From the IMG/VR virus record IMGVR_UViG_3300032291_003663, positions 27,060 through 91,059 of that record: a DNA stretch of 64,000 bases. One strand, 5' to 3'. Below are positions 1 through 64,000 of this stretch, piece by piece. Below the pieces are notes generated by a model, which did not search any database, was not told where the DNA came from, and saw only the letters and a list, made by a program, of their open reading frames with translations. The stretch comes from a virus. The translations under genes were made by a program, and so were the position numbers. The first letter of the stretch is position 1, and each line of letters begins with the position of its first letter.

Positions 1-1
1 A

Positions 2-121
2 CGTAAAGTATCTCGCTTTGTAACTGGTACTACACAAGATGCACTTATGCCTATACCAGTATTTACCTGTTCAAAATGTGGAGGTGTAAACGCTGATTTT
101 CTACCTAAAGATAAACAATAA
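2..121 (+). CDS. 3' end of small Zn-ribbon protein (partial)
   Basis: Manual translation RKVSRFVTGTTQDALMPIPVFTCSKCGGVNADFLPKDKQ*; CxxC motif; TAA overlaps next ATG. Confidence 0.7.
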   Translation, partial: RKVSRFVTGTTQDALMPIPVFTCSKCGGVNADFLPKDKQ

Positions 122-567
122 TGCAGATATTTGATTGGATTAAACAAGTAACATATATTAAAGATCCTTGGTCTTCATTTAGTGAAGAAGATAAAGTAAC
201 TTTTAATCCATATATGGTACATAGATTCTTATCAATGCATGAACCTTATATTGAATTAGCTAATTACCTACAACAATTCTGGCAATTAACTCATGGACAG
301 ATTTACTTGATTTACTGTGAATACTTACCTGAAAGTAAAATATTTGCAAAGTATATTAAATCAACTAAACCTAAAGTAAATAATGAACTATTAAGTATAT
401 TATCTAATTATTATAAGGTATCAACTAGAGAAGTAAAAAATTATCTTCAAATACTAAAAGAAGATGAAGTAAAAGTAATCTTAAGTAGTAGAGGAATAGA
501 AGAAGATGAAATAAAAAAGTTATTAAAAGATGAAAAAACTACCAAAACATCTAAAGTTTCTACGTAA
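121..567 (+). CDS. gp62: DNA polymerase clamp loader small subunit (T4 gp62-like)
   Basis: IFDWI...FNPYMVHRFLSM...LANYLQ...YLPESKIFAKYIK pattern typical of gp62-like proteins. Confidence 0.7.
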   Translation: MQIFDWIKQVTYIKDPWSSFSEEDKVTFNPYMVHRFLSMHEPYIELANYLQQFWQLTHGQIYLIYCEYLPESKIFAKYIKSTKPKVNNELLSILSNYYKVSTREVKNYLQILKEDEVKVILSSRGIEEDEIKKLLKDEKTTKTSKVST

Positions 568-1471
568 TCATAAGGAAGTAGAAATAGATTGGAGTAAAGA
601 TAAAATAGTTTCATATTCACAATACTCTACATGGGCTCAATGTCCTCATAAATGGAAATTACAAAGTGTAGACAAACACAGAAATCCTCCAAGTATTGAA
701 CTTACATTCGGAAAAGCAATGCACACTGCTATCCAGCATTATTTAAAGGTAATGTATGAACAAAGTGGAACGGCTGCTGATAAAGAAGATATTATTGGAT
801 TATTTGAGAATACATTTAGAGAAGAATATAAAAGTGGATTTGAACAAAATAATAAAACACACTTCTCATCAGCTGAAGAAATGGCTGAGTATTTTGAAGA
901 CGGAAGATTAATAATTGAATTCTTTCTAAAAAAACGAGGCGAACACTTCTCAACTCGTAAAACACATCTTGTAGGAATTGAATTTCCTCTTTCATTTTCA
1001 CCACATGAGAATTACCCTAATGTTAAACTAAAAGGATTTATTGATTTTATCTTATACAATGAAAATACAGATACACTTTGTATCTATGATATTAAAACAT
1101 CTAAACGAGGGTGGAAGGATGAAGATAAAAGAAATGATATCAAAACATCACAAGTATTACTCTATAAAGAATATTTTAGTAAGATATTTAATTGGGATGT
1201 AGATAAAATTGAAGTTGAATTCTTCATTGTGAAACGTAAAATTTGGGAAGGAAGTGAATATCCAATACCTCGAATACAATCGTTCGTTCCTGCCTCAGGA
1301 CCACGAAAACGTTTGGCTACTGTACAGTCTTTTCGTACGTTTATAGAAGATTGTTTTAACAGAGACGGAAAACCATTAGTCAAAGAATACCTGAAACAGG
1401 TAGGACCATATTGCAAATGGTGCCAATTTAATAATAATCCCTCTCTTTGCAACAAATTGAATTCTTTGTAA
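530..1471 (+). CDS. Cas4-like/RecB-family PD-(D/E)xK exonuclease with Fe-S cysteines
   Basis: SYSQ...CPHKW, GFIDF...YDIKT, QxxxY, C-terminal CKWC..C. Confidence 0.85.
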   Translation: MKKLPKHLKFLRNHKEVEIDWSKDKIVSYSQYSTWAQCPHKWKLQSVDKHRNPPSIELTFGKAMHTAIQHYLKVMYEQSGTAADKEDIIGLFENTFREEYKSGFEQNNKTHFSSAEEMAEYFEDGRLIIEFFLKKRGEHFSTRKTHLVGIEFPLSFSPHENYPNVKLKGFIDFILYNENTDTLCIYDIKTSKRGWKDEDKRNDIKTSQVLLYKEYFSKIFNWDVDKIEVEFFIVKRKIWEGSEYPIPRIQSFVPASGPRKRLATVQSFRTFIEDCFNRDGKPLVKEYLKQVGPYCKWCQFNNNPSLCNKLNSL

Positions 1472-1504
1472 AAAAATATATATTTATATTCAAATATATA
1501 ATTT

Positions 1505-1708
1505 ATGGCCGGTAAAAATGAAAAATTAACACTTACGAGTGTAAAAGTACATCAAGAATTATTTGATGATTTTAAAGTTGCTAGTATTAAAAATAAGTTT
1601 AACTTACAAAAACTTACTAATAGAGCAATGCATTTATATTTAAACAATGATGATTTTCGTAAACAACTACACAACCATGCTGAATTAGTGATGAGTGGTA
1701 GTCTTTAA
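1505..1708 (+). CDS. small ribbon-helix-helix-like DNA-binding protein
   Basis: LTSVKV strand followed by two helices; 67 aa; ATATTTATA upstream. Confidence 0.5.
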   Translation: MAGKNEKLTLTSVKVHQELFDDFKVASIKNKFNLQKLTNRAMHLYLNNDDFRKQLHNHAELVMSGSL

Positions 1709-1725
1709 TACTTTTAAAATTTGTT

Positions 1726-3168
1726 ATGAAAGAAGGTTATATTCCTCAAGAACAACGTAAAAAAATCTTACTATTATCGGATGACATTAGAACAACATCT
1801 GGTATAGCAACAATGGCAAGAGAGATAATTTTAGGTACTTGTCATCACTACAATTGGATAAATTTAGGAAGCACAATCCACAACCCAGATGAGGGTAAAA
1901 AATTAGATTTAAGTGCAGATTCTAACAACTTTAATGGAATAACAGACGCTAGCGTAATGTTATACCCCAATTCAGGATATGGTACTATTGAGAAGATCAG
2001 GGATTTACTACGAATAGAAAAACCAGATGCAATAATGTTATTTACGGATCCACGTTATTGGACATGGTTGTGGATGCATGAGCGTGAAATACGTGCTCAA
2101 GTTCCTATTATTTATCTTAATATTTGGGATTCTTTACCTTATCCGTTATATAATAGAGCTTTCTATGAGTCATGTGATGGTTTATTAGCAATTTCTAAAC
2201 AAACAGAAAATATTAATAACGTTGTATTAGCAGATAAAGCTAAAGATAAAGTTATAGGATACGTTCCTCATGGTATAAATGAAGATGTATTTTTTCCTAT
2301 TAAAAAAGGAGATGCTAAATGGGATGAACTTCAAACATTTAAAAAACAAATCTTTAAAGATAAAGAATACGATTTTATCTTAATGTTTAATTCTAGAAAT
2401 ATCAGACGAAAATCATTTCCTGATGTTCTATTAGCTTGGAAATTATTCGTAGATAATCTTCCTGAAGACAAAAAAGATAAAGTAGCTCTACTTGCTCATA
2501 CTCAACCACTAGATGAAAACGGAACAGACATTCCAGCTGTAATGGAAATGATATGGGGTAAAAACCCACCTAATGTGTTTATAACAGGTTTAAATAGATT
2601 TATTCCTGAACAAATGAACTTATTATACAATATATCAGATGCTACAATCTTGATTTCATCTAATGAAGGATGGGGATTGTCACTTACCGAAGCAATGATG
2701 TGTGGAAAACCAATTATTGCAAACGTAACAGGTGGTATGCAAGATCAAATGCGTTTTGAAGATGAAAATGGTAACTGGGTTAAATTTACAGAAGAATTTG
2801 GTTCAAATCACTTTGGAAAATATAAAAAATGTGGTAAATGGGCCTTTCCCGTATTTCCTTCAAATTTATCAATTGTAGGTTCAATTCCAACACCTTATAT
2901 ATTTGATGATAGAGCTGATTTTAGAGATGCTGCTAATCAAATGCGAGTACTGTATGATTTAGGTTCTGAAGAAATAGAAAATAGAGGAAATGCTGCTCGT
3001 AAATGGGTTACATCTGATGAGGCTATGATGACATCTAAGAATATGGCTAAAAACTATATTAAGTATACAGATGAAATGTTTGATAAATGGAAACCTAGAG
3101 AAAATTATGACTTTATAAAAATAGAAGAATTACCTGCAAAACAAAATAAACATATAATTTCGTTATGA
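1726..3168 (+). CDS. GT-B/GT4 glycosyltransferase
   Basis: VPHGIN, RNIRRK, EGWGLSLTEAMMCGKPIIA (ExFG-x4-EA-type motif). Confidence 0.9.
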   Translation: MKEGYIPQEQRKKILLLSDDIRTTSGIATMAREIILGTCHHYNWINLGSTIHNPDEGKKLDLSADSNNFNGITDASVMLYPNSGYGTIEKIRDLLRIEKPDAIMLFTDPRYWTWLWMHEREIRAQVPIIYLNIWDSLPYPLYNRAFYESCDGLLAISKQTENINNVVLADKAKDKVIGYVPHGINEDVFFPIKKGDAKWDELQTFKKQIFKDKEYDFILMFNSRNIRRKSFPDVLLAWKLFVDNLPEDKKDKVALLAHTQPLDENGTDIPAVMEMIWGKNPPNVFITGLNRFIPEQMNLLYNISDATILISSNEGWGLSLTEAMMCGKPIIANVTGGMQDQMRFEDENGNWVKFTEEFGSNHFGKYKKCGKWAFPVFPSNLSIVGSIPTPYIFDDRADFRDAANQMRVLYDLGSEEIENRGNAARKWVTSDEAMMTSKNMAKNYIKYTDEMFDKWKPRENYDFIKIEELPAKQNKHIISL

Positions 3169-4463
3169 ACAAACCACTTTGCGTAGTAAGCTGTCCAATA
3201 GACACATATAGCGGATACGGAGCTAGATCTCGTGATTTTGTAAAATCTCTTATCAAAGCTAAAGGAGATGAATGGGATATTAAAATTTTATCTCAACGAT
3301 GGGGATCTACTCCATTCGGTGCCTTAAATGAAGATATTAAAGAAGATTTAGATTTAAAAAATAGAATAATAGGAGCACTTACAATGCAACTTAACTTCCA
3401 ACCCTATGTGTGGATTCAAATTACAGTACCTAACGAGTTCCAACCATTAGGAAAACATAATATTGGAGTAACAGCTGGAATAGAAACAACTATTTGTGAC
3501 CACACATGGCTTGAAGGATGTAACAGAATGGATATTAATTTAGTATCATCTGAACATTCTAAAAAGATATTTGAAACTAGTAATTTTGAACACAAAAATA
3601 CTGCTGGTCAAACTGTTGAAAAATTTGAACTAAAAAAACCTATTGAGGTACTTTTTGAAGGTGCAGATCTGAACAAGTATTTCAAATCAGATACACTTAC
3701 TGATTTTAACATTTATGATGATTTAAATACAATTAGCGAATCATTTTGTTATTTGTTCGTAGGACATTGGTTACAAGGTGAATACGGCGAAGATAGAAAA
3801 AATATTGGATACATGATTAAAGCATTCCTAGAAGTATTTAAAAACAAGAAAAATAAACCAGCATTGATTTTAAAAATATCTCAAGGTGCTCCTTCAATTA
3901 TGGATAGAGATGTTATTTTAAAGAAAATAGAAGATATTAGAAATACCATAGCTGGAAAAGATTTACCAAACATATATCTTGTTCATGGAGATCTAAGTGA
4001 TGAAGAAATAAATTGTATTTATAATCACCCAAAAGTAAAAGCAATGATTTCATTTACTAAAGGTGAAGGATTTGGACGACCATTACTTGAATTTAGTGTT
4101 GTTGGAAAACCAATTATCGCTAGTGGATGGAGTGGACATTTAGATTTCTTAAATGCTGAATTTTGCGGATTAGTAGGGGGATCATTGAATAAGGTACATC
4201 CAAGTGCTGTTGTTCAAAATACACTACTTGCTGAATCAATGTGGTTTAGACCAGATGATAATCAATCTGGACACGCTCTCGATGATGTATTTAATAACTA
4301 TAAAGATTATCAAGAAAAGGCAAAACGATTAGCATATAGAAATAAACAAAATTTTTCATTAGATAAAATGACTGAAAAACTAGGTGAATTACTTAAACAA
4401 TACGTGCCAGAAACACCAAAACATGTTACTTTAAATTTACCTAAGCTTAAAAAAGTAGATTAA
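3165..4463 (+). CDS. GT-B/GT4 glycosyltransferase
   Basis: SGYG N-terminus, DRKN, EGFGRPLLEFSVVGKPIIAS. Confidence 0.9.
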   Translation: MNKPLCVVSCPIDTYSGYGARSRDFVKSLIKAKGDEWDIKILSQRWGSTPFGALNEDIKEDLDLKNRIIGALTMQLNFQPYVWIQITVPNEFQPLGKHNIGVTAGIETTICDHTWLEGCNRMDINLVSSEHSKKIFETSNFEHKNTAGQTVEKFELKKPIEVLFEGADLNKYFKSDTLTDFNIYDDLNTISESFCYLFVGHWLQGEYGEDRKNIGYMIKAFLEVFKNKKNKPALILKISQGAPSIMDRDVILKKIEDIRNTIAGKDLPNIYLVHGDLSDEEINCIYNHPKVKAMISFTKGEGFGRPLLEFSVVGKPIIASGWSGHLDFLNAEFCGLVGGSLNKVHPSAVVQNTLLAESMWFRPDDNQSGHALDDVFNNYKDYQEKAKRLAYRNKQNFSLDKMTEKLGELLKQYVPETPKHVTLNLPKLKKVD

Positions 4464-4490
4464 CATATATTTATATACAAAACACAAATC

Positions 4491-4700
4491 ATGGAAAAGA
4501 AACCAACAAAAAAAGCCACTTCTAAAAAGAAAGTCGATGTTGCTCCTAAAACGAAAGTAGTTAAAAAGAAAGTATCCGATAGTATAGAAGATTCTTTCTT
4601 AGCTCCCGAAGCAACTCCTCATGTTGAACATTATGTTCATACTAGTCCAAAAGTAAAAAAATCATTTTGGACTAAAGCTAAGAACTTTTTGGGATTCTAA
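4491..4700 (+). CDS. small Lys-rich hypothetical protein
   Basis: ORF track; ATATTTATA at 4467. Confidence 0.6.
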   Translation: MEKKPTKKATSKKKVDVAPKTKVVKKKVSDSIEDSFLAPEATPHVEHYVHTSPKVKKSFWTKAKNFLGF

Positions 4701-4723
4701 TTTATTATTCGTAAATTTATAGC

Positions 4724-5155
4724 ATGACAGATAATTTAGTAAAATGCCACTGTTGTGGTGCTGAGATGTGTTACGAATATCATCATTCTCAATACATCCA
4801 ATGGATGTGCTTTAATTGTGGATATGGTAGTACATCACATATGGTTAAAGATAGTGATTTTATAAAAAATTCTAAAGAATCACTGCCTGAATTGATTAAG
4901 GATTTAGAAATCATAGATGAAGAAGGATTTATATGGTATCCAAGTACAATTAATGTTCCTGAAAAAGGTATGTTATTTCCAAATGGTGGAAATAAAGATG
5001 CTTGGGGATGGACAGTTGCTCCTTTAATATCCATTAAAGAAGAAGAAAGATCTCGTTTTCCTAAAAATCAAACACATAGAGTTGATTTAAACCACATGGA
5101 ACACTTTTCTAAGGAAAAATTTGCTGAAGCCGTTACAAAACTAAATTCTCTATGA
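4724..5155 (+). CDS. hypothetical Zn-ribbon protein
   Basis: CHCC...CFNCG. Confidence 0.7.
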   Translation: MTDNLVKCHCCGAEMCYEYHHSQYIQWMCFNCGYGSTSHMVKDSDFIKNSKESLPELIKDLEIIDEEGFIWYPSTINVPEKGMLFPNGGNKDAWGWTVAPLISIKEEERSRFPKNQTHRVDLNHMEHFSKEKFAEAVTKLNSL

Positions 5156-5511
5156 CAAGCCCAGAATTTATAATTTGGTTAAAAGGCTTTACTGAAGCTT
5201 GTAATGATTTTACAGCAACACCAAAGCAATGGGACCGAATTAAAGAAGTATTATATGAGGTAAAAGATTATGATGATAACCCTGATCTTGATCAGGAAAT
5301 AGAGAGAGGCTTCAATGATTGGTATCCAATTGAATATACAACTGGATCTGGGTCTATATCTATTTCTGGGTCTACATCTACCTATAATAATGTAGTATGG
5401 AGTGATCAAAGAGGAAGTTGGCATTACACTAACAACCCAGAAGGATTTGGATACTATGATGCAAACAATACAATGGATATTAAGAATAAAAAAGAATTAT
5501 TAAATGATTAA
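5152..5511 (+). CDS. hypothetical protein
   Basis: ORF track, ATGA coupling. Confidence 0.7.
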   Translation: MTSPEFIIWLKGFTEACNDFTATPKQWDRIKEVLYEVKDYDDNPDLDQEIERGFNDWYPIEYTTGSGSISISGSTSTYNNVVWSDQRGSWHYTNNPEGFGYYDANNTMDIKNKKELLND

Positions 5512-5514
5512 GTT

Positions 5515-6132
5515 ATGCCTTCAATTAGTTATGCTATCACTGCTCATAATGAAGTAGATGAATTAATTAGACTACTAAACCAATTAGTCAATATTGCCAA
5601 TAAAGAGGATGAAATAATCATTCAGCTAGACTTAACAGCAACTATGGGGGTAAAATATATTATAGATGAATATCCCACTGTTAAAAATATTGAGTTTGGA
5701 TTAAATAAAGATTTTGCTTCATTTAAGAATAATCTAAAAAATAATTGTACTAAAGATTACATATTTTTTATAGATGCAGATGAATATCCTTCTACTCATT
5801 TAATTAAGTTACTCAAACAAGTATTAACATCTCACGCTGATATAGATTGTTTTGCTTTACCTAGAATCAATACGGTTGATGGTCTTACTCAAGAACATAT
5901 TCAAAAGTGGGGATGGGTAGTAGACAATAAAAATAGAATTAATTGGCCCGATTATCAAACTAGAATTTGCAAGAATATTCCTGATATAAAATGGGTAGGT
6001 AAAGTTCATGAACGACTAGAAGGATTTAAAATTATCTCTCATTTCCCTTCAGAATATGAAGAATGGGCTTTAATTCATCCTAAGACAATCAAACGGCAAG
6101 AAATACAAAATAATCTTTACTCGCAAATATAA
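5515..6132 (+). CDS. GT2 glycosyltransferase
   Basis: ISYAITAHNE, FFIDADE (DxD), WPDYQTR, WVGKVHE. Confidence 0.9.
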   Translation: MPSISYAITAHNEVDELIRLLNQLVNIANKEDEIIIQLDLTATMGVKYIIDEYPTVKNIEFGLNKDFASFKNNLKNNCTKDYIFFIDADEYPSTHLIKLLKQVLTSHADIDCFALPRINTVDGLTQEHIQKWGWVVDNKNRINWPDYQTRICKNIPDIKWVGKVHERLEGFKIISHFPSEYEEWALIHPKTIKRQEIQNNLYSQI

Positions 6133-6135
6133 GTT

Positions 6136-6771
6136 ATGGCAAACGGAATATATAAGATAACTGAGGATTTTGAAAAAGCATTATCTGATTACACAGGTGC
6201 TCCTTATGTGATTACAGTTGATAATCAAAGTAACGCTTTATTTTTAGCTTTAAAATACGAAAATATTAAAGGAGTAGAAATTACTATTCCTTCAAGAACA
6301 TATCCCTCCGTACCCTGTGAAATAATACATGCAGGCGGGAAAGTAAATTTTAGAAAAATTAAAGGTAAAACCATTAAAGGGGCATACCAATTAGCTCCTA
6401 CCAAAGTATGGGATAGTGCTTTAAGTTTTACTTACAATATGTACAAACCAAACACTCATATGTGTTTATCCTTTACAGGTCCGTATAAACATTTTAAATT
6501 AAGTAAAGGTGGAGCTATATTAACGGATGACTTTGATGCTTATAGTTGGTTTAAAAGAGCAAGATATAGTGGCAGAAGAGAATGCTCATACCATGATGAT
6601 AATCTCGACATGTTAGGATGGAATTTCTATATGATGCCAGAATTAGCAGCTAGAGGATTATTACTAATGAATCAATTTTATCATGGTGGTATTCCAAGAC
6701 ACAACTATGATTTAGAATTATCATACCCCGATTTATCTAAATTTCCTATTTACACTCAGAACCATGACTAA
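6136..6771 (+). CDS. short DegT/DnrJ/EryC1/StrS-family PLP sugar aminotransferase
   Basis: FEKALSDYTGA, WDSA, SFTGPYKH..GGAI, GWNFYM; only 211 aa. Confidence 0.8.
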   Translation: MANGIYKITEDFEKALSDYTGAPYVITVDNQSNALFLALKYENIKGVEITIPSRTYPSVPCEIIHAGGKVNFRKIKGKTIKGAYQLAPTKVWDSALSFTYNMYKPNTHMCLSFTGPYKHFKLSKGGAILTDDFDAYSWFKRARYSGRRECSYHDDNLDMLGWNFYMMPELAARGLLLMNQFYHGGIPRHNYDLELSYPDLSKFPIYTQNHD

Positions 6772-7471
6772 TAAGGTAGCTATAATGCAACCATATTTCG
6801 TCCCATATATAGGCTACTTTCAACTAATCAACTCAGTAGATAACTTTATTATATATGATAATATTCAATATACTAAAAAGGGATGGATTAATAGAAATAG
6901 AATACTAGTTAATGGGAATGATAAAGTAATAACCTTACCTCTAAAAAAGGATTCTGATTATTTAAATGTAATGGATAGAAAATTATCTGAATCTTGGGAC
7001 AAGGATAAAAGAAAAATGTTAAATCTAATACACGTTTCATATCGTAATGCTCCTTATTTTATAGAAGCATATGATGTAATTCAAAAATGCTTGTTGGATA
7101 CCGAAGAAAATTTATTTACCTTTATATTAAATAATTTAAAAAATATAAATAATTATCTTGAAATTAAAACATCAATTATAGCTTCATCTGAATTAGATAT
7201 CGATCACTCTCTTAAATCACAAGATAAAGTATTAGCTATTTGTAAAGTACGAAAAGCTACTAAATATATAAATGCTATTGGTGGTATTGAACTTTATAAT
7301 AAAGAAGAATTTAAAAAACAAGATATTGAATTAAATTTTATAAAATCAAGTCCTATAAGCTATAAACAATTTAATAATGAATTTGTCTCTTGGCTTTCTA
7401 TTATTGATGTAATGATGTTTAATTCTAAAGAAACTATTAAACAATATTTAAACTTATATACTTTAATATGA
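6764..7471 (+). CDS. wbqC: WbqC-like protein (putative glycyl transferase)
   Basis: AIMQPYFVPYIGYFQLI, QYTKKGWINRNRI, YINAIGG, LSIIDVMM. Confidence 0.9.
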   Translation: MTNKVAIMQPYFVPYIGYFQLINSVDNFIIYDNIQYTKKGWINRNRILVNGNDKVITLPLKKDSDYLNVMDRKLSESWDKDKRKMLNLIHVSYRNAPYFIEAYDVIQKCLLDTEENLFTFILNNLKNINNYLEIKTSIIASSELDIDHSLKSQDKVLAICKVRKATKYINAIGGIELYNKEEFKKQDIELNFIKSSPISYKQFNNEFVSWLSIIDVMMFNSKETIKQYLNLYTLI

Positions 7472-8028
7472 AAAGTATACCCCACTATTACGAAAACATC
7501 CAAGGATGGTTTAGTTTTTCTAAATTATACTCTCATGTAGTACAGAAATATCCTAATGGAAGCCATTTTATAGAAGTTGGAGTATGGAAAGGCACATCAG
7601 CATCATACATGGGAGTTGAAATATATAACTCTGGTAAAAATATTAAATTTGATTGTATCGATCCATTTGTACCTGTAAAAAATGATATGCCTGAATTTGA
7701 AATAACTCATAAAGATTTAAAAAATACATTTATTAACAATATGAAGCCACTTAAAGGCTACTACAATCTCATACTAACCGGATCTCCAGAATGCACAGAA
7801 TTATATAAAGATAAATCCGTTGATTTCGTTTTCATTGATGGTGATCATTCATATAGTGCTGTTATGCAAGATATAAAAGCATGGCTTCCTAAAATGAAAC
7901 CAGGAAGTATTCTTGCAGGTCACGATTACGCATTTCCCGAAGTAAGAAAAGCATGTCATGATGTTCTTGGAGAAAAAAATTGGAGTGATCCTTTTGAATG
8001 TGATTGTTGGATGGTAGAAATTGAATAA
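7468..8028 (+). CDS. class I SAM methyltransferase (Methyltransf_24-like)
   Basis: EVGVWKGTS, FVFIDGDHSY, GSILAGHDY. Confidence 0.9.
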   Translation: MKSIPHYYENIQGWFSFSKLYSHVVQKYPNGSHFIEVGVWKGTSASYMGVEIYNSGKNIKFDCIDPFVPVKNDMPEFEITHKDLKNTFINNMKPLKGYYNLILTGSPECTELYKDKSVDFVFIDGDHSYSAVMQDIKAWLPKMKPGSILAGHDYAFPEVRKACHDVLGEKNWSDPFECDCWMVEIE

Positions 8029-8029
8029 T

Positions 8030-8986
8030 ATGAAATGGAAAAAATTAGGTAGGATATTTAATCCTCAAGATTATCAAACAGAGTGGATGAAAGAATTTGC
8101 TCAATGTACTAGTGCATTGGTGTTTGATACTTACGTTAGAATTTACTTTAGTTGTCGTCCTGAAAAAGATAAAGAGGGACAAGCAAAATCATACACTGCT
8201 TTTATAGATGTTGATAGAAATAATTTATTTAATATAATAAATGTAGCTAAAGAACCTATATTGCCACTTGGTGAATTAGGAACATTTGATGAATTTGCAG
8301 TATATCCTACTTCTGTGTTTAGAGACTATGAGGACATAAAATTATATTATGCTGGATGGAATAGGATGAAATCAGTACCATTTAATACATCAATTGGTTT
8401 AGCTATAAGTAAAGATGGAGGTACAACATTCAATAGAATAGGAGCTGGCCCCATATTGTCTGCTAGCACTGATGAACCATTTGTTATTAGTGGTCCTAAA
8501 GTAAGAAGATTTAATGGAATACTGTATATGTTCTACTTAGCAGGAACTAAATGGATAGAACATGAAGGTAAACCGGAAATTATTTATAAACTTAAAATGG
8601 CTGTTTCTAAAGATGGAATGCATTGGACTAAAATAAATAAAAATATTGTAAGTGATATTCTAGAAGAAAATGAATGCCAAGCAGGTCCTGATGTGTTTTA
8701 TCATAATGGAAAATACCATATGTACTTTATTTACAGATATGCGTTAGATTTTAGAAACAATAGAGGCAGGGGATACCAAATAGGATACGCATATTCAGAC
8801 GACCTAATCAAATGGACACGAGATGATGAAAATGTAGGAATACATTATTCCGAACCAGGTGAATGGGACGGGGACATGCATCATTATCCCCATGTGTTTG
8901 AATTAGATGGAAATCATTACATGTTATATAATGGAAACGAATTTGGTAAATATGGCTTTGGCCTTGCAATTTTAGAAAATGAATAA
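8030..8986 (+). CDS. five-bladed beta-propeller glycoside hydrolase-like protein (GH32/43/130-type fold)
   Basis: WKKLGRIF, repeated SxDG..W Asp-boxes, YMLYNGNEFGKYGFGLA; ATG at 8030 preferred over TTG at 8021. Confidence 0.75.
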   Translation: MKWKKLGRIFNPQDYQTEWMKEFAQCTSALVFDTYVRIYFSCRPEKDKEGQAKSYTAFIDVDRNNLFNIINVAKEPILPLGELGTFDEFAVYPTSVFRDYEDIKLYYAGWNRMKSVPFNTSIGLAISKDGGTTFNRIGAGPILSASTDEPFVISGPKVRRFNGILYMFYLAGTKWIEHEGKPEIIYKLKMAVSKDGMHWTKINKNIVSDILEENECQAGPDVFYHNGKYHMYFIYRYALDFRNNRGRGYQIGYAYSDDLIKWTRDDENVGIHYSEPGEWDGDMHHYPHVFELDGNHYMLYNGNEFGKYGFGLAILENE

Positions 8987-10145
8987 TATAAGTTTTAAAA
9001 TAAATACTTCAACGGTAAATGATATTAAGAAGCATCTTGAAGAATGTTCAATTCATTTTGCTCCTGCTTTAGACACATATGTTAATATAGAAGAATACGC
9101 TAATAAAATTTATAACAAAGCTGTTAGATTTGAAGCATTTAATGACTCTAAATTAATAGGTTTAATAGCAATGTATATTGACTTAAATAAAAAAATAGGA
9201 TTCATAACTAATGTAAGTATAGATATTGAATATAAAGGACAGGGTGTAGGGGGTATTTTAATAAATAAAGCTAAAAAACATGCTTCTAAAAACAATATTG
9301 AATTAATTGAACTAGAAGTTTATAATGAAAATATTAAAGCTATGGGTTTTTACCATAAACATGGATTTAATACATCCCAAATAAGTGAACAAACATCTTT
9401 TATGCAATATGAGTGTGAACGAGACTATGACCAGGAATTTCAAGATACAGCAGATCATAAGTATGCTTATAACTTTGATTTTGATGTAATGCATCCTTAT
9501 ATGATTAAATCCTTTGAGCCATTTTTTAAAGGAGATGATGTACTTGAGTTAGGTAGTTTTAAAGGTGATTTTACTAAACATTTATCTGGGTATTTTGCTG
9601 AGGTAGCATGTGTTGAAGCATCTCATAAAGCTATACAACATGCTAAAACTAAATTTAATGATGCTACAACATTCTATAATTCATTATTTGAAAATACAGT
9701 ATTATCTAAAAAATATAATAATATTGTATTAACACATGTTTTAGAACATGTAGATAATCCTGTAAAACTATTAAATAAAATTAAAGAGGAATGGTTAACA
9801 GATGATGGTTGCTTATTTGTCGTTTGTCCTAATGCTAATGCTCCTTCAAGACAAATAGCAGTTAAAATGGGATTAATAACACATAATAGCGCTATCACAC
9901 CAGCAGAAGCAGAACATGGGCATAGAATCACATATACATTAGACACATTAGAAAGAGATGCTAAACAAAGCGGATTAAAAGTAATTTACCGCTCAGGTAT
10001 ATTCTTTAAAGCATTAGCTAATTTTCAGTGGGATCAATTACTTCAAACAGACATTATAAGTAAAGAATATCTAGATGGATGTTATGCCTTAGGCCAACAA
10101 TACCCAGACTTATGTTCAAGTATATTACTAGTATGTAAAAAATAA
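8979..10145 (+). CDS. GNAT acetyltransferase fused to class I SAM methyltransferase
   Basis: N-terminal YKGQGVG...AMGFYHKHGF; C-terminal VLELGSFKG, LTHVLEH, VCPNA. Confidence 0.85.
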   Translation: MNNISFKINTSTVNDIKKHLEECSIHFAPALDTYVNIEEYANKIYNKAVRFEAFNDSKLIGLIAMYIDLNKKIGFITNVSIDIEYKGQGVGGILINKAKKHASKNNIELIELEVYNENIKAMGFYHKHGFNTSQISEQTSFMQYECERDYDQEFQDTADHKYAYNFDFDVMHPYMIKSFEPFFKGDDVLELGSFKGDFTKHLSGYFAEVACVEASHKAIQHAKTKFNDATTFYNSLFENTVLSKKYNNIVLTHVLEHVDNPVKLLNKIKEEWLTDDGCLFVVCPNANAPSRQIAVKMGLITHNSAITPAEAEHGHRITYTLDTLERDAKQSGLKVIYRSGIFFKALANFQWDQLLQTDIISKEYLDGCYALGQQYPDLCSSILLVCKK

Positions 10146-10150
10146 ATAAT

Positions 10151-11014
10151 ATGAAAGAATACATTTTACCGGGATATAATCCCAAACTGTTGATAAAAGA
10201 TAAAGAACGTATAGCAAAATTGTATAACGAATATGGTGTTGTTATATTCCCTGGGTTTTTAAAAAAGGATAAAAATTTTAAAAACTATATTAAAGATTTA
10301 AATTGGGTGTTTGAAGAAATTATTTCAAGACACAGTACTAAATCATTACCAAAAGATTTAGGAGATAAACTATCATTGTTAAATAAACTTAAAGCAATAG
10401 ATGGTAAGATAATTACAAATCTCGGTACTCAACCTAATAAATTTAATTCATTTAATATACTTAAATATTCTCCATGTGTAGATGCTATTTTAAAAGAAAT
10501 ATACGGAGAACAAGCAATAATAGCTACACCTCAAGCAGGTGATACCTTGCATTTCTTCCCATCCGGAGAAGAATTTTATAAATATAATTTACCTCCCCAC
10601 CAGGACTATCAATACTTGATGCAATCACCATCCCAAGCTACATTTTATATGGGGTTATCATCATATAAAGAAGATGTTGGAGGACTTAAAATATGGGAAA
10701 AATCACATAAATTAGGTATATTACCTACTACAACAAATGAATTTGGTTCATTTGAAGTTAAAGATAGTGAAATAATACTTAAAGAATTTGAAACTCTAGA
10801 TTATAAATGGGAAATGGGGGATCTTGGACTTTTTGATAGTTTACTATCTCATAGTTCTATCCCTAATAAAAGTAAAAAACACAGTAGAATTGTTCAGATA
10901 TTTAGATTTTCGGATCTAAACAATCAACAAGCTAAAGAATATGATTTTAAATCTGCTACATATAAACGAGACGGAATATTATTTGCTGATATACATTCAT
11001 CCTTATTAAGTTAA
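10151..11014 (+). CDS. PhyH-like 2OG-Fe(II) dioxygenase
   Basis: PPHQDY (HxD), GGLKIWEKSH, GDLGLFDSLLSHSSIPN..SR. Confidence 0.85.
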   Translation: MKEYILPGYNPKLLIKDKERIAKLYNEYGVVIFPGFLKKDKNFKNYIKDLNWVFEEIISRHSTKSLPKDLGDKLSLLNKLKAIDGKIITNLGTQPNKFNSFNILKYSPCVDAILKEIYGEQAIIATPQAGDTLHFFPSGEEFYKYNLPPHQDYQYLMQSPSQATFYMGLSSYKEDVGGLKIWEKSHKLGILPTTTNEFGSFEVKDSEIILKEFETLDYKWEMGDLGLFDSLLSHSSIPNKSKKHSRIVQIFRFSDLNNQQAKEYDFKSATYKRDGILFADIHSSLLS

Positions 11015-11020
11015 AAACAT

Positions 11021-11704
11021 ATGACAATACACGTAATTTATAGACACACAGACAATTTAGAAGCTTGCGGAGTAGGAAAGAATAGACCAAAATGGTTTTC
11101 ATTTGATGGATGTTTAAATAATATTCTATCAACTATAGAAGATGCTGATTTTGTGAAATTTCATTTAATATATGATGGTGAGTTTAAAGGTGAAATTGAT
11201 AAAAGAATAGACCATGTAGAAATAATTAATGAAAAATCTGCTATGGGGGCTTGGGTTAAAGCCTGGGACTATGCTAAAAGTTTAGATTTAAAAGATGATG
11301 ATTTAATTTATCATCTTGAAAATGACTATATGCACGCTTATGGATGGCCCTATAAAATAATGGAATTATATGATTTATACAGTGAAGTAGATTACGTTAC
11401 ACTTTATGATCATCCCCATTTCTACCATCCTAATGATTACCCTAATTTATCAACTAATATACTACCCACTTATTCACATCATTGGATCACTCGCCCCAGT
11501 ACTACAGGAGCGTTTATAGTTAACAAAAGAATCTTATTTGAAGATTACGACACTTGGGTGGATGGGCCAGGAGATTATCATAAATTCATATCGTTAGGAA
11601 AAAATAAGAAAAGAAATATCGTATCACCTATTCCTAGTTTATCTACTCATTGTGAAACAGAATGGTTAGCAACAACGGTAGATTGGGAAAAATTATCTAA
11701 ATAA
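11021..11704 (+). CDS. GT-A fold glycosyltransferase-like protein
   Basis: YHLENDYMH, YVTLYDHP, PSTT, SPIPSLSTH; lies within the glycan locus. Confidence 0.6.
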   Translation: MTIHVIYRHTDNLEACGVGKNRPKWFSFDGCLNNILSTIEDADFVKFHLIYDGEFKGEIDKRIDHVEIINEKSAMGAWVKAWDYAKSLDLKDDDLIYHLENDYMHAYGWPYKIMELYDLYSEVDYVTLYDHPHFYHPNDYPNLSTNILPTYSHHWITRPSTTGAFIVNKRILFEDYDTWVDGPGDYHKFISLGKNKKRNIVSPIPSLSTHCETEWLATTVDWEKLSK

Positions 11705-11706
11705 AA

Positions 11707-12987
11707 ATGATAGAATTATCTAATATACAGGCATTAGCCGGGAACCATGTTCCAAAATATATCTACAATGATCATTTTGAACCCGGAAATACACCTGTGT
11801 ATTATTCTGGTCCATACTGGGATAGTAGAGAAATAGTAGCAGCAATGGATTCTTTCCTAAATGGCAAATGGATTACAGCGGGAGAAAAAGTACACAAATT
11901 TGAAAGTCAATTTGGAAAACGTTTCAAAACCAAACATTCACATATGGTGAATTCTGGATCATCTGCTAATCTAATTTTAATAGCAGCTCTTAAAAAACGC
12001 TTTAAGTGGGAAGATGAAGATGAAATTATTGTATCGCCTGTTGGATTTGCAACTACTGTATCTGTATTATATCAAAATCGACTAAAACCAGTATTTGTAG
12101 ATATTGAATGGGATACTTTAAACTTTGACATTAACCAAATTGAAGCTAAGATAACACCTAAAACTAAAGGGATATTCGTATCACCTGTATTAGGTAATCC
12201 TCCTGATATAGACAGGTTAGTTAAATTATGTATTAAATATGATATAAAACTAATAGGAGATAACTGTGATAGTTTAGGAAGCAAATGGGAGGGAAAATAT
12301 TTAAATGAATACTACGTAGCATATGCTAATTCTTTCTATCCTGCTCATCATATTAGTACAGGAGAAGGGGGAATGTGTTGTACAGACGATGATGAATTGA
12401 AAAAATTATTTGTTAGTTTATCATGGTGGGGAAGAGATTGTTATTGTGTTGGTTCTGCTAATTTATTACCTTGTGGAACATGTGGAAACAGATTTGATAA
12501 ATGGTTAGAAAATTACGACGGCGTTATTGATCACAAATACGTATTCAGTGAAATGGGTTATAATTTAAAACCTCTAGATTTACAAGGAGCTATTGGATTG
12601 GTTCAATTAGAAAAATTAGATGAAATTGAAACTAATAGAAAACGCTCTAAAGAAACTATCTCTAAAATATTTACAGACAATATCTCAGGGTTGAGAACAC
12701 CAAGTACATTAAGCAAGGCTGATCCTTGTTGGTTTGGTACTCCATTTATATGTGAAGAGGAAGGACTAAAACACAAATTAGTTGCTCATTTAGAAGCAAA
12801 TAAAATTCAAACGCGTAACTATTTCGCAGGAAATATTTTATTACATCCTGGATATTCATCATTAGATGATTATAAGAATTATCCGGAGGCAAATAAGGTA
12901 TTAGATAAGGTATTCTTTATAGGAGCAGCACCTCACTATACTCAAGATGTATTTAACTATATTGAAGATATAATAAAAAAATTCTAA
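11707..12987 (+). CDS. rfbH: CDP-4-keto-6-deoxyglucose 3-dehydrase (RfbH/DdhC, E1)
   Basis: VNSGSSANL, DNCDSLGS, SFYPAHHISTGEGG (His in place of the PLP Lys), GRDCYC..CG.RF Fe-S motif, DHKY, GYNLK. Confidence 0.9.
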   Translation: MIELSNIQALAGNHVPKYIYNDHFEPGNTPVYYSGPYWDSREIVAAMDSFLNGKWITAGEKVHKFESQFGKRFKTKHSHMVNSGSSANLILIAALKKRFKWEDEDEIIVSPVGFATTVSVLYQNRLKPVFVDIEWDTLNFDINQIEAKITPKTKGIFVSPVLGNPPDIDRLVKLCIKYDIKLIGDNCDSLGSKWEGKYLNEYYVAYANSFYPAHHISTGEGGMCCTDDDELKKLFVSLSWWGRDCYCVGSANLLPCGTCGNRFDKWLENYDGVIDHKYVFSEMGYNLKPLDLQGAIGLVQLEKLDEIETNRKRSKETISKIFTDNISGLRTPSTLSKADPCWFGTPFICEEEGLKHKLVAHLEANKIQTRNYFAGNILLHPGYSSLDDYKNYPEANKVLDKVFFIGAAPHYTQDVFNYIEDIIKKF

Positions 12988-13727
12988 TGAAAATACTAGT
13001 ATTAGGAGATGGAAAGTTAGGATCTGAAATAATAAAACAGACAAATTGGGAGTATATTTCAAGAAAAAAAGATGGATTTGACTTTACAAATGCTCGTGAT
13101 ATTACTAAAGCACTAATAGAAGACCATCATGGAACTATACTAGTAAAAAAATATGACGCAGTAATAAACTGCATGGCTAATACTGATACTTATTCTACTG
13201 AAAAAGAACTAATGTATAAAGTAAATTATGAAGCAGTTGCTAACTTATCTGATATATGTAATGCTTATAAGATTAAATTAGTTCATATTTCAACAGATTA
13301 TGTTTATGCTGGTTCTGTAAATAATGCTACTGAAGAAGATATGCCTGTACCTTCAAATAACTGGTACACATATTATAAATTATTAGCTGATGAATATATT
13401 GCAATAACTAATTCTAATTACTTAATTTGTCGATGCTCATTTAAGTCAAAACCCTTTGAATTTAAGTATGCTTGGTATAACCAAATAGGTAACTTTGATT
13501 ATGTTGATGTTATAACAGAATTAATTATTAAACTAGTTAAAGGAGATGCTAAAGGAATTTATAATGTAGGTACTGAAACTAAAACTATGCTTGATCTAGC
13601 CAAACAAACAAAACCAGAAACTCAACCATCACAAAGACCAGATCACGCACCTGCAAATATTTCTATAGATATTAGTAAATTAAAAAATTTCTTAAATGAA
13701 AACACTAGTAACAATACTAAACCATAA
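12987..13727 (+). CDS. rfbD: dTDP-4-dehydrorhamnose reductase-like SDR
   Basis: GDGKLG, HISTDYVY, YTYYK (YxxxK). Confidence 0.85.
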   Translation: MKILVLGDGKLGSEIIKQTNWEYISRKKDGFDFTNARDITKALIEDHHGTILVKKYDAVINCMANTDTYSTEKELMYKVNYEAVANLSDICNAYKIKLVHISTDYVYAGSVNNATEEDMPVPSNNWYTYYKLLADEYIAITNSNYLICRCSFKSKPFEFKYAWYNQIGNFDYVDVITELIIKLVKGDAKGIYNVGTETKTMLDLAKQTKPETQPSQRPDHAPANISIDISKLKNFLNENTSNNTKP

Positions 13728-14430
13728 CCTACCAGAATATACTAATTTCTTATATAGGGAATTGAAACAACATCAAACAGACACACATGATATATTCGTG
13801 TTTGATAATGCTAGTTCACCTGAAGGACAACCTGAAATTGTACATTTATCAACAGATGAAAATTGCTATTTTGGAGGTGCTATGAACCTAGCATTTGAGT
13901 TTATATTAAATACAGATGAATATGATTCATTATTATTCTTAAGTAACGACGTTATTTTACATGGTAATAATTTTGTAGACACCTTGCGCAATGAAATGTT
14001 TGAGCATGATTATACCGTTTTATCTCCATCAGTACTGCAAATTAGAACGCAGCCTGATATGTGGAGACAAATGTTTAATTATGGAACTAAAAATGTAAGA
14101 CAAGTACCGTGGGTTGATTATATGTCACCTTTAATTCACAGACGTTTGATTGAAGAAATTCAACAATTTGACATGCGAATGATATACGGATGGGGACTAG
14201 ACATTTATTCAGGAATAGTATGTGAACAAAAAGGTTGGAAAATAGGAGTAGTTGATTATCTTGCAGCTGCACACTTAGTAGCAAAAACAACTAAAGAAGG
14301 CAAATCAGATATTACATCTGAACAATACTTTAGATTAGCTCAAAACGGAATGGATAGTTTCTTCTCTAGTAATGGATTAGATAGTGAAAAACACAGATTA
14401 ATGAATTTAGCTCAAACATATAAAGTATGA
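13696..14430 (+). CDS. GT2 glycosyltransferase
   Basis: ILNHN, DNAS, ENCYFGGAMN, FLSNDV, YGWGLD. Confidence 0.8.
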   Translation: MKTLVTILNHNLPEYTNFLYRELKQHQTDTHDIFVFDNASSPEGQPEIVHLSTDENCYFGGAMNLAFEFILNTDEYDSLLFLSNDVILHGNNFVDTLRNEMFEHDYTVLSPSVLQIRTQPDMWRQMFNYGTKNVRQVPWVDYMSPLIHRRLIEEIQQFDMRMIYGWGLDIYSGIVCEQKGWKIGVVDYLAAAHLVAKTTKEGKSDITSEQYFRLAQNGMDSFFSSNGLDSEKHRLMNLAQTYKV

Positions 14431-15320
14431 TAACATTTTGCGTCTCAACATATAATAATTTAGAATATCTTAAATGGTGTATTAAATCAGTAAAAGAAAA
14501 TGCTCATTTTAATACTGCTCCGTTTATAGTACATGCTGAAAACTGTACTGATGGAACAAATGAATGGCTTGAAGAAGTTAAAGATCAATATAATTTAGAA
14601 ATATATATTGAACCAGAAGTAAAACCTGCTCGAGGAATAGGGGGTGGAATGAACTTCTGTGCAGATAAGATAAAAACAAAATACATTATATTTCTTCAAT
14701 CTGATTTCTATGTTGCTAAGAATTTTGACTTAGCTTTATTAAATGAAATAGAAAAATATGAGAAACATTATATTATATCATCCTGGAGAATTCAACCAAA
14801 TATATTCAATAATCCTCCAATGAAACCGGGTAATATATTTTTTCCTATAGATTATCTTGGAGCATATTGGAATGATTTTCAAGATAAATACTTTATTGAA
14901 TTTGCAGAAGAATTCAGTGAATTAAATGATATACAAATTAGAAGAGGAGAAGGAGCAGGTGGATTTATAATTAAAAAAGAAGATTGGGATTACATTGGTG
15001 GAAATGATTCATTATTTGCTCCTACATCTTGGGAGGATATGGATTTATTTATTCGAATGCAAAATGAAGGATTTGAATTTATTCAAACAACAAAATCTGT
15101 AATTTGGCATTTTGCTGGACGAGGTTCGCATCGCTTAGAAGAAAATGAAGGACAATCATCTAATAGACAAAAAGAAACAGAACATATAAATGCAGGTAAA
15201 TTTTATCATAAATGGGGACAATTACCTCAAATAGATGAAAATGAATTTGTAAAACCAATACTATCAACCAAAAATAGAATGACATATGATATCACTAATA
15301 ATACCAGCTACAACATCTAA
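14427..15320 (+). CDS. GT2 glycosyltransferase
   Basis: STYNN, NCTDGT, FLQSDF, IGGND, WEDMDLFIR. Confidence 0.85.
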   Translation: MITFCVSTYNNLEYLKWCIKSVKENAHFNTAPFIVHAENCTDGTNEWLEEVKDQYNLEIYIEPEVKPARGIGGGMNFCADKIKTKYIIFLQSDFYVAKNFDLALLNEIEKYEKHYIISSWRIQPNIFNNPPMKPGNIFFPIDYLGAYWNDFQDKYFIEFAEEFSELNDIQIRRGEGAGGFIIKKEDWDYIGGNDSLFAPTSWEDMDLFIRMQNEGFEFIQTTKSVIWHFAGRGSHRLEENEGQSSNRQKETEHINAGKFYHKWGQLPQIDENEFVKPILSTKNRMTYDITNNTSYNI

Positions 15321-16218
15321 TCAACACTATACAGACTTTGCAATACAACAAATTCGAGAATTATATCCAAATGAAAACGAAGTTGAGATTGTAGTTGAAG
15401 TAAATGATAATGTAACATTAGGAATTAACTATAATAATGCCGTAGCTAAAGCTAAAGGTGAGATTGTGGTATTGATGCATAACGATATGGTACCACACCC
15501 TGGGTTTGTAGAAGCAATTTTAAAGCATATAGAGCGCAAATTAGTACTCGTTTATCATCGAATAGAACCGCCTATCTACACAGACACATATTTAGGCAAG
15601 TCAATATCTGACTGTGGTAAAGATATTGAAACATACGATAAAGATAAATTTTTCTCGTATAATAGTGATGACATGATATTAGAAGGTGGTTCACAATTAT
15701 TCTTTGCTGTTTATAAAGATGATTACTTAGATATAGATGGATATACATTTAAAAAGTTTTGTGAAGATGATGATGTACATTTAAGATATAAAACAGCAGG
15801 ATATCAATGTAAAGTTGCTACAGGCGCTATGGTTTATCACTTTGTAAGTAAAACATCAAGAGTTGATAACTATCAAGAAACTGAAATGCTATCTAATTTA
15901 GCGTTTATTAGAAAATGGGGCTTTAGAGTATCTAAATACAACAAGGTATATAAGAAAGCATATACACTTAAAGGTACTGCTCCTCATGATTTAATTAATG
16001 CTCTTAATCTATGGTTCACATCTACCCTTGCAGAGGCAAATGTGGTTGCCGAAATAAATGTTAGTACCTTTACTCAACAAGATTACGCGTTTTTAACGCA
16101 ATTAAATGACATAATTGCTGAGAGTGGTGAAGTGGGCACATTCGAATTAGGGAACGTTAAAATCAACGTTAAATCGCTAGAATCATTTGAAAAAGATTTA
16201 ATATTTATACAAAAATAA
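15286..16218 (+). CDS. GT2 glycosyltransferase
   Basis: ISLIIP, YNNAV, LMHNDM, FCEDDD, VYHFVS. Confidence 0.85.
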   Translation: MISLIIPATTSNQHYTDFAIQQIRELYPNENEVEIVVEVNDNVTLGINYNNAVAKAKGEIVVLMHNDMVPHPGFVEAILKHIERKLVLVYHRIEPPIYTDTYLGKSISDCGKDIETYDKDKFFSYNSDDMILEGGSQLFFAVYKDDYLDIDGYTFKKFCEDDDVHLRYKTAGYQCKVATGAMVYHFVSKTSRVDNYQETEMLSNLAFIRKWGFRVSKYNKVYKKAYTLKGTAPHDLINALNLWFTSTLAEANVVAEINVSTFTQQDYAFLTQLNDIIAESGEVGTFELGNVKINVKSLESFEKDLIFIQK

Positions 16219-16222
16219 CCAC

Positions 16223-16594
16223 ATGGAAGCTATTAGCATATTAGAAGAATTAAAATTATTTCTGGAAGCCGAAGAAGAAGTAGATGCTGAAGCTGATCTA
16301 CAGATAGACGCTCCTACATCGCCTCGTCTAAAATTAGACGTTAATCCAAATCCAACTAAAAAAGGAGTAAAGGTACAATTTGTATTACCTAAAGGGTATA
16401 GCACAAATCAAAAAGAAGAATTAACTCAAAAGTTAAAAACTAAACTGAATGCTGGTTTAGCTCCACATATGTTAAGTGTAGATGTTGATTTAGATGTACC
16501 TTATGAAAATGTTATTGGATTTTTAATTAGACTAAGTAACTTTAAAATGCTTATAAAATCTATACTAGAAGAAGGAAGTAAAAAACCAGCTTAA
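16223..16594 (+). CDS. hypothetical protein
   Basis: ORF track; ATATTTATA at 16201. Confidence 0.7.
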   Translation: MEAISILEELKLFLEAEEEVDAEADLQIDAPTSPRLKLDVNPNPTKKGVKVQFVLPKGYSTNQKEELTQKLKTKLNAGLAPHMLSVDVDLDVPYENVIGFLIRLSNFKMLIKSILEEGSKKPA

Positions 16595-16604
16595 AATATA
16601 AAAC

Positions 16605-16994
16605 ATGGCTAAAAGAATTATCCCTAATCTATATATTGCCATTCAAGAAGGAACTGACTTTAACATAATCCAAGATAATGCTCAAATACAAGAAGTATTA
16701 TTCAATAGTGTAGTGGATGGAATTAAAGACGCAGCTAAAACCAACAAACAAGAAGCAACAATAATAGAATTAAACTCATCAGGTAACTATATTTCTATCA
16801 ATTATGAAAATTGGAAATTATCTTTAGAAAAAGCGCAAATATATTTTGCCGGTTTAGAACAATATGAAGTGTGTGCAGATATTCAAAAAATAATAGAATC
16901 AATTAATAGTTATGAACCCAAAAGATCATATAGAAAAACTACAAGAACAAATAAACCAAATAATAGGAACTCAGAGTGTCTTAAAACGTCGTAA
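16605..16994 (+). CDS. hypothetical protein with UVR-like helix
   Basis: EQYEVCADIQKII resembles the UvrB/C EeYE.AA motif. Confidence 0.6.
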   Translation: MAKRIIPNLYIAIQEGTDFNIIQDNAQIQEVLFNSVVDGIKDAAKTNKQEATIIELNSSGNYISINYENWKLSLEKAQIYFAGLEQYEVCADIQKIIESINSYEPKRSYRKTTRTNKPNNRNSECLKTS

Positions 16995-17316
16995 AAAGAC
17001 AAACGAGGATGCTCAACGTGAATTATTTATTAATACTGTTCCTTTATTAGAACATATTGTGAATAGAGGAGATATGTTATTTGCTGACTATGGGATTAAT
17101 TTACTTAAACATGATGAATCTTTCTTCCAAATTATAGATAGCTTAATATATATGCATTTTGGAAAAGATGCCGGGGAGATAATAATGTTTTACGTTTATG
17201 AAAGAATTAATCCTGATGGAACAATAAATCCACTATATGATACTGAGGATAATGTTGTTCCTTTAGATAAAATTGAAGACTTGTGGGAATTAGTAAAGCA
17301 ATTAATTAAAAAATAA
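16912..17316 (+). CDS. hypothetical protein
   Basis: ORF track. Confidence 0.7.
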   Translation: MNPKDHIEKLQEQINQIIGTQSVLKRRKKTNEDAQRELFINTVPLLEHIVNRGDMLFADYGINLLKHDESFFQIIDSLIYMHFGKDAGEIIMFYVYERINPDGTINPLYDTEDNVVPLDKIEDLWELVKQLIKK

Positions 17317-17966
17317 TGCCTGCTGCTAAACCATTAAGTAAAGAAGATATATTACGAGCAATGCGATTTACAAAATCAAATCGTGCTGCCGCTCGTTATC
17401 TAGGAGTATCCTATCAACATTATAAACCTTGGGCTAAGCAATATAAAGCAGATGATGGCAATATTGACTTACCATCTCTATTTGAATTACATAAAAACCA
17501 ATCAGGTAAAGGTATCCCTAAATTCTTACCCAATAAACGTAAAGACCCAAATGTTAAACTTATAATTGAGACAGGTACAGGATGGGAATCATTTACACCT
17601 GAGAAAATTAAGTCACGATTAATAGCAGAAGCATATTTAAAAGACGAATGTTACCATTGTGGATTTAATGAGCGTAGAGTAACTGATTATAAAACACCAC
17701 TGTTATTACATTTTAAAGATGAAAATAAATGTAATTATTTACTCGATAATTTAGAACTATACTGTTATAATTGTTATTTCTTATACGTTGCTAATCCGTT
17801 AACATTAGATCAAATACGTCATATTGAAGACAATACTGAGGTTAAAGCGGTAGCACATGAGTGGGATTTAACACCTGAGCAAATAGAGAATATGAAATCA
17901 CTAGGCCTATGGGATGAAGATAAAAATGATGAACCTGGATCTGAATTTATAGCTTATCAAAAATAA
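17316..17966 (+). CDS. HTH plus degenerate HNH endonuclease-like protein
   Basis: SNRAAARYLGVSY HTH; CYHCG...LHFKDENKCNYLLDNLELYCYNC. Confidence 0.7.
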   Translation: MPAAKPLSKEDILRAMRFTKSNRAAARYLGVSYQHYKPWAKQYKADDGNIDLPSLFELHKNQSGKGIPKFLPNKRKDPNVKLIIETGTGWESFTPEKIKSRLIAEAYLKDECYHCGFNERRVTDYKTPLLLHFKDENKCNYLLDNLELYCYNCYFLYVANPLTLDQIRHIEDNTEVKAVAHEWDLTPEQIENMKSLGLWDEDKNDEPGSEFIAYQK

Positions 17967-17994
17967 AATATTTATAAACACAAAAATCAAGATT

Positions 17995-18201
17995 ATGGAA
18001 AACAAGTATTACACAGTTAAAGTGGAATTTCAAATGGAAGATGACAAAGGTAAAATTAAAAAACAAACCTTTTCATATCTAGTAGATGCTATGTCGGTAA
18101 CAGAGGCCGAAACTAAAATGACTAAATGGTTAGTTGAAAGAAGTGAACGTGATTTTCAAATTAAAGCAGCTATTGCATCACCAATTGTAGAAGTACTATA
18201 A
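17995..18201 (+). CDS. DUF4494-like protein (Bacteroidota family)
   Basis: GKIKKQTFSYLVDAMSVTEAE matches the YLVDALSFTEAE signature. Confidence 0.7.
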   Translation: MENKYYTVKVEFQMEDDKGKIKKQTFSYLVDAMSVTEAETKMTKWLVERSERDFQIKAAIASPIVEVL

Positions 18202-18210
18202 AAAATAAAA

Positions 18211-18396
18211 ATGGCAATCCAAACTAAAGACGAAGCTCAAAGTAAAGTAGATAAAAAAGTAGATAGATCATTTTATAAAAAGAAAAAATACGTACCGTTA
18301 CGTGAAGAAAGTTGGGCTGATTTAAATCAGCGAGGCGCATCTTTAGCAGATCAACTTGAATGGATAAAATTAAAGAAAAATCAAAGTACTTCATAA
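18211..18396 (+). CDS. hypothetical protein
   Basis: ORF track. Confidence 0.55.
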   Translation: MAIQTKDEAQSKVDKKVDRSFYKKKKYVPLREESWADLNQRGASLADQLEWIKLKKNQSTS

Positions 18397-18432
18397 TTAG
18401 GTAAATAATATTTATAATCAAAAATATAGAAT

Positions 18433-18690
18433 ATGAAACTTTGTGGTAACTGTGGAATTCAATTATCTTGCGGGTGTCAAAGACGAGACGCCTCTGATGG
18501 GAAATCATGTTGTGATCAATGCATAAATGTATATGAAACATCTATTGCACCTCCTCTACCTCCTCCGCCCCCTCCTACTTCTATTCCACTACCAGTAGCA
18601 AAACCAGCTATTGTAGAAGAAATTAAAGTAGAAGAAGTAGTACTTCCTGTTAAAACACTTACTAGAAGAAGTAATTCGGATGAGAAATAG
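18433..18690 (+). CDS. Cys-rich small protein with poly-Pro linker
   Basis: CGNCG..SCGCQ..SCCDQC; ATATTTATA at 18408. Confidence 0.65.
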   Translation: MKLCGNCGIQLSCGCQRRDASDGKSCCDQCINVYETSIAPPLPPPPPPTSIPLPVAKPAIVEEIKVEEVVLPVKTLTRRSNSDEK

Positions 18691-19075
18691 TAAATCAAAT
18701 ATAATTGTATTTGAACCTCTATCTATACGAACCAATAAACCTAAAACGGTTTTTGAAGAGTATAAAGTAAAAATGGCTATAAAAGTAGTAGAGGCTATCT
18801 TACATTGTATTAAATTTGGAAAATCTAAAACAGTATTTGCAGAAATAATAGTTCCGGCATCTAAAGAAATAATTTGTCTAAATATTGAAGAAAGTAACTT
18901 TTTAGATACTTTAAATATAAATTTAGATACTTTAGTAGTAGAAGAAGAATATGAGCTATGTGCTGAATTAGTTAAAGCAAAAGAAAAAATAATAAATGGT
19001 CTTCCAAAGAAAAGTACTCGTCAAAAGAAAAAAGAAGCAGTTGACGATCTTATCGGAACCATAAAAAATCTTTAG
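18680..19075 (+). CDS. hypothetical protein with UVR-like helix (similar to 16605)
   Basis: EEEYELCAELVK. Confidence 0.6.
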   Translation: MRNSKSNIIVFEPLSIRTNKPKTVFEEYKVKMAIKVVEAILHCIKFGKSKTVFAEIIVPASKEIICLNIEESNFLDTLNINLDTLVVEEEYELCAELVKAKEKIINGLPKKSTRQKKKEAVDDLIGTIKNL

Positions 19076-19102
19076 TATATTTGCATTAGTTCTTTAACAT
19101 AT

Positions 19103-19467
19103 GGGGGTAACTGGATTTGATTGCAATGAGAATTGTAGTATCACACGTAGAGGTAAGTGCTAGAAACTCTTTAAAACTGTACAAAACATTAACTGACGAA
19201 ATGTCAACTATGACCTTTGATTCTCTTATGAGTTTCATTGGTGCTGATTACGCTCTAGCAGCCTAATTCCTCCCGTACACATCATGGGACAATTAAATAG
19301 AATGTGAAACCAATGTGGCATAGGAGCCGAATCGAACTCCTATCACCGTCAGCTAACGCGGTGTGAGAATGTTAGATAAGTGTTCATTCTGAATAATGGA
19401 ATAAACGTGTGACATGCTGGTATTATAGTTACTTTGTAAGACGTGGGTTCGAATCCCACTACCTCCA
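19103..19467 (+). ncRNA. ssrA: tmRNA
   Basis: Acceptor GGGGGTA/TACCTCC with G3.U and discriminator A; 5' GGATTTGA; T-arm GTGGG-TTCGAAT-CCCAC; tag ORF 19195-19266 after TAACT, ending YALAA*. Confidence 0.95.
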
Positions 19468-19550
19468 CTAAAATAATCATTATAAACAAATTAAATTTTG
19501 AAACCCTATTTTAGGGTAATACATTTAATTAAATAAAAAACAAAAATAAC

Positions 19551-19703
19551 ATGAAAAAAGCAATTTTCGCTCTAGCATTAGTATCAGTATTATCAAGTTG
19601 TGGTGGTGGATCAAATGAAGTACCAACAATAGATTCAACAAAAGTAGATTCTGTAAAGGTAGATTCAACAGTAGTAACTGATTCTTCTGCAAATGTGAAG
19701 TAA
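19551..19703 (+). CDS. small lipoprotein (50 aa, not in ORF track)
   Basis: MKKAIFALALVSVLSS-CGGGSNEVPTIDSTKVDSVKVDSTVVTDSSANVK; lipobox LSSC; own promoter and terminator. Confidence 0.85.
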   Translation: MKKAIFALALVSVLSSCGGGSNEVPTIDSTKVDSVKVDSTVVTDSSANVK

Positions 19704-19722
19704 TTTAGAATATTAAACTAAT

Positions 19723-19754
19723 AAAAGCTCTGAGATTAAAATCAGGGCTTTTTT
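19723..19754 (+). terminator. intrinsic terminator
   Basis: AAAAGCTCTGA/TCAGGGCTTTT hairpin followed by T-tract. Confidence 0.75.
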
Positions 19755-19778
19755 ACATTTACTTATAACATCAAAAAT

Positions 19779-19804
19779 AAAAAAAGCCGGCTTTTCAGCC
19801 GGCT
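19779..19804 (-). terminator. intrinsic terminator of the holin-like gene
   Basis: Minus strand AGCCGGCT-GAAA-AGCCGGCT-TTTTTT. Confidence 0.8.
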
Positions 19805-19824
19805 ATACAAATAAAAATAATAGA

Positions 19825-19989
19825 CTAAGCTTTCTTTTTAGAAGCTATAGACCATCCAGCACCAACAAGTGTCATAACACCACCAAGGATTTCTTGGAAC
19901 ATTACGTCATCAACAAGTCCTTTTGCAACAATAATACCACCAATGAAGGTTAATGAGTGCCTGATAAGGCCTAAAGTTTGTTCTTTCAT
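19825..19989 (-). CDS. putative holin (Pam3-gp28-like, 54 aa, 2 TM; not in ORF track)
   Basis: MKEQTLGLIRHSLTFIGGIIVAKGLVDDVMFQEILGGVMTLVGAGWSIASKKKA; late motif upstream on the same strand. Confidence 0.75.
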   Translation of the reverse strand: MKEQTLGLIRHSLTFIGGIIVAKGLVDDVMFQEILGGVMTLVGAGWSIASKKKA

Positions 19990-20022
19990 AATAATTGGGT
20001 TTAGTTAATAAATGAGAACACA

Positions 20023-20031
20023 TATAAATAT
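20023..20031 (-). promoter_or_regulatory. putative late promoter ATATTTATA of the holin-like gene
   Basis: Same motif as before the structural genes, oriented with the minus-strand gene. Confidence 0.6.
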
Positions 20032-20087
20032 GAAAAAGTGGGAACCAAATAGTATATTCATATATTTATATTGTTCAAAAGATATAT

Positions 20088-20173
20088 GCCCTTGTGGTGA
20101 AATTGGTAGACACGCAAGACTTAAAATCTTGTTCGCTGTAAAGCGAGTGCGGGTTCAATTCCCGCTGGGGGTA
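20088..20173 (+). tRNA. trnL: tRNA-Leu(TAA)
   Basis: D-arm GTG-AAATTGGTAGA-CAC, anticodon arm CAAGA-CTTAAAA-TCTTG, long variable arm, T-arm GCGGG-TTCAATT-CCCGC; acceptor stem has 4 G.U pairs. Confidence 0.85.
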
Positions 20174-20183
20174 CTTAGTTAAT

Positions 20184-20339
20184 TGTCAAGTGGTGAAAGC
20201 TAGATCAGCAGGCATACACACCCACTCGTCTCGTGGGCGCTGAGTTTGAAATAGATGTTTTGGGTATGGGTTGACCACAAGCCGGCTATTTTGTCCAACA
20301 TTGAATCACAGCGTGGAGGTTCGAATCCTTCCTTGACAG
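20184..20339 (+). ncRNA. tRNA-like RNA 1 (156 nt; non-canonical GTC loop, about 75-nt variable arm)
   Basis: Acceptor TGTCAAG/CTTGACA, stem CCCAC-TCGTCTC-GTGGG, arm closed by CGCTG/CAGCG, T-arm GGAGG-TTCGAAT-CCTTC. Confidence 0.75.
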
Positions 20340-20357
20340 CTTAAATATAGATACAAA

Positions 20358-20477
20358 AGGTTGATTGGGAAGCCTTACACCTTCATTAAAAAGTTGGAAT
20401 GTAAGCGAGGAGGTGTAGGAACCGAAGTAAAGCCAATCGTAAAAGTAGATGTCCACGCACCCATCTTCTACTTTCCT
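20358..20477 (+). ncRNA. unassigned structured RNA A
   Basis: GATTGG/CCAATC, 11-bp CTTACACCTTC/GGAGGTGTAGG, AAAGTAGA/TCTACTTT, AGG/CCT closure. Confidence 0.55.
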
Positions 20478-20487
20478 AAAATTATTG

Positions 20488-20605
20488 ACACGCACGGCAA
20501 CCGAAGTCATACTAGTCAAAGATTAGGCAATGCGAACAACCATGAAGAATACCTCACTGTGCGTAGGTAAGTTTTAAGTTCTTCTGACTGTGGGGAAAGA
20601 CCCAC
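20488..20605 (+). ncRNA. unassigned pseudoknotted RNA B
   Basis: AGTCA+GAAGAA/TTCTTCTGACT junction; TACCT/AGGTA hairpin whose loop CTGTGCGT pairs with ACGCACGG; GTGGG-GAAAGA-CCCAC. Confidence 0.55.
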
Positions 20606-20610
20606 TCTTT

Positions 20611-20718
20611 AGTCAGGTGGCGGAATTGGTAGACGCATTGAGGAATCTAAACTTGGTAACATTTGTTAGATTTAATAGTAATCCTCCTTCCTTACAGGTT
20701 CGAATCCTGTCCTGACTA
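20611..20718 (+). ncRNA. tRNA-like RNA 2 (no anticodon loop)
   Basis: Acceptor AGTCAGG/CCTGACT+A, canonical D-arm GCGGAATTGGTAGACGC, T-arm ACAGG-TTCGAAT-CCTGT; centre is an irregular GAGGA/TCCTC plus AATCTAA/TTAGATT stem. Confidence 0.8.
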
Positions 20719-20721
20719 CAA

Positions 20722-20925
20722 TGGGTAAGAGATACTCACTAGTCTTTAATTCAAGACTTAAACAATGGATTCGCAGAAAGTCTACGGCGCGAGTGGGACT
20801 TCATGGGAATAAAGGAGCGGACACAACTCCTCCCAGTAGTGTTGGATGTTTTTATGAGGGATGCCTCGCAGGTTTTTAAGAAATAGAAAACCGAAACAAC
20901 TACTCATCAGTAATCTCAAGGTGGG
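20722..20925 (+). ncRNA. unassigned multi-hairpin RNA C
   Basis: TGGGTA/TACTCA, AGTCTT/AAGACT, TGGGA+GGAG/CTCC+TCCCA, AGTAGT/ACTACT enclosing GAGG/CCTC and GGTTTT/AAAACC; possible GAGAT/ATCTC loop-loop pair. Confidence 0.55.
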
Positions 20926-20931
20926 GAAAAT

Positions 20932-21048
20932 AGTCAGGTGGGCGTAATGAGGGATGGTCCCGAGTCCTAGAGACCAATCGACACCTGTAAAGGTGCAAAA
21001 TGATGGAGTCGTAAGGTTGCTTATCCGGTTCGAGTCCGGCCCTGACTA
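20932..21048 (+). ncRNA. tRNA-like RNA 3 (no anticodon loop)
   Basis: Same acceptor AGTCAGG/CCTGACT+A as RNA 2; T-arm CCGG-TTCGAGT-CCGG; internal GGGA/TCCC and CACCT-GTAA-AGGTG hairpins. Confidence 0.7.
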
Positions 21049-21084
21049 CTTCTTTAAAAATGATATTTATAACAAATTAGATTT

Positions 21085-22068
21085 ATGAAAACAAAATTAG
21101 TTACTGCTTATTACCCATTACATCAAGGCCCTCCATTTTGGGGTAAACAAAATAGAGAAAGATGGTACAAGCATTCAATTGCTTCAATATGTGAAACTAA
21201 AGTCCCAATAATTTGTTATACAGACGAACTTGGTTATGATGAGCTATTTGCTGTTAAAACTGATAGACAACTAGACAATCTTACAATTAAAATGTACGAT
21301 TTAACAACTAGTCAGTTTCATGATAGAGTTTATAAAGCAAGAATGGAAGGCAATCCTGAAATGTACAATAATGAGCTTCATCCATATTATAGAATGCCTG
21401 TTTCTGTTTATTGGATGAAATGGGGATTTTTAAAAATGGAATATGAAGAAGATACTTACATATATTGGATAGATGGAGGATTATCAACTCAAGGTGTATT
21501 TCCAGGTAGAGCATCATCATACGGAACAGATCCAGGATATTTTAAGAACTATAATGGAGAAGAAGGAGATTTTTATACAACACATGAGTTTAAATTATTC
21601 GTGTTTGATAAAATATTTAACCTCAATTTCATCCCCAATCTAAATAAATTTTCAGAAGGTAAAATAGTTAATATCTGTAGACAAGATTGTACGGATAATG
21701 ATTTTCATTTATTCGAAGAAAAACTAAACTTACCTAAAGGAAATATAATCTACACTAATAAATTCCCAGTAGGTGCCTTATTTGGAGGACATTCTTCCCA
21801 AATAATGAAGTATATAGATGAATTTAATGAGGTAGCAAATAAAGTTCTTGAAGTAGGAGATTATGTTTGTACAGAACAAGAAATAATGGGATATATTCAT
21901 TCAATACATCCCGATTGGTTTACAGATTGGACTTTTCATGACTTTTATCATGAAGATTGGAAATTAGCAAATGGTCCTAGTGTACTTATCCCATATAGAG
22001 AAGCATATCCTAATAATATTTCATTTAGTAAGTTATTTATAGATACTTTGGGAGCTCCTCAAGTTTAA
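21085..22068 (+). CDS. HtrL/YibB (WlaTC)-like glycosyltransferase
   Basis: KLVTAYY, YIYWIDGG, GALFGG, TEQEIM; ATATTTATA at 21063. Confidence 0.65.
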   Translation: MKTKLVTAYYPLHQGPPFWGKQNRERWYKHSIASICETKVPIICYTDELGYDELFAVKTDRQLDNLTIKMYDLTTSQFHDRVYKARMEGNPEMYNNELHPYYRMPVSVYWMKWGFLKMEYEEDTYIYWIDGGLSTQGVFPGRASSYGTDPGYFKNYNGEEGDFYTTHEFKLFVFDKIFNLNFIPNLNKFSEGKIVNICRQDCTDNDFHLFEEKLNLPKGNIIYTNKFPVGALFGGHSSQIMKYIDEFNEVANKVLEVGDYVCTEQEIMGYIHSIHPDWFTDWTFHDFYHEDWKLANGPSVLIPYREAYPNNISFSKLFIDTLGAPQV

Positions 22069-22081
22069 ATACATTTATACA

Positions 22082-22582
22082 ATGTACAACATAAAACAAT
22101 TCTTTAAACGCATTTACAACTTAATACGTTGGGCTCCAATTATATGGAAAGATCAGGATTGGGATGACCATTATATCTTTGAAATACTTAAATTCAAATT
22201 AAAGAATCAAGCTAAATACATTGGAGATAAAGATCGTCATATGTCTGCTAAACGTGATGCTGAAATAATGATGTTATGTGTTCGTTTAATTGAAAAAGTA
22301 CAAAGTGAATATTACGGCTGTGAATATCAAGACTACTACAAATCAGATATTAAATTTATACCTAGTATTTCCCACCCAGGTTGTTTTGAAATGGATGAGG
22401 AACCAATATCAGAACATTATGATGATTATTTTAAAAAATATCCATTAATTTATAGAATGGTTCCTGATTTGCAAGCACCTAAAGAAAAAATTGCATTCCA
22501 AATGGCTAGAATAAACGGAGAACGAGCACATAAATTATTATTTACAATATTAGAACAAAACATTAGAAAATGGTGGGATTAA
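22082..22582 (+). CDS. hypothetical protein
   Basis: ORF track; IWKDQDWD...WWD pattern. Confidence 0.75.
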   Translation: MYNIKQFFKRIYNLIRWAPIIWKDQDWDDHYIFEILKFKLKNQAKYIGDKDRHMSAKRDAEIMMLCVRLIEKVQSEYYGCEYQDYYKSDIKFIPSISHPGCFEMDEEPISEHYDDYFKKYPLIYRMVPDLQAPKEKIAFQMARINGERAHKLLFTILEQNIRKWWD

Positions 22583-22728
22583 TTTTATTTATACTAGCAA
22601 TAGCAGCATCACTTGTTTGGTTATGGGCTGGTGGGATTGATTATATGAAAGAAAATCATCCTGACTATAAAGGAAAAGACTGGTTAAATTGGGATAAGGA
22701 TGAAGAGGATAAAAATCAAATATCATAG
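22570..22728 (+). CDS. small membrane protein (52 aa, not in ORF track)
   Basis: MVGLILFILAIAASLVWLWAGGIDYMKENHPDYKGKDWLNWDKDEEDKNQIS. Confidence 0.65.
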   Translation: MVGLILFILAIAASLVWLWAGGIDYMKENHPDYKGKDWLNWDKDEEDKNQIS

Positions 22729-22756
22729 TTTATAAAAATTATAATAACAAATAACT

Positions 22757-23410
22757 ATGTGGAATATTAAATTAAAACCCCACCAAAAACTATTCTTCAT
22801 CTCAGATACTCATTATAACCATAAAAATATCTGTCGTGGTATAACAAGTTGGACTCATGCTAATAGTCATACTAGAGATTTCCCCACATTGTCTAAAATG
22901 AATGATACTATTATAAACAACATTAACGATATTGTTGGTTTAGACGATATACTAGTTCACTTAGGTGATTGGTCATTTGGTGGGTTTGAATCTGTTAGTG
23001 AATTTAGAAATAGAATAATGTGCCAAAACATTTATTTAATATTAGGTAATCATGATCATCATATTGAAAACAATAAAGAAAATATTCAATCATTGTTTGT
23101 AAAAACATCACATTACGAAATACTAAGAGTAATTGATGAAGATAGTGATGATATAGAATATGACTTTGTATTATCACATTTCCCCATTGTTAGTTGGCAT
23201 GACATGAGTAAAGGTCGCTTCCATATATTTGGCCATGTCCATCTACCAGGCCATAGAAAAATAATGCCGGGTAGAGCAATGGATGTTGGATTAGAAGGAA
23301 ATAATTTAAAACCATATGAAATGAAAGAAGTAGTATCACTACTTGAAACTAGACCAGTTAAAACTAGTACTATACCTTCAGATCACCATGAAAAACAACT
23401 CAACAATTGA
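22757..23410 (+). CDS. calcineurin-like metallophosphoesterase
   Basis: SDTH, LGD, GNHD, SHFP, FGHVH. Confidence 0.9.
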   Translation: MWNIKLKPHQKLFFISDTHYNHKNICRGITSWTHANSHTRDFPTLSKMNDTIINNINDIVGLDDILVHLGDWSFGGFESVSEFRNRIMCQNIYLILGNHDHHIENNKENIQSLFVKTSHYEILRVIDEDSDDIEYDFVLSHFPIVSWHDMSKGRFHIFGHVHLPGHRKIMPGRAMDVGLEGNNLKPYEMKEVVSLLETRPVKTSTIPSDHHEKQLNN

Positions 23411-23415
23411 AATCC

Positions 23416-23625
23416 ATGAAAACCTCAGAAATTAACCCCGGACACTATTTAGAAATTATGGATCGTTTACATATTATAATATGTACTTTAAATGATCATT
23501 GTGTTGAGCATCCTATAACTAAATCGGACTGTCGTATTGAATCGTTATTGATTAAGGCTACAGAAGAGTTATTAGATGCTTATCAAATAGCGGGAGAAAT
23601 ATTTTCTGAAGAAAATGATAAATAA
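23416..23625 (+). CDS. hypothetical protein
   Basis: ORF track (ATG start chosen). Confidence 0.6.
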   Translation: MKTSEINPGHYLEIMDRLHIIICTLNDHCVEHPITKSDCRIESLLIKATEELLDAYQIAGEIFSEENDK

Positions 23626-23642
23626 ATATATTTATCTGTGCT

Positions 23643-23870
23643 ATGATACGATATGCCAAACATAGTAGTAAAAACTACATTGTAATAGATAGCTCATTTG
23701 AGATAAATGAGTTAAAAGTTCCTCTGCATATCCAAATAAATGTTGATGAATTAAGTGAAAATGATAGAAGTATCATATATCGAACAGCTGCAGTAGCTTT
23801 TAATCGTCATATCATTTTCAATAAGAATAAACCCACAAGTTTTAAAAAACCTTGGTGGAAGATTTGGTAA
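23643..23870 (+). CDS. hypothetical protein
   Basis: C-terminal KKPWWKIW; ATATTTAT upstream. Confidence 0.6.
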   Translation: MIRYAKHSSKNYIVIDSSFEINELKVPLHIQINVDELSENDRSIIYRTAAVAFNRHIIFNKNKPTSFKKPWWKIW

Positions 23871-23899
23871 TTCTAAATTAATTAATTAAATTTAAGGTT

Positions 23900-24619
23900 A
23901 TGAAAACAATCGTACTTGGCGATACCCATGGTCGTTCGAATTGGAAATTAGCAATACATCAAGACAATCCTGATAGAGTTATCTTTATAGGTGATTATTT
24001 TGATTCATTCCATATCAATACAACTGACCAAATCAATAATTTCCTTGATATTATTGAATATAAAAAAACATCAGGTAAAGAAGTTATACTACTAATAGGT
24101 AATCACGACCACCATTACTATCCCGAAGTAGGAAATACAGGTACATCAGGATACCAGCATGTAGGAAATTTTCAAATAGTTCCTACCATTGATGCTAATA
24201 GAGAACATTTACAGGTAGCTTATCAAATGAATGATTTTTTGTTTACACACGCCGGTGTAAGTAGTGAATTTATGGATAATGTTTATGGTAACAATGGATG
24301 GAAATTAGAAACATTGGTTGATGACTTAAATGAATTATTTAAGTATAAACCTAAAACATTTGACTTTAATGGTATTGATGGTTATGGAGACGATACTTGG
24401 CAGACTCCATTTTGGATTAGACCTAAATCACTAATGCGTGTGAATAAAAACACATTACGTAAGCAAATTATTCAAGTAGTAGGACATACATCCCAAAAAC
24501 AAATTGATCGTAAAGGTACAGCTACAGGTGGTAAGTATTATTTTATTGATACAATGGATACAAGTGGAGAATACTTGGTTATTCAAGATAACCAACTTAC
24601 CTTCAATTCAGTAAAATAA
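23900..24619 (+). CDS. calcineurin-like metallophosphoesterase
   Basis: GDTHG, GDYFD, GNHD, THAG, VGHT. Confidence 0.9.
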   Translation: MKTIVLGDTHGRSNWKLAIHQDNPDRVIFIGDYFDSFHINTTDQINNFLDIIEYKKTSGKEVILLIGNHDHHYYPEVGNTGTSGYQHVGNFQIVPTIDANREHLQVAYQMNDFLFTHAGVSSEFMDNVYGNNGWKLETLVDDLNELFKYKPKTFDFNGIDGYGDDTWQTPFWIRPKSLMRVNKNTLRKQIIQVVGHTSQKQIDRKGTATGGKYYFIDTMDTSGEYLVIQDNQLTFNSVK

Positions 24620-24624
24620 ATAAC

Positions 24625-24840
24625 ATGACAGTTAAAGAATTAATCGAACAACTACAACAACTCGATTCCGAATTGCATGTGTTTGTAGATGGGTATGAGG
24701 GGGGATATGATGACATAGCAATAAGTGAAGTTAAAGATATAGCATTAAACGTTCATAAAGAATGGTGGTATGGTCAACATGACAATGCTAATGATGATAA
24801 GTTTATTGATGCTAAAATTGTAAAAGGTATTGTGTTATAA
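24625..24840 (+). CDS. hypothetical protein (MTVKELIEQL family)
   Basis: N-terminus similar to 36544. Confidence 0.7.
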   Translation: MTVKELIEQLQQLDSELHVFVDGYEGGYDDIAISEVKDIALNVHKEWWYGQHDNANDDKFIDAKIVKGIVL

Positions 24841-24847
24841 ATAAGCA

Positions 24848-25462
24848 ATGATAAGAAAATTAAAATATACATTACAAAGTCTTCAATGGATTAAAGCACT
24901 ATGGAGTCCATTTAAACCATTCACTGTTAAAGGGTATATAGGCAAAACGCAAATCGGTATTCCATATTTCCTACCCAGAAAATGGGTTAAAGCAACCCCA
25001 GAATTACGAACAAAAGCAGTATTAGATAAAATTAAAAATGAAGAAAATTACAATAAATTAAATCCAAATTCAGCTCGTAAAATAAAATCATTTGATGAAT
25101 TGTATGAGGAATATAAAAACTATACATTTCCTATACCACTTAAAGTAGGATTTAGTTATTGTGGTTTAGGTTGGAAAACAAAATGGACATCAACTGATTT
25201 TAGATATGAGTGGGGTCCTGTATTTTCATTTGTATTCTTTGGATATCAAATAGCATTAATGGTTGGTCATAGGGATGCTAGTCATTATTGGGAGGCCTGG
25301 TTATATTATGAATATGCCACAGATAAAACTAAATCAAAACGTAAGCGAGTAAGGCAATGTAGAAAAAGATTTCCACAAACATGGACAACACACAGGCATG
25401 ATGGAGAGCCAAAAACCGTAGATTATTATACTAAAATACTTAAATTAAAATATCTAAAATGA
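24848..25462 (+). CDS. hypothetical protein
   Basis: ORF track; Trp/Lys-rich, C-terminal part resembles 41960. Confidence 0.7.
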   Translation: MIRKLKYTLQSLQWIKALWSPFKPFTVKGYIGKTQIGIPYFLPRKWVKATPELRTKAVLDKIKNEENYNKLNPNSARKIKSFDELYEEYKNYTFPIPLKVGFSYCGLGWKTKWTSTDFRYEWGPVFSFVFFGYQIALMVGHRDASHYWEAWLYYEYATDKTKSKRKRVRQCRKRFPQTWTTHRHDGEPKTVDYYTKILKLKYLK

Positions 25463-25767
25463 AACGACAGGATAAAAATACAGAGATCTTAAAAACACTA
25501 ATTGATAAGATGTTCGAAATATCCGGTCATTCTCTTAAATTTGAAGATGTTGAGGGTAGAACTGATAATTGGTTTCAACAATATACAATGACTGAAGCTC
25601 AAAATAAGGAGTGGCGAGATTGGGGTACTAAATTTATAAATAAGAAACGTCGTTTTGGTGTAAAATTAGCTTCACGTGAAATGGCTTTTTTAGATTTATA
25701 TTGTGGATTAAAAATATCAGATAGTAGATTTGCAACTAATGAAGAAGAAAAAAGAACAGCCGATTGA
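25459..25767 (+). CDS. hypothetical protein
   Basis: ORF track. Confidence 0.7.
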   Translation: MKRQDKNTEILKTLIDKMFEISGHSLKFEDVEGRTDNWFQQYTMTEAQNKEWRDWGTKFINKKRRFGVKLASREMAFLDLYCGLKISDSRFATNEEEKRTAD

Positions 25768-25954
25768 ACGACAAGAATTTGTTGTATTTAGTGAATATGG
25801 TTATTTTTCAGGATTAGCTTATGGAGGGACACCTCAATGGTCTATGAATCAAAAGGATGCTAAACCACTTAACCACATGAATAAATTTTATACTTTACGA
25901 AGTATATCTCATACAGAACTAATGTTTGAAATGCTTGGAAACTCAAAAAAATAA
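25739..25954 (+). CDS. hypothetical protein
   Basis: ORF track (ATG start chosen). Confidence 0.6.
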   Translation: MKKKKEQPIERQEFVVFSEYGYFSGLAYGGTPQWSMNQKDAKPLNHMNKFYTLRSISHTELMFEMLGNSKK

Positions 25955-25969
25955 TTTTACATTTATTGT

Positions 25970-26158
25970 ATGAGAACAGAAGCCGAACGTTTATTACATT
26001 ACAGAGCAGCATTTCTTGAAAAAGTGAAGAAGTGGAGATGGGAAGAGCCTAATGAAGAAAGTTATAATAGACGAGGTCGTAAACCAAAATCTAGTATACG
26101 AATTGAAGCACGTCCTAGAACTAAAGGAGAAGAACTAGCATTTATAAATCAAAAATAA
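25970..26158 (+). CDS. small basic protein
   Basis: RRGRKPK; own promoter at 25935. Confidence 0.65.
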   Translation: MRTEAERLLHYRAAFLEKVKKWRWEEPNEESYNRRGRKPKSSIRIEARPRTKGEELAFINQK

Positions 26159-26161
26159 AAA

Positions 26162-26344
26162 ATGAAAAAAGTTAACTATATCCTAATGACTATTGCCGCT
26201 ATATGTGCTCTTATTAGCGGAATAATTAATCTTATTAGTGATACAGGTTTTACAGGATGGGCGTGGCAGCTAACTGTACTTATGTGGATTGGCAATTCAT
26301 ACATACATCAGAAAATAATTGACAGATATGAAGAAAATATTTAA
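26162..26344 (+). CDS. small 2-TM membrane protein
   Basis: Two hydrophobic segments. Confidence 0.65.
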   Translation: MKKVNYILMTIAAICALISGIINLISDTGFTGWAWQLTVLMWIGNSYIHQKIIDRYEENI

Positions 26345-26359
26345 ATAAATAAACAAGTT

Positions 26360-26554
26360 ATGAATAAGTATAACGCAATTGATGGTATCTACTTTGGATT
26401 TGAAATATTTGATGAAATATTTAACGTCATAAATGAACGTGGTTATGAAAACCCGGACAATATGTTTAAAGCAGGTGTGGCAAGTGCTGAAGCTGCTGTT
26501 AGACGATTAAGAGAAAAATACTACGAAGCCATACCTAAAACAGTGGATATTTAA
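26360..26554 (+). CDS. hypothetical protein
   Basis: ORF track; AAGTTATG leader. Confidence 0.65.
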   Translation: MNKYNAIDGIYFGFEIFDEIFNVINERGYENPDNMFKAGVASAEAAVRRLREKYYEAIPKTVDI

Positions 26555-26571
26555 CAATGATATTTATAGAT

Positions 26572-27201
26572 ATGAAATACCTGTTATCCATTCTTATGTT
26601 TATTACTGTTACTGCTTATAGTCAAGATACAGTTACTATTGTACATAAATCGTATAAAACAACTTATAGTAAGTCTAAACATTATCCTGTTAAAGTTGAA
26701 TGGTGGCTAACTAAAGCAATGTTAAGTTGTTCCACCAAAATTAAACGAACTGATAAGTTCGTAGCGGACCCTAAATTACCATTAGATACCGATTTACAAC
26801 CAGATTATAACTCTTCTGGATTCGATCGTGGTCATAATTTTAACGCCGCAGATGGCGCTTGTAATCAAACAACTATGATTGAATCTTTCTATTTCAGCAA
26901 TATGACGGCTCAATACCCAGCATTAAACCGTGGTGATTGGAAGACATTAGAAATAATGACTCGCAAATCAGCACTTGAAGAAGATTCAATCCACATATGG
27001 TGTGGGTCCGTAGGTGAAGCTAAAAAGATAGGCACAACATCAGTTCCTACTCAATGTTGGAAAGTTATTTATATTAAGAAAACAAATAAATGGGAAGCTT
27101 ACTTATTCAACAATGACTTAAATAAAGCTGATGGTATAGAAAATAATCAAGTTGAAGTGAAAATCATTGAGCAAATTACAGGTTTTAAATTTAAAAAATA
27201 A
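26572..27201 (+). CDS. exported DNA/RNA non-specific endonuclease (NucA/EndA type)
   Basis: Signal peptide MKYLLSILMFITVTAYS/Q; FDRGH, SFYFSNM.AQ..LNRGDW, VPTQCWKV. Confidence 0.9.
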   Translation: MKYLLSILMFITVTAYSQDTVTIVHKSYKTTYSKSKHYPVKVEWWLTKAMLSCSTKIKRTDKFVADPKLPLDTDLQPDYNSSGFDRGHNFNAADGACNQTTMIESFYFSNMTAQYPALNRGDWKTLEIMTRKSALEEDSIHIWCGSVGEAKKIGTTSVPTQCWKVIYIKKTNKWEAYLFNNDLNKADGIENNQVEVKIIEQITGFKFKK

Positions 27202-27206
27202 ACATA

Positions 27207-27524
27207 ATGGATAGCATAGTAAAAAGCGTTATATCTCGTTTTGAAACCAGAGCAGAGATGGGAAATAAAAAATACGGTACAGATCTTGATAGAAAAGATC
27301 TAACACCATTAGAATGGATTCAACACCTACAAGACGAACTACACGACGCTTACCTATACTCAGAAAAATTAAAGATTGAATATATCAATGGAATAAAACA
27401 ATTAATGAGTGAGTGGATACAGGAGAAAAAACTTCAAGGAGCCAATGTTCCTGTTGAAGCATTTACTGCTGGATTTTATGCTTATTTATTAGAAAAAAAG
27501 AACGAAGATAGTAACAGTAATTAA
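27207..27524 (+). CDS. hypothetical protein, possible all-alpha NTP pyrophosphatase fold
   Basis: GNKKYGTDLDR...WIQHLQDELHDAYLY. Confidence 0.55.
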   Translation: MDSIVKSVISRFETRAEMGNKKYGTDLDRKDLTPLEWIQHLQDELHDAYLYSEKLKIEYINGIKQLMSEWIQEKKLQGANVPVEAFTAGFYAYLLEKKNEDSNSN

Positions 27525-27587
27525 AATTGGAAACCCCACTTATCAATATTATGTTTAGTGTATTAAATAATTAAAAAATCAAAGGTT

Positions 27588-28379
27588 ATGACTGTTACAA
27601 ACAAAAGACAACCAATGGATCTTGTAGAAATACAAGACATCTGTTCAAGTGCATTTACAGCTGTATCTGCACCTAATGTTTCATCTAATTATACTCACAT
27701 TCCAACATCTCAAGTAATTGAAGACATGGTTGAGTTAGGATGGACACCAGTAAGTGCTCAAGAAGTTAGGGCACGTAAAGGTAGAGGATTTCAGAAGCAT
27801 ATTATTCGTTTTCAAAACCAAAACATTACTATTAAGGGTAATGATGGTGATGATGTATTTCCTGAACTGCTATTAACTAATAGTCATGATGGTAAAAACG
27901 CATTTCATCTAAGAGTTGGATTGTATCGTTTAGTATGTTCAAATGGACTTGTAATTGCTGATTCTGAATTTAGTAATGTAGCAATTCGTCATATGGGTTA
28001 TACATTTGAAGCACTTCGTGAACAAGTATTAACCATGATTAACACATTACCTAATCTTGTACAGAAAATTAATACATTTAAAACCACAGCATTGTCAGAC
28101 GAACAAATAATTGAATTTGCACTTAAAGCATCTGAATTGCGTTGGAAAAATAAAAATATAACATTAGATATGGATGAATTAACTAGTTCACAACGTGATC
28201 AAGACAATGATCCAAATCTATGGACGGTATTTAACCGCATCCAGGAAAAATTAGTTAACGGTGGTATCAGTTATACAAATGGAAAGAAAACGCGTAAAGT
28301 AAGAGCTCTTAAGAATTTTACAGCCGACATGCAGTTTAATGGTGAATTATGGCAGCTGGCAGAAGAATATGCTAATTGA
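27588..28379 (+). CDS. DUF932/DUF945 family protein
   Basis: YTHIPT, KHIIRF, LLTNSHDG, GLYRLVCSNGL, LWTVFNRIQE. Confidence 0.9.
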   Translation: MTVTNKRQPMDLVEIQDICSSAFTAVSAPNVSSNYTHIPTSQVIEDMVELGWTPVSAQEVRARKGRGFQKHIIRFQNQNITIKGNDGDDVFPELLLTNSHDGKNAFHLRVGLYRLVCSNGLVIADSEFSNVAIRHMGYTFEALREQVLTMINTLPNLVQKINTFKTTALSDEQIIEFALKASELRWKNKNITLDMDELTSSQRDQDNDPNLWTVFNRIQEKLVNGGISYTNGKKTRKVRALKNFTADMQFNGELWQLAEEYAN

Positions 28380-28396
28380 TGTTGTATTGTTATAAA

Positions 28397-28420
28397 AAGA
28401 GCTCGGGAAACCGAGCTCTT
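28397..28420 (+). terminator. GNRA hairpin overlapping the next promoter
   Basis: AAGAGCTCGG-GAAA-CCGAGCTCTT. Confidence 0.7.
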
Positions 28421-28451
28421 ATCTTTACATTTATGGTATAAATTAAAAATT

Positions 28452-28604
28452 ATGAGTAAAATTAAAGAAGCACTTTTAACAGATAACCACATAAGCCTAA
28501 ACCCAGATATGATTGATGCTGATTATCAATATGAACAGTGGCTAATACAGCAACAGCAAGAAGAAGAATATTATGCATTATTAACTGAACTAAATAATCA
28601 GTAA
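28452..28604 (+). CDS. small acidic protein (50 aa, not in ORF track)
   Basis: MSKIKEALLTDNHISLNPDMIDADYQYEQWLIQQQQEEEYYALLTELNNQ; TAATG coupling. Confidence 0.65.
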   Translation: MSKIKEALLTDNHISLNPDMIDADYQYEQWLIQQQQEEEYYALLTELNNQ

Positions 28605-28813
28605 TGACACCAAGAGAAAAAGCAGAAGAATTATTTGATAAAATGTTATATAATGATGGGAATAGCTATCATCATTGTAGTCATTATGTAGGTAAAAACT
28701 GTGCATTAATAGCAGTGGGTGAAATCGTAAAGGTTATCGGGTATGATCCATTAACATTAGGACAAGCAGAAATATATTGGGAAGAAGTTAAACAAGAAAT
28801 AGAAAAGCTATAA
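28604..28813 (+). CDS. MTPKEKA-family small protein, copy 1
   Basis: MTPREKAEEL...CALIAV...YWEEVKQEIEKL. Confidence 0.8.
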   Translation: MTPREKAEELFDKMLYNDGNSYHHCSHYVGKNCALIAVGEIVKVIGYDPLTLGQAEIYWEEVKQEIEKL

Positions 28814-28869
28814 GTAAAATTGGAGGGGTAAAACAATATTCATATATTTAGACATGAAACTAACCTCTT

Positions 28870-29319
28870 ATGAGCAATATATCTTTATATACTCGCACTC
28901 GTAACTTAACACGGAAGGAATTAGTTATCTATATTAAAGAAGTACTTAATCTGTTACATAAAGAATATCACACCCCATACCATAAGAAAATTAAATTTAA
29001 GATATATAGATATAAAGCACCTAAACGCAAACCAGGTGTTAATGTTTTAAGACGTAATACAAAACATTTTAAAAATATGGCGGATTGGGTTAAAGATGAT
29101 AACTTAATTACTATTCATTTAAAACGAAATAAAACAATAAAATCTTTAACTATATCTTTATTACACGAATATTGCCATTATACTCAAGATATGAATATCT
29201 ACTACGACTTTGCCGACAAATATGGCTACTGGAAAAACCCATACGAGATTCAGGCTGAAGATTTTGCTAGGGCTAATACTGAAAAAGCATTTGAAGAATG
29301 TAAATGGACATTTGTATAA
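28870..29319 (+). CDS. putative zincin metallopeptidase
   Basis: LLHEYCHYTQ...NPYEIQAE. Confidence 0.7.
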   Translation: MSNISLYTRTRNLTRKELVIYIKEVLNLLHKEYHTPYHKKIKFKIYRYKAPKRKPGVNVLRRNTKHFKNMADWVKDDNLITIHLKRNKTIKSLTISLLHEYCHYTQDMNIYYDFADKYGYWKNPYEIQAEDFARANTEKAFEECKWTFV

Positions 29320-29352
29320 TGGTTTTCCCAATATATTTATTTAAAAAATAAA

Positions 29353-29601
29353 ATGACAATGAACATTTATGAACAACTTTTAGAAATCCATGAACAATTA
29401 AGCGATGATGAAATGTGGCTTAATATTTTAGATATTGCTTATGATGAAATAGGAGCAGATAGTATTGATGATCTAATTGAAAAGGCAACTGAAAATGAAG
29501 ATGAAGGGATAATATATAATTTGATTGACGAAGGCGAAAATATTTTGTCGCTGAAAGATTTAGATAATTATATAGATGGAGACGATTTTGACGAATATTA
29601 A
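29353..29601 (+). CDS. very acidic small protein
   Basis: 27 D/E versus 2 K and 0 R in 82 aa. Confidence 0.7.
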   Translation: MTMNIYEQLLEIHEQLSDDEMWLNILDIAYDEIGADSIDDLIEKATENEDEGIIYNLIDEGENILSLKDLDNYIDGDDFDEY

Positions 29602-29621
29602 TCAGTTATAAAAATAAACAA

Positions 29622-29840
29622 ATGGTAGAAATTAATTTACAAAGTGCGTATAACATAGCTAGTCTATTCGGATTTGGTATTTGTATGTATAAGATATACA
29701 AATTAGAAATAATAATTGAGTTACTTAAAACTAACCAATTACTAAGCGCTATGACTAATTTTGTTTTAACTAAAACACTTAAAGATAAAGGTGTAATAGG
29801 AGAAGATGAATTAGAAGCAAAGATTAAGGAAGAATTGTAA
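29622..29840 (+). CDS. small membrane-anchored protein
   Basis: ORF track. Confidence 0.6.
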   Translation: MVEINLQSAYNIASLFGFGICMYKIYKLEIIIELLKTNQLLSAMTNFVLTKTLKDKGVIGEDELEAKIKEEL

Positions 29841-29884
29841 CCATAAAAAGTAGTTATACATTTACTTAAACAAAAATAAAGGTT

Positions 29885-30175
29885 ATGGATAAAAATCTCA
29901 AGTCATTATTGACAAGTTTAGGACTCATTTTGTTATATTACTACGCAACAGTAGGTATAGTTAAACTTATTTGGAACACGGACGATGATTATAAATTTGA
30001 AGGCCGAGTTAAATTTTTAGTTTTATTATCTATTTTGTTTTCTATCATTTACATATTTGGGATATATTACGTTGTTGGATTACACCATGTTGATTCGTTT
30101 TATAAATTTTTTATTGTAGCACAATTGATATATGTTGGTTTAGGTGTTATCTTAAATGCATTAATTAAGAGATAG
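29885..30175 (+). CDS. 3-TM membrane protein
   Basis: Three hydrophobic segments; promoter and TAAAGGTTATG leader. Confidence 0.7.
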   Translation: MDKNLKSLLTSLGLILLYYYATVGIVKLIWNTDDDYKFEGRVKFLVLLSILFSIIYIFGIYYVVGLHHVDSFYKFFIVAQLIYVGLGVILNALIKR

Positions 30176-30226
30176 TTTTGAGAAACCAAGTAATATTCAT
30201 ACATTTACGTTATAAAATTAAAATGT

Positions 30227-30484
30227 ATGAAATTAACATCAACCTTAGACAAAATTACAGAACAAGTATTTGGGGCAAAAACATGTGACGAGGCTAAACA
30301 AATTGTTATTGCTTACCTTAATGAAAGTAAAATTAAAGAAACAGATCGTATTAAAATGATTAATGAAGTTACTAATATGAAGTATCTTTACAAAGTACAA
30401 ATGTATATTGCTAATGCATTATTGAAATATGAAGGATTAGGGGTTGGCAATAAGCCAACCTCTCCTTCTGTTGATGAAAATTAA
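30227..30484 (+). CDS. hypothetical protein
   Basis: Own promoter; ANALLKYEGLGV. Confidence 0.75.
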   Translation: MKLTSTLDKITEQVFGAKTCDEAKQIVIAYLNESKIKETDRIKMINEVTNMKYLYKVQMYIANALLKYEGLGVGNKPTSPSVDEN

Positions 30485-30500
30485 ACGAAATAAATAAGTT

Positions 30501-30716
30501 ATGAAGACAGCAATGCAAGAATTATGGGAGTGGATTGATGCTAATTATCATGAAGATAGTTTTAATCTAAATGATGCAAAGGAAATATCGCTTCAACGAG
30601 AACAAGATACAGCAATAAAATTCCATAGATGGATGTTAAAAAACGACACAGAACAAAACGCAGAAATATATTTTCATTATAGCGATAATGATATGTGGAA
30701 TGAATTTTTAAAATAA
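30501..30716 (+). CDS. KTAMQEL-family small protein
   Basis: N-terminus similar to 42393 and 43294. Confidence 0.7.
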   Translation: MKTAMQELWEWIDANYHEDSFNLNDAKEISLQREQDTAIKFHRWMLKNDTEQNAEIYFHYSDNDMWNEFLK

Positions 30717-30729
30717 AAATAAAATAATC

Positions 30730-30999
30730 ATGGCTGACTTTAGTAAACAATGGTGTGAAATAAATGATCCTGAAATGCTACATGACTTTGATATATTTGA
30801 AGAACATAGCAAACTACAACAAGGATATGGTATTAATTTTATATGTGAAGGGTTTGGTTTTGTAATGATAGCTAAGGGACATAACGATGAAATATTGTTA
30901 GCTGTACCTGATGAAGAAGACCATAATATGGTTATTTGGGTTGATTATGATGATTTTATAAATAAGGAACTAAAAAATCATAGAGAATTTCCTATATAA
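30730..30999 (+). CDS. hypothetical acidic protein
   Basis: MADFSKQWC...ICEGFG. Confidence 0.75.
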   Translation: MADFSKQWCEINDPEMLHDFDIFEEHSKLQQGYGINFICEGFGFVMIAKGHNDEILLAVPDEEDHNMVIWVDYDDFINKELKNHREFPI

Positions 31000-31045
31000 A
31001 CTGAATTTTTGTTTATATATTTACTTAAACAAAAAATTGTAAATT

Positions 31046-31144
31046 ATGGATAAAGTTAAATTAATAACATGGGTTGCTATAATGGCACTTGGTATTGCAC
31101 TTTGGTATTTTATATTTAAGTTAATAACTAACATTCTAAACTAA
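31046..31144 (+). CDS. 32-aa single-TM peptide (not in ORF track)
   Basis: MDKVKLITWVAIMALGIALWYFIFKLITNILN, directly after a promoter copy. Confidence 0.55.
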   Translation: MDKVKLITWVAIMALGIALWYFIFKLITNILN

Positions 31145-31150
31145 AAGGTT

Positions 31151-31561
31151 ATGGACAACAAAGTAACACTTACAGAACAGCTTAAAGCATTTGATGACGG
31201 CCGTATTATTGACAGTAATGGTAGTGAAAATGACTGCTACAATTTTTATGATTGGTTTTGTTCCGACAAGGCTTTAAAAGCCAAATCCGAGAGACTATTT
31301 AGGGCAGTAAAGCGTTGGGTAGAAAAACGCAACACCGATACAGATAAAGTATATGTTTTTTTTAAGAATAATTGTCCTATGAATGGATCATTATATGATG
31401 ATTTTCGTATTTGTGATGTTGAAACGGGGGATGTAGTTTGGACAGTAACACCTAAAAGTGGACATAGTGGATTAGCAGAGATTTGGGGCAGACAAAATGA
31501 ATTTAAGGGAGCAATTATAACGGGAGAGACTATGAATGAAATCTATAGAAGTAATTTTTGA
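31151..31561 (+). CDS. hypothetical protein
   Basis: FYDWFC...FFKNNCP...LYDDFRI; AAAGGTTATG leader. Confidence 0.8.
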   Translation: MDNKVTLTEQLKAFDDGRIIDSNGSENDCYNFYDWFCSDKALKAKSERLFRAVKRWVEKRNTDTDKVYVFFKNNCPMNGSLYDDFRICDVETGDVVWTVTPKSGHSGLAEIWGRQNEFKGAIITGETMNEIYRSNF

Positions 31562-31606
31562 AACTAAATAACGAGCGTATATTCATGTTAACCAAATAAA
31601 TAAAAC

Positions 31607-31948
31607 ATGAAACAAATCGAAGTAAAATTATTAGGTTTAAACGAATTAGGTGTTAAAGAATTAAACGAATACTACAAACACAATATTACAAAGTATGATA
31701 ATTGGCCTCCATTTAAATATGGTCAAACATTAGGTATAACTAGAAAACGTTTCAAACAACCTAAAGCTTTCTATAATAGTGGTTTAAATACATATGTGGG
31801 TAATTTCGATTGTCAACAATTAGTATTAAACGAAGATGGTAGTGAATGTAAATACGGAGGTGGTAACTTCTCATATCAAATAAAGCATTTCAATCATAAG
31901 ATATATGAAATAGAGGTTATAGAAACATTTACAGAAATAAAGCTTTAA
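31607..31948 (+). CDS. hypothetical protein
   Basis: ORF track; own promoter. Confidence 0.7.
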   Translation: MKQIEVKLLGLNELGVKELNEYYKHNITKYDNWPPFKYGQTLGITRKRFKQPKAFYNSGLNTYVGNFDCQQLVLNEDGSECKYGGGNFSYQIKHFNHKIYEIEVIETFTEIKL

Positions 31949-31994
31949 GGCAAGGTAATGTTCGTACATTTATGTTAATTAAAAATTAAAACAT

Positions 31995-32192
31995 ATGGAG
32001 ATTAAACTAACATTTACCGAAACTCTATTACTACAAGAGTCAATAGCAGCTCGTTTACAACTCATACAAAAGTTAATGACAGTATTTAGTGAGAATGAGG
32101 GTACAGAGGAATTAATTAAATACTATAATGGTGAAGTAGATAAGTTAAATGCTTTGCAAATCAAACTAACAATATCACAAGTTATAAGTTAG
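31995..32192 (+). CDS. hypothetical protein
   Basis: ORF track; own promoter. Confidence 0.65.
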   Translation: MEIKLTFTETLLLQESIAARLQLIQKLMTVFSENEGTEELIKYYNGEVDKLNALQIKLTISQVIS

Positions 32193-32317
32193 TTACATAA
32201 TAGTTAACAAAAAATAGCAAAGCTTTCGCAATACAACACCTCAATACAAACATACGTATATACGCTTGGAAATCAAGTAAGTATAGCATATGTATGTTTA
32301 ACTAATAAAAAATAATA

Positions 32318-32503
32318 ATGGAAACGGATTTAAAAAGACTATTGCAAACAGCAACTAATTATGGTAATGAACAAGGATATATTACTCATGATGAGGTATC
32401 AAATTTATGTAATGGCGATGTAGAATTAACCGAATGGGTTGTTAACCATCTTAAAAGATTAAAGAAAAACAACGCAATTCAGTTTGAGCTTGATCTTGTG
32501 TAA
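32318..32503 (+). CDS. stand-alone sigma70 region 1.1-like protein
   Basis: LKRLL....GNEQGYITHDEV versus RpoD R1.1 LKLLVTRGKEQGYLTYAEV. Confidence 0.55.
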   Translation: METDLKRLLQTATNYGNEQGYITHDEVSNLCNGDVELTEWVVNHLKRLKKNNAIQFELDLV

Positions 32504-32547
32504 CCAAGTTTTTATTTGTATATTCATTTAAACAAAAAATAAAGGTT

Positions 32548-32727
32548 ATGACTAAACAAGAAGCATTACAATTAGTACTTGATCAGATTAAGGAATATGG
32601 TTACATTAGTGAGGATGGTATTTTGGATGTGTGTGATGAGGAAATGAAGTTAGTTAGTTTTGTTCATAAGCAGCTAGCGAAAATGGTTGAAAATGGTGAG
32701 TTGAGTGATGATGAATATGGTAAATAA
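32548..32727 (+). CDS. paralog-like neighbour of 32318 (59 aa, not in ORF track)
   Basis: MTKQEALQLVLDQIKEYGYISEDGILDVCDEEMKLVSFVHKQLAKMVENGELSDDEYGK; promoter and TAAAGGTTATG leader. Confidence 0.7.
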   Translation: MTKQEALQLVLDQIKEYGYISEDGILDVCDEEMKLVSFVHKQLAKMVENGELSDDEYGK

Positions 32728-32765
32728 ACCAAATAATTTTTTATACATTTAAATAAATAAAGGTT

Positions 32766-32939
32766 ATGACTCAATTTGAAGAAAACAACCCAGAACAACT
32801 TAAGGAATTTACTCGTCAACTTAGAATACTAATGGATGATTTTCATCCAAACTTATATACAATTGATGGTGTATGGGAAGGTGCCGCTAAAATAGAACAA
32901 GCGATTAAAGAAGTATTAGAAGGAGCCAATAATGGATAA
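32766..32939 (+). CDS. hypothetical protein (57 aa, not in ORF track)
   Basis: MTQFEENNPEQLKEFTRQLRILMDDFHP...; promoter and leader. Confidence 0.7.
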   Translation: MTQFEENNPEQLKEFTRQLRILMDDFHPNLYTIDGVWEGAAKIEQAIKEVLEGANNG

Positions 32940-33114
32940 CTACAACACATCAGGTGATAATTTAGGATTAAGGGTAGTATTGTTTTTAATATTCACAGCA
33001 TTAAAGCTAACACACTACATAGGTTGGAGTTGGATAGCGATAACGTCTCCGTTGTGGATACCTCTAGTTATGATTATATTTTTAGCGTTGATTCACAATA
33101 TTTTCAAGCAATAG
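32932..33114 (+). CDS. small membrane protein (LKLT..I.WSW..I.SPLW family)
   Basis: LKLTHYIGWSWIAITSPLWIP. Confidence 0.75.
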   Translation: MDNYNTSGDNLGLRVVLFLIFTALKLTHYIGWSWIAITSPLWIPLVMIIFLALIHNIFKQ

Positions 33115-33156
33115 GAAACGTAATTTTTGTTTGTACATTTAATTAAATAAATTAAT

Positions 33157-33354
33157 ATGTTAACAGAACATCAAAGTGAATTGTTTAGTAAATTAATAGA
33201 TGCAAGTTGGGAAGCAGACAACACAGCTAATTCACCGCTTACAAGGGATTTGGCGCGCAATGAATTTTGGCGATTAAAGAAAGAATTGATGAATGATATG
33301 GGTACGGAAGCGTACCTTTTGTTTGTGGCACGAGGTAAACAGATGTTTGCTTAG
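33157..33354 (+). CDS. hypothetical protein
   Basis: ORF track; own promoter. Confidence 0.7.
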   Translation: MLTEHQSELFSKLIDASWEADNTANSPLTRDLARNEFWRLKKELMNDMGTEAYLLFVARGKQMFA

Positions 33355-33402
33355 ATGAAACCAAATAATTTTTTTATACATTTAATTAAATAAATAAAGG
33401 TT

Positions 33403-33687
33403 ATGCAAGACATTAAGTATCCAATCGGTTTCGAAATTTTCAAGTTAGAGGAAAATAAAGAAGAGTACACTGTTACAGGTACTATAGCTAAAGCATATCG
33501 ATTTAGAGATTTCGATAGCGCCTATGACCTTGAAAAATACATTCAGAAGCACATAGACTGTTCAGGTATTGATTTCGACTCAGAGTATTGTCAGTTTTTT
33601 GCTTATACTAAAACTATTGAGCGAGCAAAGCAATTTGTTAATGATATAACTGCTTGGGTAGAGAAGGTAAAGGAATTAGTAAGTTAA
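33403..33687 (+). CDS. hypothetical protein
   Basis: IDFDSEYCQFFAY; own promoter and leader. Confidence 0.75.
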   Translation: MQDIKYPIGFEIFKLEENKEEYTVTGTIAKAYRFRDFDSAYDLEKYIQKHIDCSGIDFDSEYCQFFAYTKTIERAKQFVNDITAWVEKVKELVS

Positions 33688-33734
33688 TAATAAGGGCAAA
33701 GTAACAATCATACATTCATATAAATTAATAAGTT

Positions 33735-33947
33735 ATGAAATACGAAATAACAGATCAAGTCACATACAGAACAATATATTTTACTATTGAAGCGGATGAT
33801 GGTAAAGTATATAATGTAAGTGTTGCAGAAGAAAATGAATGGAAAGATAATTGGAGAATAATGGATGAAGATGGTAATGAAATAAATGACAACTCAGAAT
33901 TGTATGATGCCTTAGTTGCGTTATGTAAAGAAAGTATAAGTAAGTAA
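33735..33947 (+). CDS. acidic hypothetical protein
   Basis: ORF track; own promoter. Confidence 0.7.
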   Translation: MKYEITDQVTYRTIYFTIEADDGKVYNVSVAEENEWKDNWRIMDEDGNEINDNSELYDALVALCKESISK

Positions 33948-34000
33948 TTTTTTGTTACCAAACTATTTGTGTATATTTAGTTAAATAAAAAATAAAAGTT

Positions 34001-34192
34001 ATGAAAATTAAAGAAATACAAGACGGAATAGTAAATAACTTAGGGTACTTATATTCAAGTACACCAACATTTGCTTCGGACATACGTAAGTGTACTAGTT
34101 TACTTGAATTAGTAGTAATGTTAGGTCAATACGGATATGATAAACAAGGCGCAATTGGTGTATTAGATGGTGTAATAGTAACTAACGAATAA
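34001..34192 (+). CDS. hypothetical protein
   Basis: ORF track; own promoter. Confidence 0.65.
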   Translation: MKIKEIQDGIVNNLGYLYSSTPTFASDIRKCTSLLELVVMLGQYGYDKQGAIGVLDGVIVTNE

Positions 34193-34209
34193 TTAAATAA
34201 ATAAAGGTT

Positions 34210-34401
34210 ATGGCAAACATGAGTTATTGTAGATTTGAGAACACGCTTAGTGATCTTTTGGATTGTTTTAATAACATGGATAGCGGTGATTTAAGCGCGA
34301 GGGAATTTGCTAAACGCAAACAAATGATTAAAGTATGTATGTCGATTGCTTGCGACTATGCCGATCTTTTAGAAGAAGAATTTGTTGATGACGAAGATTA
34401 A
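34210..34401 (+). CDS. acidic hypothetical protein (MSYCRFENT family)
   Basis: MANMSYCRFENTLSDLLDC. Confidence 0.75.
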   Translation: MANMSYCRFENTLSDLLDCFNNMDSGDLSAREFAKRKQMIKVCMSIACDYADLLEEEFVDDED

Positions 34402-34594
34402 AAACACAACGGTACCTCATGTCGGGGACACAATTGAACTACCTGACGAATCGCTACGTAAAGTAATTAGAGTAGACGATAACGGACTAATTTGGTACGG
34501 ATTGCCATATGGGGTAGGACAAACGATAACGAGCAGTATTGTACGGGTGATTAGAATAAATGGAAATAATATGATAACGAATAACCCAGCATAA
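34388..34594 (+). CDS. hypothetical protein
   Basis: ORF track (ATG start chosen); CpG-rich codons. Confidence 0.5.
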   Translation: MTKIKNTTVPHVGDTIELPDESLRKVIRVDDNGLIWYGLPYGVGQTITSSIVRVIRINGNNMITNNPA

Positions 34595-34599
34595 ATGAA

Positions 34600-35170
34600 T
34601 TTTTTTCTCACGCGTTTTTTTGTTACGGCGATAAAAGCAAACAGAAACATAACGTTACATAGAAGTGATAACACGGGTAAACGTGTGACGACGAACAGTG
34701 ATGAACGGGTAGACGGAAAAACGGGTAAACGGGTAGATAATAGGCTGGATATGTTACGTAAAGAATAACGTAAATACCGTGTGTTTTTTGTTTCGACAAC
34801 GTACACATACGGCGAGAGGTAATTAAAATTTGCGCGCTAATATTAACGATTATGCGCGTTTTTTTGTCGTATGGGTGTAGAGTAAAGTGGGTAAAACAAG
34901 ATATAAGTATATCAAAACATAGGCATATCGGTATTTTTTTATGTGTGGATATGTAATGGTATGTGGAACGCTTTGAGGGTATGGGTATTGTGATATTATG
35001 TTGTGATGCAAATATTCAACCCAACACTACTAAAACACTTCGAACATTTTTGTATATACAACGTTTCATTTTTTGTTTGTTGCTTTTTTGTTGTATTCAT
35101 TTGGAACCGTAGTTTTGTTTTCGTTTTTTATCGTCCGATTATATATTTTTTTTTGTTTTAATTATAAACA
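34600..35170. other. long CpG-rich non-coding block with ACGGGTA[AG]A repeats (candidate origin or genome terminus)
   Basis: Four ACGGGTARA copies in 34673-34740; A-rich half then T-rich half; no credible ORF. Confidence 0.45.
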
Positions 35171-35251
35171 AAATTGGAACCCGAAAAAAACGTCGTATAT
35201 TTAATTGTTAATTTGATTTGATAATATAAATTTTTAAAAACAAAAAAGGTT

Positions 35252-35518
35252 ATGGAAACAATGATTCAAGCAACAGCAGAAACAAAGCAAAGGGGACGTA
35301 AAGTAAACCCGAACAGTGTTCGTCAATTGAAATTTCAAATGAGAGAAACACTTGCAGAACAAGGATTAATGGTTCAACGGGGTAGAAAACCAAACGAAAC
35401 GAGTGCACGTCAACAACGACTTGCAGTGTTTGCAGAACGAATTGCAAACGGAGAAGTTGTTAAACGTGGACGTCCGAAGAAAGTAGCTATTGAAACAACT
35501 TTGTTCATAGCTGAATAG
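35252..35518 (+). CDS. AT-hook-like repeat DNA-binding protein
   Basis: QRGRKVNPNSVRQ / QRGRKPNETSARQ / KRGRPKK. Confidence 0.7.
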   Translation: METMIQATAETKQRGRKVNPNSVRQLKFQMRETLAEQGLMVQRGRKPNETSARQQRLAVFAERIANGEVVKRGRPKKVAIETTLFIAE

Positions 35519-35540
35519 CTGATAATTAGGGGTTATTAGC

Positions 35541-35570
35541 GAGACCTGACTCAAATGAGTTGGGTCTTTT
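35541..35570 (+). terminator. intrinsic terminator
   Basis: GAGACCTGACTC/GAGTTGGGTCTT hairpin followed by T-tract. Confidence 0.75.
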
Positions 35571-35715
35571 CTTGTCTAGGATGTATTTGGGGAACTCAAT
35601 TCTTATAAGTATCTTTATACCAATTTTATTTGTGTCATAGACATAAAGACGTCTTAAGCAGCCTACCTCTGATCTCTTCACCTGTTTCATTAGGCGCCTA
35701 TCCAAATCGATAATG

Positions 35716-35745
35716 TAAACGTACGAACAAGAATTGGGTTTACAA
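35716..35745 (-). promoter_or_regulatory. minus-strand copy of the early promoter
   Basis: Reverse complement TTGTAAACCCAATTCTTGTTCG-TACGTTTA, 22-nt spacing. Confidence 0.6.
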
Positions 35746-35806
35746 ACAAGTTCTCAATTTGAAACCATGTTTTTATCACGTACATTTATGTTATAAAAAT
35801 TATAAT

Positions 35807-35992
35807 ATGGAAAATAAAACACCATTAAACCATAACGGCTACATAGAAGTGATGGGAGACAAATTCGATTATGCTATGGTTTTACTAACAAATGCATGGT
35901 TTGAATGGAAAAATGGACCATTAACAGAAAGTAGTGATATTGAACTAGCAAAGGAAGACATAATAGATCATATTAGGACAATCATTTATTAA
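35807..35992 (+). CDS. hypothetical protein
   Basis: Start moved to the ATG downstream of the promoter at 35759. Confidence 0.7.
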   Translation: MENKTPLNHNGYIEVMGDKFDYAMVLLTNAWFEWKNGPLTESSDIELAKEDIIDHIRTIIY

Positions 35993-36034
35993 CCTAATTA
36001 TGTTGTGTACATTTATGTTATAAAATTAAAAATT

Positions 36035-36190
36035 ATGTATAGTTTAAAATGCAGTTATTACACAAAGCAATTTTCATCAATTGATGAATTAGTTAACGAT
36101 GTTATTGTTAGTGGGATGGATCCCAACTATGAAATTACATTTAACGGTGAAGGTATGGATGAAGAGGTAATTGATTATATCCAGTTCTGA
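36035..36190 (+). CDS. acidic hypothetical protein
   Basis: MYSLKCSYY...SGMDPNYEIT; start moved downstream of the promoter. Confidence 0.7.
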   Translation: MYSLKCSYYTKQFSSIDELVNDVIVSGMDPNYEITFNGEGMDEEVIDYIQF

Positions 36191-36250
36191 TGGTGTTCAT
36201 TTATTAACTCAGTTTTGTTATATACATTTATTTAAATAAAATTATAAATT

Positions 36251-36481
36251 ATGAAAGTAACAGATTTAAAATCGAATTACAGTATTTTTGGAAACAAGGG
36301 TAATGTATGGAACAACACAGCTCACATTTACAAGTCAGGTGAAGGTATATTATGTGGCACACCGGCTCTAAGTAGTAATTGGGCTCGTATTGAAAATGTT
36401 GAACATATAGGATGTCCGACATGTTTAGAAAAGTATAAAAAGGAACAATTGACAGAAGTATTAGGTGCGGCATTTATTTAA
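36251..36481 (+). CDS. small Zn-binding protein
   Basis: AHI...LCG...GCPTC. Confidence 0.75.
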   Translation: MKVTDLKSNYSIFGNKGNVWNNTAHIYKSGEGILCGTPALSSNWARIENVEHIGCPTCLEKYKKEQLTEVLGAAFI

Positions 36482-36543
36482 GATGACATTCCGTTATTAA
36501 CTCGATTTTATTATGTACATTTATTTAAACAAAAATTAAATTT

Positions 36544-36807
36544 ATGAAAGTAAAAGAATTAATGGAACAACTAAGTACATTTGACCCGGAAACAGAGGTA
36601 ATATGTTCGTATGTTGACCACACAGATTACACCTACAAGTTACCAGTTGCTGCTCTTGTTTTAGACAGTCCGTATGATTCGAATGGTTATTCAGGTATTG
36701 ATGGAACAGAAATTGATGAAGATGGTTATGATGACCATTGGGATGAAGAAGGTGAGTATATTGGACCTAATAAAGCATTGGTTATTGTATTGGACGGTGT
36801 AGAATAA
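36544..36807 (+). CDS. acidic hypothetical protein (MKVKELMEQL family)
   Basis: ORF track; own promoter. Confidence 0.75.
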   Translation: MKVKELMEQLSTFDPETEVICSYVDHTDYTYKLPVAALVLDSPYDSNGYSGIDGTEIDEDGYDDHWDEEGEYIGPNKALVIVLDGVE

Positions 36808-36814
36808 AAAAAAT

Positions 36815-36842
36815 TGAAGCGTCTCAGAAATGAGGCGCTTCA
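36815..36842 (+). repeat. hairpin family 1 fused to promoter (other copies 39678-39703, 40641-40665, 40975-40999)
   Basis: GA[AG]GCG[CT]CTC-loop-GAGGCGCTTC immediately followed by ATTT[GA]T[TA]AAC; the 39678 copy is a compensatory variant. Confidence 0.75.
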
Positions 36843-36914
36843 TTTGTTAACCCAATTTCGATTTGTATATTTACACTGTTAAAATAATTTATTAAAAATT
36901 AAAATTTAAAGTTT

Positions 36915-37235
36915 ATGACAAAAGAACAATTGTTAGAGAAATTACAAAGTTCGGAAGAACTAATTAGAATTGCTTACATTCCGGTTTCGGAAGTAATTAA
37001 TTGGATTAATGAACTTGAAGAAACTAAAGCAACTTTTACTAATGAACAAATTAAAGAGTTTGCTGAAACTATAACTGGTCGAATTACAGATATGGGGATT
37101 GATGCTATTGATGATTATGATTTATCTATGAGTTATAGAGAAGTGGAACTTGACAGTATTGATTTTGATTCTAGTAAGATTCAAAGAACAATTGAATCTG
37201 AACTTGAAGAATTATTTTCGGTAAATGAAGATTAA
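36915..37235 (+). CDS. acidic hypothetical protein
   Basis: ORF track; own promoter. Confidence 0.75.
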   Translation: MTKEQLLEKLQSSEELIRIAYIPVSEVINWINELEETKATFTNEQIKEFAETITGRITDMGIDAIDDYDLSMSYREVELDSIDFDSSKIQRTIESELEELFSVNED

Positions 37236-37240
37236 AACAA

Positions 37241-37280
37241 CGGAACAGGAGGGGAACGCAATTCCCCTTCTTATTTTTAT
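37241..37280 (+). repeat. hairpin family 2 overlapping promoter (other copies near 37623-37660 and 38909-38947)
   Basis: GAGGGG(AA)-loop-(TT)CCCCT followed by TTAT[AT]TTT. Confidence 0.7.
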
Positions 37281-37300
37281 TTAAACAAAAATTAAAAATC

Positions 37301-37618
37301 ATGGTTGAAATTAAAAATGCAAACCTAAATGTGATGGCCGCCTTTATAATTAAGATAGGCGAACTTCAAGTAACAGCTGAAGCCCAAATGTGGGTTTATA
37401 AGGATAAGGATGGTACTAAAACAGTTGATACCGACTTTGCTGACATTACAGATATTACCTATATGGGTATTCCTATTGTAGGATATGAAAGTTTTAATAA
37501 ATTCAAGAAATTCCATAAGGAAATGGGAATTGATTTTGAGAAAGCGATTCATAATGAATATGAGAAAGTAATGGGGGATGATGCCGTAAAAGAATTAGCT
37601 AAGAAAATAACATTCTAA
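37301..37618 (+). CDS. hypothetical protein
   Basis: ORF track. Confidence 0.75.
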   Translation: MVEIKNANLNVMAAFIIKIGELQVTAEAQMWVYKDKDGTKTVDTDFADITDITYMGIPIVGYESFNKFKKFHKEMGIDFEKAIHNEYEKVMGDDAVKELAKKITF

Positions 37619-37677
37619 ATACGGAAAGAGAGGGGAACACAACCCCTCTTTTTATATTTATTTATAAATTAAACATT

Positions 37678-37863
37678 ATGACTAAAATTATTAAAGAATT
37701 AGTTTTTGGTGTACCGCGTACCGGTGAAAAATTTAAAGATAAAATTGAAATTAAGTCAACGTATCCTAAGAAGTGGACAGGTAGTGACTCAGAATATTTT
37801 GTTTGGTGTAGAGAATATAAGGTAGGAATTCTAACAGATAAAACAAAATTTATATTTAGTTAA
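37678..37863 (+). CDS. hypothetical protein
   Basis: ORF track. Confidence 0.65.
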   Translation: MTKIIKELVFGVPRTGEKFKDKIEIKSTYPKKWTGSDSEYFVWCREYKVGILTDKTKFIFS

Positions 37864-37914
37864 ACCCAATTTTTTTATATATATTTAGTGTATTAAAAAA
37901 TTAAAATAAAGGTT

Positions 37915-38298
37915 ATGTCAACAAGATCAATTATTGGGAAACAAAATCCCGACGACACAGTTAGTTTTATCTATTGTCACTTTGATGGTTATCCGAGTGG
38001 TGTAGGACAAACACTAGTAGAAAACTACAAGACAGAAACGTATGTAGACGAACTACTAAAGTTAGGTGATTTGAGTATATTAGATAAGTATTTAGGTGAA
38101 GTACAAGATTTTAAAGACCCACGTCCCGAATGGTGTTTAGCATACGGGAGAGATAGAGGTGAGAGTAATACAGAATATCAAACAGTACCATATGATACTT
38201 TCTTTGAAAGTAGCGTACGGGGTGAAGATTACAAATATCTATTTAAAGATAATATCTGGACTTGTTATGATTACAATGGTAATCCAGTTCAATTATAA
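37915..38298 (+). CDS. conserved phage protein (MSTRS...YCHxDGYP family)
   Basis: MSTRSIIG...IYCHFDGYPSGVG...AYGRDRGE. Confidence 0.8.
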   Translation: MSTRSIIGKQNPDDTVSFIYCHFDGYPSGVGQTLVENYKTETYVDELLKLGDLSILDKYLGEVQDFKDPRPEWCLAYGRDRGESNTEYQTVPYDTFFESSVRGEDYKYLFKDNIWTCYDYNGNPVQL

Positions 38299-38387
38299 AG
38301 AGTGTTCATACTTTTAATTTTAGCAGATGCGGGTTCCATTGTGAACCCAATTCTGTTTTGTATATTTAAGTTATAAAATTAATAATT

Positions 38388-38573
38388 ATGAAAATTGAAT
38401 TAGTAAAAGAGTTAGACAGTATAGGCGACATTACCTATTACATCAAAGTAGATGACAAATTCCAATCAGGTACTATTAGATTAAAATTACCAGAAGCAAT
38501 GGAAGTGTATGAAAATGTAAAAGCGAATTACAGTAAATCAAGAGTGGAGGTATTAATTCAAGAAGAAATTTAA
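38388..38573 (+). CDS. hypothetical protein
   Basis: ORF track; own promoter. Confidence 0.65.
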   Translation: MKIELVKELDSIGDITYYIKVDDKFQSGTIRLKLPEAMEVYENVKANYSKSRVEVLIQEEI

Positions 38574-38633
38574 TTAAGTTTTTTTTGTAACCCAATTATG
38601 TTGTGTATATTTAATTAAATAAAATTAAAAATT

Positions 38634-38906
38634 ATGACTCCATTTCAACAAGCCTTAATTCAGGCATCAGAGGGTAAATTACAAACCCCGACAGTATCAA
38701 CTTCAAATGGTAATATCAATTATTTTGGTTACCAATTAGCAGTGCATAAGTATAATCTTAGCTTAATGGCTGTAGGTGTTCACAGTCGAGGTATTAAATT
38801 AAAAGACATAAAGAATTATTATGGTCTTAAAGGTAAAACAGCAGCCGATTGTTTACCTCAATTTGTCCAGTTAATGGAATCATTTAAAGAGGCTCTTAAA
38901 GGTTAG
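38634..38906 (+). CDS. hypothetical protein
   Basis: KLKDIKNYYGLKG; own promoter. Confidence 0.75.
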   Translation: MTPFQQALIQASEGKLQTPTVSTSNGNINYFGYQLAVHKYNLSLMAVGVHSRGIKLKDIKNYYGLKGKTAADCLPQFVQLMESFKEALKG

Positions 38907-38965
38907 ATGAAACAGGAGGGGAACATAATTCCCCTCCTTATATTTAATTTATAAATAAAAAGGTT

Positions 38966-39103
38966 ATGAAAAATAAAAACGACATTGACGTCACAATTCC
39001 CTTTATTGCTTTAATTTTAATCCTTGTATTAGCTCTTTCTAGCTGTGCCCGTAACGGATATGGTTGTCATGGTAGAAGTAAGATAATGACTCGAGTACGT
39101 TAA
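38966..39103 (+). CDS. small lipoprotein (45 aa, not in ORF track)
   Basis: ...IALILILVLALSS-CARNGYGCHGRSKIMTRVR; lipobox LSSC. Confidence 0.7.
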   Translation: MKNKNDIDVTIPFIALILILVLALSSCARNGYGCHGRSKIMTRVR

Positions 39104-39163
39104 AATATTCATTTATTAACCCTGTTTTTTTTTGTATATTTAATTAAACAAAAATTAAAACAT

Positions 39164-39406
39164 ATGAATATTGAAATTGTAAATGAAAATGAAAACTATT
39201 GGTACCACAATAGAAAAGGCTTAGTATGTAAGATAGTAGACGATGAAGATGATCAATATGTAGTAAAAGTATGGCTAAATAAAAATTATATGAATCTAGC
39301 TTTTATTGATAAGTGTGATTGTGTTGTTAGTGAGAAAAAGGCATTTAATAAACAACAGACAATTAATTTAGTAGGTGATTATTTAGGATGGAGTAAATGT
39401 GTTTAA
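39164..39406 (+). CDS. hypothetical protein
   Basis: ORF track; own promoter. Confidence 0.7.
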   Translation: MNIEIVNENENYWYHNRKGLVCKIVDDEDDQYVVKVWLNKNYMNLAFIDKCDCVVSEKKAFNKQQTINLVGDYLGWSKCV

Positions 39407-39466
39407 AGTATTCATTTGTAAACTAAACAAATCATATTACATTTAATTAAACAAAAATTAAAACGT

Positions 39467-39664
39467 ATGAACACATTTAAATTTATTACTGCAAATGAAA
39501 GAGCAGAAATGATCGTAGAAGAATTAGGAAGTAAAGTAACAGTAGAACCTTATGATGATGAATGTAGTAGAGTAACATTTACTGATCTTACTGATTTTGA
39601 TTTGTTATTATTGTTGCATGCTGGAATAAGGTATGGAGCGAATATATTTAATAAGGTTAGATAG
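39467..39664 (+). CDS. hypothetical protein
   Basis: ORF track; own promoter. Confidence 0.7.
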   Translation: MNTFKFITANERAEMIVEELGSKVTVEPYDDECSRVTFTDLTDFDLLLLLHAGIRYGANIFNKVR

Positions 39665-39796
39665 ATATGGTAATAAAGAAATGCTCTAGCAATGGGGCAT
39701 TTCATTTGTAAACCTTATTATTTTAATTATATTTAATTAATAAAGTTAATAATAATAATATTATTAATTATTTTTTAAAAATTAAAATTAAAGAAA

Positions 39797-40171
39797 ATGA
39801 GTAAAAAAATGACAAATGTAGAAATTAACGCAATTGTTAATTCTATAAGGGACAAAGTTGATGCTGCTAAAGAAAAAGCAATTAGTGTAAAATTAAGTAA
39901 GGACAAAAATTATCAGTTGTTTAAAAAATTACATGCTGAAGAAAAAGTAATGCAAGGTAAAGTAAATGAATTAAGTAGGAAGGTTAATTGTATTAGTAGT
40001 GAATTAAATAGTAAATATGGAGTTACATTTAGGAGTGAAGGAGGAATATATAATAGTGATAGCTACAAAATACAGCAGGAGGTATATAATAAAGTAGTAT
40101 TATTAAATATTAATAGTGGAATTGATGTTGAAGCGTTAATTGAAAAATTGGCTGCTGAATATATTAAATAA
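39797..40171 (+). CDS. coiled-coil hypothetical protein
   Basis: ORF track; own promoter. Confidence 0.7.
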   Translation: MSKKMTNVEINAIVNSIRDKVDAAKEKAISVKLSKDKNYQLFKKLHAEEKVMQGKVNELSRKVNCISSELNSKYGVTFRSEGGIYNSDSYKIQQEVYNKVVLLNINSGIDVEALIEKLAAEYIK

Positions 40172-40180
40172 TTAAATTAA

Positions 40181-40203
40181 GGGTCCTACGTAATGTAGGA
40201 CCC
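40181..40203 (+). terminator. hairpin (terminator or RNA processing site)
   Basis: GGGTCCTAC-GTAAT-GTAGGACCC. Confidence 0.55.
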
Positions 40204-40230
40204 ATTATTAAAAATTAAAACTATTGATTT

Positions 40231-40632
40231 ATGTATAATCCAATGAATATAATATTAAATAAAGATGAATGTAAAGCTAGTTTAATACTAAGGGATATAG
40301 TTATAAAGGATTTAAAAAATATGACTGGTGGACAATGGTATATAAGTTTTAATGATATATATTATACCAAGGAACATGTTGTTAGAAGATTAAAAATAGG
40401 TTGTGGTAAAATAATAAATAAAGATACATGGTTAATTTGGGCTAGTAAAATAAAACAAATGAAATACGATAATAAATTTATTGTTGAATTTGATGAATTA
40501 GAACAAAGGATATCTGATAAACGTTTAGGACAGCTTGTAATTAGTAATCCTGAATATTATGTGAATTTTAACTATGCTGAATATTTAAAATCAAATGATA
40601 CATTTATAGTTAGGATTAAATGGAAACATTAA
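40231..40632 (+). CDS. hypothetical protein
   Basis: ORF track. Confidence 0.65.
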   Translation: MYNPMNIILNKDECKASLILRDIVIKDLKNMTGGQWYISFNDIYYTKEHVVRRLKIGCGKIINKDTWLIWASKIKQMKYDNKFIVEFDELEQRISDKRLGQLVISNPEYYVNFNYAEYLKSNDTFIVRIKWKH

Positions 40633-40728
40633 TATAAATAGAGGCGCCTCAAATCGAGGCGCTTCATTTGTAAACCTTATAAATTTAATTATATTTAATT
40701 ATTAAATAATTAATTAAAATTAAAAATT

Positions 40729-40968
40729 ATGACTAAGTTTACCCTCATTGATGGCGACATGGATTATAGCGTTTATGAACACGTTATTAGTGGTCGAATG
40801 ACTAAATTAAGATACCAAATAATTAACCGCTATGCTCGAAAGAAAAGCTGGCGTGAAAGCTGTGGACACGAGTGGGATTGCTGTGGATGCATGTATGCTC
40901 AAGGTATGAAATTGGAATATAAAGATAATAAATGGGTATTATATAAATCAGAGCATTTTAATTATTAA
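40729..40968 (+). CDS. Cys-motif protein (CxHxxDCCGC)
   Basis: SCGHEWDCCGC. Confidence 0.75.
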   Translation: MTKFTLIDGDMDYSVYEHVISGRMTKLRYQIINRYARKKSWRESCGHEWDCCGCMYAQGMKLEYKDNKWVLYKSEHFNY

Positions 40969-41050
40969 TAAACAGAGGCGCCTCATAACGAGGCGCTTCA
41001 TTTATAAACTCAATAATATTAATTACATTTAAGTTATAAAATTAAAACAT

Positions 41051-41230
41051 ATGAAACAATTAATCATTTCACTTCTGGTATCATTCACTGTATTGTATTT
41101 AGTAGTAGCATTCATAGGCCTTGTTCCTAATGTAACTGAGTGGGGAGCAGGTGGACGTGCTGCTTACCTATTATTTGGGACTATATTTGGGGCTGTGGGT
41201 TATACTGTATATTTCGAAATAGGAAAGTAA
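41051..41230 (+). CDS. 2-TM membrane protein (59 aa, not in ORF track)
   Basis: MKQLIISLLVSFTVLYLVVAFIGLVPNVTEWGAGGRAAYLLFGTIFGAVGYTVYFEIGK. Confidence 0.7.
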   Translation: MKQLIISLLVSFTVLYLVVAFIGLVPNVTEWGAGGRAAYLLFGTIFGAVGYTVYFEIGK

Positions 41231-41244
41231 TATAATAACAAAAA

Positions 41245-41278
41245 GATAGGGCGCGCTCCGTAGGGGCGTGCCTTTCTC
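41245..41278 (+). terminator. GC-rich terminator hairpin closing the early array
   Basis: AGGGCGCGCTCC/GGGGCGTGCCTT hairpin followed by TCTC. Confidence 0.65.
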
Positions 41279-41279
41279 T

Positions 41280-41515
41280 ATCTTCAAAAAGAAGGAATAT
41301 TCGATAGCGCTGCGCACACGTTACGATGGCGAAACGACCCCACGGCAATAGCGGTCCATCGACGCGGTGCATATATGGCGACGGTTGCCCCGTACTCACA
41401 GATAAACTACAAATCTCGAGCCCACCCCTCATATATACAAATATACTACCAAAATCATTATAACCCATTCACGCAAAAATCCACGAGGGCGTAACCCCTT
41501 TTTTCTACGATCTTT
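41280..41515. other. GC/CpG-rich non-coding block (candidate terminus or packaging site)
   Basis: GC well above background, many CG dinucleotides, C-rich second half; no credible ORF. Confidence 0.4.
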
Positions 41516-41682
41516 TTTGGAAACCCAAATGTATATACATATCTTTATAAATAAAACACAATAATATGAAATCAAAATTTAAAACCATTGCTATATTATT
41601 TTTTATTACAATAATAACAAATCCAGGTTGTTAATTAATTAACCGAGCATCAGCCTACAGCACATACAATAAAAAATAAATT

Positions 41683-41877
41683 ATGATATATTTAATAAGT
41701 TATTGGATATTAACAACAGTATATGGTGTATATTGGTGCATTACAAATCCTTCAATATTAGAGGATAGGGAGTATTTTACAATATTAGACATAATGGCAT
41801 ATACAGTCCCATCAATGATTGTTGCACCCTTCGCTGTTCCATTAATGTTACTAAATCAAATTAAATTTAAACGATAA
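41683..41877 (+). CDS. small membrane protein
   Basis: Two hydrophobic segments. Confidence 0.65.
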   Translation: MIYLISYWILTTVYGVYWCITNPSILEDREYFTILDIMAYTVPSMIVAPFAVPLMLLNQIKFKR

Positions 41878-41959
41878 GTTATGGAACAATCAATAAACAT
41901 AAGTGATTTATTTAATCCAACCACAGAAAAAAGTCAAGAACATTTAAATAATAAATGAT

Positions 41960-42292
41960 ATGGAGACTTATAAAAGCGATTACAAGAAACCAAAATGGAC
42001 ATTTCACTTCTATAAGAACTATAGATTTGTATTGATTCCTGAAAAGTGGAGAGTGAAAGAACTATTATGGAAAGATAAATTTGGTACTCCACGTTGCGAA
42101 GTACCACCTTATATTAGAATTGAATGGTTGTGGTTTGGATTTCGTGCTACACAAGGAGATGATGCTCAATGGGAACAGTGGTTATGGGTTCATATGTATT
42201 ATGATGGTGATGTAGATAAAGCAGAGAAAGAGTGGGAATGGATTGATGGTCAAACTAAAAAGTCTACTTGGGACGATACATTTGGAAAATGA
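41960..42292 (+). CDS. Trp-rich hypothetical protein
   Basis: LLWKDKFGTPRCE...WEQWLW. Confidence 0.75.
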   Translation: METYKSDYKKPKWTFHFYKNYRFVLIPEKWRVKELLWKDKFGTPRCEVPPYIRIEWLWFGFRATQGDDAQWEQWLWVHMYYDGDVDKAEKEWEWIDGQTKKSTWDDTFGK

Positions 42293-42392
42293 TTAAAATA
42301 ATATACTTAATATTTCAACTAGTAGTAGCAGCATCCATACCTTTAGGATTATTATGGATAGCAATTAAAATATCTGATAAAATAAATAAGTT

Positions 42393-42611
42393 ATGAAGAA
42401 GACAGCAATGGAACTAGCACTAGCTAGAATAGAGTTAATGAAGGATATAAGTCCAGATAGTATACATTGGAAAATGTTTAAAGATAATTATATTCAACAA
42501 GAAGAGCAACAGATTCAAAATGCTTATTGGGTAGCATATAAAGAAGGTCAGTATAGTGGTGATAGAACAGCAGAAGAATATTATAATGAAACATTTAAAG
42601 ATAATATATGA
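42393..42611 (+). CDS. KTAM/QTAV-family small protein
   Basis: EEQQIQNAY...AEEYYNETF. Confidence 0.75.
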   Translation: MKKTAMELALARIELMKDISPDSIHWKMFKDNYIQQEEQQIQNAYWVAYKEGQYSGDRTAEEYYNETFKDNI

Positions 42612-42859
42612 TTTACATTTATTATGCATGCCGTGAAGACAATAAGTCTCCAATAACCGCATCAAATACATTTGAAGGACTGTTAGAAGCCGTGGATGAT
42701 TATATGGGTGCTAATAGTAAATATAAGAATAGTGGTAAGAGGATTAAGTATGAACCATTCTATAGTAAATACCCTTCAGAATTTGAAGGAACTATAACCT
42801 ATCAAACACCAGAGGAAGAAAGGGTGAGTGTTTATATAGTTGACTTTAATCAAAAATAA
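42608..42859 (+). CDS. hypothetical protein
   Basis: ORF track, ATGA coupling. Confidence 0.65.
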   Translation: MIYIYYACREDNKSPITASNTFEGLLEAVDDYMGANSKYKNSGKRIKYEPFYSKYPSEFEGTITYQTPEEERVSVYIVDFNQK

Positions 42860-42860
42860 T

Positions 42861-43067
42861 ATGACACCAAAAGAAAAAGCAGCAGAATTAATTGTTAACT
42901 ATCAATTAAAATGTAAATCATTAAACTATGATGAAGCTAAACAATGTGCCTTAATAGCAGTAGATAATATAATATTAGCAAACCCACATAGCAATCCATT
43001 TAATACAGATGTTTATTCAACAATGAAATACTGGGCAGAAGTTAGAAAAGAAATAGAAAATCTATGA
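42861..43067 (+). CDS. MTPKEKA-family small protein, copy 2
   Basis: MTPKEKAAEL...AKQCALIAVD...YWAEVRKEIENL. Confidence 0.8.
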   Translation: MTPKEKAAELIVNYQLKCKSLNYDEAKQCALIAVDNIILANPHSNPFNTDVYSTMKYWAEVRKEIENL

Positions 43068-43297
43068 CACCAAAAGAAAAAGTAGAACAGCTAGTAGAAA
43101 GCTATAACGAGCTAGGTAAGGACTTTACGAGGGGTGTATCGATGAAAGAGTTTTCAAAGCAATGTGCATTAATAGCAGTAGATGAAATAATTAATACTTT
43201 AAACTTTGATATTAGAGATTTAGATGTAAGAGGAAATATTCTTTTAGATTTAATAAAATCTTGGAGAGAAGTTAAACAAGAAATAGAAAAGCTATGA
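43064..43297 (+). CDS. MTPKEKA-family small protein, copy 3
   Basis: MTPKEKVEQL...KQCALIAVDEI...WREVKQEIEKL. Confidence 0.8.
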   Translation: MTPKEKVEQLVESYNELGKDFTRGVSMKEFSKQCALIAVDEIINTLNFDIRDLDVRGNILLDLIKSWREVKQEIEKL

Positions 43298-43656
43298 AAC
43301 AACAAACAGCCGTAGAATGGTTAATAAATGAATTAGTAGAATTAGATAAACTATTAGATGGTAGACGCAAGAACGAAGATGATACTGTTTTTAAACTTCC
43401 ACCCGATAAATTATATGAGCAAGCACTTGAAAAAGAAAAAGAGCAGATACTAATTTCATTTAGTGTAGGAAATGATTGTGGATATTGTTTTGCAAAAACA
43501 GAAGATACTCAACAATATAATAGTGGAGAACAATACTATAACGAAACATTTAAATATGCTAAGATAGAACATGCCATAATAGAATGGTCTAATGATAATA
43601 CAAAGACAGCAGGTGAGTTAACAAGACAAATATTAAAACTAGTTGAAAATAAGTAA
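43294..43656 (+). CDS. QTAVEWL-family protein
   Basis: QTAVEWL...QALEKEKEQI...GEQYYNETF. Confidence 0.75.
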   Translation: MKQQTAVEWLINELVELDKLLDGRRKNEDDTVFKLPPDKLYEQALEKEKEQILISFSVGNDCGYCFAKTEDTQQYNSGEQYYNETFKYAKIEHAIIEWSNDNTKTAGELTRQILKLVENK

Positions 43657-43661
43657 TCAAA

Positions 43662-44141
43662 ATGATACGAATAACAATAGATGAAGCTAAACAGGATTAC
43701 TATCCCAGGCCAAACGGAATGTCGGTTAAATACGTAGACGCATTTACGCTCACACCGCTCAAGGATGAACAATATAAAAATTGTACCACCGCCGAATTTG
43801 TTAATTATTGGATTAAACGCCAACGTTTTGAAGCTCAACTATCATTTAACGAAGGATATATCTATATTTTAGAGAATAGGGGACAACCGGGTATACTAAA
43901 AATAGGGTATACGGATCGTACACCACAAGCGCGTGTTAGAGAAATTAACTCCGGTACGGGTGTTATCACCCCGTGGTTTATCGTTAATGCATTTCAATGT
44001 AAATCACCCGCACAGATCGAGTCTATTATACATTCCCAGCTTAATCAATATCGCATTAACAAGGAAGGATTCGGTATCACCATCTCCGCTGCCGAACAAA
44101 CTATCGTGCAAATTATCAACGAAAACCGCGCTAATATTTAA
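43662..44141 (+). CDS. T5orf172/GIY-YIG family protein
   Basis: GYIYIL...LKIGYTDRTPQARVREI...TGV..P...IESIIH...R..KEGF. Confidence 0.85.
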   Translation: MIRITIDEAKQDYYPRPNGMSVKYVDAFTLTPLKDEQYKNCTTAEFVNYWIKRQRFEAQLSFNEGYIYILENRGQPGILKIGYTDRTPQARVREINSGTGVITPWFIVNAFQCKSPAQIESIIHSQLNQYRINKEGFGITISAAEQTIVQIINENRANI

Positions 44142-44303
44142 ATGATTCTTATTTACACACAATCTACAATCGATTACATGCACAAGGTTAATCCTAATTC
44201 AATTGCTGCATTAGAGAAAAACCATGGCGTTCCCGAAATTAAAGAATTTATGTCTAAAAATGGGGATAATATTCGGTATTATGTATTTGCAGATAAACAA
44301 TAA
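44142..44303 (+). CDS. hypothetical protein (53 aa, not in ORF track)
   Basis: MILIYTQSTIDYMHKVNP...; TAATG coupling to next gene. Confidence 0.5.
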   Translation: MILIYTQSTIDYMHKVNPNSIAALEKNHGVPEIKEFMSKNGDNIRYYVFADKQ

Positions 44304-45187
44304 TGGTAAAATTAGCTACTACTCTAGATCGTCCGCCATCACTCTTCTTTAAAAAATGGATTGACTATCACACTTCATTATTTGATGTTAATTCATTTGT
44401 GTTCTTTAATCATAGTGATGATAATGAACAATTAGTGGATTATCTTGCTTCGATTGGTATGGATACTGTTACGTTTACTGTAACTGTATATACAGAGGGT
44501 AATGTTAAAGAGTTTGTACAATGCGGTCTTGATTCGAATAAATCGTTTATTATTCATTGCCCGTTAAAGTGTTTATTGAAGAATGAGTATAATGTTTATC
44601 ATTTGTCAATACACGAGTCTAATAACGTTATTAATTATATAAAGTCGGTTATTATAACCAATAACTATAAGTTAATATATCTGGATTTAGATGAATTAAT
44701 CGTTAGTAGCGACGTTAATTCTGTGTTAGAGGAAACGTTTGATCATATTGTTCCTATGGGATTTACTGTTATTCAAAATAGTAGTGAATCATGTCTTAAT
44801 TGGGATGTTCCTATACATAGGCAACGTTCATTTTGGCGTCGTGAGCCTTTCTTTTATGATAAACCTATTGTAATCGCTAAGGATTTAAATTGGGGAATTG
44901 GTAGACATCTTCATCATCATACTAATATGTTTGCTGATGGTGAGAATATTTTGGAAATTGAAGCTCGTCCCGATATTATTCTACTTCATTTACGTGATGT
45001 TTGTTTTGACTACTTGTTTGAGGAAAATCAACTTAGCTTAGAAATATATCCTAATAGCGAACAAAGACACCGTACTGTGTGGCAAGAAAAAGAATCATTT
45101 ATTCAATGGATAAATGAGGAACGCCGAGTTGATTTAGAACTCATCCCGGATGATATTATGTTATTACTTCAAAAATATAACATCTAA
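44303..45187 (+). CDS. GT-A fold glycosyltransferase-like protein
   Basis: KWIDYH, NHSDD, YLDLDELI, YDKP, WGIGRH, LLHL. Confidence 0.7.
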   Translation: MVKLATTLDRPPSLFFKKWIDYHTSLFDVNSFVFFNHSDDNEQLVDYLASIGMDTVTFTVTVYTEGNVKEFVQCGLDSNKSFIIHCPLKCLLKNEYNVYHLSIHESNNVINYIKSVIITNNYKLIYLDLDELIVSSDVNSVLEETFDHIVPMGFTVIQNSSESCLNWDVPIHRQRSFWRREPFFYDKPIVIAKDLNWGIGRHLHHHTNMFADGENILEIEARPDIILLHLRDVCFDYLFEENQLSLEIYPNSEQRHRTVWQEKESFIQWINEERRVDLELIPDDIMLLLQKYNI

Positions 45188-45189
45188 CA

Positions 45190-45198
45190 ATATTTATA
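45190..45198 (+). promoter_or_regulatory. putative late promoter ATATTTAT[AT] (also at 46915, 49795, 52380, 58464, 16201, 17968, 18408, 21063, 26560)
   Basis: Found a short distance upstream of start codons in the structural region, with no TTG/AACC box. Confidence 0.65.
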
Positions 45199-45220
45199 AT
45201 CAATTACATAAAAACGTACT

Positions 45221-45496
45221 ATGGCTGAATACTTAATGTATGATAAAGATAAAGCTGCCTTTATCAATCGAATGAATAAAATGTTAAAACAAGTTAAACC
45301 TAATCTTGAACTAGATAGTGTAAATTTTATTGATATACCTGGTAGTAACGATGGTGAAGACCAATGTATATTCGTTACGGATAGTATTATTGAGGAGAAA
45401 TTACTCGATACGTTAATTAGTAACCGAGCGTTTTCTTACACTATTAAAAAAATTCCTTTAAAGGAAATGATTAAAGCTTCTCGCACTTCTAAGTAA
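45221..45496 (+). CDS. hypothetical protein
   Basis: ORF track; late motif upstream. Confidence 0.7.
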   Translation: MAEYLMYDKDKAAFINRMNKMLKQVKPNLELDSVNFIDIPGSNDGEDQCIFVTDSIIEEKLLDTLISNRAFSYTIKKIPLKEMIKASRTSK

Positions 45497-45663
45497 GCCT
45501 AAATAGCATGAAAGCCATTTAGGCTTTCTCTCTTGCTTGAGATGTGTGTATATACGTATCTATTGATGAATTAAGGGGCAAGCGCTTAAAACGAGGCATA
45601 GAGGATTTGGAAATTGCAAATACGGGTCGTATATTATCATTATATTCAAAAATTAAAAAAATT

Positions 45664-45846
45664 ATGAAATACAAATTACAAGCACTTTCAAAAATAGAAA
45701 AACTAGAAAACCAACTTAAAGCTTTAGAAATGGGAATCCATCGTTCTTTTTCGGCCGAGGATGTTCAAAAAACTATTGATAGTATTAAAGAAGTAGTCGA
45801 ATCTCTTCGTAGCACTATTTCTATTGAACACGATGAATGGAATTAA
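45664..45846 (+). CDS. small coiled-coil protein
   Basis: Start moved to MKYKLQ downstream of a promoter at 45607. Confidence 0.7.
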   Translation: MKYKLQALSKIEKLENQLKALEMGIHRSFSAEDVQKTIDSIKEVVESLRSTISIEHDEWN

Positions 45847-46136
45847 TTATGATAGTACTATCTATTATTTTATTTTTAGCAACCTCTCTTTTGGGATATA
45901 TTGCTTATAATCTTTTTAAAAAAGTTGAAAAACTAGAAAAAATTGTTGATTCGCAAGAACAATATATTACTAAATTTTCTAGTGCTGTAGACTATACTAA
46001 TAAAAAGTTAGAAGCTATTGATGCTAAGGGAACCTTTGAATCAGACGACGAAGTTGGCTGGTTCTTTGAAAGTGTAAAAACATTACAAAGAGAATTAAAT
46101 GATTTCAATACCAACGAAAGACGCAGAGGTCAATAA
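45837..46136 (+). CDS. N-terminal TM plus coiled-coil protein
   Basis: TM helix; GTFESDDEVGWFF. Confidence 0.75.
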   Translation: MELIMIVLSIILFLATSLLGYIAYNLFKKVEKLEKIVDSQEQYITKFSSAVDYTNKKLEAIDAKGTFESDDEVGWFFESVKTLQRELNDFNTNERRRGQ

Positions 46137-46899
46137 TAACCTACTGTTAGCAGATGATAGCTTAGTATCTATTGAACTAACTAAATCAGGGAAAATACGT
46201 AAGCGTAAGCCCAAAACATCTAATACTTATTTTACAGAAGATACTCAAAATGCTATTATAGAATATGTGGCGTCTGAAGATCAACATTTTAGAGATACTG
46301 TCTATCGTGAACGTATTGAGTATGGGTTTTTTAAACTAACTCAGAATATTATTCATACGTTTAAATTTTATTATACAGACGGAGAATCAGTAGAAGATGT
46401 ACAACAGGAAGTAATTGCTTTCTTACTTGAAAAGTTAAGACTTTTTAAACCACATAAAGGAAAAGCATATTCGTATTTTGGTACTATAGCCAAACGTTAT
46501 CTTATACTTAAAAATAAAAAGAACTATAAGAAGTTACAAGATAAAGGTGATTTGACCGAGGTAGATGATGATAAGAGAATTAAAGAAGAAACGATAAATG
46601 AGTATTATAGTCAAGATTATAGTACTAGTGAATTTATGGGTTTATTTATTAAGTATGTAGATAAACATCTTACTAGATTATTTTTAAAAGAAGCAGATGC
46701 TAAAACAGCAGATGCTATTATGGAGTTATTTCGTAAGTGTGAATCGTTAGATATATTTAATAAAAAAGCTCTTTACATGTATATTCGTGAGATGGTAGAC
46801 GTTGATACTCCTCAAATTACTAAGATTATTAAGAAGTTAAAAATAGTTTATATTGACTTGTACAATAAATATTATCAAACCGGGTATATAAAAGTATAA
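46099..46899 (+). CDS. gp55: late-transcription sigma factor (T4 gp55-like)
   Basis: YFTE..QNAIIEY, KLTQNII..FKFY, EDVQQE, FKPHKGKAYSYFGTIAKRYLI (region 2-like). Confidence 0.7.
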   Translation: MISIPTKDAEVNNNLLLADDSLVSIELTKSGKIRKRKPKTSNTYFTEDTQNAIIEYVASEDQHFRDTVYRERIEYGFFKLTQNIIHTFKFYYTDGESVEDVQQEVIAFLLEKLRLFKPHKGKAYSYFGTIAKRYLILKNKKNYKKLQDKGDLTEVDDDKRIKEETINEYYSQDYSTSEFMGLFIKYVDKHLTRLFLKEADAKTADAIMELFRKCESLDIFNKKALYMYIREMVDVDTPQITKIIKKLKIVYIDLYNKYYQTGYIKV

Positions 46900-46939
46900 A
46901 ACTTTATTACCTCTATATTTATAATCAAAAATTGACATA

Positions 46940-47293
46940 ATGAATTTTGATCAAGTAATGTGGGGTAGTAAAAAGTTTTCCGATCTGCTTAAGGATATAT
47001 ACACCAACTCCAAAGATAAAGAAAAACAAATTAGAGAACTAATTGAAACATTAAAACCTCTAGTTAATGATGCCCAATCCGCTCTCATGATTGTCCCATT
47101 AATAGCCGAACATCTTAATATTAGTGTAAAGAACGATGAACAACTTGTTAAATTAGCAGGCATAGTTCAACGTGCTTTATCTACTAATATAGATGAAGCG
47201 GCTAGTTTTATTTTAAGTGAAGCTGAAAAGGAACAATTGTACTCCTCAGTAAAAGAAATAGGTGACAACATTAGTGGCCCTGTAAATAAGTAA
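46940..47293 (+). CDS. conserved helical protein
   Basis: ORF track; late motif upstream. Confidence 0.75.
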   Translation: MNFDQVMWGSKKFSDLLKDIYTNSKDKEKQIRELIETLKPLVNDAQSALMIVPLIAEHLNISVKNDEQLVKLAGIVQRALSTNIDEAASFILSEAEKEQLYSSVKEIGDNISGPVNK

Positions 47294-47294
47294 T

Positions 47295-48488
47295 ATGAGT
47301 ACTAGAATAAGAGAAGGACTATCATTTATTACCACAGCTATTGGTAATAATAATTTTATACCTCCTTTCCAATTTAAAGTAGGAAAGGTATATGCTGTTA
47401 TTCTAAATGATAAAAATGTTCCTGAAAAGGTATGGAATGATAATGGTAATTGGGCAGGTATTGGAACAGTATTATATCAATTATATAATGAAACTACCGA
47501 GATACCTTTAGAAGATTTAACTGACTCTAAACTTAGTGAATTACCTACTGCTTTGCCCTTATTTCCGTATCAAAAATACTTTCCTCTCCCCGGTGAGATC
47601 GTTTTATTAATGGATCTACCCTCTGCCCCTTCTCCTATTACTAATAAAACAGAAGAGACATATTATATATCTCCTATTAACGCTTGGAATAGTCCCCAAT
47701 TTAATGGTTTATTTTTAGAAGAAGATAAAAATTTACTTTATAATTCATTCAATGAACTTTCTGAATTTAGAGGATTATTAACCTTTGAAGGTGATTATGT
47801 TTTAGAAGGTAGATTTGGCAATTCAATTCGCTTTGGTAGTACAAATAAATCAGGAAATGAAGATTTATCCCCATGGTCTACTAACCCAGGGGAATTAAAT
47901 AATAACCCTATTTTATTATTATCCAATGAACACGGATATAAACCCCCAGGATCCGATTTATATGTTGAAGATATAAACAAAGACGGAGCTTCCGTTTATT
48001 TGTCTTCTCAGCAAAGTATTCCTTTAAATATAGGAAATATTAAGTTAAGTAATATAACTAGTCCTATAGGAGTAGCATCATATAATAGTCCTCAAGTTGT
48101 TATAAATGCCGATAGAACTATCATTTCTTCTAAAGCAGATGAAGTATTAGTATTTGGTAAAACGGGAGTTGAATTATATTCTCAAGGTCCTGTTTATATG
48201 CAAAGTGATAAAACAGGTATTACTATTCAAAATAATAAAGTATATTTAGGTCCATACAATAATTCTCAAACAACTCAACCCCTTGTATTAGGAAATGATT
48301 TAAAAAACTTTCTATCAGGATTATACAAGGCTTTAAGTAATTTCAGTACAACACTTGCTGGGGCTTTATCTACCCCAGAAGGGACAGCAATAACTCAAGT
48401 ACAATTAGCGGCTAACAATTTACAAACATATTTGAAAGATAATCCTGTTAGTAAAAAAATACTTTCTAAAAAAACATATACATTGTAA
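47295..48488 (+). CDS. baseplate spike/hub protein (gp5/gpV-like)
   Basis: PLPGEIV OB-fold, GDYVLEGRFGNSIRFGS, beta-repeat C-terminus, PLVLG; upstream of gp25-like gene. Confidence 0.6.
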   Translation: MSTRIREGLSFITTAIGNNNFIPPFQFKVGKVYAVILNDKNVPEKVWNDNGNWAGIGTVLYQLYNETTEIPLEDLTDSKLSELPTALPLFPYQKYFPLPGEIVLLMDLPSAPSPITNKTEETYYISPINAWNSPQFNGLFLEEDKNLLYNSFNELSEFRGLLTFEGDYVLEGRFGNSIRFGSTNKSGNEDLSPWSTNPGELNNNPILLLSNEHGYKPPGSDLYVEDINKDGASVYLSSQQSIPLNIGNIKLSNITSPIGVASYNSPQVVINADRTIISSKADEVLVFGKTGVELYSQGPVYMQSDKTGITIQNNKVYLGPYNNSQTTQPLVLGNDLKNFLSGLYKALSNFSTTLAGALSTPEGTAITQVQLAANNLQTYLKDNPVSKKILSKKTYTL

Positions 48489-49795
48489 TGCCAACAACAG
48501 ATGAAAAAATAAAAGCTGCTCAAAAATCATTAGCTGATTCTTCTGTCTTGTATGAAGATGGAAAGAAAAAATATGATGCTGCTGTTGCCGCTTATGAAGT
48601 AGCAAAAGTAGCATCTACTCAAGCTAGTTCATTTGTATCTACTCTAAAAAATACTCAACTAGACACTACAGCAGCTTTAACAGCGGCTGCTGCTTTTGCT
48701 CCTGATCCTAAACAATATGCTGCCCAAATTAACCAGCCCGGAGTAAATTCTCAAGAAATACAAAAGCAAGCATTAAATGATGGTATAAAAAAATCTAATG
48801 TAGCGGAAATTGCAAAGAAAAAAGCAGAAAAAGAAGTCCAACAAGCTACCCGATACCTAAATGGAATTAAAGATCGTATAAATGTTATAAAAAACCAATT
48901 AGGTATAGTAACATCTGGAAAAGATTTAACTAAAAACGCAGAACAAGCCGAATTATTAAGCGACAAAAAAGTCAAATCAGATCAATCAAAAATATCATTA
49001 AATAGTGCTAGAATACTTTTAAATGAAAATAAAACGGCTATTAAAGCATTAGCTAAGGCTGCTACGTTATATATTACGGCTAAAATACTTAATAATGAGG
49101 TTAAAAAATTATCTAAAACAGTACAACAGTTAAGTCAATTAGTTGATAAAGTAAATGAACAAATTGAATCTGTACAAACTAAACAAGACGTATTAAAAGC
49201 AAGAATAACAAGGGATGCTGCTTTAGTTACTCTAGATAATGCCGAAAGACAAATAATTAAAGTTAAAAAAACTATTAAAACATTAGAAACTATTCTTACT
49301 ATTATTTCGTTAATTATTAAGATATTATTGCTATTCCCTATACCTACTACTCCTAAAATAGTCCAAAAAATAGTAAATACAATATTACTTATAGATGCTA
49401 TTATAATATTACTAGGAATAACCAGAGTAGCTTTAGAAGATCTCATAGCAGAAGTTCAATATGAACGATCTCGATTATTGCCTATAAGCGACATAATCGA
49501 TCAAGCTATCAATAATAATTTAACCCCAGAAGAAATTGCTGCTTTATTAAATAGAATGGGTAATTTAGGGCAATTGGGACCCTTAGCAGGAATAGTATAT
49601 AGAGGATTTACATTTGCTATACTTGAAGAAAATGATCCTAAATATGTTGTAGCAGGTAATAAACGTAGGTATGCTGTTGCTTATGATAGAAGTGGATTTA
49701 TTGCTTTGCAATCTCAATCATCGTTTACATTGGATCCTGATGTGTTAGTGAACGAGTTAAAACTAAAAATTGATGAACGAAATCTTGAAGCTTAA
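48488..49795 (+). CDS. coiled-coil protein with hydrophobic hairpin (probable virion protein)
   Basis: Ala/Lys/Gln-rich helices and an Ile/Leu-rich segment. Confidence 0.6.
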   Translation: MPTTDEKIKAAQKSLADSSVLYEDGKKKYDAAVAAYEVAKVASTQASSFVSTLKNTQLDTTAALTAAAAFAPDPKQYAAQINQPGVNSQEIQKQALNDGIKKSNVAEIAKKKAEKEVQQATRYLNGIKDRINVIKNQLGIVTSGKDLTKNAEQAELLSDKKVKSDQSKISLNSARILLNENKTAIKALAKAATLYITAKILNNEVKKLSKTVQQLSQLVDKVNEQIESVQTKQDVLKARITRDAALVTLDNAERQIIKVKKTIKTLETILTIISLIIKILLLFPIPTTPKIVQKIVNTILLIDAIIILLGITRVALEDLIAEVQYERSRLLPISDIIDQAINNNLTPEEIAALLNRMGNLGQLGPLAGIVYRGFTFAILEENDPKYVVAGNKRRYAVAYDRSGFIALQSQSSFTLDPDVLVNELKLKIDERNLEA

Positions 49796-49806
49796 TATTT
49801 ATTAAT

Positions 49807-50145
49807 ATGGAAATACAAAAATTAAAAAATCTAATTAAAGACGCTGTTAGAGAAGTTTTAAAAGAAGAATTAGCTAATCTTGGCAAACAAAAAATCCAAG
49901 AATCATTGGGTGCATCAGAAGCATGGCCATCTGCTAATTTTACTAGTAACAATGTTAATCCTGCTGCTACCGCAGCGTTACGTCAAAGTTTAATGGATCA
50001 AATGGGAATGGCTGCGCCTCCCCCGGTTGCCGCTCCAACAACATTTGCTGAGAAGCAAAATGTATACCAAAATATACTAGCCCAAACAGCAGCTGAGCTA
50101 AGACAAAACCCAGCAGATATTAGTAATTTTAGAAACACTTATTAA
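49807..50145 (+). CDS. hypothetical virion-associated protein
   Basis: LKNLIKDAVREVLKEE; late motif upstream. Confidence 0.7.
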   Translation: MEIQKLKNLIKDAVREVLKEELANLGKQKIQESLGASEAWPSANFTSNNVNPAATAALRQSLMDQMGMAAPPPVAAPTTFAEKQNVYQNILAQTAAELRQNPADISNFRNTY

Positions 50146-50561
50146 TGGCTTATATAAGAAGTAATAGGGTTGATCCTAGAGATTTACAAAAAAATACAGC
50201 AATAGGTGTTAAACTACCGTTTAATGCCCCTGGTGTATTTTACAGTACCTTCTCTACTTCAGATCAATTAAAATATAACCTTATTAACTTATTATTAACA
50301 TCCAAAGGAGAAAGAATTGATAATCCAGAATTTGGTACTCTTTTAAGAGCTCAATTATTTAATCCTATGACTGCTGCCTCGTTTAGTGATATTGAAGATA
50401 GTATAAAGGATAGTGTTCAAATGTATATACCTGAAATTCTAATAAATAGTGTGGAATTTATACAAGAGGGAGAATATGGAAGTAATGTACTAGTAGTAAA
50501 AATAATATATCAAATATTAATATCCGGGCAAACCGATACAATAACAGTTAACTTCGAATAA
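50145..50561 (+). CDS. gp25: baseplate wedge subunit gp25/GPW
   Basis: NLINLLLTSKGERIDNPEFGT.L...LF. Confidence 0.9.
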   Translation: MAYIRSNRVDPRDLQKNTAIGVKLPFNAPGVFYSTFSTSDQLKYNLINLLLTSKGERIDNPEFGTLLRAQLFNPMTAASFSDIEDSIKDSVQMYIPEILINSVEFIQEGEYGSNVLVVKIIYQILISGQTDTITVNFE

Positions 50562-52372
50562 TGGCAGACCAAAAGAATATATCATACTTAAATAAAAATT
50601 TTACTCAATTCAAGACATCACTAATTGAATTTGCTAAAAATTATTTCCCCAATACCTATACAGATTTTTCAGAAGCATCTCCAGGTACAATGTTTATTGA
50701 AATGGCATCGTATGTGGGTGATATATTATCATTTTATACAGATACTCAAATTCAAGAAAACTTTGTTTTAACAGCTGTTGAAAAACAGAATTTGTTAAAT
50801 ATGGCTTATTCTTTAGGCTACAGACCTAAATCATCATATGCGGCTGTTACTACAGTAGATTTTTATCAACGTGTCCCTATTTCAGGTGGTAGTCCTAATT
50901 TAGACTATACTTTAATAATTCCCGAAAATACTCCCTTACAATCTATTAGTACAGGTATTAATTTTTTAACAATTGATAGAGTAGATTTTTCTGATACTGG
51001 TTCTGTTGATATTAGCTTATATGATGCCAATAATTACTTATTTAAAAAATCTACTAGAGCTGTATCTGCTGAGATTGTAAGTACAAATTTTACTTTTGGT
51101 GCTCCTCAAAAATTTACTTCTGTTGATATAAATGAGCCTAATTTTTTACAAATACTTCAAGTAACAGGAAGTGATAGTAGTGTATGGTATGAAGTACCAT
51201 ATCTAGCTCAGTCGAATATTATAAATAAAACTGTTAATACAGGTGCTAATTATGATAAGGTTCCTTATATTTTAAATTTATTACAAACTCCAAATCGTTA
51301 TGTTACTAGAATAAAAACAGACGATATTGTAGAAATGCAATTTGGAGCAGGAATGTATGTTAATACTCCTGATGATGTTATTATCCCCAATCCAGATACT
51401 ATTCAACTTGGGTTAGTACCATCCGTAGATACTTCTGATTTAGTTAATAATTACAATCAAGCTGCTGTATTTTATACCAAACAATATGGTACTGTGCCTG
51501 CTAATATTTCTCTAAATGTTCAATATACTGTTGGAGGTGGAATACAAGCTAATCTACCAGCCGGAGATATAGCACGAATAACATCTGTTGCTAACATAAC
51601 TGCTGTAAATTCTATTTATACAAATGCTGCTTTATTATCTTTAGTTTGTACAAATCCTGTTCCTTCAACGGGTGGTAGAAGTGGAGATACAGTTGAAGAA
51701 ATTCGTTTAAATACTTTAAATGCATTCTCAGCACAGTTAAGAGCTGTAACTAAGGATGACTATATGACCCGTGCTTTAAGCATGCCTTCAGAATTTGGTA
51801 CTATTGCTAAAGTTTATGTAGAACAAGCATCAACATTGTCCGTACAGTCAGGAAATGATCCATTAATTGATAATAATCCTCTTGCAATATCCATGTATGT
51901 GTTAGCGTATAATGATAATAAACAATTAGAAAATGCTACTACAGAACTAAAAACTAATCTTAAAGAATATCTTGAACCATTCAGAATGGTTACCGATGCC
52001 GTAACAATAAAAAATGGTTTTTATATCAACCTAGGTTTAAATTTTGATATAACTGTAATTCCAGGATTAAGTAATAAACAAATTTTAACTGATTGTATTT
52101 TATCTTTACAAAGCTTTTTTGATATAGATAAATGGCAAATCAATCAACCTATTATAATATCGGACATTTATGCCGTCTTAATGAAGGTAAAAGGGGTACA
52201 ATCGGTTGTTAAGCTTGAATTTACAAACATATCAGGGGGTAATTATTCGCCCTATAGCTATGATGTACAAGGAGCAACTAGAACGGGTATAATATACCCA
52301 TCAATGGACCCGTCTATATTTGAAATAAGATACCCAGACACAGATATTCAAGGTAGGGTTGTAACTTTTTAA
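50561..52372 (+). CDS. gp6: baseplate wedge subunit (T4 gp6/baseplate J-like)
   Basis: YTDFSEASPG.MFIE..SYVGDILSFY, FGAG, GG...EEIR, QLRAVTKDDY. Confidence 0.9.
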   Translation: MADQKNISYLNKNFTQFKTSLIEFAKNYFPNTYTDFSEASPGTMFIEMASYVGDILSFYTDTQIQENFVLTAVEKQNLLNMAYSLGYRPKSSYAAVTTVDFYQRVPISGGSPNLDYTLIIPENTPLQSISTGINFLTIDRVDFSDTGSVDISLYDANNYLFKKSTRAVSAEIVSTNFTFGAPQKFTSVDINEPNFLQILQVTGSDSSVWYEVPYLAQSNIINKTVNTGANYDKVPYILNLLQTPNRYVTRIKTDDIVEMQFGAGMYVNTPDDVIIPNPDTIQLGLVPSVDTSDLVNNYNQAAVFYTKQYGTVPANISLNVQYTVGGGIQANLPAGDIARITSVANITAVNSIYTNAALLSLVCTNPVPSTGGRSGDTVEEIRLNTLNAFSAQLRAVTKDDYMTRALSMPSEFGTIAKVYVEQASTLSVQSGNDPLIDNNPLAISMYVLAYNDNKQLENATTELKTNLKEYLEPFRMVTDAVTIKNGFYINLGLNFDITVIPGLSNKQILTDCILSLQSFFDIDKWQINQPIIISDIYAVLMKVKGVQSVVKLEFTNISGGNYSPYSYDVQGATRTGIIYPSMDPSIFEIRYPDTDIQGRVVTF

Positions 52373-52404
52373 TAACTCTATATTTATTGTAAATAACAAC
52401 ATAG

Positions 52405-53496
52405 ATGGCCGTCTATAAAATACTTCCTGAAAAGGACACAACTATATACTCTGCATACCCTACAACTAATACGGGACTAGATCAGATAATAGAAATTCAA
52501 AATACTGTATCGTCTTTTAGTAGTAGTGCTAGTGTATCCAGAATTCTACTAACTTTTCCTACATCTGTTATTCAAGATGTTATTAATAATGACGTTGGAA
52601 ATCCTTCACTTTTTAAAGCTTATTTAAAACTTTTTGTAGCAAATACTACATCTTTACCCGATCAATATACATTAAATGTATTTCCTGTTTCATCTTCTTG
52701 GGAAGTAGGAACAGGGCGCTTTTTATATAATCCTCCTGTTACGTCTGATTGTACATGGATTCAAAGAAGCAACTATGTAGATTGGGCTACATCCAGCTAT
52801 GTTGTAAATACAACAGGTTCCTATCTTACTAGTAGCCCAGGAGGAGGAACATGGTTTACACTATATGAAAATTCTCAGTCTTTTGTAATAAACAGTACAA
52901 AAGATACAAATGTAGACGTTACGGATATTGTAGGTAATTTCTATAATACTAATCTTAAGAATAATGGATTTTTAATAAAGATGGAAAATTCTTATGAATT
53001 TAACAATTCATCATCTTTTTCATTAAAATTCTTTTCTAAAGATACTCACACTATTTACCCCCCTCAGCTTGAAATTAAATGGGATGACAGTATATATATA
53101 ACAGGTAGTTTAACAACATTACAAAATGAAAATACAATTGTTACTTTAGGTAATAATGTAGGAGAATATAATGTAGATACTGTTTATCAATTTCGTGTAG
53201 ATGCAAGAAAAACATATCCTCCTAGACAATTCGTTACTGTATCTGTTTATACTTTAAATAATGCCCTTCCTATAACATCATACTGGGCTATACAAGATTT
53301 AGATACAGGAGAATATGTAGTAGATTTTGACACAACATATACTAAAATTAGTTGTGATTCTAATGGTAATTATTTTGATTTATATATGTCCGGATTACAA
53401 TCATCTAGATATTATAAAATATTAATTAAATCTGTGTTCAATAATGGATCGGAGGTAGTATTTGATAATGATTACATATTTAAAATAAACAAATAA
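52405..53496 (+). CDS. virion structural protein (DNRLRE-like beta domain)
   Basis: KDTTIYS..PTTNTG, SRILLTF, WEVGTG, NNGFLIK, PQLEIKW. Confidence 0.6.
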   Translation: MAVYKILPEKDTTIYSAYPTTNTGLDQIIEIQNTVSSFSSSASVSRILLTFPTSVIQDVINNDVGNPSLFKAYLKLFVANTTSLPDQYTLNVFPVSSSWEVGTGRFLYNPPVTSDCTWIQRSNYVDWATSSYVVNTTGSYLTSSPGGGTWFTLYENSQSFVINSTKDTNVDVTDIVGNFYNTNLKNNGFLIKMENSYEFNNSSSFSLKFFSKDTHTIYPPQLEIKWDDSIYITGSLTTLQNENTIVTLGNNVGEYNVDTVYQFRVDARKTYPPRQFVTVSVYTLNNALPITSYWAIQDLDTGEYVVDFDTTYTKISCDSNGNYFDLYMSGLQSSRYYKILIKSVFNNGSEVVFDNDYIFKINK

Positions 53497-53852
53497 TGGC
53501 TGAAAATATTCCTGTTCAACATGCTATATATGACAAGAATAGATTTTCTAAGGTTATTGATACGCAGTTTAGAGAATTAAATATAACTGAGCCGGTTGCC
53601 CCCGAAGTAACAATTGAAGATTTTTTTGTCTTATATGATGAATTATTTTTCTCTATTCCTAGCGAAGGAAATATTAATTCTCATAGATATATTTTAAATA
53701 AAGAAGCAGAATATTTAGGTGTAAAATTTGCTGATGATGTTGATATTCAAGCTTTGTTACAAGAAATAACAGACTTAAGACAACAATTATTAGCAGCAGA
53801 AACAGACAACGCAGGTTTATTAGAACAAATAGCAAATACAACAAATGGCTGA
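53496..53852 (+). CDS. hypothetical structural protein
   Basis: Translationally coupled within the baseplate operon. Confidence 0.7.
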   Translation: MAENIPVQHAIYDKNRFSKVIDTQFRELNITEPVAPEVTIEDFFVLYDELFFSIPSEGNINSHRYILNKEAEYLGVKFADDVDIQALLQEITDLRQQLLAAETDNAGLLEQIANTTNG

Positions 53853-56800
53853 TAATATTAAAATAGTAGGTCAGATTTTAAATACCGATATAATAAATCG
53901 TTATACGTTACAGGATGAGCAATTACTTCTTCCTTCTATACAGCAAGAAACTTTTGGCCAATCTAATGATTATATAGAATATTTCGTATTTGATCTCGGA
54001 GGCACAGTATTAAATTCAGATTACAACTACCAGGCATATAAATTACCTGCTAATGTTGGTTACTCTCAAAGTTTATTACCTGTTCTTGAAATAGACCCCA
54101 TTCAAGATATTGAAAATCTTGGATATGAATCCGGTGAAGTTACATCTAGATATAATTTCTTTAGAAAAATATACGGTGAACCTTTTCTTAATCAGATATT
54201 TATTCAACAAATATCTACAGATAGGACCGAAATTAGAGTAAATTCAACCGTTTATTCTCCCGAAGTATTATTATCTATTGCAAGCGAGTTTACTCAAAAA
54301 CAAGCTACTGTTCCCTATTACTACTATGTAATATTAAATTTTGGTAATAATAACCAAGTAATAGCCGTAAATTCATTAGCTAGTGTTAGTGATACCGGTG
54401 AAGCTAGTGTATTATTTAAATTATCTGAGCCCCTTCCTAATAATATAGGCTTAAAAGATACATTTTGGATTGTAGAAGAAATAGTTAATCCTTATATATT
54501 TGATCTTAATTTAGATAAATTAATATCTCCTCTTCCTCAACCTAGATTACAAGGGCCTAATTTTGATATTGAATTACAATTAAAAAATGTAGTTCCTACT
54601 CCATATAACAATTATGATCAACTTATATCTTCTCTAACAGGTTCATATTATCAAGTTGTTCTTAATCTAATTAACAATCAGAATACTGATATAAACATAA
54701 ATTATAGTAATCTTAACGACTTTGTCCACTACAGTTCGGCTGAGAATAGATTATATAACTTTATGTATAAGGTGGGGGAACTTGAGACATACCAGACAGA
54801 AATTAATGTTAGCACTCCTTTAACATCAAGTAATCCTTCCTTAGCAAGTTCCGTAAATAGGGCTAGTTCAAGCATAAATGAAATTATATCTAAATTTGAT
54901 GGATTTGAATCTTATTTATATTTTTATTCAAGTTCACTAACATCCTCTATACAAAATATTGTTTTAGAAACAGGATCTTACTTAGAATATTATGTGTCCC
55001 CATACCCTAAATCAGACTCTGATCAACCTTATATTTTATATCCTTCATCTTCTGTTACTGTTCAAAGTTGGTATTCAACTGCTTCTAATGTAGCGGTTGC
55101 ATATGATATTGATAATAAAGATATATTAATAGATACTATACCATCTTATATAAAAGAAGATACAAATAATTATCTTCCATATATTGTTTTTGTTAATATG
55201 ATAGGCCAATATTTTGATAATATTTGGATCTATATTGATAAATTAACAGATTTATGGGATAACGATAATAATTTAAATAAAGGTATATCTCAAGACTTAG
55301 TATATAATTGGTTACAATCTTTTGGAATAAAATTATATAATTCTCAAGGAAATCAAAATGTATTAGACTATAGAGTAGGTGGATATAGTGGTAGTATTGA
55401 TTTTAATAGTGATTATTCACCATCAAGTAGTTTTTTAAATAGTACACCTAGAAAAGATTTAGTACTAGATACATACAAAAGATTATATCATAATTTACCT
55501 TATTTATTTAAAGCTAAAGGAGCACATGGTGGTTTACAAGGTTTAATAAGCGTATTTGGTATTACCGGTTCTATTCTTCCTATTAAAGAATATGGAGGAA
55601 TGACAAACCAGCAAGATTTAAAAGGATATACTACAGATAAAATTACTTTAGGTGGCAATGCTATTACAGGTAGTATTTTATCCTCTATAAAACGTTTAGA
55701 AACATCTCCTACATCATCTACAAAAATTAAAAGCCAAGATGTACATTTTATAGATGTTTCTTTTTCACCGCAAACTCAAATAGATGCCGCTGTGTCTGCT
55801 TCTATTTCTGCCGTATCAGCATCGACATGGATTTTAGATAATTATATTGGTGATCCAAGAGATTTATATTTAAATACTTATCCTTCATTATCATATCAAA
55901 GAGATTATTGGTTTGGACAAACATTTGACGATCCCTTTGATTATGGAGGATTCATAAGACTAATACAGTTTTTTGATAATTCATTATTTAAAATGGTTAA
56001 AGATTTCACACCGGCTAGAGCTAATACTTGGACCGGAGTATCTATGAAATCGCCTGTATTAGAACGACCTAAAGTAATCCAATATGCTCCTAAATTTTCT
56101 CAAACCAATGAATTTTCTGGTACTACAGATAGTGCATCATTAGTACCTGTATATGATCCGTATTACTACTATTTAGCTGGGGATAAATTACCATATTATG
56201 ATGGTAATATATCGGGTTCAACTATTGATACTTATGTTTATTTTGAAGAAAATAACCGAAATCCCTACTTAGTAAATAATACAGTGGGATATATACCCCC
56301 CGGGTTTGTAAGCGGGAATACCGACTTTGTCTTAAATTATAACGCCCCAAGGTATGAGAATTTCTACCTAAACTCAGATTTTAACGCTATACAAAATAAT
56401 GTAGATGAAAGTTTAACATCTGAATATAGAAAAAAAATTACTCCTATATTGTCTGTAGATAATTTAGGAAGATGTTTTGAATCATATTCAATAACTGAGT
56501 CTGTCCAACTTCAAGATTCATATTTGTCATTAACGGCACATACGCGTCCTAGATATAGTGGTGTGCAATTATATGGGCAATTATATAATACATGGTCTGT
56601 TGGGGATATAACATATGGTACTTCTCCTGTTATTAATTATTATGTTAAGAAATTAGGATTATTTACTGAGGTGGTAGCCAATCGTTATGTGCCTTTTAAA
56701 AGTAATGCTGTTTTAAAATATCTTGTAGACGAAACAGGTAGACTTACTGAGCTAAATAAGCGTAATAGAAATTGGGTTGAAGTACAAAATACTTTTGAAA

Positions 56801-58443
56801 CTGGGGATTTTTTAAATGTATCCTTATTTGACTCTCAAAAGTTTAGTAATCAAACTCAAACTAATGGAAATAAACTAATTGCAGAAAGTGGATATTCTTA
56901 TTCTCCTGTATTTTATGCTTATGGAGAAGAAATAAGTAGTAATCCTACAATATCATCAAGCTGGTCAGCGTCTGCTGTATTTACTAATCCTTTTGGAGAC
57001 TCTCAAAATCTACTGGCTAGATTTTTCACAATAAATACTCAGACAGGAAGTTTAATTCCTGCAAATAGCATATTTTTATCTTCAAGCTATACTAGTTCTA
57101 GTACAGTAAACATGTTTGAAGTGTGGAATTTATTTAATTTTACTGGTTCTGCTTCTAATTTAGGAAGTTATTTTTATACGGGATCAGGTCCGAATAATGG
57201 TATTACATCATTAACTTCCTCTTACTATATTATTCCATCAGAAGGAAGTTATGAGTTTAATTATGATTTTACTCTTCAAGCTACTGCTTCTACCGATACA
57301 CCAAAAAGTTTTACAGCTAGTATGGAACTGTGGTTGAGCAGCTCAACTAATTATACTCTTTTAGATAAAAATAAAATCTCAGCATCTTATATTCCGGGAG
57401 GTTATTATCAAGCCTACTTAAAAAGTGTTCCTAATGGTTATTATTATTATGATTTCCAACCAGGCACAAATATTGTTACTTTAGAAGGTGGGAATAGTTT
57501 ATATGAATATTCAACAAATAATACTACTCCTTTTAGAATTACTACTCTTAGTGTAGATACATCATATAGAGAATGGAGAATATTCGGGTATGTCGCTAAT
57601 CCACTGCCTGGGTATCCTCCTACTATTGTCAGTCTCGGTCGTTTCTTTGCTATTACAAGTGCTTCACCAGATCAGTATAATTATTCTTCTATAACATGGT
57701 ATAATGCTATAAATTCTTATTTAACAACAGGAGTAGGAAATAATTCTTTTTTGTTTAGACGAACAATAAATTTAAATACTAGTGGTTCTGCAAACCCTGG
57801 AGATGCTATAGAATTTAGATTCTTCATAGATTCTAACACTACAGGCATGACATCTGTATCTATGAAAACGGGAGGAGTATTAAAAGCCACAGCTACTAAT
57901 AATGCTTTGTTTTCTAATAATACTGATGTGTGTGTTGATCAGACCGAAAATGCTTTTTATTTAAGTAGTAGCTTAAATCCATTTTATGGTCCTTCAAGTT
58001 TCTTTGATCCTTTAAATTCTACAGTATCTGCTTCTTATTCCACCTTATATAATGAATATGGTGATATTTTTTATCCATTTCTTTTAGAAGAAAATGATAA
58101 AATAGTAGTTCAAGCTAGTGGGTCAAGCGGGCCTATTGTAGAATATACCGTTTTACCTAATTTTATTCAAGGCGGTACAGATTATGTCTATATCCCGGTT
58201 AAAGAAGACATAGCCGGATATTTCGGTAATATGAACTGTGGTCAATATTATAAGATATTATTCTTAAAAAGAATAGTAGATGAAACAAGTGTTATATTAA
58301 ATTTTCCAAAACCTTCTGGGAAAACATCTTATGGTTTTATAATTCCTCAAAATATAAACCCGGATGTATTGGCTAATATTGATATGATTACTAAAAATGT
58401 TAATCAACAATTAGTAGACGTTGGAGTTGGGGTAACAACATAA
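53845..58443 (+). CDS. large baseplate/tail structural protein (1532 aa)
   Basis: MIGQYFD, NLPYLFKAKG...FGI (wedge-protein-like); Ser/Thr-rich beta domains. Confidence 0.7.
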   Translation: MADNIKIVGQILNTDIINRYTLQDEQLLLPSIQQETFGQSNDYIEYFVFDLGGTVLNSDYNYQAYKLPANVGYSQSLLPVLEIDPIQDIENLGYESGEVTSRYNFFRKIYGEPFLNQIFIQQISTDRTEIRVNSTVYSPEVLLSIASEFTQKQATVPYYYYVILNFGNNNQVIAVNSLASVSDTGEASVLFKLSEPLPNNIGLKDTFWIVEEIVNPYIFDLNLDKLISPLPQPRLQGPNFDIELQLKNVVPTPYNNYDQLISSLTGSYYQVVLNLINNQNTDININYSNLNDFVHYSSAENRLYNFMYKVGELETYQTEINVSTPLTSSNPSLASSVNRASSSINEIISKFDGFESYLYFYSSSLTSSIQNIVLETGSYLEYYVSPYPKSDSDQPYILYPSSSVTVQSWYSTASNVAVAYDIDNKDILIDTIPSYIKEDTNNYLPYIVFVNMIGQYFDNIWIYIDKLTDLWDNDNNLNKGISQDLVYNWLQSFGIKLYNSQGNQNVLDYRVGGYSGSIDFNSDYSPSSSFLNSTPRKDLVLDTYKRLYHNLPYLFKAKGAHGGLQGLISVFGITGSILPIKEYGGMTNQQDLKGYTTDKITLGGNAITGSILSSIKRLETSPTSSTKIKSQDVHFIDVSFSPQTQIDAAVSASISAVSASTWILDNYIGDPRDLYLNTYPSLSYQRDYWFGQTFDDPFDYGGFIRLIQFFDNSLFKMVKDFTPARANTWTGVSMKSPVLERPKVIQYAPKFSQTNEFSGTTDSASLVPVYDPYYYYLAGDKLPYYDGNISGSTIDTYVYFEENNRNPYLVNNTVGYIPPGFVSGNTDFVLNYNAPRYENFYLNSDFNAIQNNVDESLTSEYRKKITPILSVDNLGRCFESYSITESVQLQDSYLSLTAHTRPRYSGVQLYGQLYNTWSVGDITYGTSPVINYYVKKLGLFTEVVANRYVPFKSNAVLKYLVDETGRLTELNKRNRNWVEVQNTFETGDFLNVSLFDSQKFSNQTQTNGNKLIAESGYSYSPVFYAYGEEISSNPTISSSWSASAVFTNPFGDSQNLLARFFTINTQTGSLIPANSIFLSSSYTSSSTVNMFEVWNLFNFTGSASNLGSYFYTGSGPNNGITSLTSSYYIIPSEGSYEFNYDFTLQATASTDTPKSFTASMELWLSSSTNYTLLDKNKISASYIPGGYYQAYLKSVPNGYYYYDFQPGTNIVTLEGGNSLYEYSTNNTTPFRITTLSVDTSYREWRIFGYVANPLPGYPPTIVSLGRFFAITSASPDQYNYSSITWYNAINSYLTTGVGNNSFLFRRTINLNTSGSANPGDAIEFRFFIDSNTTGMTSVSMKTGGVLKATATNNALFSNNTDVCVDQTENAFYLSSSLNPFYGPSSFFDPLNSTVSASYSTLYNEYGDIFYPFLLEENDKIVVQASGSSGPIVEYTVLPNFIQGGTDYVYIPVKEDIAGYFGNMNCGQYYKILFLKRIVDETSVILNFPKPSGKTSYGFIIPQNINPDVLANIDMITKNVNQQLVDVGVGVTT

Positions 58444-58491
58444 TTTAGATTTTAGAAAAATTAATATTTATAATCAAAATACGATAAAATA

Positions 58492-59154
58492 ATGGCTATT
58501 TTAAATAACAATACTGTAACGATTGATGCGATTTTAACAGCTAAGGGCAGAGAATTGCTAGCTAGAAATGATGGCTCGTTTCAAATCACTCAGTTTTCTT
58601 TAGCAGATGATGAGGTAGATTATACCTTATACAATCCCCAACACCCATCCGGATCAGCATTTTATGGTCAAGCCATTGAGGCGATGCCCGTAATTGAAGC
58701 ATTTCCTGATGATACACAGATAATGATTTATAAGTTAACTACTCTACCAAGAGGCACAGCTAAATTACCTGTAATTAGTGTTGGTTATAATAGTATTAAT
58801 TTAAAACAGGGTTCTACATTAACCATTACTCCACAAACATTAAATTATCTTGGTGCTACTAGTACATTTGAAGCCAATGGTTACGCAGTAACTATTGCTG
58901 ATGTTAGATTCTTATCTACTTTCTCTTCAACGGGGGTAGCAGGTGCTGAAGTTACAGCTACTGGGGTTACTCAAACTCTTGGATCTTCTGTGAGTCAAAC
59001 TTTAATTGGTACTTCATTTACATTAACTGGTACTACTATTAATACATTGTTCGGTTCTAGTTTAAGCCAAATCACTACTACTCTTACTGTATTAGGTAGA
59101 GACAGTGGTGCACGAATTACTATACCAGTAACAATAACAAAATCAAATTCTTAA
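58492..59154 (+). CDS. baseplate/tail-collar-type structural protein
   Basis: DAILTAKGRELLA...ITQFSLADDEVDY. Confidence 0.65.
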   Translation: MAILNNNTVTIDAILTAKGRELLARNDGSFQITQFSLADDEVDYTLYNPQHPSGSAFYGQAIEAMPVIEAFPDDTQIMIYKLTTLPRGTAKLPVISVGYNSINLKQGSTLTITPQTLNYLGATSTFEANGYAVTIADVRFLSTFSSTGVAGAEVTATGVTQTLGSSVSQTLIGTSFTLTGTTINTLFGSSLSQITTTLTVLGRDSGARITIPVTITKSNS

Positions 59155-59165
59155 TAATATAATAT

Positions 59166-60194
59166 ATGTCATTTGTAAGATACAACCCAGAAGATTCTGT
59201 AGTAAGTACTGAAACCGTAGTAAGACCAATGTGGAGTGGTGACACAAATGTGTTGGCTACTTATTATACTTCTAGTGCTATTACTAGTTCATTTTATTTA
59301 AACGTATATGCTGAATATCCTGGTGCTCTAACTTCTACCTCAGCTTCTGTTCAGTTTGCTACTCAATATGGTAACATGTATGGTAGTGGTGCTGCTTATA
59401 TTAGCCCATCAGTAACTAACCAATTGCCAGATAGTTCATCGATTACTAATTCTAGAGTTGTTTACGGGCAATATAGAACATTGTTGTTAGGAACAGAAAG
59501 CGGAAGCTTTCAATTTGGAGACGATACGCCACAAGGTATTTATATAATCAACATAGCTAGAAATAGATATAAAGAACATACCCAACCTGGTTCAATGACA
59601 TTAAAGTTAGAAAATGGTGCATATGAAGTTGTTTTAACAGATAATAGCCAAATAACATCAACAACTAATTATACAACAGCTGGTACTTTATACTATACTT
59701 TAATTAGTGGTAGTGCAGGTGTTCCTTATGGCAACGCGACAGGAATGTCTAATTCAACATACGGGATTTTATTCCCAGATGACGATATTATTATATTAAA
59801 TCCAACCGCATTGTCTAGATCGATTGTTAATGGAGGTATTTTTTTCGACCCAACAGTTAATACTCCAGGAACAGATAATAATTTAGATTTTCAATTTTAT
59901 ACATTGATATCTTCTAGTGCTTATTTTGGATTACAATCGGCTGAGAATGTTTCTTCTCATTATTTCTTTACAAGAATAAAAAATCAGGATTTTAATTACA
60001 CAACAAATCCCTCTATTATAGATAATAATGGTAATTTACTTTATTCTACATTAATTAACAATCCTCAAACATTTATAACAACTGTTGGATTGTATAATAA
60101 TAATAATGAATTATTAGCGGTTGCCAAATTGAGTAGGCCTTTAGTAAAAGATTTTACCAAAGAAGCCTTAATTAAAGTAAAATTAGACTATTAA
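59166..60194 (+). CDS. baseplate/tail-collar-type structural protein
   Basis: C-terminal ITTVGLYN...LLAVAKLSRPLVK. Confidence 0.65.
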   Translation: MSFVRYNPEDSVVSTETVVRPMWSGDTNVLATYYTSSAITSSFYLNVYAEYPGALTSTSASVQFATQYGNMYGSGAAYISPSVTNQLPDSSSITNSRVVYGQYRTLLLGTESGSFQFGDDTPQGIYIINIARNRYKEHTQPGSMTLKLENGAYEVVLTDNSQITSTTNYTTAGTLYYTLISGSAGVPYGNATGMSNSTYGILFPDDDIIILNPTALSRSIVNGGIFFDPTVNTPGTDNNLDFQFYTLISSSAYFGLQSAENVSSHYFFTRIKNQDFNYTTNPSIIDNNGNLLYSTLINNPQTFITTVGLYNNNNELLAVAKLSRPLVKDFTKEALIKVKLDY

Positions 60195-60215
60195 TCTTAA
60201 TAATAATGTTAATGC

Positions 60216-61214
60216 ATGGGATCCTTCAAAAAGTTAAAATCTTCAGATGTTATAACAATACCTGTTATAGCTAATAAACAGTGGAATTTTAACTATTGTC
60301 CTCTACCTCTAAGTGATCCCTATATTGATTTCTATAATGGTACTAACTTATCAGGAACTTTTAATCCTACTACGGACCCTATAACTAATGGGCAATATGA
60401 TAGATTAATATATGATTCTATAAATCAATTATTCTATCATCAATATTCCGGCAGTATATCTACTGCCTCTTTGGCGTCTTCTTTATATTATGCTACAGCT
60501 ACGGGACTAAGGCCAACTGCTTCTTATTTTAATTTTAATGATGATCCTGCTTTTATAAATTATTTCCCAACAGGGATAAATGAATCTATAAAAGTTCTTT
60601 CCATATCTACAAACTTATACGGCCAAAGAATTTTACCATATAGTTTTCAACTGACTTCATCTACATATCTTTTTACAGATGATGGAAAAGGTAATGTTTA
60701 TGATAGTGATACTACCCATGTGGGGAATGTATTTTATCCTGAAGGTATTTTTGTACTAACAAATCAAGATTATCAAGGAATATTCCCATCAACTCCTATT
60801 GCTTATGATGATGTTATATTCATTACTAGAAGTGATTATGGCAATCCTGTTACTTTATCTATTTCTCCTTTAGTAAATGATGACCTAAGAGGAAATACCC
60901 TTGTAAATCAATCAATTAAACTTTCAGGACCAAATATTAGTAATTTTAGTACAGGGTCTAATAATACGGTATCAATGTCATTTAGTGGATTAGGAACCGG
61001 AGTGTATCAAACATATTATACATTTAATGTAACGGGTTCTTATTGTGGGATGCTAACAAGCAATACAGCAAGCATAGTTATTACCGTATTAGACCCGGAT
61101 TGTGAATTTGAAATGAGTTTAGCATCGTTTTCAAAGATAATACTAGCTTCTCCATTTATGAGTGGTAGTCAAGTTTATGTAAGCTTTACAGATTTTACAG
61201 GATCTTTGGGATAA
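60216..61214 (+). CDS. virion structural protein with Ig/cadherin-like C-terminus
   Basis: DDGKGN, GNVFYPEG, PIAYDD...PLVND. Confidence 0.65.
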   Translation: MGSFKKLKSSDVITIPVIANKQWNFNYCPLPLSDPYIDFYNGTNLSGTFNPTTDPITNGQYDRLIYDSINQLFYHQYSGSISTASLASSLYYATATGLRPTASYFNFNDDPAFINYFPTGINESIKVLSISTNLYGQRILPYSFQLTSSTYLFTDDGKGNVYDSDTTHVGNVFYPEGIFVLTNQDYQGIFPSTPIAYDDVIFITRSDYGNPVTLSISPLVNDDLRGNTLVNQSIKLSGPNISNFSTGSNNTVSMSFSGLGTGVYQTYYTFNVTGSYCGMLTSNTASIVITVLDPDCEFEMSLASFSKIILASPFMSGSQVYVSFTDFTGSLG

Positions 61215-61239
61215 AAAATGCATAAAAAATAAATTAAAA

Positions 61240-64000
61240 ATGGCCTATACTAGTGCTTCATTTGATGTTACTGCTTCAGTATTATACGTAGATCAAGCGT
61301 ATATATATAATTCTATTGACGTCATAATAAACACATACAATATAAGTGGTAGTGCTTCATTTTCTCCTGTCCCTTCAGCAACATATAATCCATTTATATA
61401 TGCTGTAAATCCGGTAGAAAAAAATAGTACTATTATAGTATTTACTCCTCCTCCAACACCTACTACTACATCAACTCCTTCTATTACACCAACAAGGACT
61501 ATTACTCCAACAAAAACCATAACACCGACTATAACACCTAGTCCAACGATTACAGCAACACCTACTATTACTCCAAGTAGAACTATTACACCGACTATAA
61601 CAGCAACACCTACTATTACTCCAACTGTAACTATTACACCAACTATAACAACAACACCTACTATTACTCCAAGTAGAACTATTACCCCCACGGTAACTAT
61701 TACACCAACTATCACGACAACACCAACTATTACGCCAACAAGAACTATTACACCAACTTTAACTATAACACCTACTGTTACTATCACACCTACTGTTACT
61801 GAAACTCCTACTATTACTCCTAGTCCTAGTATTACACCAACATTAACGATAACACCAACGGTTACTGTAACTCCAAGTATAACTGCTAGTCCTAGTATTA
61901 CACCTAGTTTAACAATAACACCAACTATTACTGCTACTCCAACAATAACAGCAACACCGACTATTACTGCTTCTCCTTCTATTACGCCAACGAGAACTAT
62001 AACTCCTACTGCAACTATAACTCCAACTGTTACTATTACACCTAGTTTAACAATAACACCAACTATTACTGCTACTCCAACAATAACCGCGTCGCCGAGT
62101 ATAACACCAACAAGAACAATTACTCCGACTGTAACTGAGACTCCGACTGTAACACCAACAGCAACTATAACTCCTACAACAACTATAACATCAACTATTA
62201 CTGCTACTCCTTCAATTACACCAACACTTACAATTACTCCGAGTGTAACTGTTACTCCAAGTATAACTGCTAGTCCTAGTATTACACCAACATTAACAAT
62301 AACACCGACTTTAACTATAACTCCAACTGTAACATCAACAGCATCTATTACACCTACTGTTACAATTACACCAACTATAACAGGAACTCCTTCGATCACA
62401 CCAACATTAACGATAACACCAAGTGTAACAATAACACCGAGTATAACAGCATCTCCAACTATAACTCCAACTATTACAGTTACACCAACTATAACAGGAA
62501 CCCCTAGTATAACACCTACTTTAACTGTTACTCCAACAATAACATCAACACCAACTATTACAGCATCACCTTCTATTACACCGACAAGAACTATTACTCC
62601 TACTGTAACTATAACACCAACTGTAACGCCAACCATTACTGCAACTCCTTCTATAACACCAACTTTAACTGTTACACCTACTATAACAGCATCTCCAACT
62701 ATAACTCCTACTGTTACAGTTACACCAACTATAACTAAAACACCAACAATTACATCAACGGCTTCGATTACACCAACGTTAACAATTACACCTACTATTA
62801 CTTCAACACCAACTATTACACCTACTTTAACGATAACACCAAGTGTAACAATTACACCTACTATTACTCCAACTCTTACTATTACTCCTAGTGTAACTGT
62901 TACTCCGAGTATAACACCAACAAGAACAATAACTCCAAGTTTAACTGTTACTCCAACAATAACAACAACAAGAACAATTACACCAACATCAACAATTACT
63001 CCAACATCAACAATTACTCCAAGTATTACACCAACATTAACGATAACACCATCACCAACAATAACATCAACTCCAACAATAACAGCAACACCAACTATAA
63101 CACCATCAATTACTGCTTCTCCTTCTATAACACCAACAAGAACTATATCAGCAACACAACCCTATTATCCAGGTGCTGATTATATAGTATTCCAATACAC
63201 CTTAGCTCCAGGAGCGGGGGTTGATTTAGATACACTAACAACTCTAGTAGATCCTGTCACCGCCGGTCCTATGGGTTATTGTGTTGATGGAAGTTTAGCA
63301 TCTGGGGCTTGGGGTGGTCCTTATTTATATTGGGGAGGAGATAATACAACATCCGGAGGAACAGAGACTAATTATGTCGATCTTATTGCTTTAAAAGCTG
63401 CTTATCCTAGTATGACTCAAGCTGAGTTAACTTGTAGAGCAAACTGGTTTAGTACTAGAGGAAATGGAGATGTTTTTATAACTATGTATGCATACCAAGG
63501 TGGTACCATGGTTAGTAATGGTAATTTTGGATTTACAAATACAGGAGGTACATTAATAGGGACACGTGAATTCCCAACAGTCAATGTAACAGCAGTTAAT
63601 AATACATGTACGACTACGGATTGTGTAGGAACATATGTTTATAATATTTCAAGTGGTTTATTTACAAAAATTGATTGTGTAGAACCAAGTCCAACACCTA
63701 CTGTAACACCTACACTTACTATAACTCCAAGTATAACACCAACAAGGACTATAACACCAAGTATAACAGCAACACCGTCAATAACACCAACAGTAACAAG
63801 GACTATAACACCAAGTATAACAGCAACACCGTCAATAACACCAACAGCAACAAGAACACAAACACCTAGTATAACAGCAACAAGAACAATAACACCGTCT
63901 ATAACATTAACACCGTCAATCACAGCAACAAGAACAGTAACACCAACAAGAACAATAACACCGAGTATAACAGCAACATCTAGTATAACACCAACACCTA
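61240..64000 (+). CDS. mucin-like Thr/Pro-repeat virion protein (partial, >920 aa; missing from ORF track)
   Basis: Open frame from ATG 61240 to window end: MAYTSASF..., about 570 aa of (T/S-x)n, globular domain 63160-63684 (DLD..WGGDNT..E), then a second repeat. Confidence 0.9.
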   Translation, partial: MAYTSASFDVTASVLYVDQAYIYNSIDVIINTYNISGSASFSPVPSATYNPFIYAVNPVEKNSTIIVFTPPPTPTTTSTPSITPTRTITPTKTITPTITPSPTITATPTITPSRTITPTITATPTITPTVTITPTITTTPTITPSRTITPTVTITPTITTTPTITPTRTITPTLTITPTVTITPTVTETPTITPSPSITPTLTITPTVTVTPSITASPSITPSLTITPTITATPTITATPTITASPSITPTRTITPTATITPTVTITPSLTITPTITATPTITASPSITPTRTITPTVTETPTVTPTATITPTTTITSTITATPSITPTLTITPSVTVTPSITASPSITPTLTITPTLTITPTVTSTASITPTVTITPTITGTPSITPTLTITPSVTITPSITASPTITPTITVTPTITGTPSITPTLTVTPTITSTPTITASPSITPTRTITPTVTITPTVTPTITATPSITPTLTVTPTITASPTITPTVTVTPTITKTPTITSTASITPTLTITPTITSTPTITPTLTITPSVTITPTITPTLTITPSVTVTPSITPTRTITPSLTVTPTITTTRTITPTSTITPTSTITPSITPTLTITPSPTITSTPTITATPTITPSITASPSITPTRTISATQPYYPGADYIVFQYTLAPGAGVDLDTLTTLVDPVTAGPMGYCVDGSLASGAWGGPYLYWGGDNTTSGGTETNYVDLIALKAAYPSMTQAELTCRANWFSTRGNGDVFITMYAYQGGTMVSNGNFGFTNTGGTLIGTREFPTVNVTAVNNTCTTTDCVGTYVYNISSGLFTKIDCVEPSPTPTVTPTLTITPSITPTRTITPSITATPSITPTVTRTITPSITATPSITPTATRTQTPSITATRTITPSITLTPSITATRTVTPTRTITPSITATSSITPTP
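61444..63156 (+). repeat. coding low-complexity repeat (TPTI/TPS units)
   Basis: 12- and 18-nt degenerate units with synonymous variation. Confidence 0.9.

What the first reader, a model, noticed from the sequence alone, without database searches (positions are those of the whole stretch)
1726..64000. Candidate phage-encoded virion O-glycosylation system: glycan locus plus sequon-rich structural proteins
Seen: nine GT-like genes, nucleotide-sugar enzymes (RfbH-, RfbD-, DegT-like) and tailoring enzymes (WbqC, GNAT, two methyltransferase domains, PhyH-like) occur with structural proteins loaded with [ST][GAS]S and a mucin-like protein. The glycan block and the HtrL-like GT follow the putative late motif ATATTTATA (1480, 4467, 21063). 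No Wzx/Wzy/Gtr-type membrane proteins are in the window, which serotype conversion would normally need. Established: virion glycosylation by phage GTs is known in some actinobacteriophages and giant viruses. Inference: this phage builds an O-antigen-like glycan coat on its own particle.
Basis: partly seen in the sequence, partly recalled or inferred. Interest (0 to 1): 0.82.

Follow-up and report, generated by a model that had tools for sequence, protein, structure and literature searches.

The report
Phage sugar-coating genes and mucin-like fibre
A large uncultured phage, probably of Bacteroidota, carries about 30 kb of soluble sugar-building enzymes and a threonine/proline "mucin-like" tail protein, so it probably sugar-coats its own appendages, but no sugar has been measured.

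Summary
The window is the last 64 kb of a 91-kb fragment, about half of a ~170-kb myovirus. It carries a real 16-kb block of soluble glycan genes. Four tail-region proteins are enriched in [ST][GAS]S, and one fibre protein of at least 920 aa is built of (T/S)ITPT repeats.

No polytopic membrane protein occurs here or in a complete relative. DNA glycosylation is unlikely. No thymidylate-synthase homologue is present, and published LC-MS of the cultured relative immuto found only a 7-deazaguanine change.

The strongest evidence lies just upstream of the window. Two GT60 (PF11397) enzymes there have a predicted fold closest to animal mucin-initiating GalNAc-transferases. In other phages this gene sits directly after Ser/Thr/Pro-repeat genes far more often than chance. 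A GT60-free relative has no such repeat protein.

The window's own block behaves separately. Its GT4 pair is core to the lineage and travels with the motif-rich tail proteins, but this link is confounded by descent. Its 4-kb centre is unique to this phage.

Virion self-glycosylation is the best reading (about 0.6) and is unproven. The "sequon" is the weakest part. The same scan noted GT60-plus-mucin modules on at least 202 other genomes.

The parts
1726..3168 (+). GT4-type glycosyltransferase (GT1a), core gene of the lineage
   Evidence: PF00534 E 7.8e-13. Best PDB sequence hit is chlorovirus NY-2A B736L. Homologues in immuto 58%, Mel-JY01 41%, RM378 28%. E-x7-E motif present.
3165..4463 (+). 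second GT4-like glycosyltransferase (GT1b), overlapping the stop of GT1a
   Evidence: PF00534 E 1e-5, just under the cut-off. Paralogue of GT1a at E 3e-7 and retains E-x7-E. Conserved in G001, G002, G006 and G009.
5515..6132 (+). GT2 glycosyltransferase
   Evidence: PF00535 E 1.3e-12; conserved in all lineage genomes.
6136..6771 (+). short (211 aa) DegT-like protein, N-terminal part of the fold only
   Evidence: PF01041 matches profile positions 24-98 only. The same short form occurs in immuto (214 aa, 75% identity), G001 and G002.
6764..11014 (+). variable cassette: WbqC, methyltransferase, GH43/GINT1_N-like, GNAT+methyltransferase fusion, PhyH-like dioxygenase
   Evidence: Pfam. No nucleotide match in G001-G005. 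No protein match in G001, G002, G006, G009 or G010, apart from 25% identity to the methyltransferase.
11707..13727 (+). RfbH-like 3-dehydrase and short RmlD-like reductase (deoxy-sugar pathway)
   Evidence: NF011936 E 3e-108; rmlD E 3e-20. In G009 the orthologues (80% and 51%) follow the GT60 pair directly.
13696..16218 (+). DUF707-like protein (weak) and two GT2 glycosyltransferases
   Evidence: Pfam.
21085..22068 (+). HtrL_YibB-like protein (lead only)
   Evidence: No Pfam or NCBIfam hit. Atlas feature score 0.97 to PF09612-bearing clusters. Local match to the HtrL region of the 1033-aa protein, E 0.002. Homologues sit beside GT60 in several phages.
46099..46899 (+). sigma-70 region-2-like protein, candidate phage sigma factor
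   Evidence: PF04542 E 3.9e-5, 23.8 bits against a 24 cut-off. Followed by ATATTTATA at 46915.
50561..52372 (+). baseplate wedge (gp6/J-like) protein, the anchor for calling this region 'tail'
   Evidence: PHROG 6 and 219, E 1.6e-21. 43% identity to the annotated baseplate wedge protein of immuto.
52405..53496 (+). motif-rich tail protein with two beta-sandwich domains (CBM-like plus Ig/MG-like)
   Evidence: 8 motifs, z 5. AF2 model pLDDT 81.6. Foldseek hits to a chondroitin-sulfate-binding CBM, an alginate-binding CBM and the Epf adhesin domain. 7 of 8 motif sites lie in loops or at strand edges.
53845..58443 (+). 1532-aa motif-rich distal tail protein
   Evidence: 36 motifs against 7 expected, z 11.6. 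Context is hydrophobic-[ST]-[GAS]-S-hydrophobic. Motif density is kept in 20 homologues.
59166..61214 (+). two motif-rich tail proteins (342 and 332 aa)
   Evidence: z 3.6 and 4.7. Ser/Thr inside motifs are more conserved than outside: 0.91 vs 0.79 and 0.90 vs 0.62.
61240..63999 (+). mucin-like fibre protein: a 70-aa conserved N-terminal domain, about 570 aa of (T/S)ITP(T/S) repeats, a 175-aa Cys-containing globular domain, then more repeats; open at the contig end
   Evidence: The N-terminal domain is 47-69% identical in syntenic genes of relatives, while the globular domain has no match. No signal peptide or TM segment.
1480..1488 (+). ATATTTATA upstream element; other copies at 4467, 16201, 17968, 18408, 21063, 45190, 46915 and 58464
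   Evidence: conserved at orthologous sites in G001.

Best explanation
The phage encodes a self-contained cytoplasmic protein O-glycosylation system for its own tail appendages. Phage enzymes make unusual nucleotide sugars. They include a beta-phosphoglucomutase-like/nucleotidyltransferase fusion, an RfbH-like dehydrase, an RmlD-like reductase and a DegT-like protein. Others add methyl, acetyl and carbamoyl groups.

Two GT60 enzymes lie 14-16 kb upstream of the window. They most likely start chains on Thr/Ser of the long Thr/Pro-repeat fibre protein before it is assembled. Soluble GT2, GT4 and HtrL-like transferases then extend the chains. The likely result is a stiff, protease-resistant 'bottle-brush' fibre whose glycan differs between closely related phages.

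Shown here: the enzyme families, the GT60 fold, the lack of membrane components, the gene linkage and the island's variability. Inferred: the acceptor, the sugars, the timing and the benefit.

Whether the GT4 pair also glycosylates the [ST][GAS]S-rich tail proteins is a weaker, separate inference (about 0.3).
For: 1. GT60 identity. PF11397 E 2e-68 and 1e-55. A D-S-H triad is invariant in 41 sequences. The AF2 model has pLDDT 91.6. Its top ~40 PDB matches are all polypeptide GalNAc-transferases (E 1e-11, probability 1.0). GT60 starts mucin-type O-glycosylation in protists (PMC8724618).
2. Linkage. In 47 dereplicated GT60 loci, 6 have a Ser/Thr/Pro-repeat ORF within 100 nt upstream on the same strand, and 2 more at 243 and 280 nt. 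Permutation gives 0.41 expected and no shuffle reached 6.
3. Whole genomes. GT60 and repeat proteins are both present in G000, G001, G002, G009 and G010. Both are absent in G006.
4. In G009 the RfbH/RmlD orthologues sit inside the GT60 operon.
5. No polytopic membrane protein in the window or in the complete relative G001.
6. A shared, conserved upstream element precedes glycan and tail genes.
7. Xanthomonas phage XacN1 encodes a GT60 homologue (42% identity). Its virions show at least two Schiff-positive protein bands (PMC5852040).
8. The fibre protein has no signal peptide, so the host's periplasmic glycosylation cannot reach it.
Against: - No chemical evidence exists for this phage or its close relatives.
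- GT60 is not next to the repeat gene in this genome; they are about 75 kb apart on the contig.
- XacN1-type phages have GT60 but no repeat protein within 9 kb, so the acceptor class is not universal.
- The presence/absence pattern rests on a single GT60-free genome.
- The window's own block also occurs without GT60 or repeat proteins (G006, immuto), so its target may differ.
- Virion membership of the repeat protein rests on gene position and a conserved N-terminal domain only.
- Thr/Pro linkers exist without glycosylation.
Confidence: 0.6

Rival explanations
1. Host-surface remodelling. The soluble enzymes act on host undecaprenyl-linked intermediates and use the host's own flippase and polymerase. 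This would alter O-antigen or capsule during infection, for example to block superinfection or stop progeny re-adsorbing to lysed cells.
For: The enzyme set (RfbH, RmlD-like, WbqC, DegT, GT2, GT4) is what O-antigen loci contain. The variable central cassette resembles O-antigen locus variation. O-antigen GTs are themselves soluble or peripheral. The block persists in immuto/G006 without GT60 or mucin-like proteins.
Against: No priming transferase, flippase, polymerase or Gtr-type protein occurs in a complete relative. All genomes look strictly lytic. The block shares its upstream element with tail genes. In G009 the RfbH/RmlD genes are embedded in the GT60 operon next to repeat proteins.
Confidence: 0.2
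2. Only the mucin-like fibre is glycosylated. The [ST][GAS]S enrichment would then be a structural signature of the beta-sandwich tail proteins of this lineage (short turns between strands), not a sequon.
For: The motif is flanked by hydrophobic residues on both sides. It lies at strand edges or loops in the model. Its middle position is not conserved in places (consensus VSQSW). In the 363-aa protein, motif Ser/Thr are no better conserved than others: 0.57 vs 0.61. RM378 has the GT4 pair but only weak enrichment.
Against: Enrichment is strong (z up to 11.6). It is kept at 13-36 per 1000 aa across homologues down to 32% identity. It is absent from T4 tail proteins. It co-occurs with the GT4 pair in every genome examined. 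Motif Ser/Thr are more conserved in three of four proteins.
Confidence: 0.45
3. DNA hypermodification. The transferases would add sugars to phage DNA bases to evade restriction.
For: Phage GTs classically act on DNA. The contig carries FolE, a QueD-type PTPS and a dCTP-deaminase-like gene, so the DNA is probably modified in some way.
Against: There is no thymidylate-synthase homologue to create a hydroxyl-bearing pyrimidine in G000, G001 or G002 (this requirement is described in PMC13326640). In immuto, which shares the GT4 block, LC-UV-MS/MS found dA, dC and dT canonical and dG fully replaced by the non-glycosylated fdPreQ1 (PMC10516641). G001 and G002 carry a DpdA homologue, pointing to the same 7-deazaguanine chemistry. 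The GT60 fold matches peptide-acting enzymes.
Confidence: 0.04

Closest known systems
Protist CAZy GT60 polypeptide alpha-GlcNAc-transferases (Dictyostelium and Trypanosoma cruzi mucin initiators; cytoplasmic Gnt1 acting on Skp1)
   Same: Strong PF11397 match. GT-A fold nearest to GT27 mucin initiators. Invariant D-S-H triad. No lectin domain. Soluble like Gnt1. Associated with Thr/Pro-rich acceptors, as T. cruzi mucins are.
   Different: Encoded by a phage, usually as a tandem pair, with an extra ~100-aa beta-rich C-terminal domain. No prolyl-4-hydroxylase in this lineage, so a Skp1-type hydroxyproline route is unlikely. Donor and acceptor are untested.
Giant-virus autonomous glycosylation (chlorovirus capsid glycans; Mimivirus/Megavirinae fibril glycans) - from my own knowledge
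   Same: The virus encodes both nucleotide-sugar pathways and soluble GTs. No membrane machinery is involved. Bacterial-type rare sugars are made. Gene clusters differ between clades. The best PDB sequence hit of GT1a is a chlorovirus GT.
   Different: The host is a bacterium. The presumed acceptor is a Thr/Pro-repeat tail fibre rather than capsid protein or capsid fibrils. No glycan structure is known.
Actinobacteriophage virion O-glycosylation (mycobacteriophage capsid and tail-tube glycans) - from my own knowledge; cited by papers listed
   Same: Phage-encoded GTs modify the phage's own structural proteins in the cytoplasm.
   Different: Those systems use one or two GTs next to the capsid genes. 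Here there are more than 25 genes, a GT60 initiator and mucin-like acceptors, in a myovirus probably of Bacteroidota.
Xanthomonas jumbo phage XacN1 (PMC5852040)
   Same: GT60 homologue (42% identity) followed by a carbamoyltransferase and lying near the DNA polymerase, as here. Its virions stain for glycoproteins.
   Different: No Ser/Thr/Pro-repeat protein near GT60. The stained bands were not identified. There is no large glycan island.

Membership tests
CAZy GT60 / Pfam PF11397 polypeptide GlcNAc-transferases | Sequence match to the family model above its curated cut-off | tested here: met
   231.9 and 189.8 bits against a cut-off of 21. The genes lie upstream of the window, at genome 10690-13268.
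CAZy GT60 / Pfam PF11397 polypeptide GlcNAc-transferases | GT-A fold related to GT27 with a D-x-H metal-binding motif | tested here: met
   D100-S101-H102 is invariant in 41 sequences. The top ~40 Foldseek hits are ppGalNAc-transferases. That D-x-H is the Mn site of GT27 is from my own knowledge.
CAZy GT60 / Pfam PF11397 polypeptide GlcNAc-transferases | Transfers GlcNAc from UDP-GlcNAc to Thr/Ser or hydroxyproline of a polypeptide | not testable with these tools
   Needs an enzyme assay. Only gene linkage to Ser/Thr/Pro-repeat genes is available.
Wzx/Wzy- or GtrABC-type serotype conversion | Polytopic membrane flippase, polymerase or GtrA/GtrB, or a priming phosphoglycosyltransferase | tested here: not met
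   Hydropathy scan: at most 3 segments in this contig, and at most 4 (in a 113-aa protein) in the complete relative G001. The test is by hydropathy only, not by profile search.
Phage DNA glycosylation (T4 glucosyl-hmC; RB69/DLP3 arabinosyl-5hoC) | Thymidylate-synthase homologue that makes a hydroxyl-bearing pyrimidine | tested here: not met
   PF00303 is absent from G000, G001 and G002, and the control search found it in 10 of 14 genomes. LC-MS of immuto DNA shows no sugar (PMC10516641).
Serine-rich-repeat adhesin glycosylation (GtfA/GtfB) | A catalytic GT4 paired with a non-catalytic GT-B partner, acting on S-x-S repeats | tested here: inconclusive
   An adjacent GT4 pair exists, but both members keep the E-x7-E motif. 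PDB sequence searches return a chlorovirus GT rather than GtfA/GtfB. I do not file it here.
Giant-virus autonomous virion glycosylation | Virus-encoded nucleotide-sugar synthesis plus soluble GTs, with clade-specific clusters | tested here: met
   Searches show the enzymes. Searches show the variable cassette. A glycan on the particle is not shown.

The most novel reading that the evidence does not exclude
This lineage may run two separate self-glycosylation systems. The first is an ancient core GT4 pair with a hypervariable 'serotype' island, decorating Φ-[ST]-[GAS]-S-Φ sites (Φ = hydrophobic residue) on distal tail proteins. The second is an accessory GT60/HtrL module that is gained and lost together with giant mucin-like fibres. 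Closely related phages would then differ in virion glycan type much as bacteria differ in O-antigen.
Probability: 0.25. Interest if true: 0.85.

Novelty: new variant of a known kind. Interest (0 to 1): 0.68.

Why it matters
Protein glycosylation of phage particles is documented only in a few actinobacteriophages, and hinted at by staining in XacN1.

If this reading is right, a large and environmentally abundant group of phages builds mucin-type glycoproteins in the bacterial cytoplasm. The GT60 homologue search alone scored more than 7,400 protein clusters at E below 1e-5. These phages would be using relatives of the enzymes that start mucin glycosylation in eukaryotes, together with strain-specific glycan islands.

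That would bear on how phages adsorb, how they resist proteases and grazers, and how virion surfaces diversify. It would also offer soluble, membrane-free enzymes for making O-glycoproteins in bacteria.

Two cultured phages make the idea directly testable: immuto for the GT4 block, and XacN1 for GT60.

Tried and rejected
- Megablast of the structural half against cultured phages found nothing.
- PHROGs and Pfam left nearly all tail proteins unnamed.
- A PDB sequence search for GT60 gave no hit, so I used a fold search.
- GtfA/GtfB analogy for the GT4 pair: not adopted. Both members keep the catalytic E-x7-E motif and no GtfA/GtfB hit appeared.
- Skp1-type hydroxyproline route: rejected for this lineage. 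No P4H-type dioxygenase is present, and the PhyH-like gene sits in a cassette unique to this phage.
- 7-deazaguanine insertion via a Pfam TGT search found nothing. BLAST with immuto DpdA then found homologues in G001 and G002, so the Pfam negative was a sensitivity limit.
Every relative sharing these tail proteins has the pair.
- RM378 as a distant test was ambiguous.
- The globular domain of the fibre protein has no homologue in the fetched loci, so I did not fold it.
- The bacterial-genome scan returned a single metagenome-assembled contig (Ginsengibacter sp.) that looks like phage DNA.
- The minus-strand ORF 61293-62636 is a shadow of the repeat DNA.
Full report
WHAT THE DNA IS

The window is bases 27060-91059 of a single 91,059-bp viral contig. 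It is 30% G+C, and the gene-like ORFs all lie on the plus strand. CheckV rates the contig 53% complete.

Close relatives in IMG/VR reach 174,437 bp with direct terminal repeats (G001, rated 100% complete) and 165,861 bp (G002). Gene order in G001 shows that the head and the rest of the tail lie beyond the contig ends.

Two cultured relatives share the baseplate wedge protein: Flavobacterium phage vB_FspM_immuto (43% identity) and Microcystis phage Mel-JY01 (41%). The host is therefore probably a member of Bacteroidota, though this is not shown.

THE OBSERVATION

Pfam and NCBIfam confirm a contiguous, tightly packed block from 1726 to 16218:
- two GT4-type and three GT2 glycosyltransferases (GTs);
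- a short DegT-like protein, WbqC, and a class-24 methyltransferase;
- a GNAT-methyltransferase fusion and a PhyH-like dioxygenase;
- an RfbH-like dehydrase (E 3e-108) and a short RmlD-like reductase.

Three further GT-like calls are weak: DUF707-like, GINT1_N/GH43-like, and the HtrL-like 21085-22068. The tally is 5 solid plus 3 weak, not nine.

The [ST][GAS]S enrichment exceeds composition-matched shuffles, but only in the four proteins that follow the baseplate wedge and in the repeat protein. The 1532-aa protein has 36 sites against 7 expected (z 11.6). The hub and wedge proteins next door have none. T4 baseplate and fibre proteins show no enrichment either. The local context is hydrophobic-[ST]-[GAS]-S-hydrophobic.

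The last gene, 61240 onwards, has four parts. A 70-aa N-terminal domain comes first, then about 570 aa of (T/S)ITP(T/S)-type repeats. A 175-aa Cys-containing globular domain follows, then more repeats, and the gene runs off the contig.

ATATTTATA is not over-represented as a word (13 copies against 9.4 expected). Its placement is significant. In the whole contig, 11 of 15 plus-strand copies lie 11-22 nt before a start codon, in a genome that is 94% coding. The element is retained at orthologous sites in G001 although the flanks have diverged. It precedes glycan genes (1480, 4467, 16201, 21063) and tail genes (45190, 46915, 58464; a one-mismatch copy lies before 52405). It differs from the repeated promoter-like element of the small-gene array at 27.5-41.5 kb. 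'Late' is therefore a reasonable but untested label. A sigma-70 region-2-like protein at 46099-46899 is a candidate cognate factor.

WHAT LIES OUTSIDE THE WINDOW AND CHANGES THE PICTURE

The 27 kb upstream carry more glycan genes:
- a beta-phosphoglucomutase-like/nucleotidyltransferase fusion and another methyltransferase;
- a NodU-type carbamoyltransferase;
- a 1033-aa methyltransferase/HtrL_YibB fusion;
- two tandem PF11397 (CAZy GT60) enzymes (E 2e-68 and 1e-55).

GT60 is the family of polypeptide alpha-GlcNAc-transferases that start mucin-type O-glycosylation in protists (PMC8724618).

An alignment of 41 phage homologues has an invariant D-S-H triad. The AlphaFold model is confident (pLDDT 91.6). 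Its best ~40 matches in the whole PDB are all polypeptide GalNAc-transferases from human, mouse, fly and Toxoplasma (E about 1e-11). The family model found no match in 14 control bacterial and archaeal genomes.

GENE LINKAGE

I fetched 80 viral loci around GT60 homologues and dereplicated them at 90% nucleotide identity into 47 clusters. Nineteen have a Ser/Thr/Pro-repeat ORF within 10 kb. In six the ORF ends within 100 nt upstream of GT60 on the same strand, and in two more the gap is 243 or 280 nt. Random placement gives 0.41 such cases, and no shuffle in 2000 reached six. At a 3-kb radius the excess is not significant (p 0.10), so the signal is immediate adjacency. A homologue of the HtrL part of the 1033-aa protein accompanies GT60 in 59 of the 80 loci.

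Across (near-)complete genomes the pattern is as follows:

| Genome | GT60/HtrL | Repeat proteins |
|---|---|---|
| G000 | present | at least 1 |
| G001 | present | 3, up to 2354 aa |
| G002 | present | 6 |
| G009 | present | 2, adjacent to GT60 |
| G010 | present | 2 |
| G006 (immuto-like, 95% complete) | absent | none |

This is a single negative case, so the correlation is suggestive only.

In G009 the orthologues of the window's RfbH-like and RmlD-like genes (80% and 51% identity) follow the GT60 pair directly. This ties part of the window's pathway to the GT60 operon.

THE WINDOW'S OWN BLOCK BEHAVES AS A SEPARATE MODULE

The GT4 pair is core to the lineage. It is present in G001, G002, G006, G009, immuto, Mel-JY01 and even Rhodothermus phage RM378, and absent from the unrelated GT60-bearing G010.

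Every genome with the pair has 5-9 motif-rich tail proteins, and G010 has none. These genomes also share the tail genes by descent, so this is not an independent correlation. RM378 shows only weak enrichment.

Ser/Thr inside motifs are more conserved than those outside in three of the four proteins. In the modelled 363-aa protein, seven of eight sites lie in loops or at strand edges. That protein has two beta-sandwiches resembling carbohydrate-binding modules and an adhesin. These facts fit either a sequon or a structural turn motif.

The centre of the block (6764-11014) has no counterpart in five close relatives, whereas both flanks are 70-86% identical at the protein level to G001. It behaves as a variable island.

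RIVALS

DNA glycosylation is unlikely.
- Known routes need a thymidylate-synthase homologue to supply a hydroxyl on the base (PMC13326640). None is present in G000, G001 or G002.
- Immuto shares the GT4 block. Its DNA was analysed by LC-UV-MS/MS: dA, dC and dT were canonical, and dG was fully replaced by 7-(formylamino)methyl-7-deazaguanine, with no sugar (PMC10516641).
- This contig has FolE and a QueD-type enzyme, and G001 and G002 have DpdA homologues. The lineage's DNA modification is therefore of that kind.

Classical serotype conversion lacks its defining parts. No protein in the complete relative has more than four hydrophobic segments. A looser version, in which soluble phage enzymes feed the host's own export machinery, cannot be excluded. 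It is the main rival for the window's block, because that block persists where GT60 and repeat proteins are absent.

EXPERIMENTAL PRECEDENT

Xanthomonas jumbo phage XacN1 encodes a GT60 homologue (42% identity). It is followed by a carbamoyltransferase and lies near the DNA polymerase, as here. Its authors saw at least two Schiff-positive bands among virion proteins and attributed them to the phage's two GTs (PMC5852040). XacN1 has no repeat protein near GT60, so the acceptor there is unknown.

VERDICT

Self-glycosylation of virion appendages is the best reading (about 0.6). The mucin-like fibre is the likeliest acceptor, and GT60, which lies outside the window, is the likeliest initiator. The [ST][GAS]S 'sequon' is real as a sequence feature but unproven as a glycosylation site.

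I found no paper describing GT60-mucin systems in phages. Virion glycosylation by phage or viral GTs is a known kind, so I rate this a new variant of a known kind.

Notes from this same scan report GT60-plus-mucin modules in at least 202 other genomes. This window is therefore one more instance. Its particular contributions are the separate core GT4 module, the variable island and the published DNA chemistry of a cultured relative.

Noticed in passing
genome 7486-10650 (upstream of the window; L001): FolE, a phosphoribosyltransferase-like 138-aa protein, a QueD-type PTPS and a dCTP-deaminase-like gene. Relatives G001 and G002 carry DpdA homologues just beyond this contig's 5' end. The cultured relative immuto replaces all dG with fdPreQ1, so this phage's DNA probably carries a 7-deazaguanine base.
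   Followed up: partly
window 46099-46899: A 266-aa protein with a near-threshold sigma-70 region-2 match, directly upstream of the baseplate genes and followed by an ATATTTATA copy. It is a candidate phage sigma factor for that promoter class.
   Followed up: no
window 27500-41500: Array of about 40 small genes, each preceded by a similar promoter-like element (…TATATTTA/TACATTTA…AAAGGTT ATG) that differs from the ATATTTATA class. Probably the early genes.
   Followed up: no
window 20088-21048: One tRNA-Leu(TAA) found by ARAGORN, inside a G+C-richer non-coding stretch that other notes describe as tRNA-like RNAs. I did not examine it.
   Followed up: no
window 6136-6771: A stable 211-aa protein that keeps only the first ~80 residues of the DegT fold. 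The same short form is conserved in immuto, G001 and G002, so it is not a recent truncation. Its function is unclear.
   Followed up: partly
G010:C1:44559-44810: An unrelated GT60-bearing phage has a prolyl-4-hydroxylase-type dioxygenase about 2-4 kb from its GT60/HtrL genes. That hints at a hydroxyproline-linked variant there, which is absent from this lineage.
   Followed up: no
genome 24442-26073 (upstream of the window; L002): Phage-encoded GroEL-type chaperonin (PF00118, E 1.7e-68). It is also present in immuto and XacN1.
   Followed up: no
window 61293-62636 (minus strand): A 447-aa ORF opposite the repeat gene. It is a stop-free shadow of the ACN/CCN-rich repeats, not a gene.
   Followed up: partly
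L182 (Ginsengibacter sp. MAG contig JBDTZL010000286.1): The only bacterial-genome hit for GT60a is a 23-kb contig with three Ser/Thr/Pro-repeat ORFs upstream of GT60. It is probably phage DNA binned into a Chitinophagaceae MAG, which gives a weak host hint.
   Followed up: partly

Follow-up and report, generated by a model that had tools for sequence, protein, structure and literature searches.

A 960-base array of tRNA look-alikes and conserved folded RNAs in an uncultivated lake phage, probably released by host tRNA-cutting enzymes

The genome of an uncultivated lake phage (IMG/VR record IMGVR_UViG_3300032291_003663) contains a 960-base array with one real tRNA, three tRNA look-alikes (tl1, tl2 and tl3) and three other folded RNAs (A, B and C). 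The window analysed here is a 64,000-nucleotide stretch of this 91-kb record, and at positions 20088-21048 of the window the seven RNA genes follow one another on one strand in the order tRNA-Leu(UAA), tl1, A, B, tl2, C and tl3 (Table 1). A detector of acceptor/T-arm structures finds exactly four tRNA-shaped elements within 17001-24000, and the limits of A, B and C were set by conservation boundaries; both bear out the order and coordinates given in the original prediction. The spacers, in order 9, 18, 6, 3, 0 and 0 nt, are AT-rich as predicted, and their measured range is 0-18 nt instead of the 3-18 nt claimed. The block is also, as had been noticed, richer in GC than its surroundings (41-47% against ~30%). 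It contains no ORF of more than 77 aa, and its single-sequence folding energies are ordinary (z of -0.5 to -1.2). CCA is encoded by none of the four tRNA-shaped elements, and tRNA-Leu(UAA) is the sole canonical tRNA of the record. Genes near the array include a glycosyltransferase and metallophosphoesterases. No partner protein for the array RNAs was found nearby or within the 91-kb record, which also has no gene for a CCA-adding enzyme, TROVE or RtcB, and a search via the downstream protein (21085-22065) found no relatives.

Table 1. Features of the array and its upstream region, in window coordinates
Feature	Position	Strand	Description	Basis
possible promoter region	20051..20075	+	sole intergenic stretch between minus-strand ORF 19825-19989 and tRNA-Leu	
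tRNA-Leu(UAA)	20088..20174 (detector, 20088-20173/4)	+	canonical tRNA	ARAGORN; Rfam RF00005, 53.7 bits; detector
tl1	20184..20339	+	156-nt aspartate-like tRNA look-alike	detector; alignment A7
RNA A	~20358..20478	+		conservation boundaries; alignment A6
RNA B	~20485..20607	+		conservation boundaries; alignment A4
tl2	20611..20718	+	Leu-type tRNA frame with its own hairpin insert	detector; Rfam tRNA, 39 bits
RNA C	20719..20931	+	~210-nt multi-helix RNA	conservation boundaries; alignment A5
tl3	20932..21048	+	second frame type	detector; nhmmer relatives

A promoter copy had been proposed near 20040-20068. The candidate region shares AGTATATT, and nothing more, with a TATATTTG box located 19 nt upstream of the tmRNA; its 25-mer (20051-20075) occurs once in the window, which speaks against a copy. 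A scan found no consensus sigma-70 site at 20051-20075, the host probably belonging to the Bacteroidota, which have other promoters, and TAnnTTTG boxes are not enriched in the window. Between the block and the tmRNA lie two terminator-like hairpins and a minus-strand gene, which makes it plausible that one putative promoter serves the whole block.

Each element of the array belongs to an RNA family that is common to many uncultivated phages and absent from Rfam. Each part of the array recurs singly and in shuffled order in many IMG/VR phage contigs. In Rfam 15, searched over 18900-21300 at gathering thresholds and at E up to 10, only the tmRNA and tRNA were matched. GOLLD, ROOL and YrlA, for which this search had been proposed as a check, gave no match, and neither did tl1 and tl3; the earlier remark that none of A, B and C can be assigned to a known family thus holds against this release at E up to 10. 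RNase P, SRP and 6S RNA were weighed as identities for A, B and C, and the idea was dropped because Rfam finds none of them. When the array was compared by blastn with 50,697 GenBank phage records, ordinary tRNA pieces were returned, and neither A, B or C nor the frame shared by tl2 and tl3. Homologs were also collected, and the folds of tl1, A, B and C covary, far above both the shuffled and the slid controls against which they were judged. With relatives of every element in tens to hundreds of phage contigs and with covarying folds, the array is far beyond chance.

The first look-alike, tl1, has a U1-A72 acceptor, G73, a hairpin insert in the D-loop and a variable arm of ~75 nt with a self-complementary tip (AGCCGGCU). 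It has 64 relatives in the fetched loci. In its alignment 96.8% of cells pair, compensatory change is seen in 24 of the 32 pairs, and shuffling lowers the covariation score from 0.569 to 0.188; all four stems covary. A strict tl1 pattern was found in none of 401 Bacteroidota genomes and none of 5 MAGs; the pattern was too strict, as a covariance model identified full-length relatives in 3 of 61 Bacteroidota genomes. Could the look-alikes be working decoders, that is, intron-bearing or unusual tRNAs (tl1 a tRNA-Asp, tl2 and tl3 tRNA-Leu) that are spliced or read codons unusually? In favour of this, tl1 carries GUC centred in a 7-nt loop together with G73, G10 and C38, which we take to be the identity marks of AspRS. 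However, its anticodon-like loop (UCGUCUC) is nearly invariant and has C33 and U37 instead of the universal U33 and a purine at 37.

A decoding role would also fit the score of tl2 on the Rfam tRNA model (39 bits, cut-off 29), which is obtained under permissive filters only and with the anticodon arm skipped, and the A73 and Leu-type D arm of its frame. This frame consists of the acceptor AGUCAGG, the D arm UGGCGGAAUUGGUAGACGC, the T arm CAGGUUCGAAUCCUG and A73. Its acceptor, D and T arms align to the model, with a 34-nt insertion at the position expected for the anticodon arm; the anticodon and variable arms are replaced by a unique hairpin insert of ~57 nt, for which no relative was found in the fetched loci. 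The acceptor of tl3 (AGUCAGG/CCUGACU) and its A73 are those of tl2, and its acceptor and T arm (CCGGUUCGAGUCCGG) are its only tRNA features. It differs from tl2 in that T arm and in a conserved 5' module (GUAAUGAGGGAUGGUCCC), and we regard it as a sister frame, with an insert of ~45 nt. Its 24 nhmmer relatives in the fetched loci (18 distinct sequences) range from minimal forms of 79-81 nt up to 135 nt, the GGGC/GCUU pairing covaries by eye (GGGU/ACUU, GGAC/GUCU), and in DNA metagenomes the tl3 frame carries other short inserts at 20958-21015.

We counted 375 copies of the AGUCAGG/CCUGACU frame, with 319 distinct middles in 248 clusters and A73 in 293 of 322 distinct copies. The ends of the frame are identical over 23-26 nt across unrelated contigs while the middles are swapped; the 3' 23-mer of tl2 is found exactly in more than 120 contigs, often in 2-6 copies per contig. 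The frame is phage-specific, and its 18 hits in 185,579 species genomes are all on MAG contigs. That the middles on one frame differ completely between copies argues against decoding, as does the structure of tl2 and tl3, where long hairpins stand in place of a 7-nt anticodon loop. An intron in tl2 was considered and rejected, since every removal of the insert fails to leave such a loop. The record lacks the RtcB ligase, and to our knowledge there is no bacterial splicing system for inserts such as those of tl2 and tl3. We consider it highly improbable that the look-alikes are working decoders.

RNA A is built from a helix, UGAUUGG/CCAAUCG, around a central insert that varies from 0 to ~90 nt, followed by an 8-bp hairpin with a 17-nt loop (UGUCCACGCACCCAUCU). 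The loop motif, fixed by construction as the 17-nt search motif, occurs in at least 119 IMG/VR contigs, in single copy in each; its alignment has 99.9% of cells paired, with compensatory change in 9 of 15 pairs where shuffles give 3.1. In the pseudoknotted core of RNA B, the hairpin GAAGAA-UACCU...AGGUA-UUCUUC encloses ACGCAC/GUGCGU. The RNA also has an apical loop containing ACUAGU, a 6-nt palindrome, as well as a 3' hairpin (20590-20605). Its motif is found once in each of 82 contigs. Pairing in its alignment (92.2% of cells, control 78.8%) and its covariation score (0.309, control 0.110) exceed those of the control, and helices P2, P3, P5 and the 3' hairpin covary. RNA B is free in this phage, and in 12 of 64 members its core is embedded in a tRNA frame; these frames have four different acceptor stems, all fully complementary, and the stems covary.

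In RNA C, the loop of the 5' hairpin (AGAGA) can kiss that of the 3' hairpin (AAUCUC), and a segment further downstream pairs with the loop of the second hairpin in a pseudoknot, in which 6 of 6 pairs are compensatory. At least 120 contigs carry the 5' motif, again as a single copy in each, and the alignment shows 85.9% of cells paired against 78.3% in the control, with scores of 0.236 and 0.113. The strands of the RNA B pseudoknot are essentially invariant (1 deviation in 44) and the kissing loops of RNA C hardly vary, so that covariation cannot test either of them. Frequent G-U pairs, such as the invariant U-G pair in the 3' hairpin of RNA C, fit an RNA made from the plus strand. Two other identities for RNA C were rejected: as a coding sequence, because the frames that begin at its sole conserved ATG span only 6-60 codons among family members, and the hammerhead-type CUGAUGAG on the minus strand is not conserved in the family.

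These alignments bear on whether the locus is a decaying tRNA cluster, with tl1, tl2 and tl3 as pseudogenes carrying junk insertions and A, B and C as spacer remnants. Decay would account for the one canonical tRNA left, for the fact that ARAGORN calls none of the three look-alikes, and for a tl2 insert without relatives. On the other hand, hundreds of contigs have frames that agree to the base, compensatory changes are seen in tl1, A, B and C, motifs hardly vary among the collected members, and self-complementary loops are kept through 11-14 sequence changes, which would be unexpected of pseudogenes. Decay is largely refuted by the covariation, and we give it hardly any chance.

The original prediction had offered 20358-20925 as one large ornate RNA. 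In a broader form, a single molecule of ~570-870 nt with embedded tRNA-like domains would be an RNA of the GOLLD or ROOL kind, and the parts are indeed contiguous, structured, GC-rich and next to a tRNA, like those RNAs (10.1101/2024.12.08.627333). A and B also lie 6-7 nt apart in 2 of the 5 loci that hold both, and the motif CACGCAC is common to the two. Against a single molecule, A, B, C, tl1 and the frames are found alone and in differing orders in other contigs, the tl2 insert inside the proposed span is unique, neither GOLLD nor ROOL is matched in Rfam at E up to 10, and no long-range covarying pairs between modules were seen. One large RNA is therefore highly improbable, and 20358-20925 resolves into A, B, tl2 and C, which are separate and reordered elsewhere.

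Palindromes are concentrated at one site in RNA B and one in tl1, where the sequence changes and self-complementarity is kept. In tl1, the arm tip is a palindrome of at least 6 nt in all 34 members, with 14 types, and in RNA B a palindrome stands at one fixed site in 37 of 44 members, with at least 11 types. Such loops suggest, from sequence, that tl1 and RNA B form kissing-loop homodimers. The palindromes could also be protein sites at the DNA level. On a wider version of this idea, the locus would act mainly as DNA, with the frame ends as recombination or cassette-exchange sites, the palindromes as protein-binding or restriction sites, and the RNA incidental; the identical 23-26-nt frame ends with swapped middles are in keeping with it, and so are the variable hexamers of RNA B, which are classic restriction-type palindromes. 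However, the folds use G-U pairs, which are A-C mismatches on the opposite strand, and covariation is seen in the acceptor stems of tl1 and in those of the alternative RNA B frames. RNA pairing is the better fit for a palindrome held at a single loop position within a covarying fold, and recombination at constant ends is compatible with an RNA function. We therefore consider a mainly DNA-level role improbable.

In our judgement, the array is reasonably likely to be an operon in which tRNA shapes punctuate independent small RNAs that do not decode. We presume a single transcript that begins upstream of tRNA-Leu. Host RNase P would cleave it immediately 5' of all four tRNA-shaped elements and, since CCA is not encoded, RNase Z would cleave behind each discriminator base, so that about seven stable RNAs would be freed: tRNA-Leu, tl1, A (which may remain attached to B), B, tl2, C and tl3. 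In tl2 and tl3, and for RNA B in other phages, the tRNA shape may serve as a processing and stabilising frame for unrelated folded inserts; A, B and C would be autonomous folded modules whose ends are defined by neighbouring frames, and tl1 and RNA B would each probably pair, by way of the self-complementary loop, with another molecule of the same RNA.

Release of the array RNAs is probably the work of host tRNA-cutting enzymes, and RNA C provides the clearest case. A tRNA-shaped element ends exactly at the first base of RNA C in 54 of 77 members, and one begins 3-6 nt past its last helix in 63 of 81; such exact flanking in ~70-78% of members fits release by RNase Z and RNase P. The idea that tRNA-shaped punctuation releases the RNAs, put forward in the original prediction, is thus supported for RNA C. 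It applies in part to RNA A, which has a tRNA-shaped neighbour upstream in 39 of 96 members and downstream in 25 of 94, and weakly to RNA B. As A and especially B often have no adjacent tRNA-shaped element, their ends must in those cases be set by other nucleases or arise without cleavage. The look-alikes are also more than punctuation: they are conserved RNAs with inserts, and the frame can carry the RNA B core. The sequencing runs searched were all assembled contigs, and the only RNA run gave short contigs of relatives, without ends or strand, over the tmRNA, the 5' half of tRNA-Leu and 20800-20910 of RNA C, too little to prove transcription.

What could such RNAs do? Our guess is that they act in trans, binding or occupying host tRNA- or RNA-handling proteins as decoys or sponges during infection. 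A bolder and rather unlikely proposal sees the array as a set of phage tools, made up of RNAs that self-assemble or serve as decoys. The Leu- and Asp-type frames might be recognised, perhaps charged, by host LeuRS, AspRS, CCA enzyme and EF-Tu; tl1 and RNA B might form kissing-loop homodimers or larger RNA-only assemblies like a small ROOL or GOLLD; and the swappable inserts might be aptamer-like cargo that sequesters host factors, e.g. tRNA-directed immune nucleases. If true, this would amount to a natural RNA 'display scaffold' passed between phages by cassette exchange.

Nearest to the array among known cases are the stable non-tRNA RNAs in the tRNA clusters of phages T4 and T5, which have been known for about fifty years and are still without a function. 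The tRNA region of T5 (GenBank AY543070) contains RNA1, RNA2, RNA3, RNAI, RNAIII, RNAIV and RNA2H, of which RNA1 and RNA2 are annotated as 'tRNA-like stable RNA with unknown functions'. Like those of the array, the T5 non-tRNA RNAs lie head to tail with tRNAs; they are 100-170 nt long, with spacers of 0-4 nt, and tRNA-His, RNAIII, RNAI and RNA1 form one contiguous run. In RNA1 there is a long middle along with a Leu-type D arm (GCCGGAAUUGGUAGACGG), and the T arm of RNA2 (CAGGUUCGAAUCCUG) is identical to that of tl2. Unlike in the array, T5 has no pattern of many copies of one frame, its acceptor stems differ, and no homology to A, B, C, tl1 or the frame is detectable. The T5 RNAs have been detected by experiment, whereas those of the array are known here from sequence. 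In T4, rnaC (species 1, 139 nt) and rnaD (species 2, 119 nt) lie at the end of the tRNA cluster and abut tRNA-Arg, and rnaC ends in a tRNA-type T arm; they are expressed, with a function that is still unknown (PMC9697503). As in both phages, non-tRNA RNA genes of the array abut tRNAs in a phage tRNA cluster, but T4 has only two such RNAs, with no sequence similarity, no shared frame and no palindromic loops noted. Against the T4 and T5 RNAs, too, the blastn search of phage records returned only ordinary tRNA pieces.

GOLLD and ROOL form nanocages, seen by cryo-EM, whose assemblies are held by kissing loops, some of them self-interacting (10.1101/2024.12.08.627333). The array resembles them in being phage-encoded, located by tRNAs and pseudoknotted, and the palindromic loops of tl1 and RNA B suggest, from their sequences, a like assembly. 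GOLLD and ROOL are, however, single RNAs of 500-800 nt or more, whereas the array parts are 110-210 nt, independent, reshuffled and without an Rfam match. Release of RNAs through linked tRNAs is known from mitochondrial tRNA punctuation, plant tRNA-snoRNA dicistrons, MHV68 tRNA-miRNA transcripts, engineered tRNA scaffolds and tRNA-gRNA arrays; there, cuts by RNase P and RNase Z at tRNA shapes set the ends of neighbouring RNAs, and a foreign insert is stabilised by the tRNA body that frames it. Those systems are eukaryotic, organellar or man-made, whereas the array belongs to a bacterial virus, and in the literature searched we found no natural example from bacterial viruses in which hundreds of inserts share one frame. 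YrlA and Y RNAs are tRNA-mimicking, non-decoding partners of Ro60, some of them phage-encoded (PMC4201824). The array shares with YrlA a tRNA-like domain without decoding and differs in architecture; neither an Rfam match nor a TROVE/Ro60 gene in the 91-kb record points to YrlA.

The locus shows that the stable RNAs of phage tRNA clusters are far more extensive than the T4 and T5 examples, and modular. A single tRNA frame carries hundreds of inserts, A, B and C are common to many uncultivated freshwater phages, and module B is either free-standing or frame-mounted. The array yields defined, short, covariation-supported RNAs for experiment. Homodimerisation of tl1 and RNA B is a clear and testable prediction, which would connect them to ROOL and GOLLD, the self-assembling RNAs of phage tRNA islands, and engineered tRNA scaffolds and tRNA-guide arrays may be regarded as having a natural parallel in the array.

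The block at positions 20088–21048 of the window (plus strand) is a genuine, tightly packed array of phage RNAs that do not decode. A detector that requires a T arm whose loop is of the TTCRA type, together with a 7/7 complementary acceptor stem within 260 nt, found exactly four tRNA-shaped elements in 17001–24000, namely tRNA-Leu(UAA) and three tRNA look-alikes (tl1, tl2 and tl3), while the three other folded RNAs (A, B and C) were delimited by family conservation. The order of elements in the original prediction was correct, as was the higher GC content of the block (41–47% versus about 30% in the surroundings). The seven RNAs are separated by spacers of 0–18 nt, CCA is not encoded in any of the four tRNA shapes, and the block has no ORF longer than 77 aa. 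Its neighbour genes encode a glycosyltransferase and phosphoesterases, and no partner protein for the RNAs is evident among them; a CCA-adding enzyme, Ro60 and RtcB are absent from the virus record (IMG/VR; 91 kb, about 30% GC, completeness about 53%).

Features of the RNA array and of the region upstream of it (window coordinates)
Feature	Position	Strand	Basis or remark
tmRNA gene	19103–19470	+	Rfam RF00023, 81.4 bits, full length; without ARAGORN call
Strong terminator hairpin of the 54-aa ORF	19785–19804	-	
54-aa ORF	19825–19989	-	between tmRNA and RNA array
tRNA-Leu(UAA)	20088–20174	+	detector, ARAGORN, Rfam
tl1	20184–20339	+	detector
RNA A	about 20358–20478	+	family conservation
RNA B	about 20485–20607	+	family conservation
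tl2	20611–20718	+	detector
RNA C	20719–20931	+	family conservation
tl3	20932–21048	+	detector

The tmRNA gene is followed by a terminator-like hairpin and by the small minus-strand ORF, which has its own terminator; the RNA block lies beyond. Since this ORF and its terminator hairpin lie in between, tmRNA and the array are separate transcription units. The proposed promoter copy ahead of the block is weak: the 25-mer at 20051–20075 occurs once in the window, and all that it has in common with the box TATATTTG upstream of tmRNA is AGTATATT. At 19074–19083 (plus strand), 19 nt ahead of the 5′ end of tmRNA, the sequence AGTATATTTG includes a TAnnTTTG box, a promoter element of the Bacteroidota -7 type, and the related AGTATATTC is found 28 nt upstream of tRNA-Leu. 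TAnnTTTG is not enriched across the window (92 found versus 106 expected).

That A, B and C belong to no known family holds against Rfam 15 at E up to 10, which matched only tmRNA, tRNA-Leu and, for tl2, tRNA (39 bits, with the anticodon arm skipped), and gave no match for tl1, tl3, A, B or C. Relatives of these five RNAs were also absent from 50,697 GenBank phages. Single-sequence folding energies are ordinary; covariation among homologs is present above shuffled controls for tl1, A, B and C.

The cloverleaf of tl1, with its giant 75-nt variable arm, is very well supported by strong covariation. There are 64 relatives in the loci fetched for comparison; 96.8% of alignment cells pair, compensatory change is seen at 24 of 32 pairs, and covariation scores 0.569, versus 0.188 when shuffled and at most 0.16 with slid partners. 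The anticodon-like loop UCGUCUC is nearly invariant, and tl1 carries GUC, C38, G10 and G73, the identity set of tRNA-Asp. As the loop has C33 and U37 where U33 and a purine are expected, ordinary decoding is unlikely. An exact-pattern search gave no match in 401 Bacteroidota genomes; a covariance model found full-length relatives (77–94 bits) in 3 of 61, all on megabase contigs and in one case as a tandem pair. The tl1 family is common to phages and Bacteroidota chromosomes, and its presence in the latter points to a Bacteroidota host for the phage. The tandem pair (L444; genome G044, contig 1, about 1,563,392–1,563,894) consists of elements of 219 and 202 nt separated by about 80 nt, on a bacterial contig of megabase size; no ordinary tRNA lies within 1.5 kb of the pair.

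tl2 is built on a constant tRNA outline (acceptor AGUCAGG/CCUGACU, A73) around a variable middle, which we call the frame. Its 3′ 23-mer is found exactly in more than 120 IMG/VR contigs, within tRNA clusters and often in 2–6 copies per contig; each copy is preceded by an identical acceptor strand and by a D arm of Leu type, but the middles, of about 20 to 130 nt, are unrelated. All loci fetched hold 375 frame copies at 217 loci, with 322 distinct sequences (293 having A73) and middles in 248 clusters; no relative of tl2's own insert was found. The frame 21-mer occurs in 18 of 185,579 species genomes, only on MAG contigs and many of them freshwater Bacteroidota, so the frame is a phage feature and not a host tRNA copy. 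In lake metagenomes its summed depth is very high, and other inserts occupy the same joints. Its 3′ end (window 20694–20770) reaches a summed contig depth of up to about 13,000 versus about 10–100 in the flanks (runs X1, X5 and X6, lake-water DNA metagenomes), which makes the frame an extremely common element of viral communities in fresh water. tl3 has the acceptor and A73 in common with tl2 but belongs to a sister frame, whose conserved 5′ module and T arm differ from those of tl2 and whose size extends from minimal forms of 79–81 nt to 135 nt. These insert-free versions (L211, L106, L131, L322 and L157) define the core of the sister frame and would be convenient for structural work. Both tl2 and tl3 lack an anticodon loop.

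The loop motif of RNA A is present once per contig, in at least 119 contigs. Helix 1 (UGAUUGG/CCAAUCG) encloses an insert of 0–90 nt and helix 2 is AAAGUAGA/UCUACUUU; in the two together 99.9% of cells pair and 9 of 15 pairs are compensatory, versus 3.1 in shuffles, the 17-nt loop of helix 2 being the search motif and fixed by construction. RNA B (82 contigs, one copy each) has a fold of 30 pairs, 92.2% paired versus 78.8%, with a score of 0.309 versus 0.110 (slides 0.04–0.06), and four helices covary. Its pseudoknot ACGCAC/GUGCGU and helix UACCU/AGGUA are predicted pairings too invariant for covariation (1 deviation in 44). In 12 of 64 distinct members the RNA B core is mounted inside a tRNA frame, seven in the AGUCAGG frame and five in others with fully complementary acceptor stems; that of the window is free-standing, with a 3′ hairpin. 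The 17-nt loop of RNA A, CCACGCACCC (within 20426–20478), repeats the 5′ pseudoknot strand of RNA B, ACACGCACGG (20488–20498), and either could pair with GUGCGU of RNA B. RNA A might compete for or mimic this pseudoknot; its loop varies as little as the two pseudoknot strands do.

RNA C is a single-copy element of at least 120 contigs, with 85.9% of cells paired versus 78.3% and a score of 0.236 versus 0.113. All six pairs of a pseudoknot between the second-hairpin loop and a downstream segment show compensatory change, and the 3′ hairpin covaries. Between the loop of this hairpin, AAUCUC, and that of the 5′ hairpin, AGAGA, a pairing is possible in all cells, with only G-U variation. A coding role was ruled out: the frame of a conserved ATG closes after 6–60 codons, so RNA C is non-coding.

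It had been proposed that the tRNA shapes are punctuation that releases the other RNAs, or else that much of the block is one large ornate RNA with an embedded tRNA-like domain. The latter is rejected because the modules are also found singly and in different arrangements (e.g. frame-C-tl1 and tl1-A-frame-frame-B). Punctuation fits RNA C, where the upstream tRNA-shaped element ends exactly at its first base in 54/77 cases and the downstream one starts 3–6 nt past the last helix in 63/81. It fits RNA A partially (upstream 39/96, downstream 25/94; tl1 lies directly upstream in 17/96 members), and RNA B little (5/59 and 11/57). At CCA-less tRNA shapes, RNase Z would cut after the discriminator, and RNase P at the next 5′ end. 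Such cuts would release RNA C precisely, while A and B would partly require other cuts or remain joined. The array RNAs are probably freed by tRNA-processing enzymes. The sequencing runs are contigs, and the single RNA run yielded only short pieces of relatives.

Two of the RNAs carry self-complementary loops. In RNA B, a palindrome of at least 6 nt occupies one fixed apical-loop site in 37 of 44 sequences, in at least 11 kinds (including ACUAGU, AGCGCU, GUGCAC, AUCGAU, UCUAGA and ACAUGU). In tl1, one is found at the tip of the giant arm in 34 of 34 sequences (32 of at least 8 nt; 14 types), and many D-loop inserts are perfect palindromes too. A column scan showed both sites to be outliers within their own alignments, and revealed no such hot spot in RNA A or RNA C. 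As six-base palindromes are unable to self-fold, selected self-complementarity points to pairing of two copies. The dimerisation loop of HIV-1 pairs in this way. Kissing loops that interact with themselves are also present in GOLLD and ROOL (10.1101/2024.12.08.627333), and the sequences suggest that RNA B and tl1 probably self-pair between copies. The palindromes could alternatively be sites acting at the DNA level.

We found no description of these RNA families in the literature searched; a catalogue from 2023, with 10,006 candidates for viral RNAs, refers to tRNA-like ones but does not describe the present design (PMC10690425). In the phage T5 record (AY543070), RNA1 (30501–30644) and RNA2 (32959–33083) are annotated as 'tRNA-like stable RNA with unknown functions'. 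The annotation for RNAI, RNAIII, RNAIV and RNA2H is stable RNA, and all six adjoin tRNAs. The D arm of T5 RNA1 is of Leu type and closely resembles that of the frame, and the T arm of RNA2, CAGGUUCGAAUCCUG, is identical to that of tl2; common ancestry or common constraints may link the frame of uncultivated phages to the stable RNAs of T5. Phage T4 rnaC and rnaD, whose function is still unknown (PMC9697503), adjoin tRNA-Arg. With these precedents, the layout of the block is of a known but unexplained kind; what is new are the RNA families, the shared frame with swappable inserts, the B module that is free or mounted, and the palindromic loops.

What the first reader, a model, noticed from the sequence alone, without database searches (positions are those of the whole stretch)
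20611..21048. Two tRNA-like RNAs share an identical acceptor stem but have no anticodon loop
Seen: 20611-20718 and 20932-21048 both have AGTCAGG/CCTGACT, discriminator A and a TTCGA T-loop, while their middles are unrelated long irregular stems. A conserved top half with a divergent bottom half suggests selection on the acceptor rather than random decay. Inference: decoys for host tRNA-targeting defences, or aminoacyl carriers for a non-ribosomal transfer. The WbqC-like glycyl transferase in this window is a speculative partner.
Basis: partly seen in the sequence, partly recalled or inferred. Interest (0 to 1): 0.75.

Follow-up and report, generated by a model that had tools for sequence, protein, structure and literature searches.

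The report
Phage tRNA-shaped RNAs that cannot decode
The two stretches are real phage genes for tRNA-shaped RNAs with other folded RNA where the codon-reading arm should be; they belong to two very large, uncatalogued phage RNA families that share one acceptor-stem "tag", and their job is still unknown.

Summary
Observation confirmed. A (20611-20718) and B (20932-21048) both carry AGTCAGG/CCTGACT, discriminator A and a T-loop, and neither has an anticodon loop.

They are not decaying pseudogenes.
- A belongs to a family with a constant tRNA-Leu-type frame (acceptor, D arm, T arm) and a hypervariable 20-100 nt insert. I held 260 different sequences with 217 unrelated insert types. Viral records carry at most about 13 copies, in phages of 34-288 kb.
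- B belongs to a second, separately conserved frame: GTAATGA, a GG-loop hairpin, and cargo in a second hairpin. It occurs in at least 120 viral contigs.
- A search for B's core alone, with no acceptor in the pattern, still returned AGTCAGG or a one-base variant in 50 of 74 elements. Real tRNAs of the same phages have diverse acceptor stems.

Neither family was found in the bacterial genomes searched, in Rfam or in the papers searched.

The A frame keeps every element that E. coli LeuRS needs, and the 15:48 tertiary pair covaries. Both families have the same 3' trailer as the neighbouring real tRNAs.

Best reading: tRNA-processed frame-plus-cargo RNAs, with the A type probably able to accept leucine. 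Function is unknown. WbqC as partner is not supported (0 of 40 other records).

Closest known are the T5 RNA1/RNA2 and T4 rnaC stable RNAs. This scan had already found the family on at least 27 other genomes.

The parts
20088..20174 (+). Canonical tRNA-Leu(UAA), first gene of the RNA island (context)
   Evidence: ARAGORN; Rfam tRNA 53.7 bits
20184..20339 (+). Element C, a third tRNA look-alike. Acceptor TGTCAAG/CTTGACA, discriminator G, T arm GGAGG-TTCGAAT-CCTTC, about 105-nt middle
   Evidence: Sequence. 86.5% identical to L024, with compensatory acceptor changes TGTAAGG/CCTTACA. No Rfam match
20413..20480 (+). Conserved hairpin RNA module between C and A
   Evidence: 81% identical to L024; also present in L063, L105 and L072
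20485..20610 (+). Conserved folded RNA module that ends exactly at the 5' end of A. In L063 and L001 it starts right after another frame element
   Evidence: 79% identical to L024. The GAAAGA-loop hairpin has covarying stems
20611..20718 (+). Element A, a tRNA-Leu-frame RNA. Acceptor 20611-20617 / 20711-20717; D arm 20620-20636; insert 20637-20693; T arm 20694-20710; A73 at 20718
   Evidence: Scores 39 bits on Rfam tRNA with the anticodon arm skipped
20719..20931 (+). Conserved ~210-nt folded RNA between A and B
   Evidence: Homologues in L084, L007 and L011, each ending at an AGTCAGG element. 33 predicted pairs, 6 with compensatory change
20932..21048 (+). Element B, the second frame type. 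Acceptor 20932-20938 / 21041-21047; GTAATGA 20944-20950; GG-loop hairpin 20951-20961; GAGTCC 20962-20967; cargo 20968-21014; GGTTGCTTA 21015-21023; T arm 21024-21040; A73 at 21048
   Evidence: Scores 82.9 bits on model R1; frame-A elements score 42 bits or less

Best explanation
A and B are genes for non-decoding tRNA-shaped RNAs built as a constant tRNA frame plus a variable cargo.

Shown:
- Both belong to large phage-restricted families. A is a tRNA-Leu-derived frame whose anticodon and variable arms are replaced by unrelated inserts. B is a second frame with a compact D-like hairpin and cargo in a second hairpin.
- Both sit in the phage's tRNA/tmRNA island.
- The two families share the acceptor stem NGUCAGG/CCUGACN plus A73, which real tRNAs of the same phages do not have.
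- They carry the same 5' leader and 3' trailer signature as the real tRNAs beside them.

Inferred:
- They are cut out by host RNase P and the 3' tRNA-processing enzymes and receive CCA. The tRNA frame therefore acts as a processing and stability handle and as a docking surface.
- The cargo gives each paralogue its own specificity, most likely by binding a host or phage factor.
- The A frame keeps every element that bacterial LeuRS is known to need, so A-type RNAs are probably also charged with leucine. B lacks the Leu-type D loop.
- The shared acceptor sequence is an identity tag read by a common partner, probably a host one.
For: Frame conservation:
- 260 different sequences. G2-G7 are each the majority base in 225-254 of them, and A73 is present in 228 of the 260 (170 of the 171 with the full Leu-type frame).
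- The Levitt pair covaries: A15:U48 in 138, U:A in 7, G:C in 4.
- The D arm is closest to tRNA-Leu among 20 isotypes.

Leucine identity (PMC9976931): E. coli LeuRS needs A73, A15-U48, G18G19 and the D/T-loop contacts. It does not need the anticodon or the variable arm.

Processing: the trailer is C74 (239/260), then A or T, then A76. The commonest forms are CAA and CTA, as in 275 canonical tRNAs of the same loci.

Cargo matters:
- One insert subtype (10 phages) has an 8-bp stem and a hairpin with 12 compensatory pairs, plus an invariant GTGGTATAAAT.
- The B cargo and the B hairpins covary.

Cargo turns over: against syntenic L024 the flanks are 79-96% identical and the A insert 50%.

Shared tag:
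- A core-only search for B gave AGTCAGG in 30 of 74 elements, and AGTCAGG or a one-base variant in 50 of 74.
- After removing the elements that matched the search pattern, 39 of 99 non-canonical top halves lie within one base of AGTCAGG, against 11 of 195 canonical tRNAs.

Phage-restricted:
- 27 MAG contigs only, among 185,579 species genomes.
- None in 401 and 81 sampled genomes of the phylum of one of those MAGs, titled Chitinophagia.

No linked phage gene: the commonest neighbouring protein family occurs in 18 of 148 loci. The family is present in complete phages as small as 34 kb.
Against:
- A's own insert is a singleton, and its fold is not better than shuffles (z -1.24). Inserts overall are only mildly structured (mean z -0.67).
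- Fast divergence of inserts is also what relaxed constraint would give.
- LeuRS identity rules come from E. coli, and the host here is unknown, possibly Bacteroidota.
- LeuRS does not read acceptor base pairs, so leucylation does not explain the conserved acceptor sequence.
- No cargo target was found.
Confidence: 0.5

Rival explanations
1. Dedicated aminoacyl carriers. The RNAs are charged (A-type with leucine) and, being unable to decode, hand the amino acid to a non-ribosomal transferase that recognises the shared acceptor stem. The cargo is secondary.
For: - The A frame keeps the full E. coli LeuRS identity set.
- There is precedent for a phage enzyme using charged tRNA off the ribosome: Mu Mom, PMC13219725.
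- From memory, acceptor-stem sequence is what tRNA-dependent transferases usually read.
- The window encodes WbqC and a GNAT-methyltransferase fusion.
Against: - WbqC is absent from 40 of 40 other family-bearing records.
- No transferase gene is linked.
- B lacks the Leu-type D loop yet shares the tag.
- Conserved, covarying cargo is unexplained.
- Complete 34-40 kb phages carry the family.
Confidence: 0.2
2. Decoys or sponges. The tRNA top half soaks up a host tRNA-binding defence protein, or a tRNA-end-modifying toxin, and so protects real tRNAs.
For: - Phage-only distribution.
- Multiple copies per genome.
- A conserved top half and fast-changing middles fit an arms race.
Against: - There is no anticodon loop, so they cannot decoy anticodon nucleases.
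- The acceptor stem was not found on any tRNA-sized element in the 81 sampled bacterial genomes, so it does not copy a host tRNA there.
- Conserved cargo subtypes are not needed by a top-half decoy.
Confidence: 0.15
3. Processing punctuation. The look-alikes exist mainly as RNase P and 3'-processing cut sites that release the conserved small RNAs lying between them.
For: Conserved folded RNAs abut the elements exactly: 20485-20610 ends at A, 20719-20931 runs from A to B, and the same junctions occur in L024, L063, L001, L084, L007 and L011.
Against: - Many records have single or back-to-back copies with no such RNAs between them.
- Ordinary tRNAs would serve equally well.
- This explains neither the conserved acceptor sequence nor the conserved cargo.
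Confidence: 0.1
4. Intron-containing tRNA genes, or recent tRNA pseudogenes.
For: - ARAGORN in intron mode can force a model on 103 of 125 elements.
- A few members are near-canonical tRNA-Leu(CAA), for example L027:5644-5731 and L007:2002-2095.
Against: - The forced anticodons are arbitrary (Leu, Lys, Ser, Cys, Val and others) on a Leu-type frame.
- No conserved anticodon-loop remnant flanks the insert.
- There is no group I intron match.
- Frame conservation and covariation across hundreds of phages exclude decay.
Confidence: 0.04

Closest known systems
Phage T5 RNA1 and RNA2 (AY543070, 30501-30644 and 32959-33083; annotated 'tRNA-like stable RNA with unknown functions')
   Same: - They lie in the phage tRNA cluster among other unexplained stable RNAs.
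- RNA1 has a Leu-type D arm (CCGGAATTGGTAGACGG), a T arm, a paired acceptor and about 85 nt where the anticodon and variable arms should be.
- RNA2 has the T arm GCAGGTTCGAATCCTGT.
   Different: - Different acceptor stems (TGGAATA, ATTCTAG).
- No detectable similarity in the inserts.
- No full-length match by BLAST against 50,697 phage records.
- Single genes in one phage group, rather than a family with hundreds of cargo types.
Phage T4 species 1 and 2 RNAs (rnaC, rnaD; NC_000866 70908-71171)
   Same: Stable RNAs of unknown function at the end of the tRNA cluster. rnaC ends in a T arm (CCGGGTTCGAATCCCGG) and an acceptor-like stem.
   Different: No Leu-type D arm, a different acceptor, and no sequence similarity.
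Class II bacterial and phage tRNA-Leu (Rfam RF00005)
   Same: Acceptor, D arm, T arm, A73, A15:U48 and the processing flanks. A passes the Rfam threshold at 39 bits.
   Different: No anticodon stem-loop. Canonical tRNAs in these loci mostly score 43-73 bits and frame elements 30-45, with some overlap near 43-45. B does not match at all.
Engineered 'tRNA scaffold' for expressing recombinant RNAs, and tRNA-linked viral small RNAs of murid herpesvirus 68 (both recalled from memory, not checked here)
   Same: An RNA of interest is carried in or beside a tRNA body, so that tRNA-processing enzymes mature and stabilise it.
   Different: One is man-made and the other eukaryotic (Pol III driven). This is a resemblance in how it works, not membership.
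YrlA / bacterial Y RNAs and tmRNA tRNA-like domains
   Same: Non-decoding RNAs that imitate the tRNA elbow and acceptor.
   Different: No Rfam match to either. From memory, the YrlA tRNA-like part is closed at the acceptor end, and tmRNA needs G3:U70 and a tag reading frame. Here 3:70 is U:A.

Membership tests
Canonical tRNA (RF00005) | 7-bp acceptor stem, T arm with TTCRA loop, discriminator | tested here: met
   Both A and B. B has four of five standard T-stem pairs.
Canonical tRNA (RF00005) | 5-bp anticodon stem with a 7-nt loop carrying U33 and an anticodon | tested here: not met
   ARAGORN calls neither element. Rfam skips 34 nt in A. B has no match.
Canonical tRNA (RF00005) | Score over the Rfam gathering threshold (29 bits) | tested here: inconclusive
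   A scores 39 bits with sensitive filters but was missed by the default scan. B shows nothing at E up to 10.
Phage tRNA-Leu-frame RNAs (uncatalogued; model R2) | AGTCAGG acceptor plus A73, Leu-type D arm GCGGAAT(T)GGTAGACGC, T arm ACAGGTTCGAATCCTGT, and an unrelated insert between D and T arms | tested here: met
   A meets every feature. B meets only the acceptor and A73.
Second frame (uncatalogued; model R1) | GTAATGA, GGNN-NGG(T)-NNCC hairpin, RARTCC, CCNN...NNGG hairpin or cargo, GGTTGC, T arm | tested here: met
   B scores 82.9 bits; frame-A elements score 42 or less. The core motif occurs in at least 120 viral contigs. Covariation.
T5 RNA1/RNA2 and T4 rnaC type stable RNAs | Encoded in a phage tRNA cluster, with tRNA-like acceptor and T arm and an oversized middle | tested here: met
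   Searches compared.
T5 RNA1/RNA2 and T4 rnaC type stable RNAs | Accumulates as a stable processed RNA in infected cells | not testable with these tools
Leucine-accepting tRNA (E. coli LeuRS identity set) | A73, A15:U48, G18G19, D/T-loop tertiary contacts; anticodon not needed (PMC9976931) | tested here: met
   For the A family: A73 in 170 of 171, A15:U48 in 138 of 171 with covariation, GG and TTCGA conserved. B does not meet it, having no Leu-type D loop. Actual charging cannot be tested here.
Group I intron-containing tRNA | Intron of 200 nt or more with a group I core, in the anticodon loop | tested here: not met
   Inserts are 20-100 nt. No Intron_gpI match in the window region or in 137 kb of related loci.
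tmRNA / YrlA | Match to the family model; G3:U70 for tmRNA | tested here: not met
   No match. Position 3:70 is U:A.

The most novel reading that the evidence does not exclude
The shared acceptor stem AGUCAGG/CCUGACU plus A73 is an identity tag. It routes a whole class of non-decoding tRNA-shaped RNAs (at least two different frames and hundreds of exchangeable cargos) to one partner. On this reading, phages run a modular RNA display platform: the tRNA body secures maturation, stability and perhaps leucylation, and the cargo is a rapidly exchanged effector such as an anti-defence aptamer or a regulator.
Probability: 0.25. Interest if true: 0.9.

Novelty: new variant of a known kind. Interest (0 to 1): 0.7.

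Why it matters
Phage tRNA clusters have held unexplained tRNA-like stable RNAs since the T4 and T5 work of the 1970s and 1980s. This window shows that such RNAs are not curiosities.

- They form very large families in uncultivated, mostly freshwater phages.
- They have a fixed frame, exchangeable cargo, and an acceptor-stem tag shared by two different frames.

If the frame is charged or docked by a host enzyme, this is a new way for viruses to use the tRNA shape outside decoding. It would also be a natural counterpart of the engineered tRNA scaffold.

The old question becomes testable. The frame is defined well enough to synthesise, charge, pull down and delete.

Tried and rejected
- Named phages: BLAST of the region and of a family member against 50,697 phage records gave only tRNA-Leu or T-arm fragments, never both halves of an element.
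- Relatives through the downstream protein (21085-22065): none found.
- Rfam at permissive thresholds on A, B, C and the spacers, and at gathering threshold on 137 kb of related loci: only tRNA.
- Intron reading: ARAGORN intron mode gives arbitrary anticodons.
- Antisense targets of the A, B and C inserts in the phage's own 91 kb: the longest matches of 11-14 nt are within the shuffle range.
- Protospacer-like origin of inserts: the 260 inserts searched against 1.3 Mb of masked loci matched only other family members.
- Linked protein partner: the commonest neighbouring family occurs in 18 of 148 loci and is a terminase. The others are packaging, helicase, RNase H-like and homing endonuclease genes.
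- WbqC co-occurrence: 0 of 40.
- Host tRNA with the same acceptor, and B core in bacteria: not found in the 81 and 401 genomes searched.
- B-type in five MAGs that hold family contigs: none, apart from one 33-bit match in the frame-A score range.

Full report
**What is in the sequence**

The window is the 3' 64 kb of a 91-kb IMG/VR virus record estimated to be 53% complete. Between 19.1 and 21.05 kb lies a gene-free island. Its G+C is 41-47% over the tRNA and look-alike array (about 20.1-21.1 kb), against about 30% in the coding flanks. The island holds, in order:
- a tmRNA gene, 19103-19470 (Rfam 81 bits);
- a small ORF on each strand;
- tRNA-Leu(UAA), 20088-20174;
- three tRNA look-alikes separated by long spacers: C at 20184-20339, A at 20611-20718 and B at 20932-21048.

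Both carry AGTCAGG/CCTGACT, discriminator A and a TTCGA T-loop, and their middles are unrelated. ARAGORN calls neither. Rfam's tRNA model matches A at 39 bits only by skipping 34 nt where the anticodon arm should be. B matches nothing in Rfam at E up to 10.

**A belongs to a very large family**

Of the 132 hits, 115 carry a T-loop that was not in the pattern, and nearly all carry GGCGGAAT(T)GGTAGACGC.

A looser scan of the held loci gave 260 different sequences of 61-156 nt. In them:
- the acceptor, U8, the D arm, U48, the T arm and A73 are nearly invariant;
- the middles fall into 217 unrelated groups.

The D arm is closest to tRNA-Leu among all isotypes called in the same loci. The Levitt pair covaries (A15:U48 in 138, U:A in 7, G:C in 4), so the tRNA core fold is under selection.

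A model of the frame (R2) found it in 40 of 40 viral records tested. Matches per record ranged from 1 to 13, a count that includes some low-scoring canonical tRNAs. The records include complete phages from 34 to 288 kb.

In the genome collection of 185,579 species, the 3' half occurs only on 27 MAG contigs, mostly freshwater Bacteroidota bins. In arrays such as L007, L106 and L110 the elements sit among ordinary tRNA genes whose acceptor stems are all different.

**B belongs to a second family**

Fourteen relatives align over their whole length. Compensatory changes occur in the acceptor stem, the T stem and a GGNN-NGG-NNCC hairpin, in 11 of 14 predicted pairs. Model R1 separates this type cleanly: 57-87 bits, against 42 or less for A-type elements.

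A search with the core motif alone (GTAATGAGG..GGT..CCRARTCC, no acceptor in the pattern) again reached the limit of 120 viral contigs. It found nothing in 401 sampled genomes of the phylum of one of the MAGs above, whose record title says Chitinophagia.

The 74 complete, different elements fall into three main length classes: 74-81, 115-118 and 132-134 nt. Six elements lie between them. The minimal form is a four-armed cloverleaf whose second hairpin (CCNN...NNGG, covarying) is where the larger forms, including B, carry their cargo.

**The shared acceptor stem is the strongest point**

Among those 74 B-type elements, found without reference to the acceptor, 30 have AGTCAGG exactly. Fifty have it or a one-base variant, and 54 have discriminator A.

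I then removed the elements that matched the original search pattern. After that, 39 of 99 non-canonical top halves lie within one base of AGTCAGG, against 11 of 195 canonical tRNAs. Ten of those eleven are short family members that ARAGORN happened to call.

Element C has TGTCAAG, and TGTAAGG in L024 with compensation. No tRNA-sized element with GTCAGG...CCTGAC was found in 81 sampled genomes of that same phylum.

So two, perhaps three, structurally different non-decoding frames share an acceptor sequence that real tRNAs lack.

**They are processed like tRNAs (inference from flanks)**

Position 74 is C in 239 of 260 elements. It is followed by A or T and then A (CAA 102, CTA 51). The 275 canonical tRNAs of the same loci show the same pattern (CAA 137, CTA 43). 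Position -1 is T in 187 of 260. None of the three window elements encodes CCA.

**Cargo is functional in at least some types, and it turns over**

- One insert type, seen in ten phages, forms an 8-bp stem directly under the D arm. The stem encloses a hairpin, and an invariant GTGGTATAAAT follows. Twelve of 28 pairs show compensatory change.
- Across 164 members the inserts are mildly more stable than shuffles (mean z -0.67).
- Against the syntenic locus L024, element C is 86.5% identical, the spacer modules 79-81% and the A frame 88-96%. The A insert is 50% identical, with gaps.
- A's insert has no relative in the held data.

**What reads the frame**

E. coli LeuRS needs A73, the A15-U48 pair, G18G19 and the D/T-loop contacts. 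It needs neither the anticodon nor the variable arm, and truncated tRNA-Leu lacking those arms is still charged (PMC9976931). The A frame keeps exactly this set, so leucylation is a reasonable inference for A-type RNAs. It is not for B, which lacks the Leu-type D loop.

LeuRS does not read acceptor base pairs, so the conserved acceptor sequence points to a further partner. No phage protein is linked: the commonest neighbouring family occurs in 18 of 148 loci and is a terminase. Complete 34-40 kb phages carry the family. A host factor is therefore more likely.

WbqC is real (6764-7468, 228 bits) and sits in a sugar-modification cluster. It is absent from all 40 other records tested. One paper places WbqC in tRNA-ProX operons (PMC10404621), and Mu Mom shows that phage enzymes can use charged tRNA (PMC13219725). 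These are precedents, not evidence for this locus.

**Comparison with what is known**

- T5 RNA1 has a Leu-type D arm, a T arm, a paired acceptor and a large middle.
- T5 RNA2 has the same T-arm sequence as this family. Both lie among other unexplained stable RNAs in the T5 tRNA cluster.
- T4 rnaC ends in a T arm and an acceptor-like stem.

The kind is therefore known, with unknown function. New here are the scale, the frame-plus-cargo organisation and the acceptor tag shared between frames.

A 2023 catalogue of 10,006 candidate viral RNAs mentions tRNA-like candidates only in passing (PMC10690425). I found no description of this family in the papers searched.

**Earlier findings of this scan**

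Look-ups by words and by sequence show that the scan met the same family on at least 27 other genomes. Follow-up agents reached the same reading and named the same closest relatives. I re-derived these points independently before looking. I add:
- the B frame as a separate large family;
- the unbiased test of the shared acceptor;
- the 15:48 covariation;
- the shared trailer;
- the WbqC test.

**Verdict**

The elements are real, selected, non-decoding tRNA-shaped RNAs of two large phage families. Their function remains unknown. The best reading is a tRNA-processed frame carrying exchangeable cargo, with the A type probably able to accept leucine.

Noticed in passing
window 19103-19470 (+): Phage-encoded tmRNA (Rfam 81.4 bits) that ARAGORN missed. 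By my own reading, the tag frame ends ...GADYALAA-stop.
   Followed up: partly
window 20184-20339 (+): Third tRNA look-alike (C). It has discriminator G and a 7-nt loop UCGUCUC on a CCCAC/GUGGG stem. It is 86.5% identical to L024, with compensatory acceptor changes. Earlier scan notes call relatives 'aspartate-type giant-armed tRNA look-alikes'.
   Followed up: partly
window 20413-20610 and 20719-20931 (+): The 'spacers' are conserved folded RNAs found in other phages at the same junctions with frame elements. None matches Rfam. The 52-aa ORF at 20721-20879 is probably not a gene.
   Followed up: partly
window 20580-20617 (+): The leader of A contains CTGACT, followed by a hairpin with a conserved GAAAGA loop. 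CTGACT could pair with the 5' acceptor strand AGTCAG as an alternative to the acceptor stem. The arrangement is kept in L024 and partly in L001 and L063.
   Followed up: no
related loci L001-L148: Canonical tRNA genes of these phages are followed by C-A/T-A (CAA 137, CTA 43 of 275) rather than CCA. This is a shared 3' trailer signature.
   Followed up: partly
window 20088-20174 (+): The canonical tRNA-Leu(UAA) has an acceptor stem in which four of the seven pairs are G-U (GCCCTTG / TGGGGGT).
   Followed up: no
window 1726-16218 (+): A long sugar-modification cluster in a phage. It includes GT4 and GT2 glycosyltransferases, two DegT-type aminotransferases, WbqC, methyltransferases, a GNAT-methyltransferase fusion (8979-10142), an RmlD-like reductase and a PhyH-type dioxygenase.
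   Followed up: partly
window 19551-19703 (+): A 50-aa ORF between the tmRNA and the tRNA array. By eye it starts like a lipoprotein signal (MKKAIFALALVSVLSSC...).
   Followed up: no
L024:5040-5300 (-): The syntenic phage carries about 220 extra G+C-rich bases between its C element and the first spacer module. This is probably another small RNA gene.
   Followed up: no
L027:5644-5731 (+), L007:2002-2095 (-): Family members with the AGTCAGG frame and a nearly normal anticodon arm (loop UUCAAUU, or an 8-nt UUCAAGGU). They are possible links to the ancestral tRNA-Leu(CAA).
   Followed up: no
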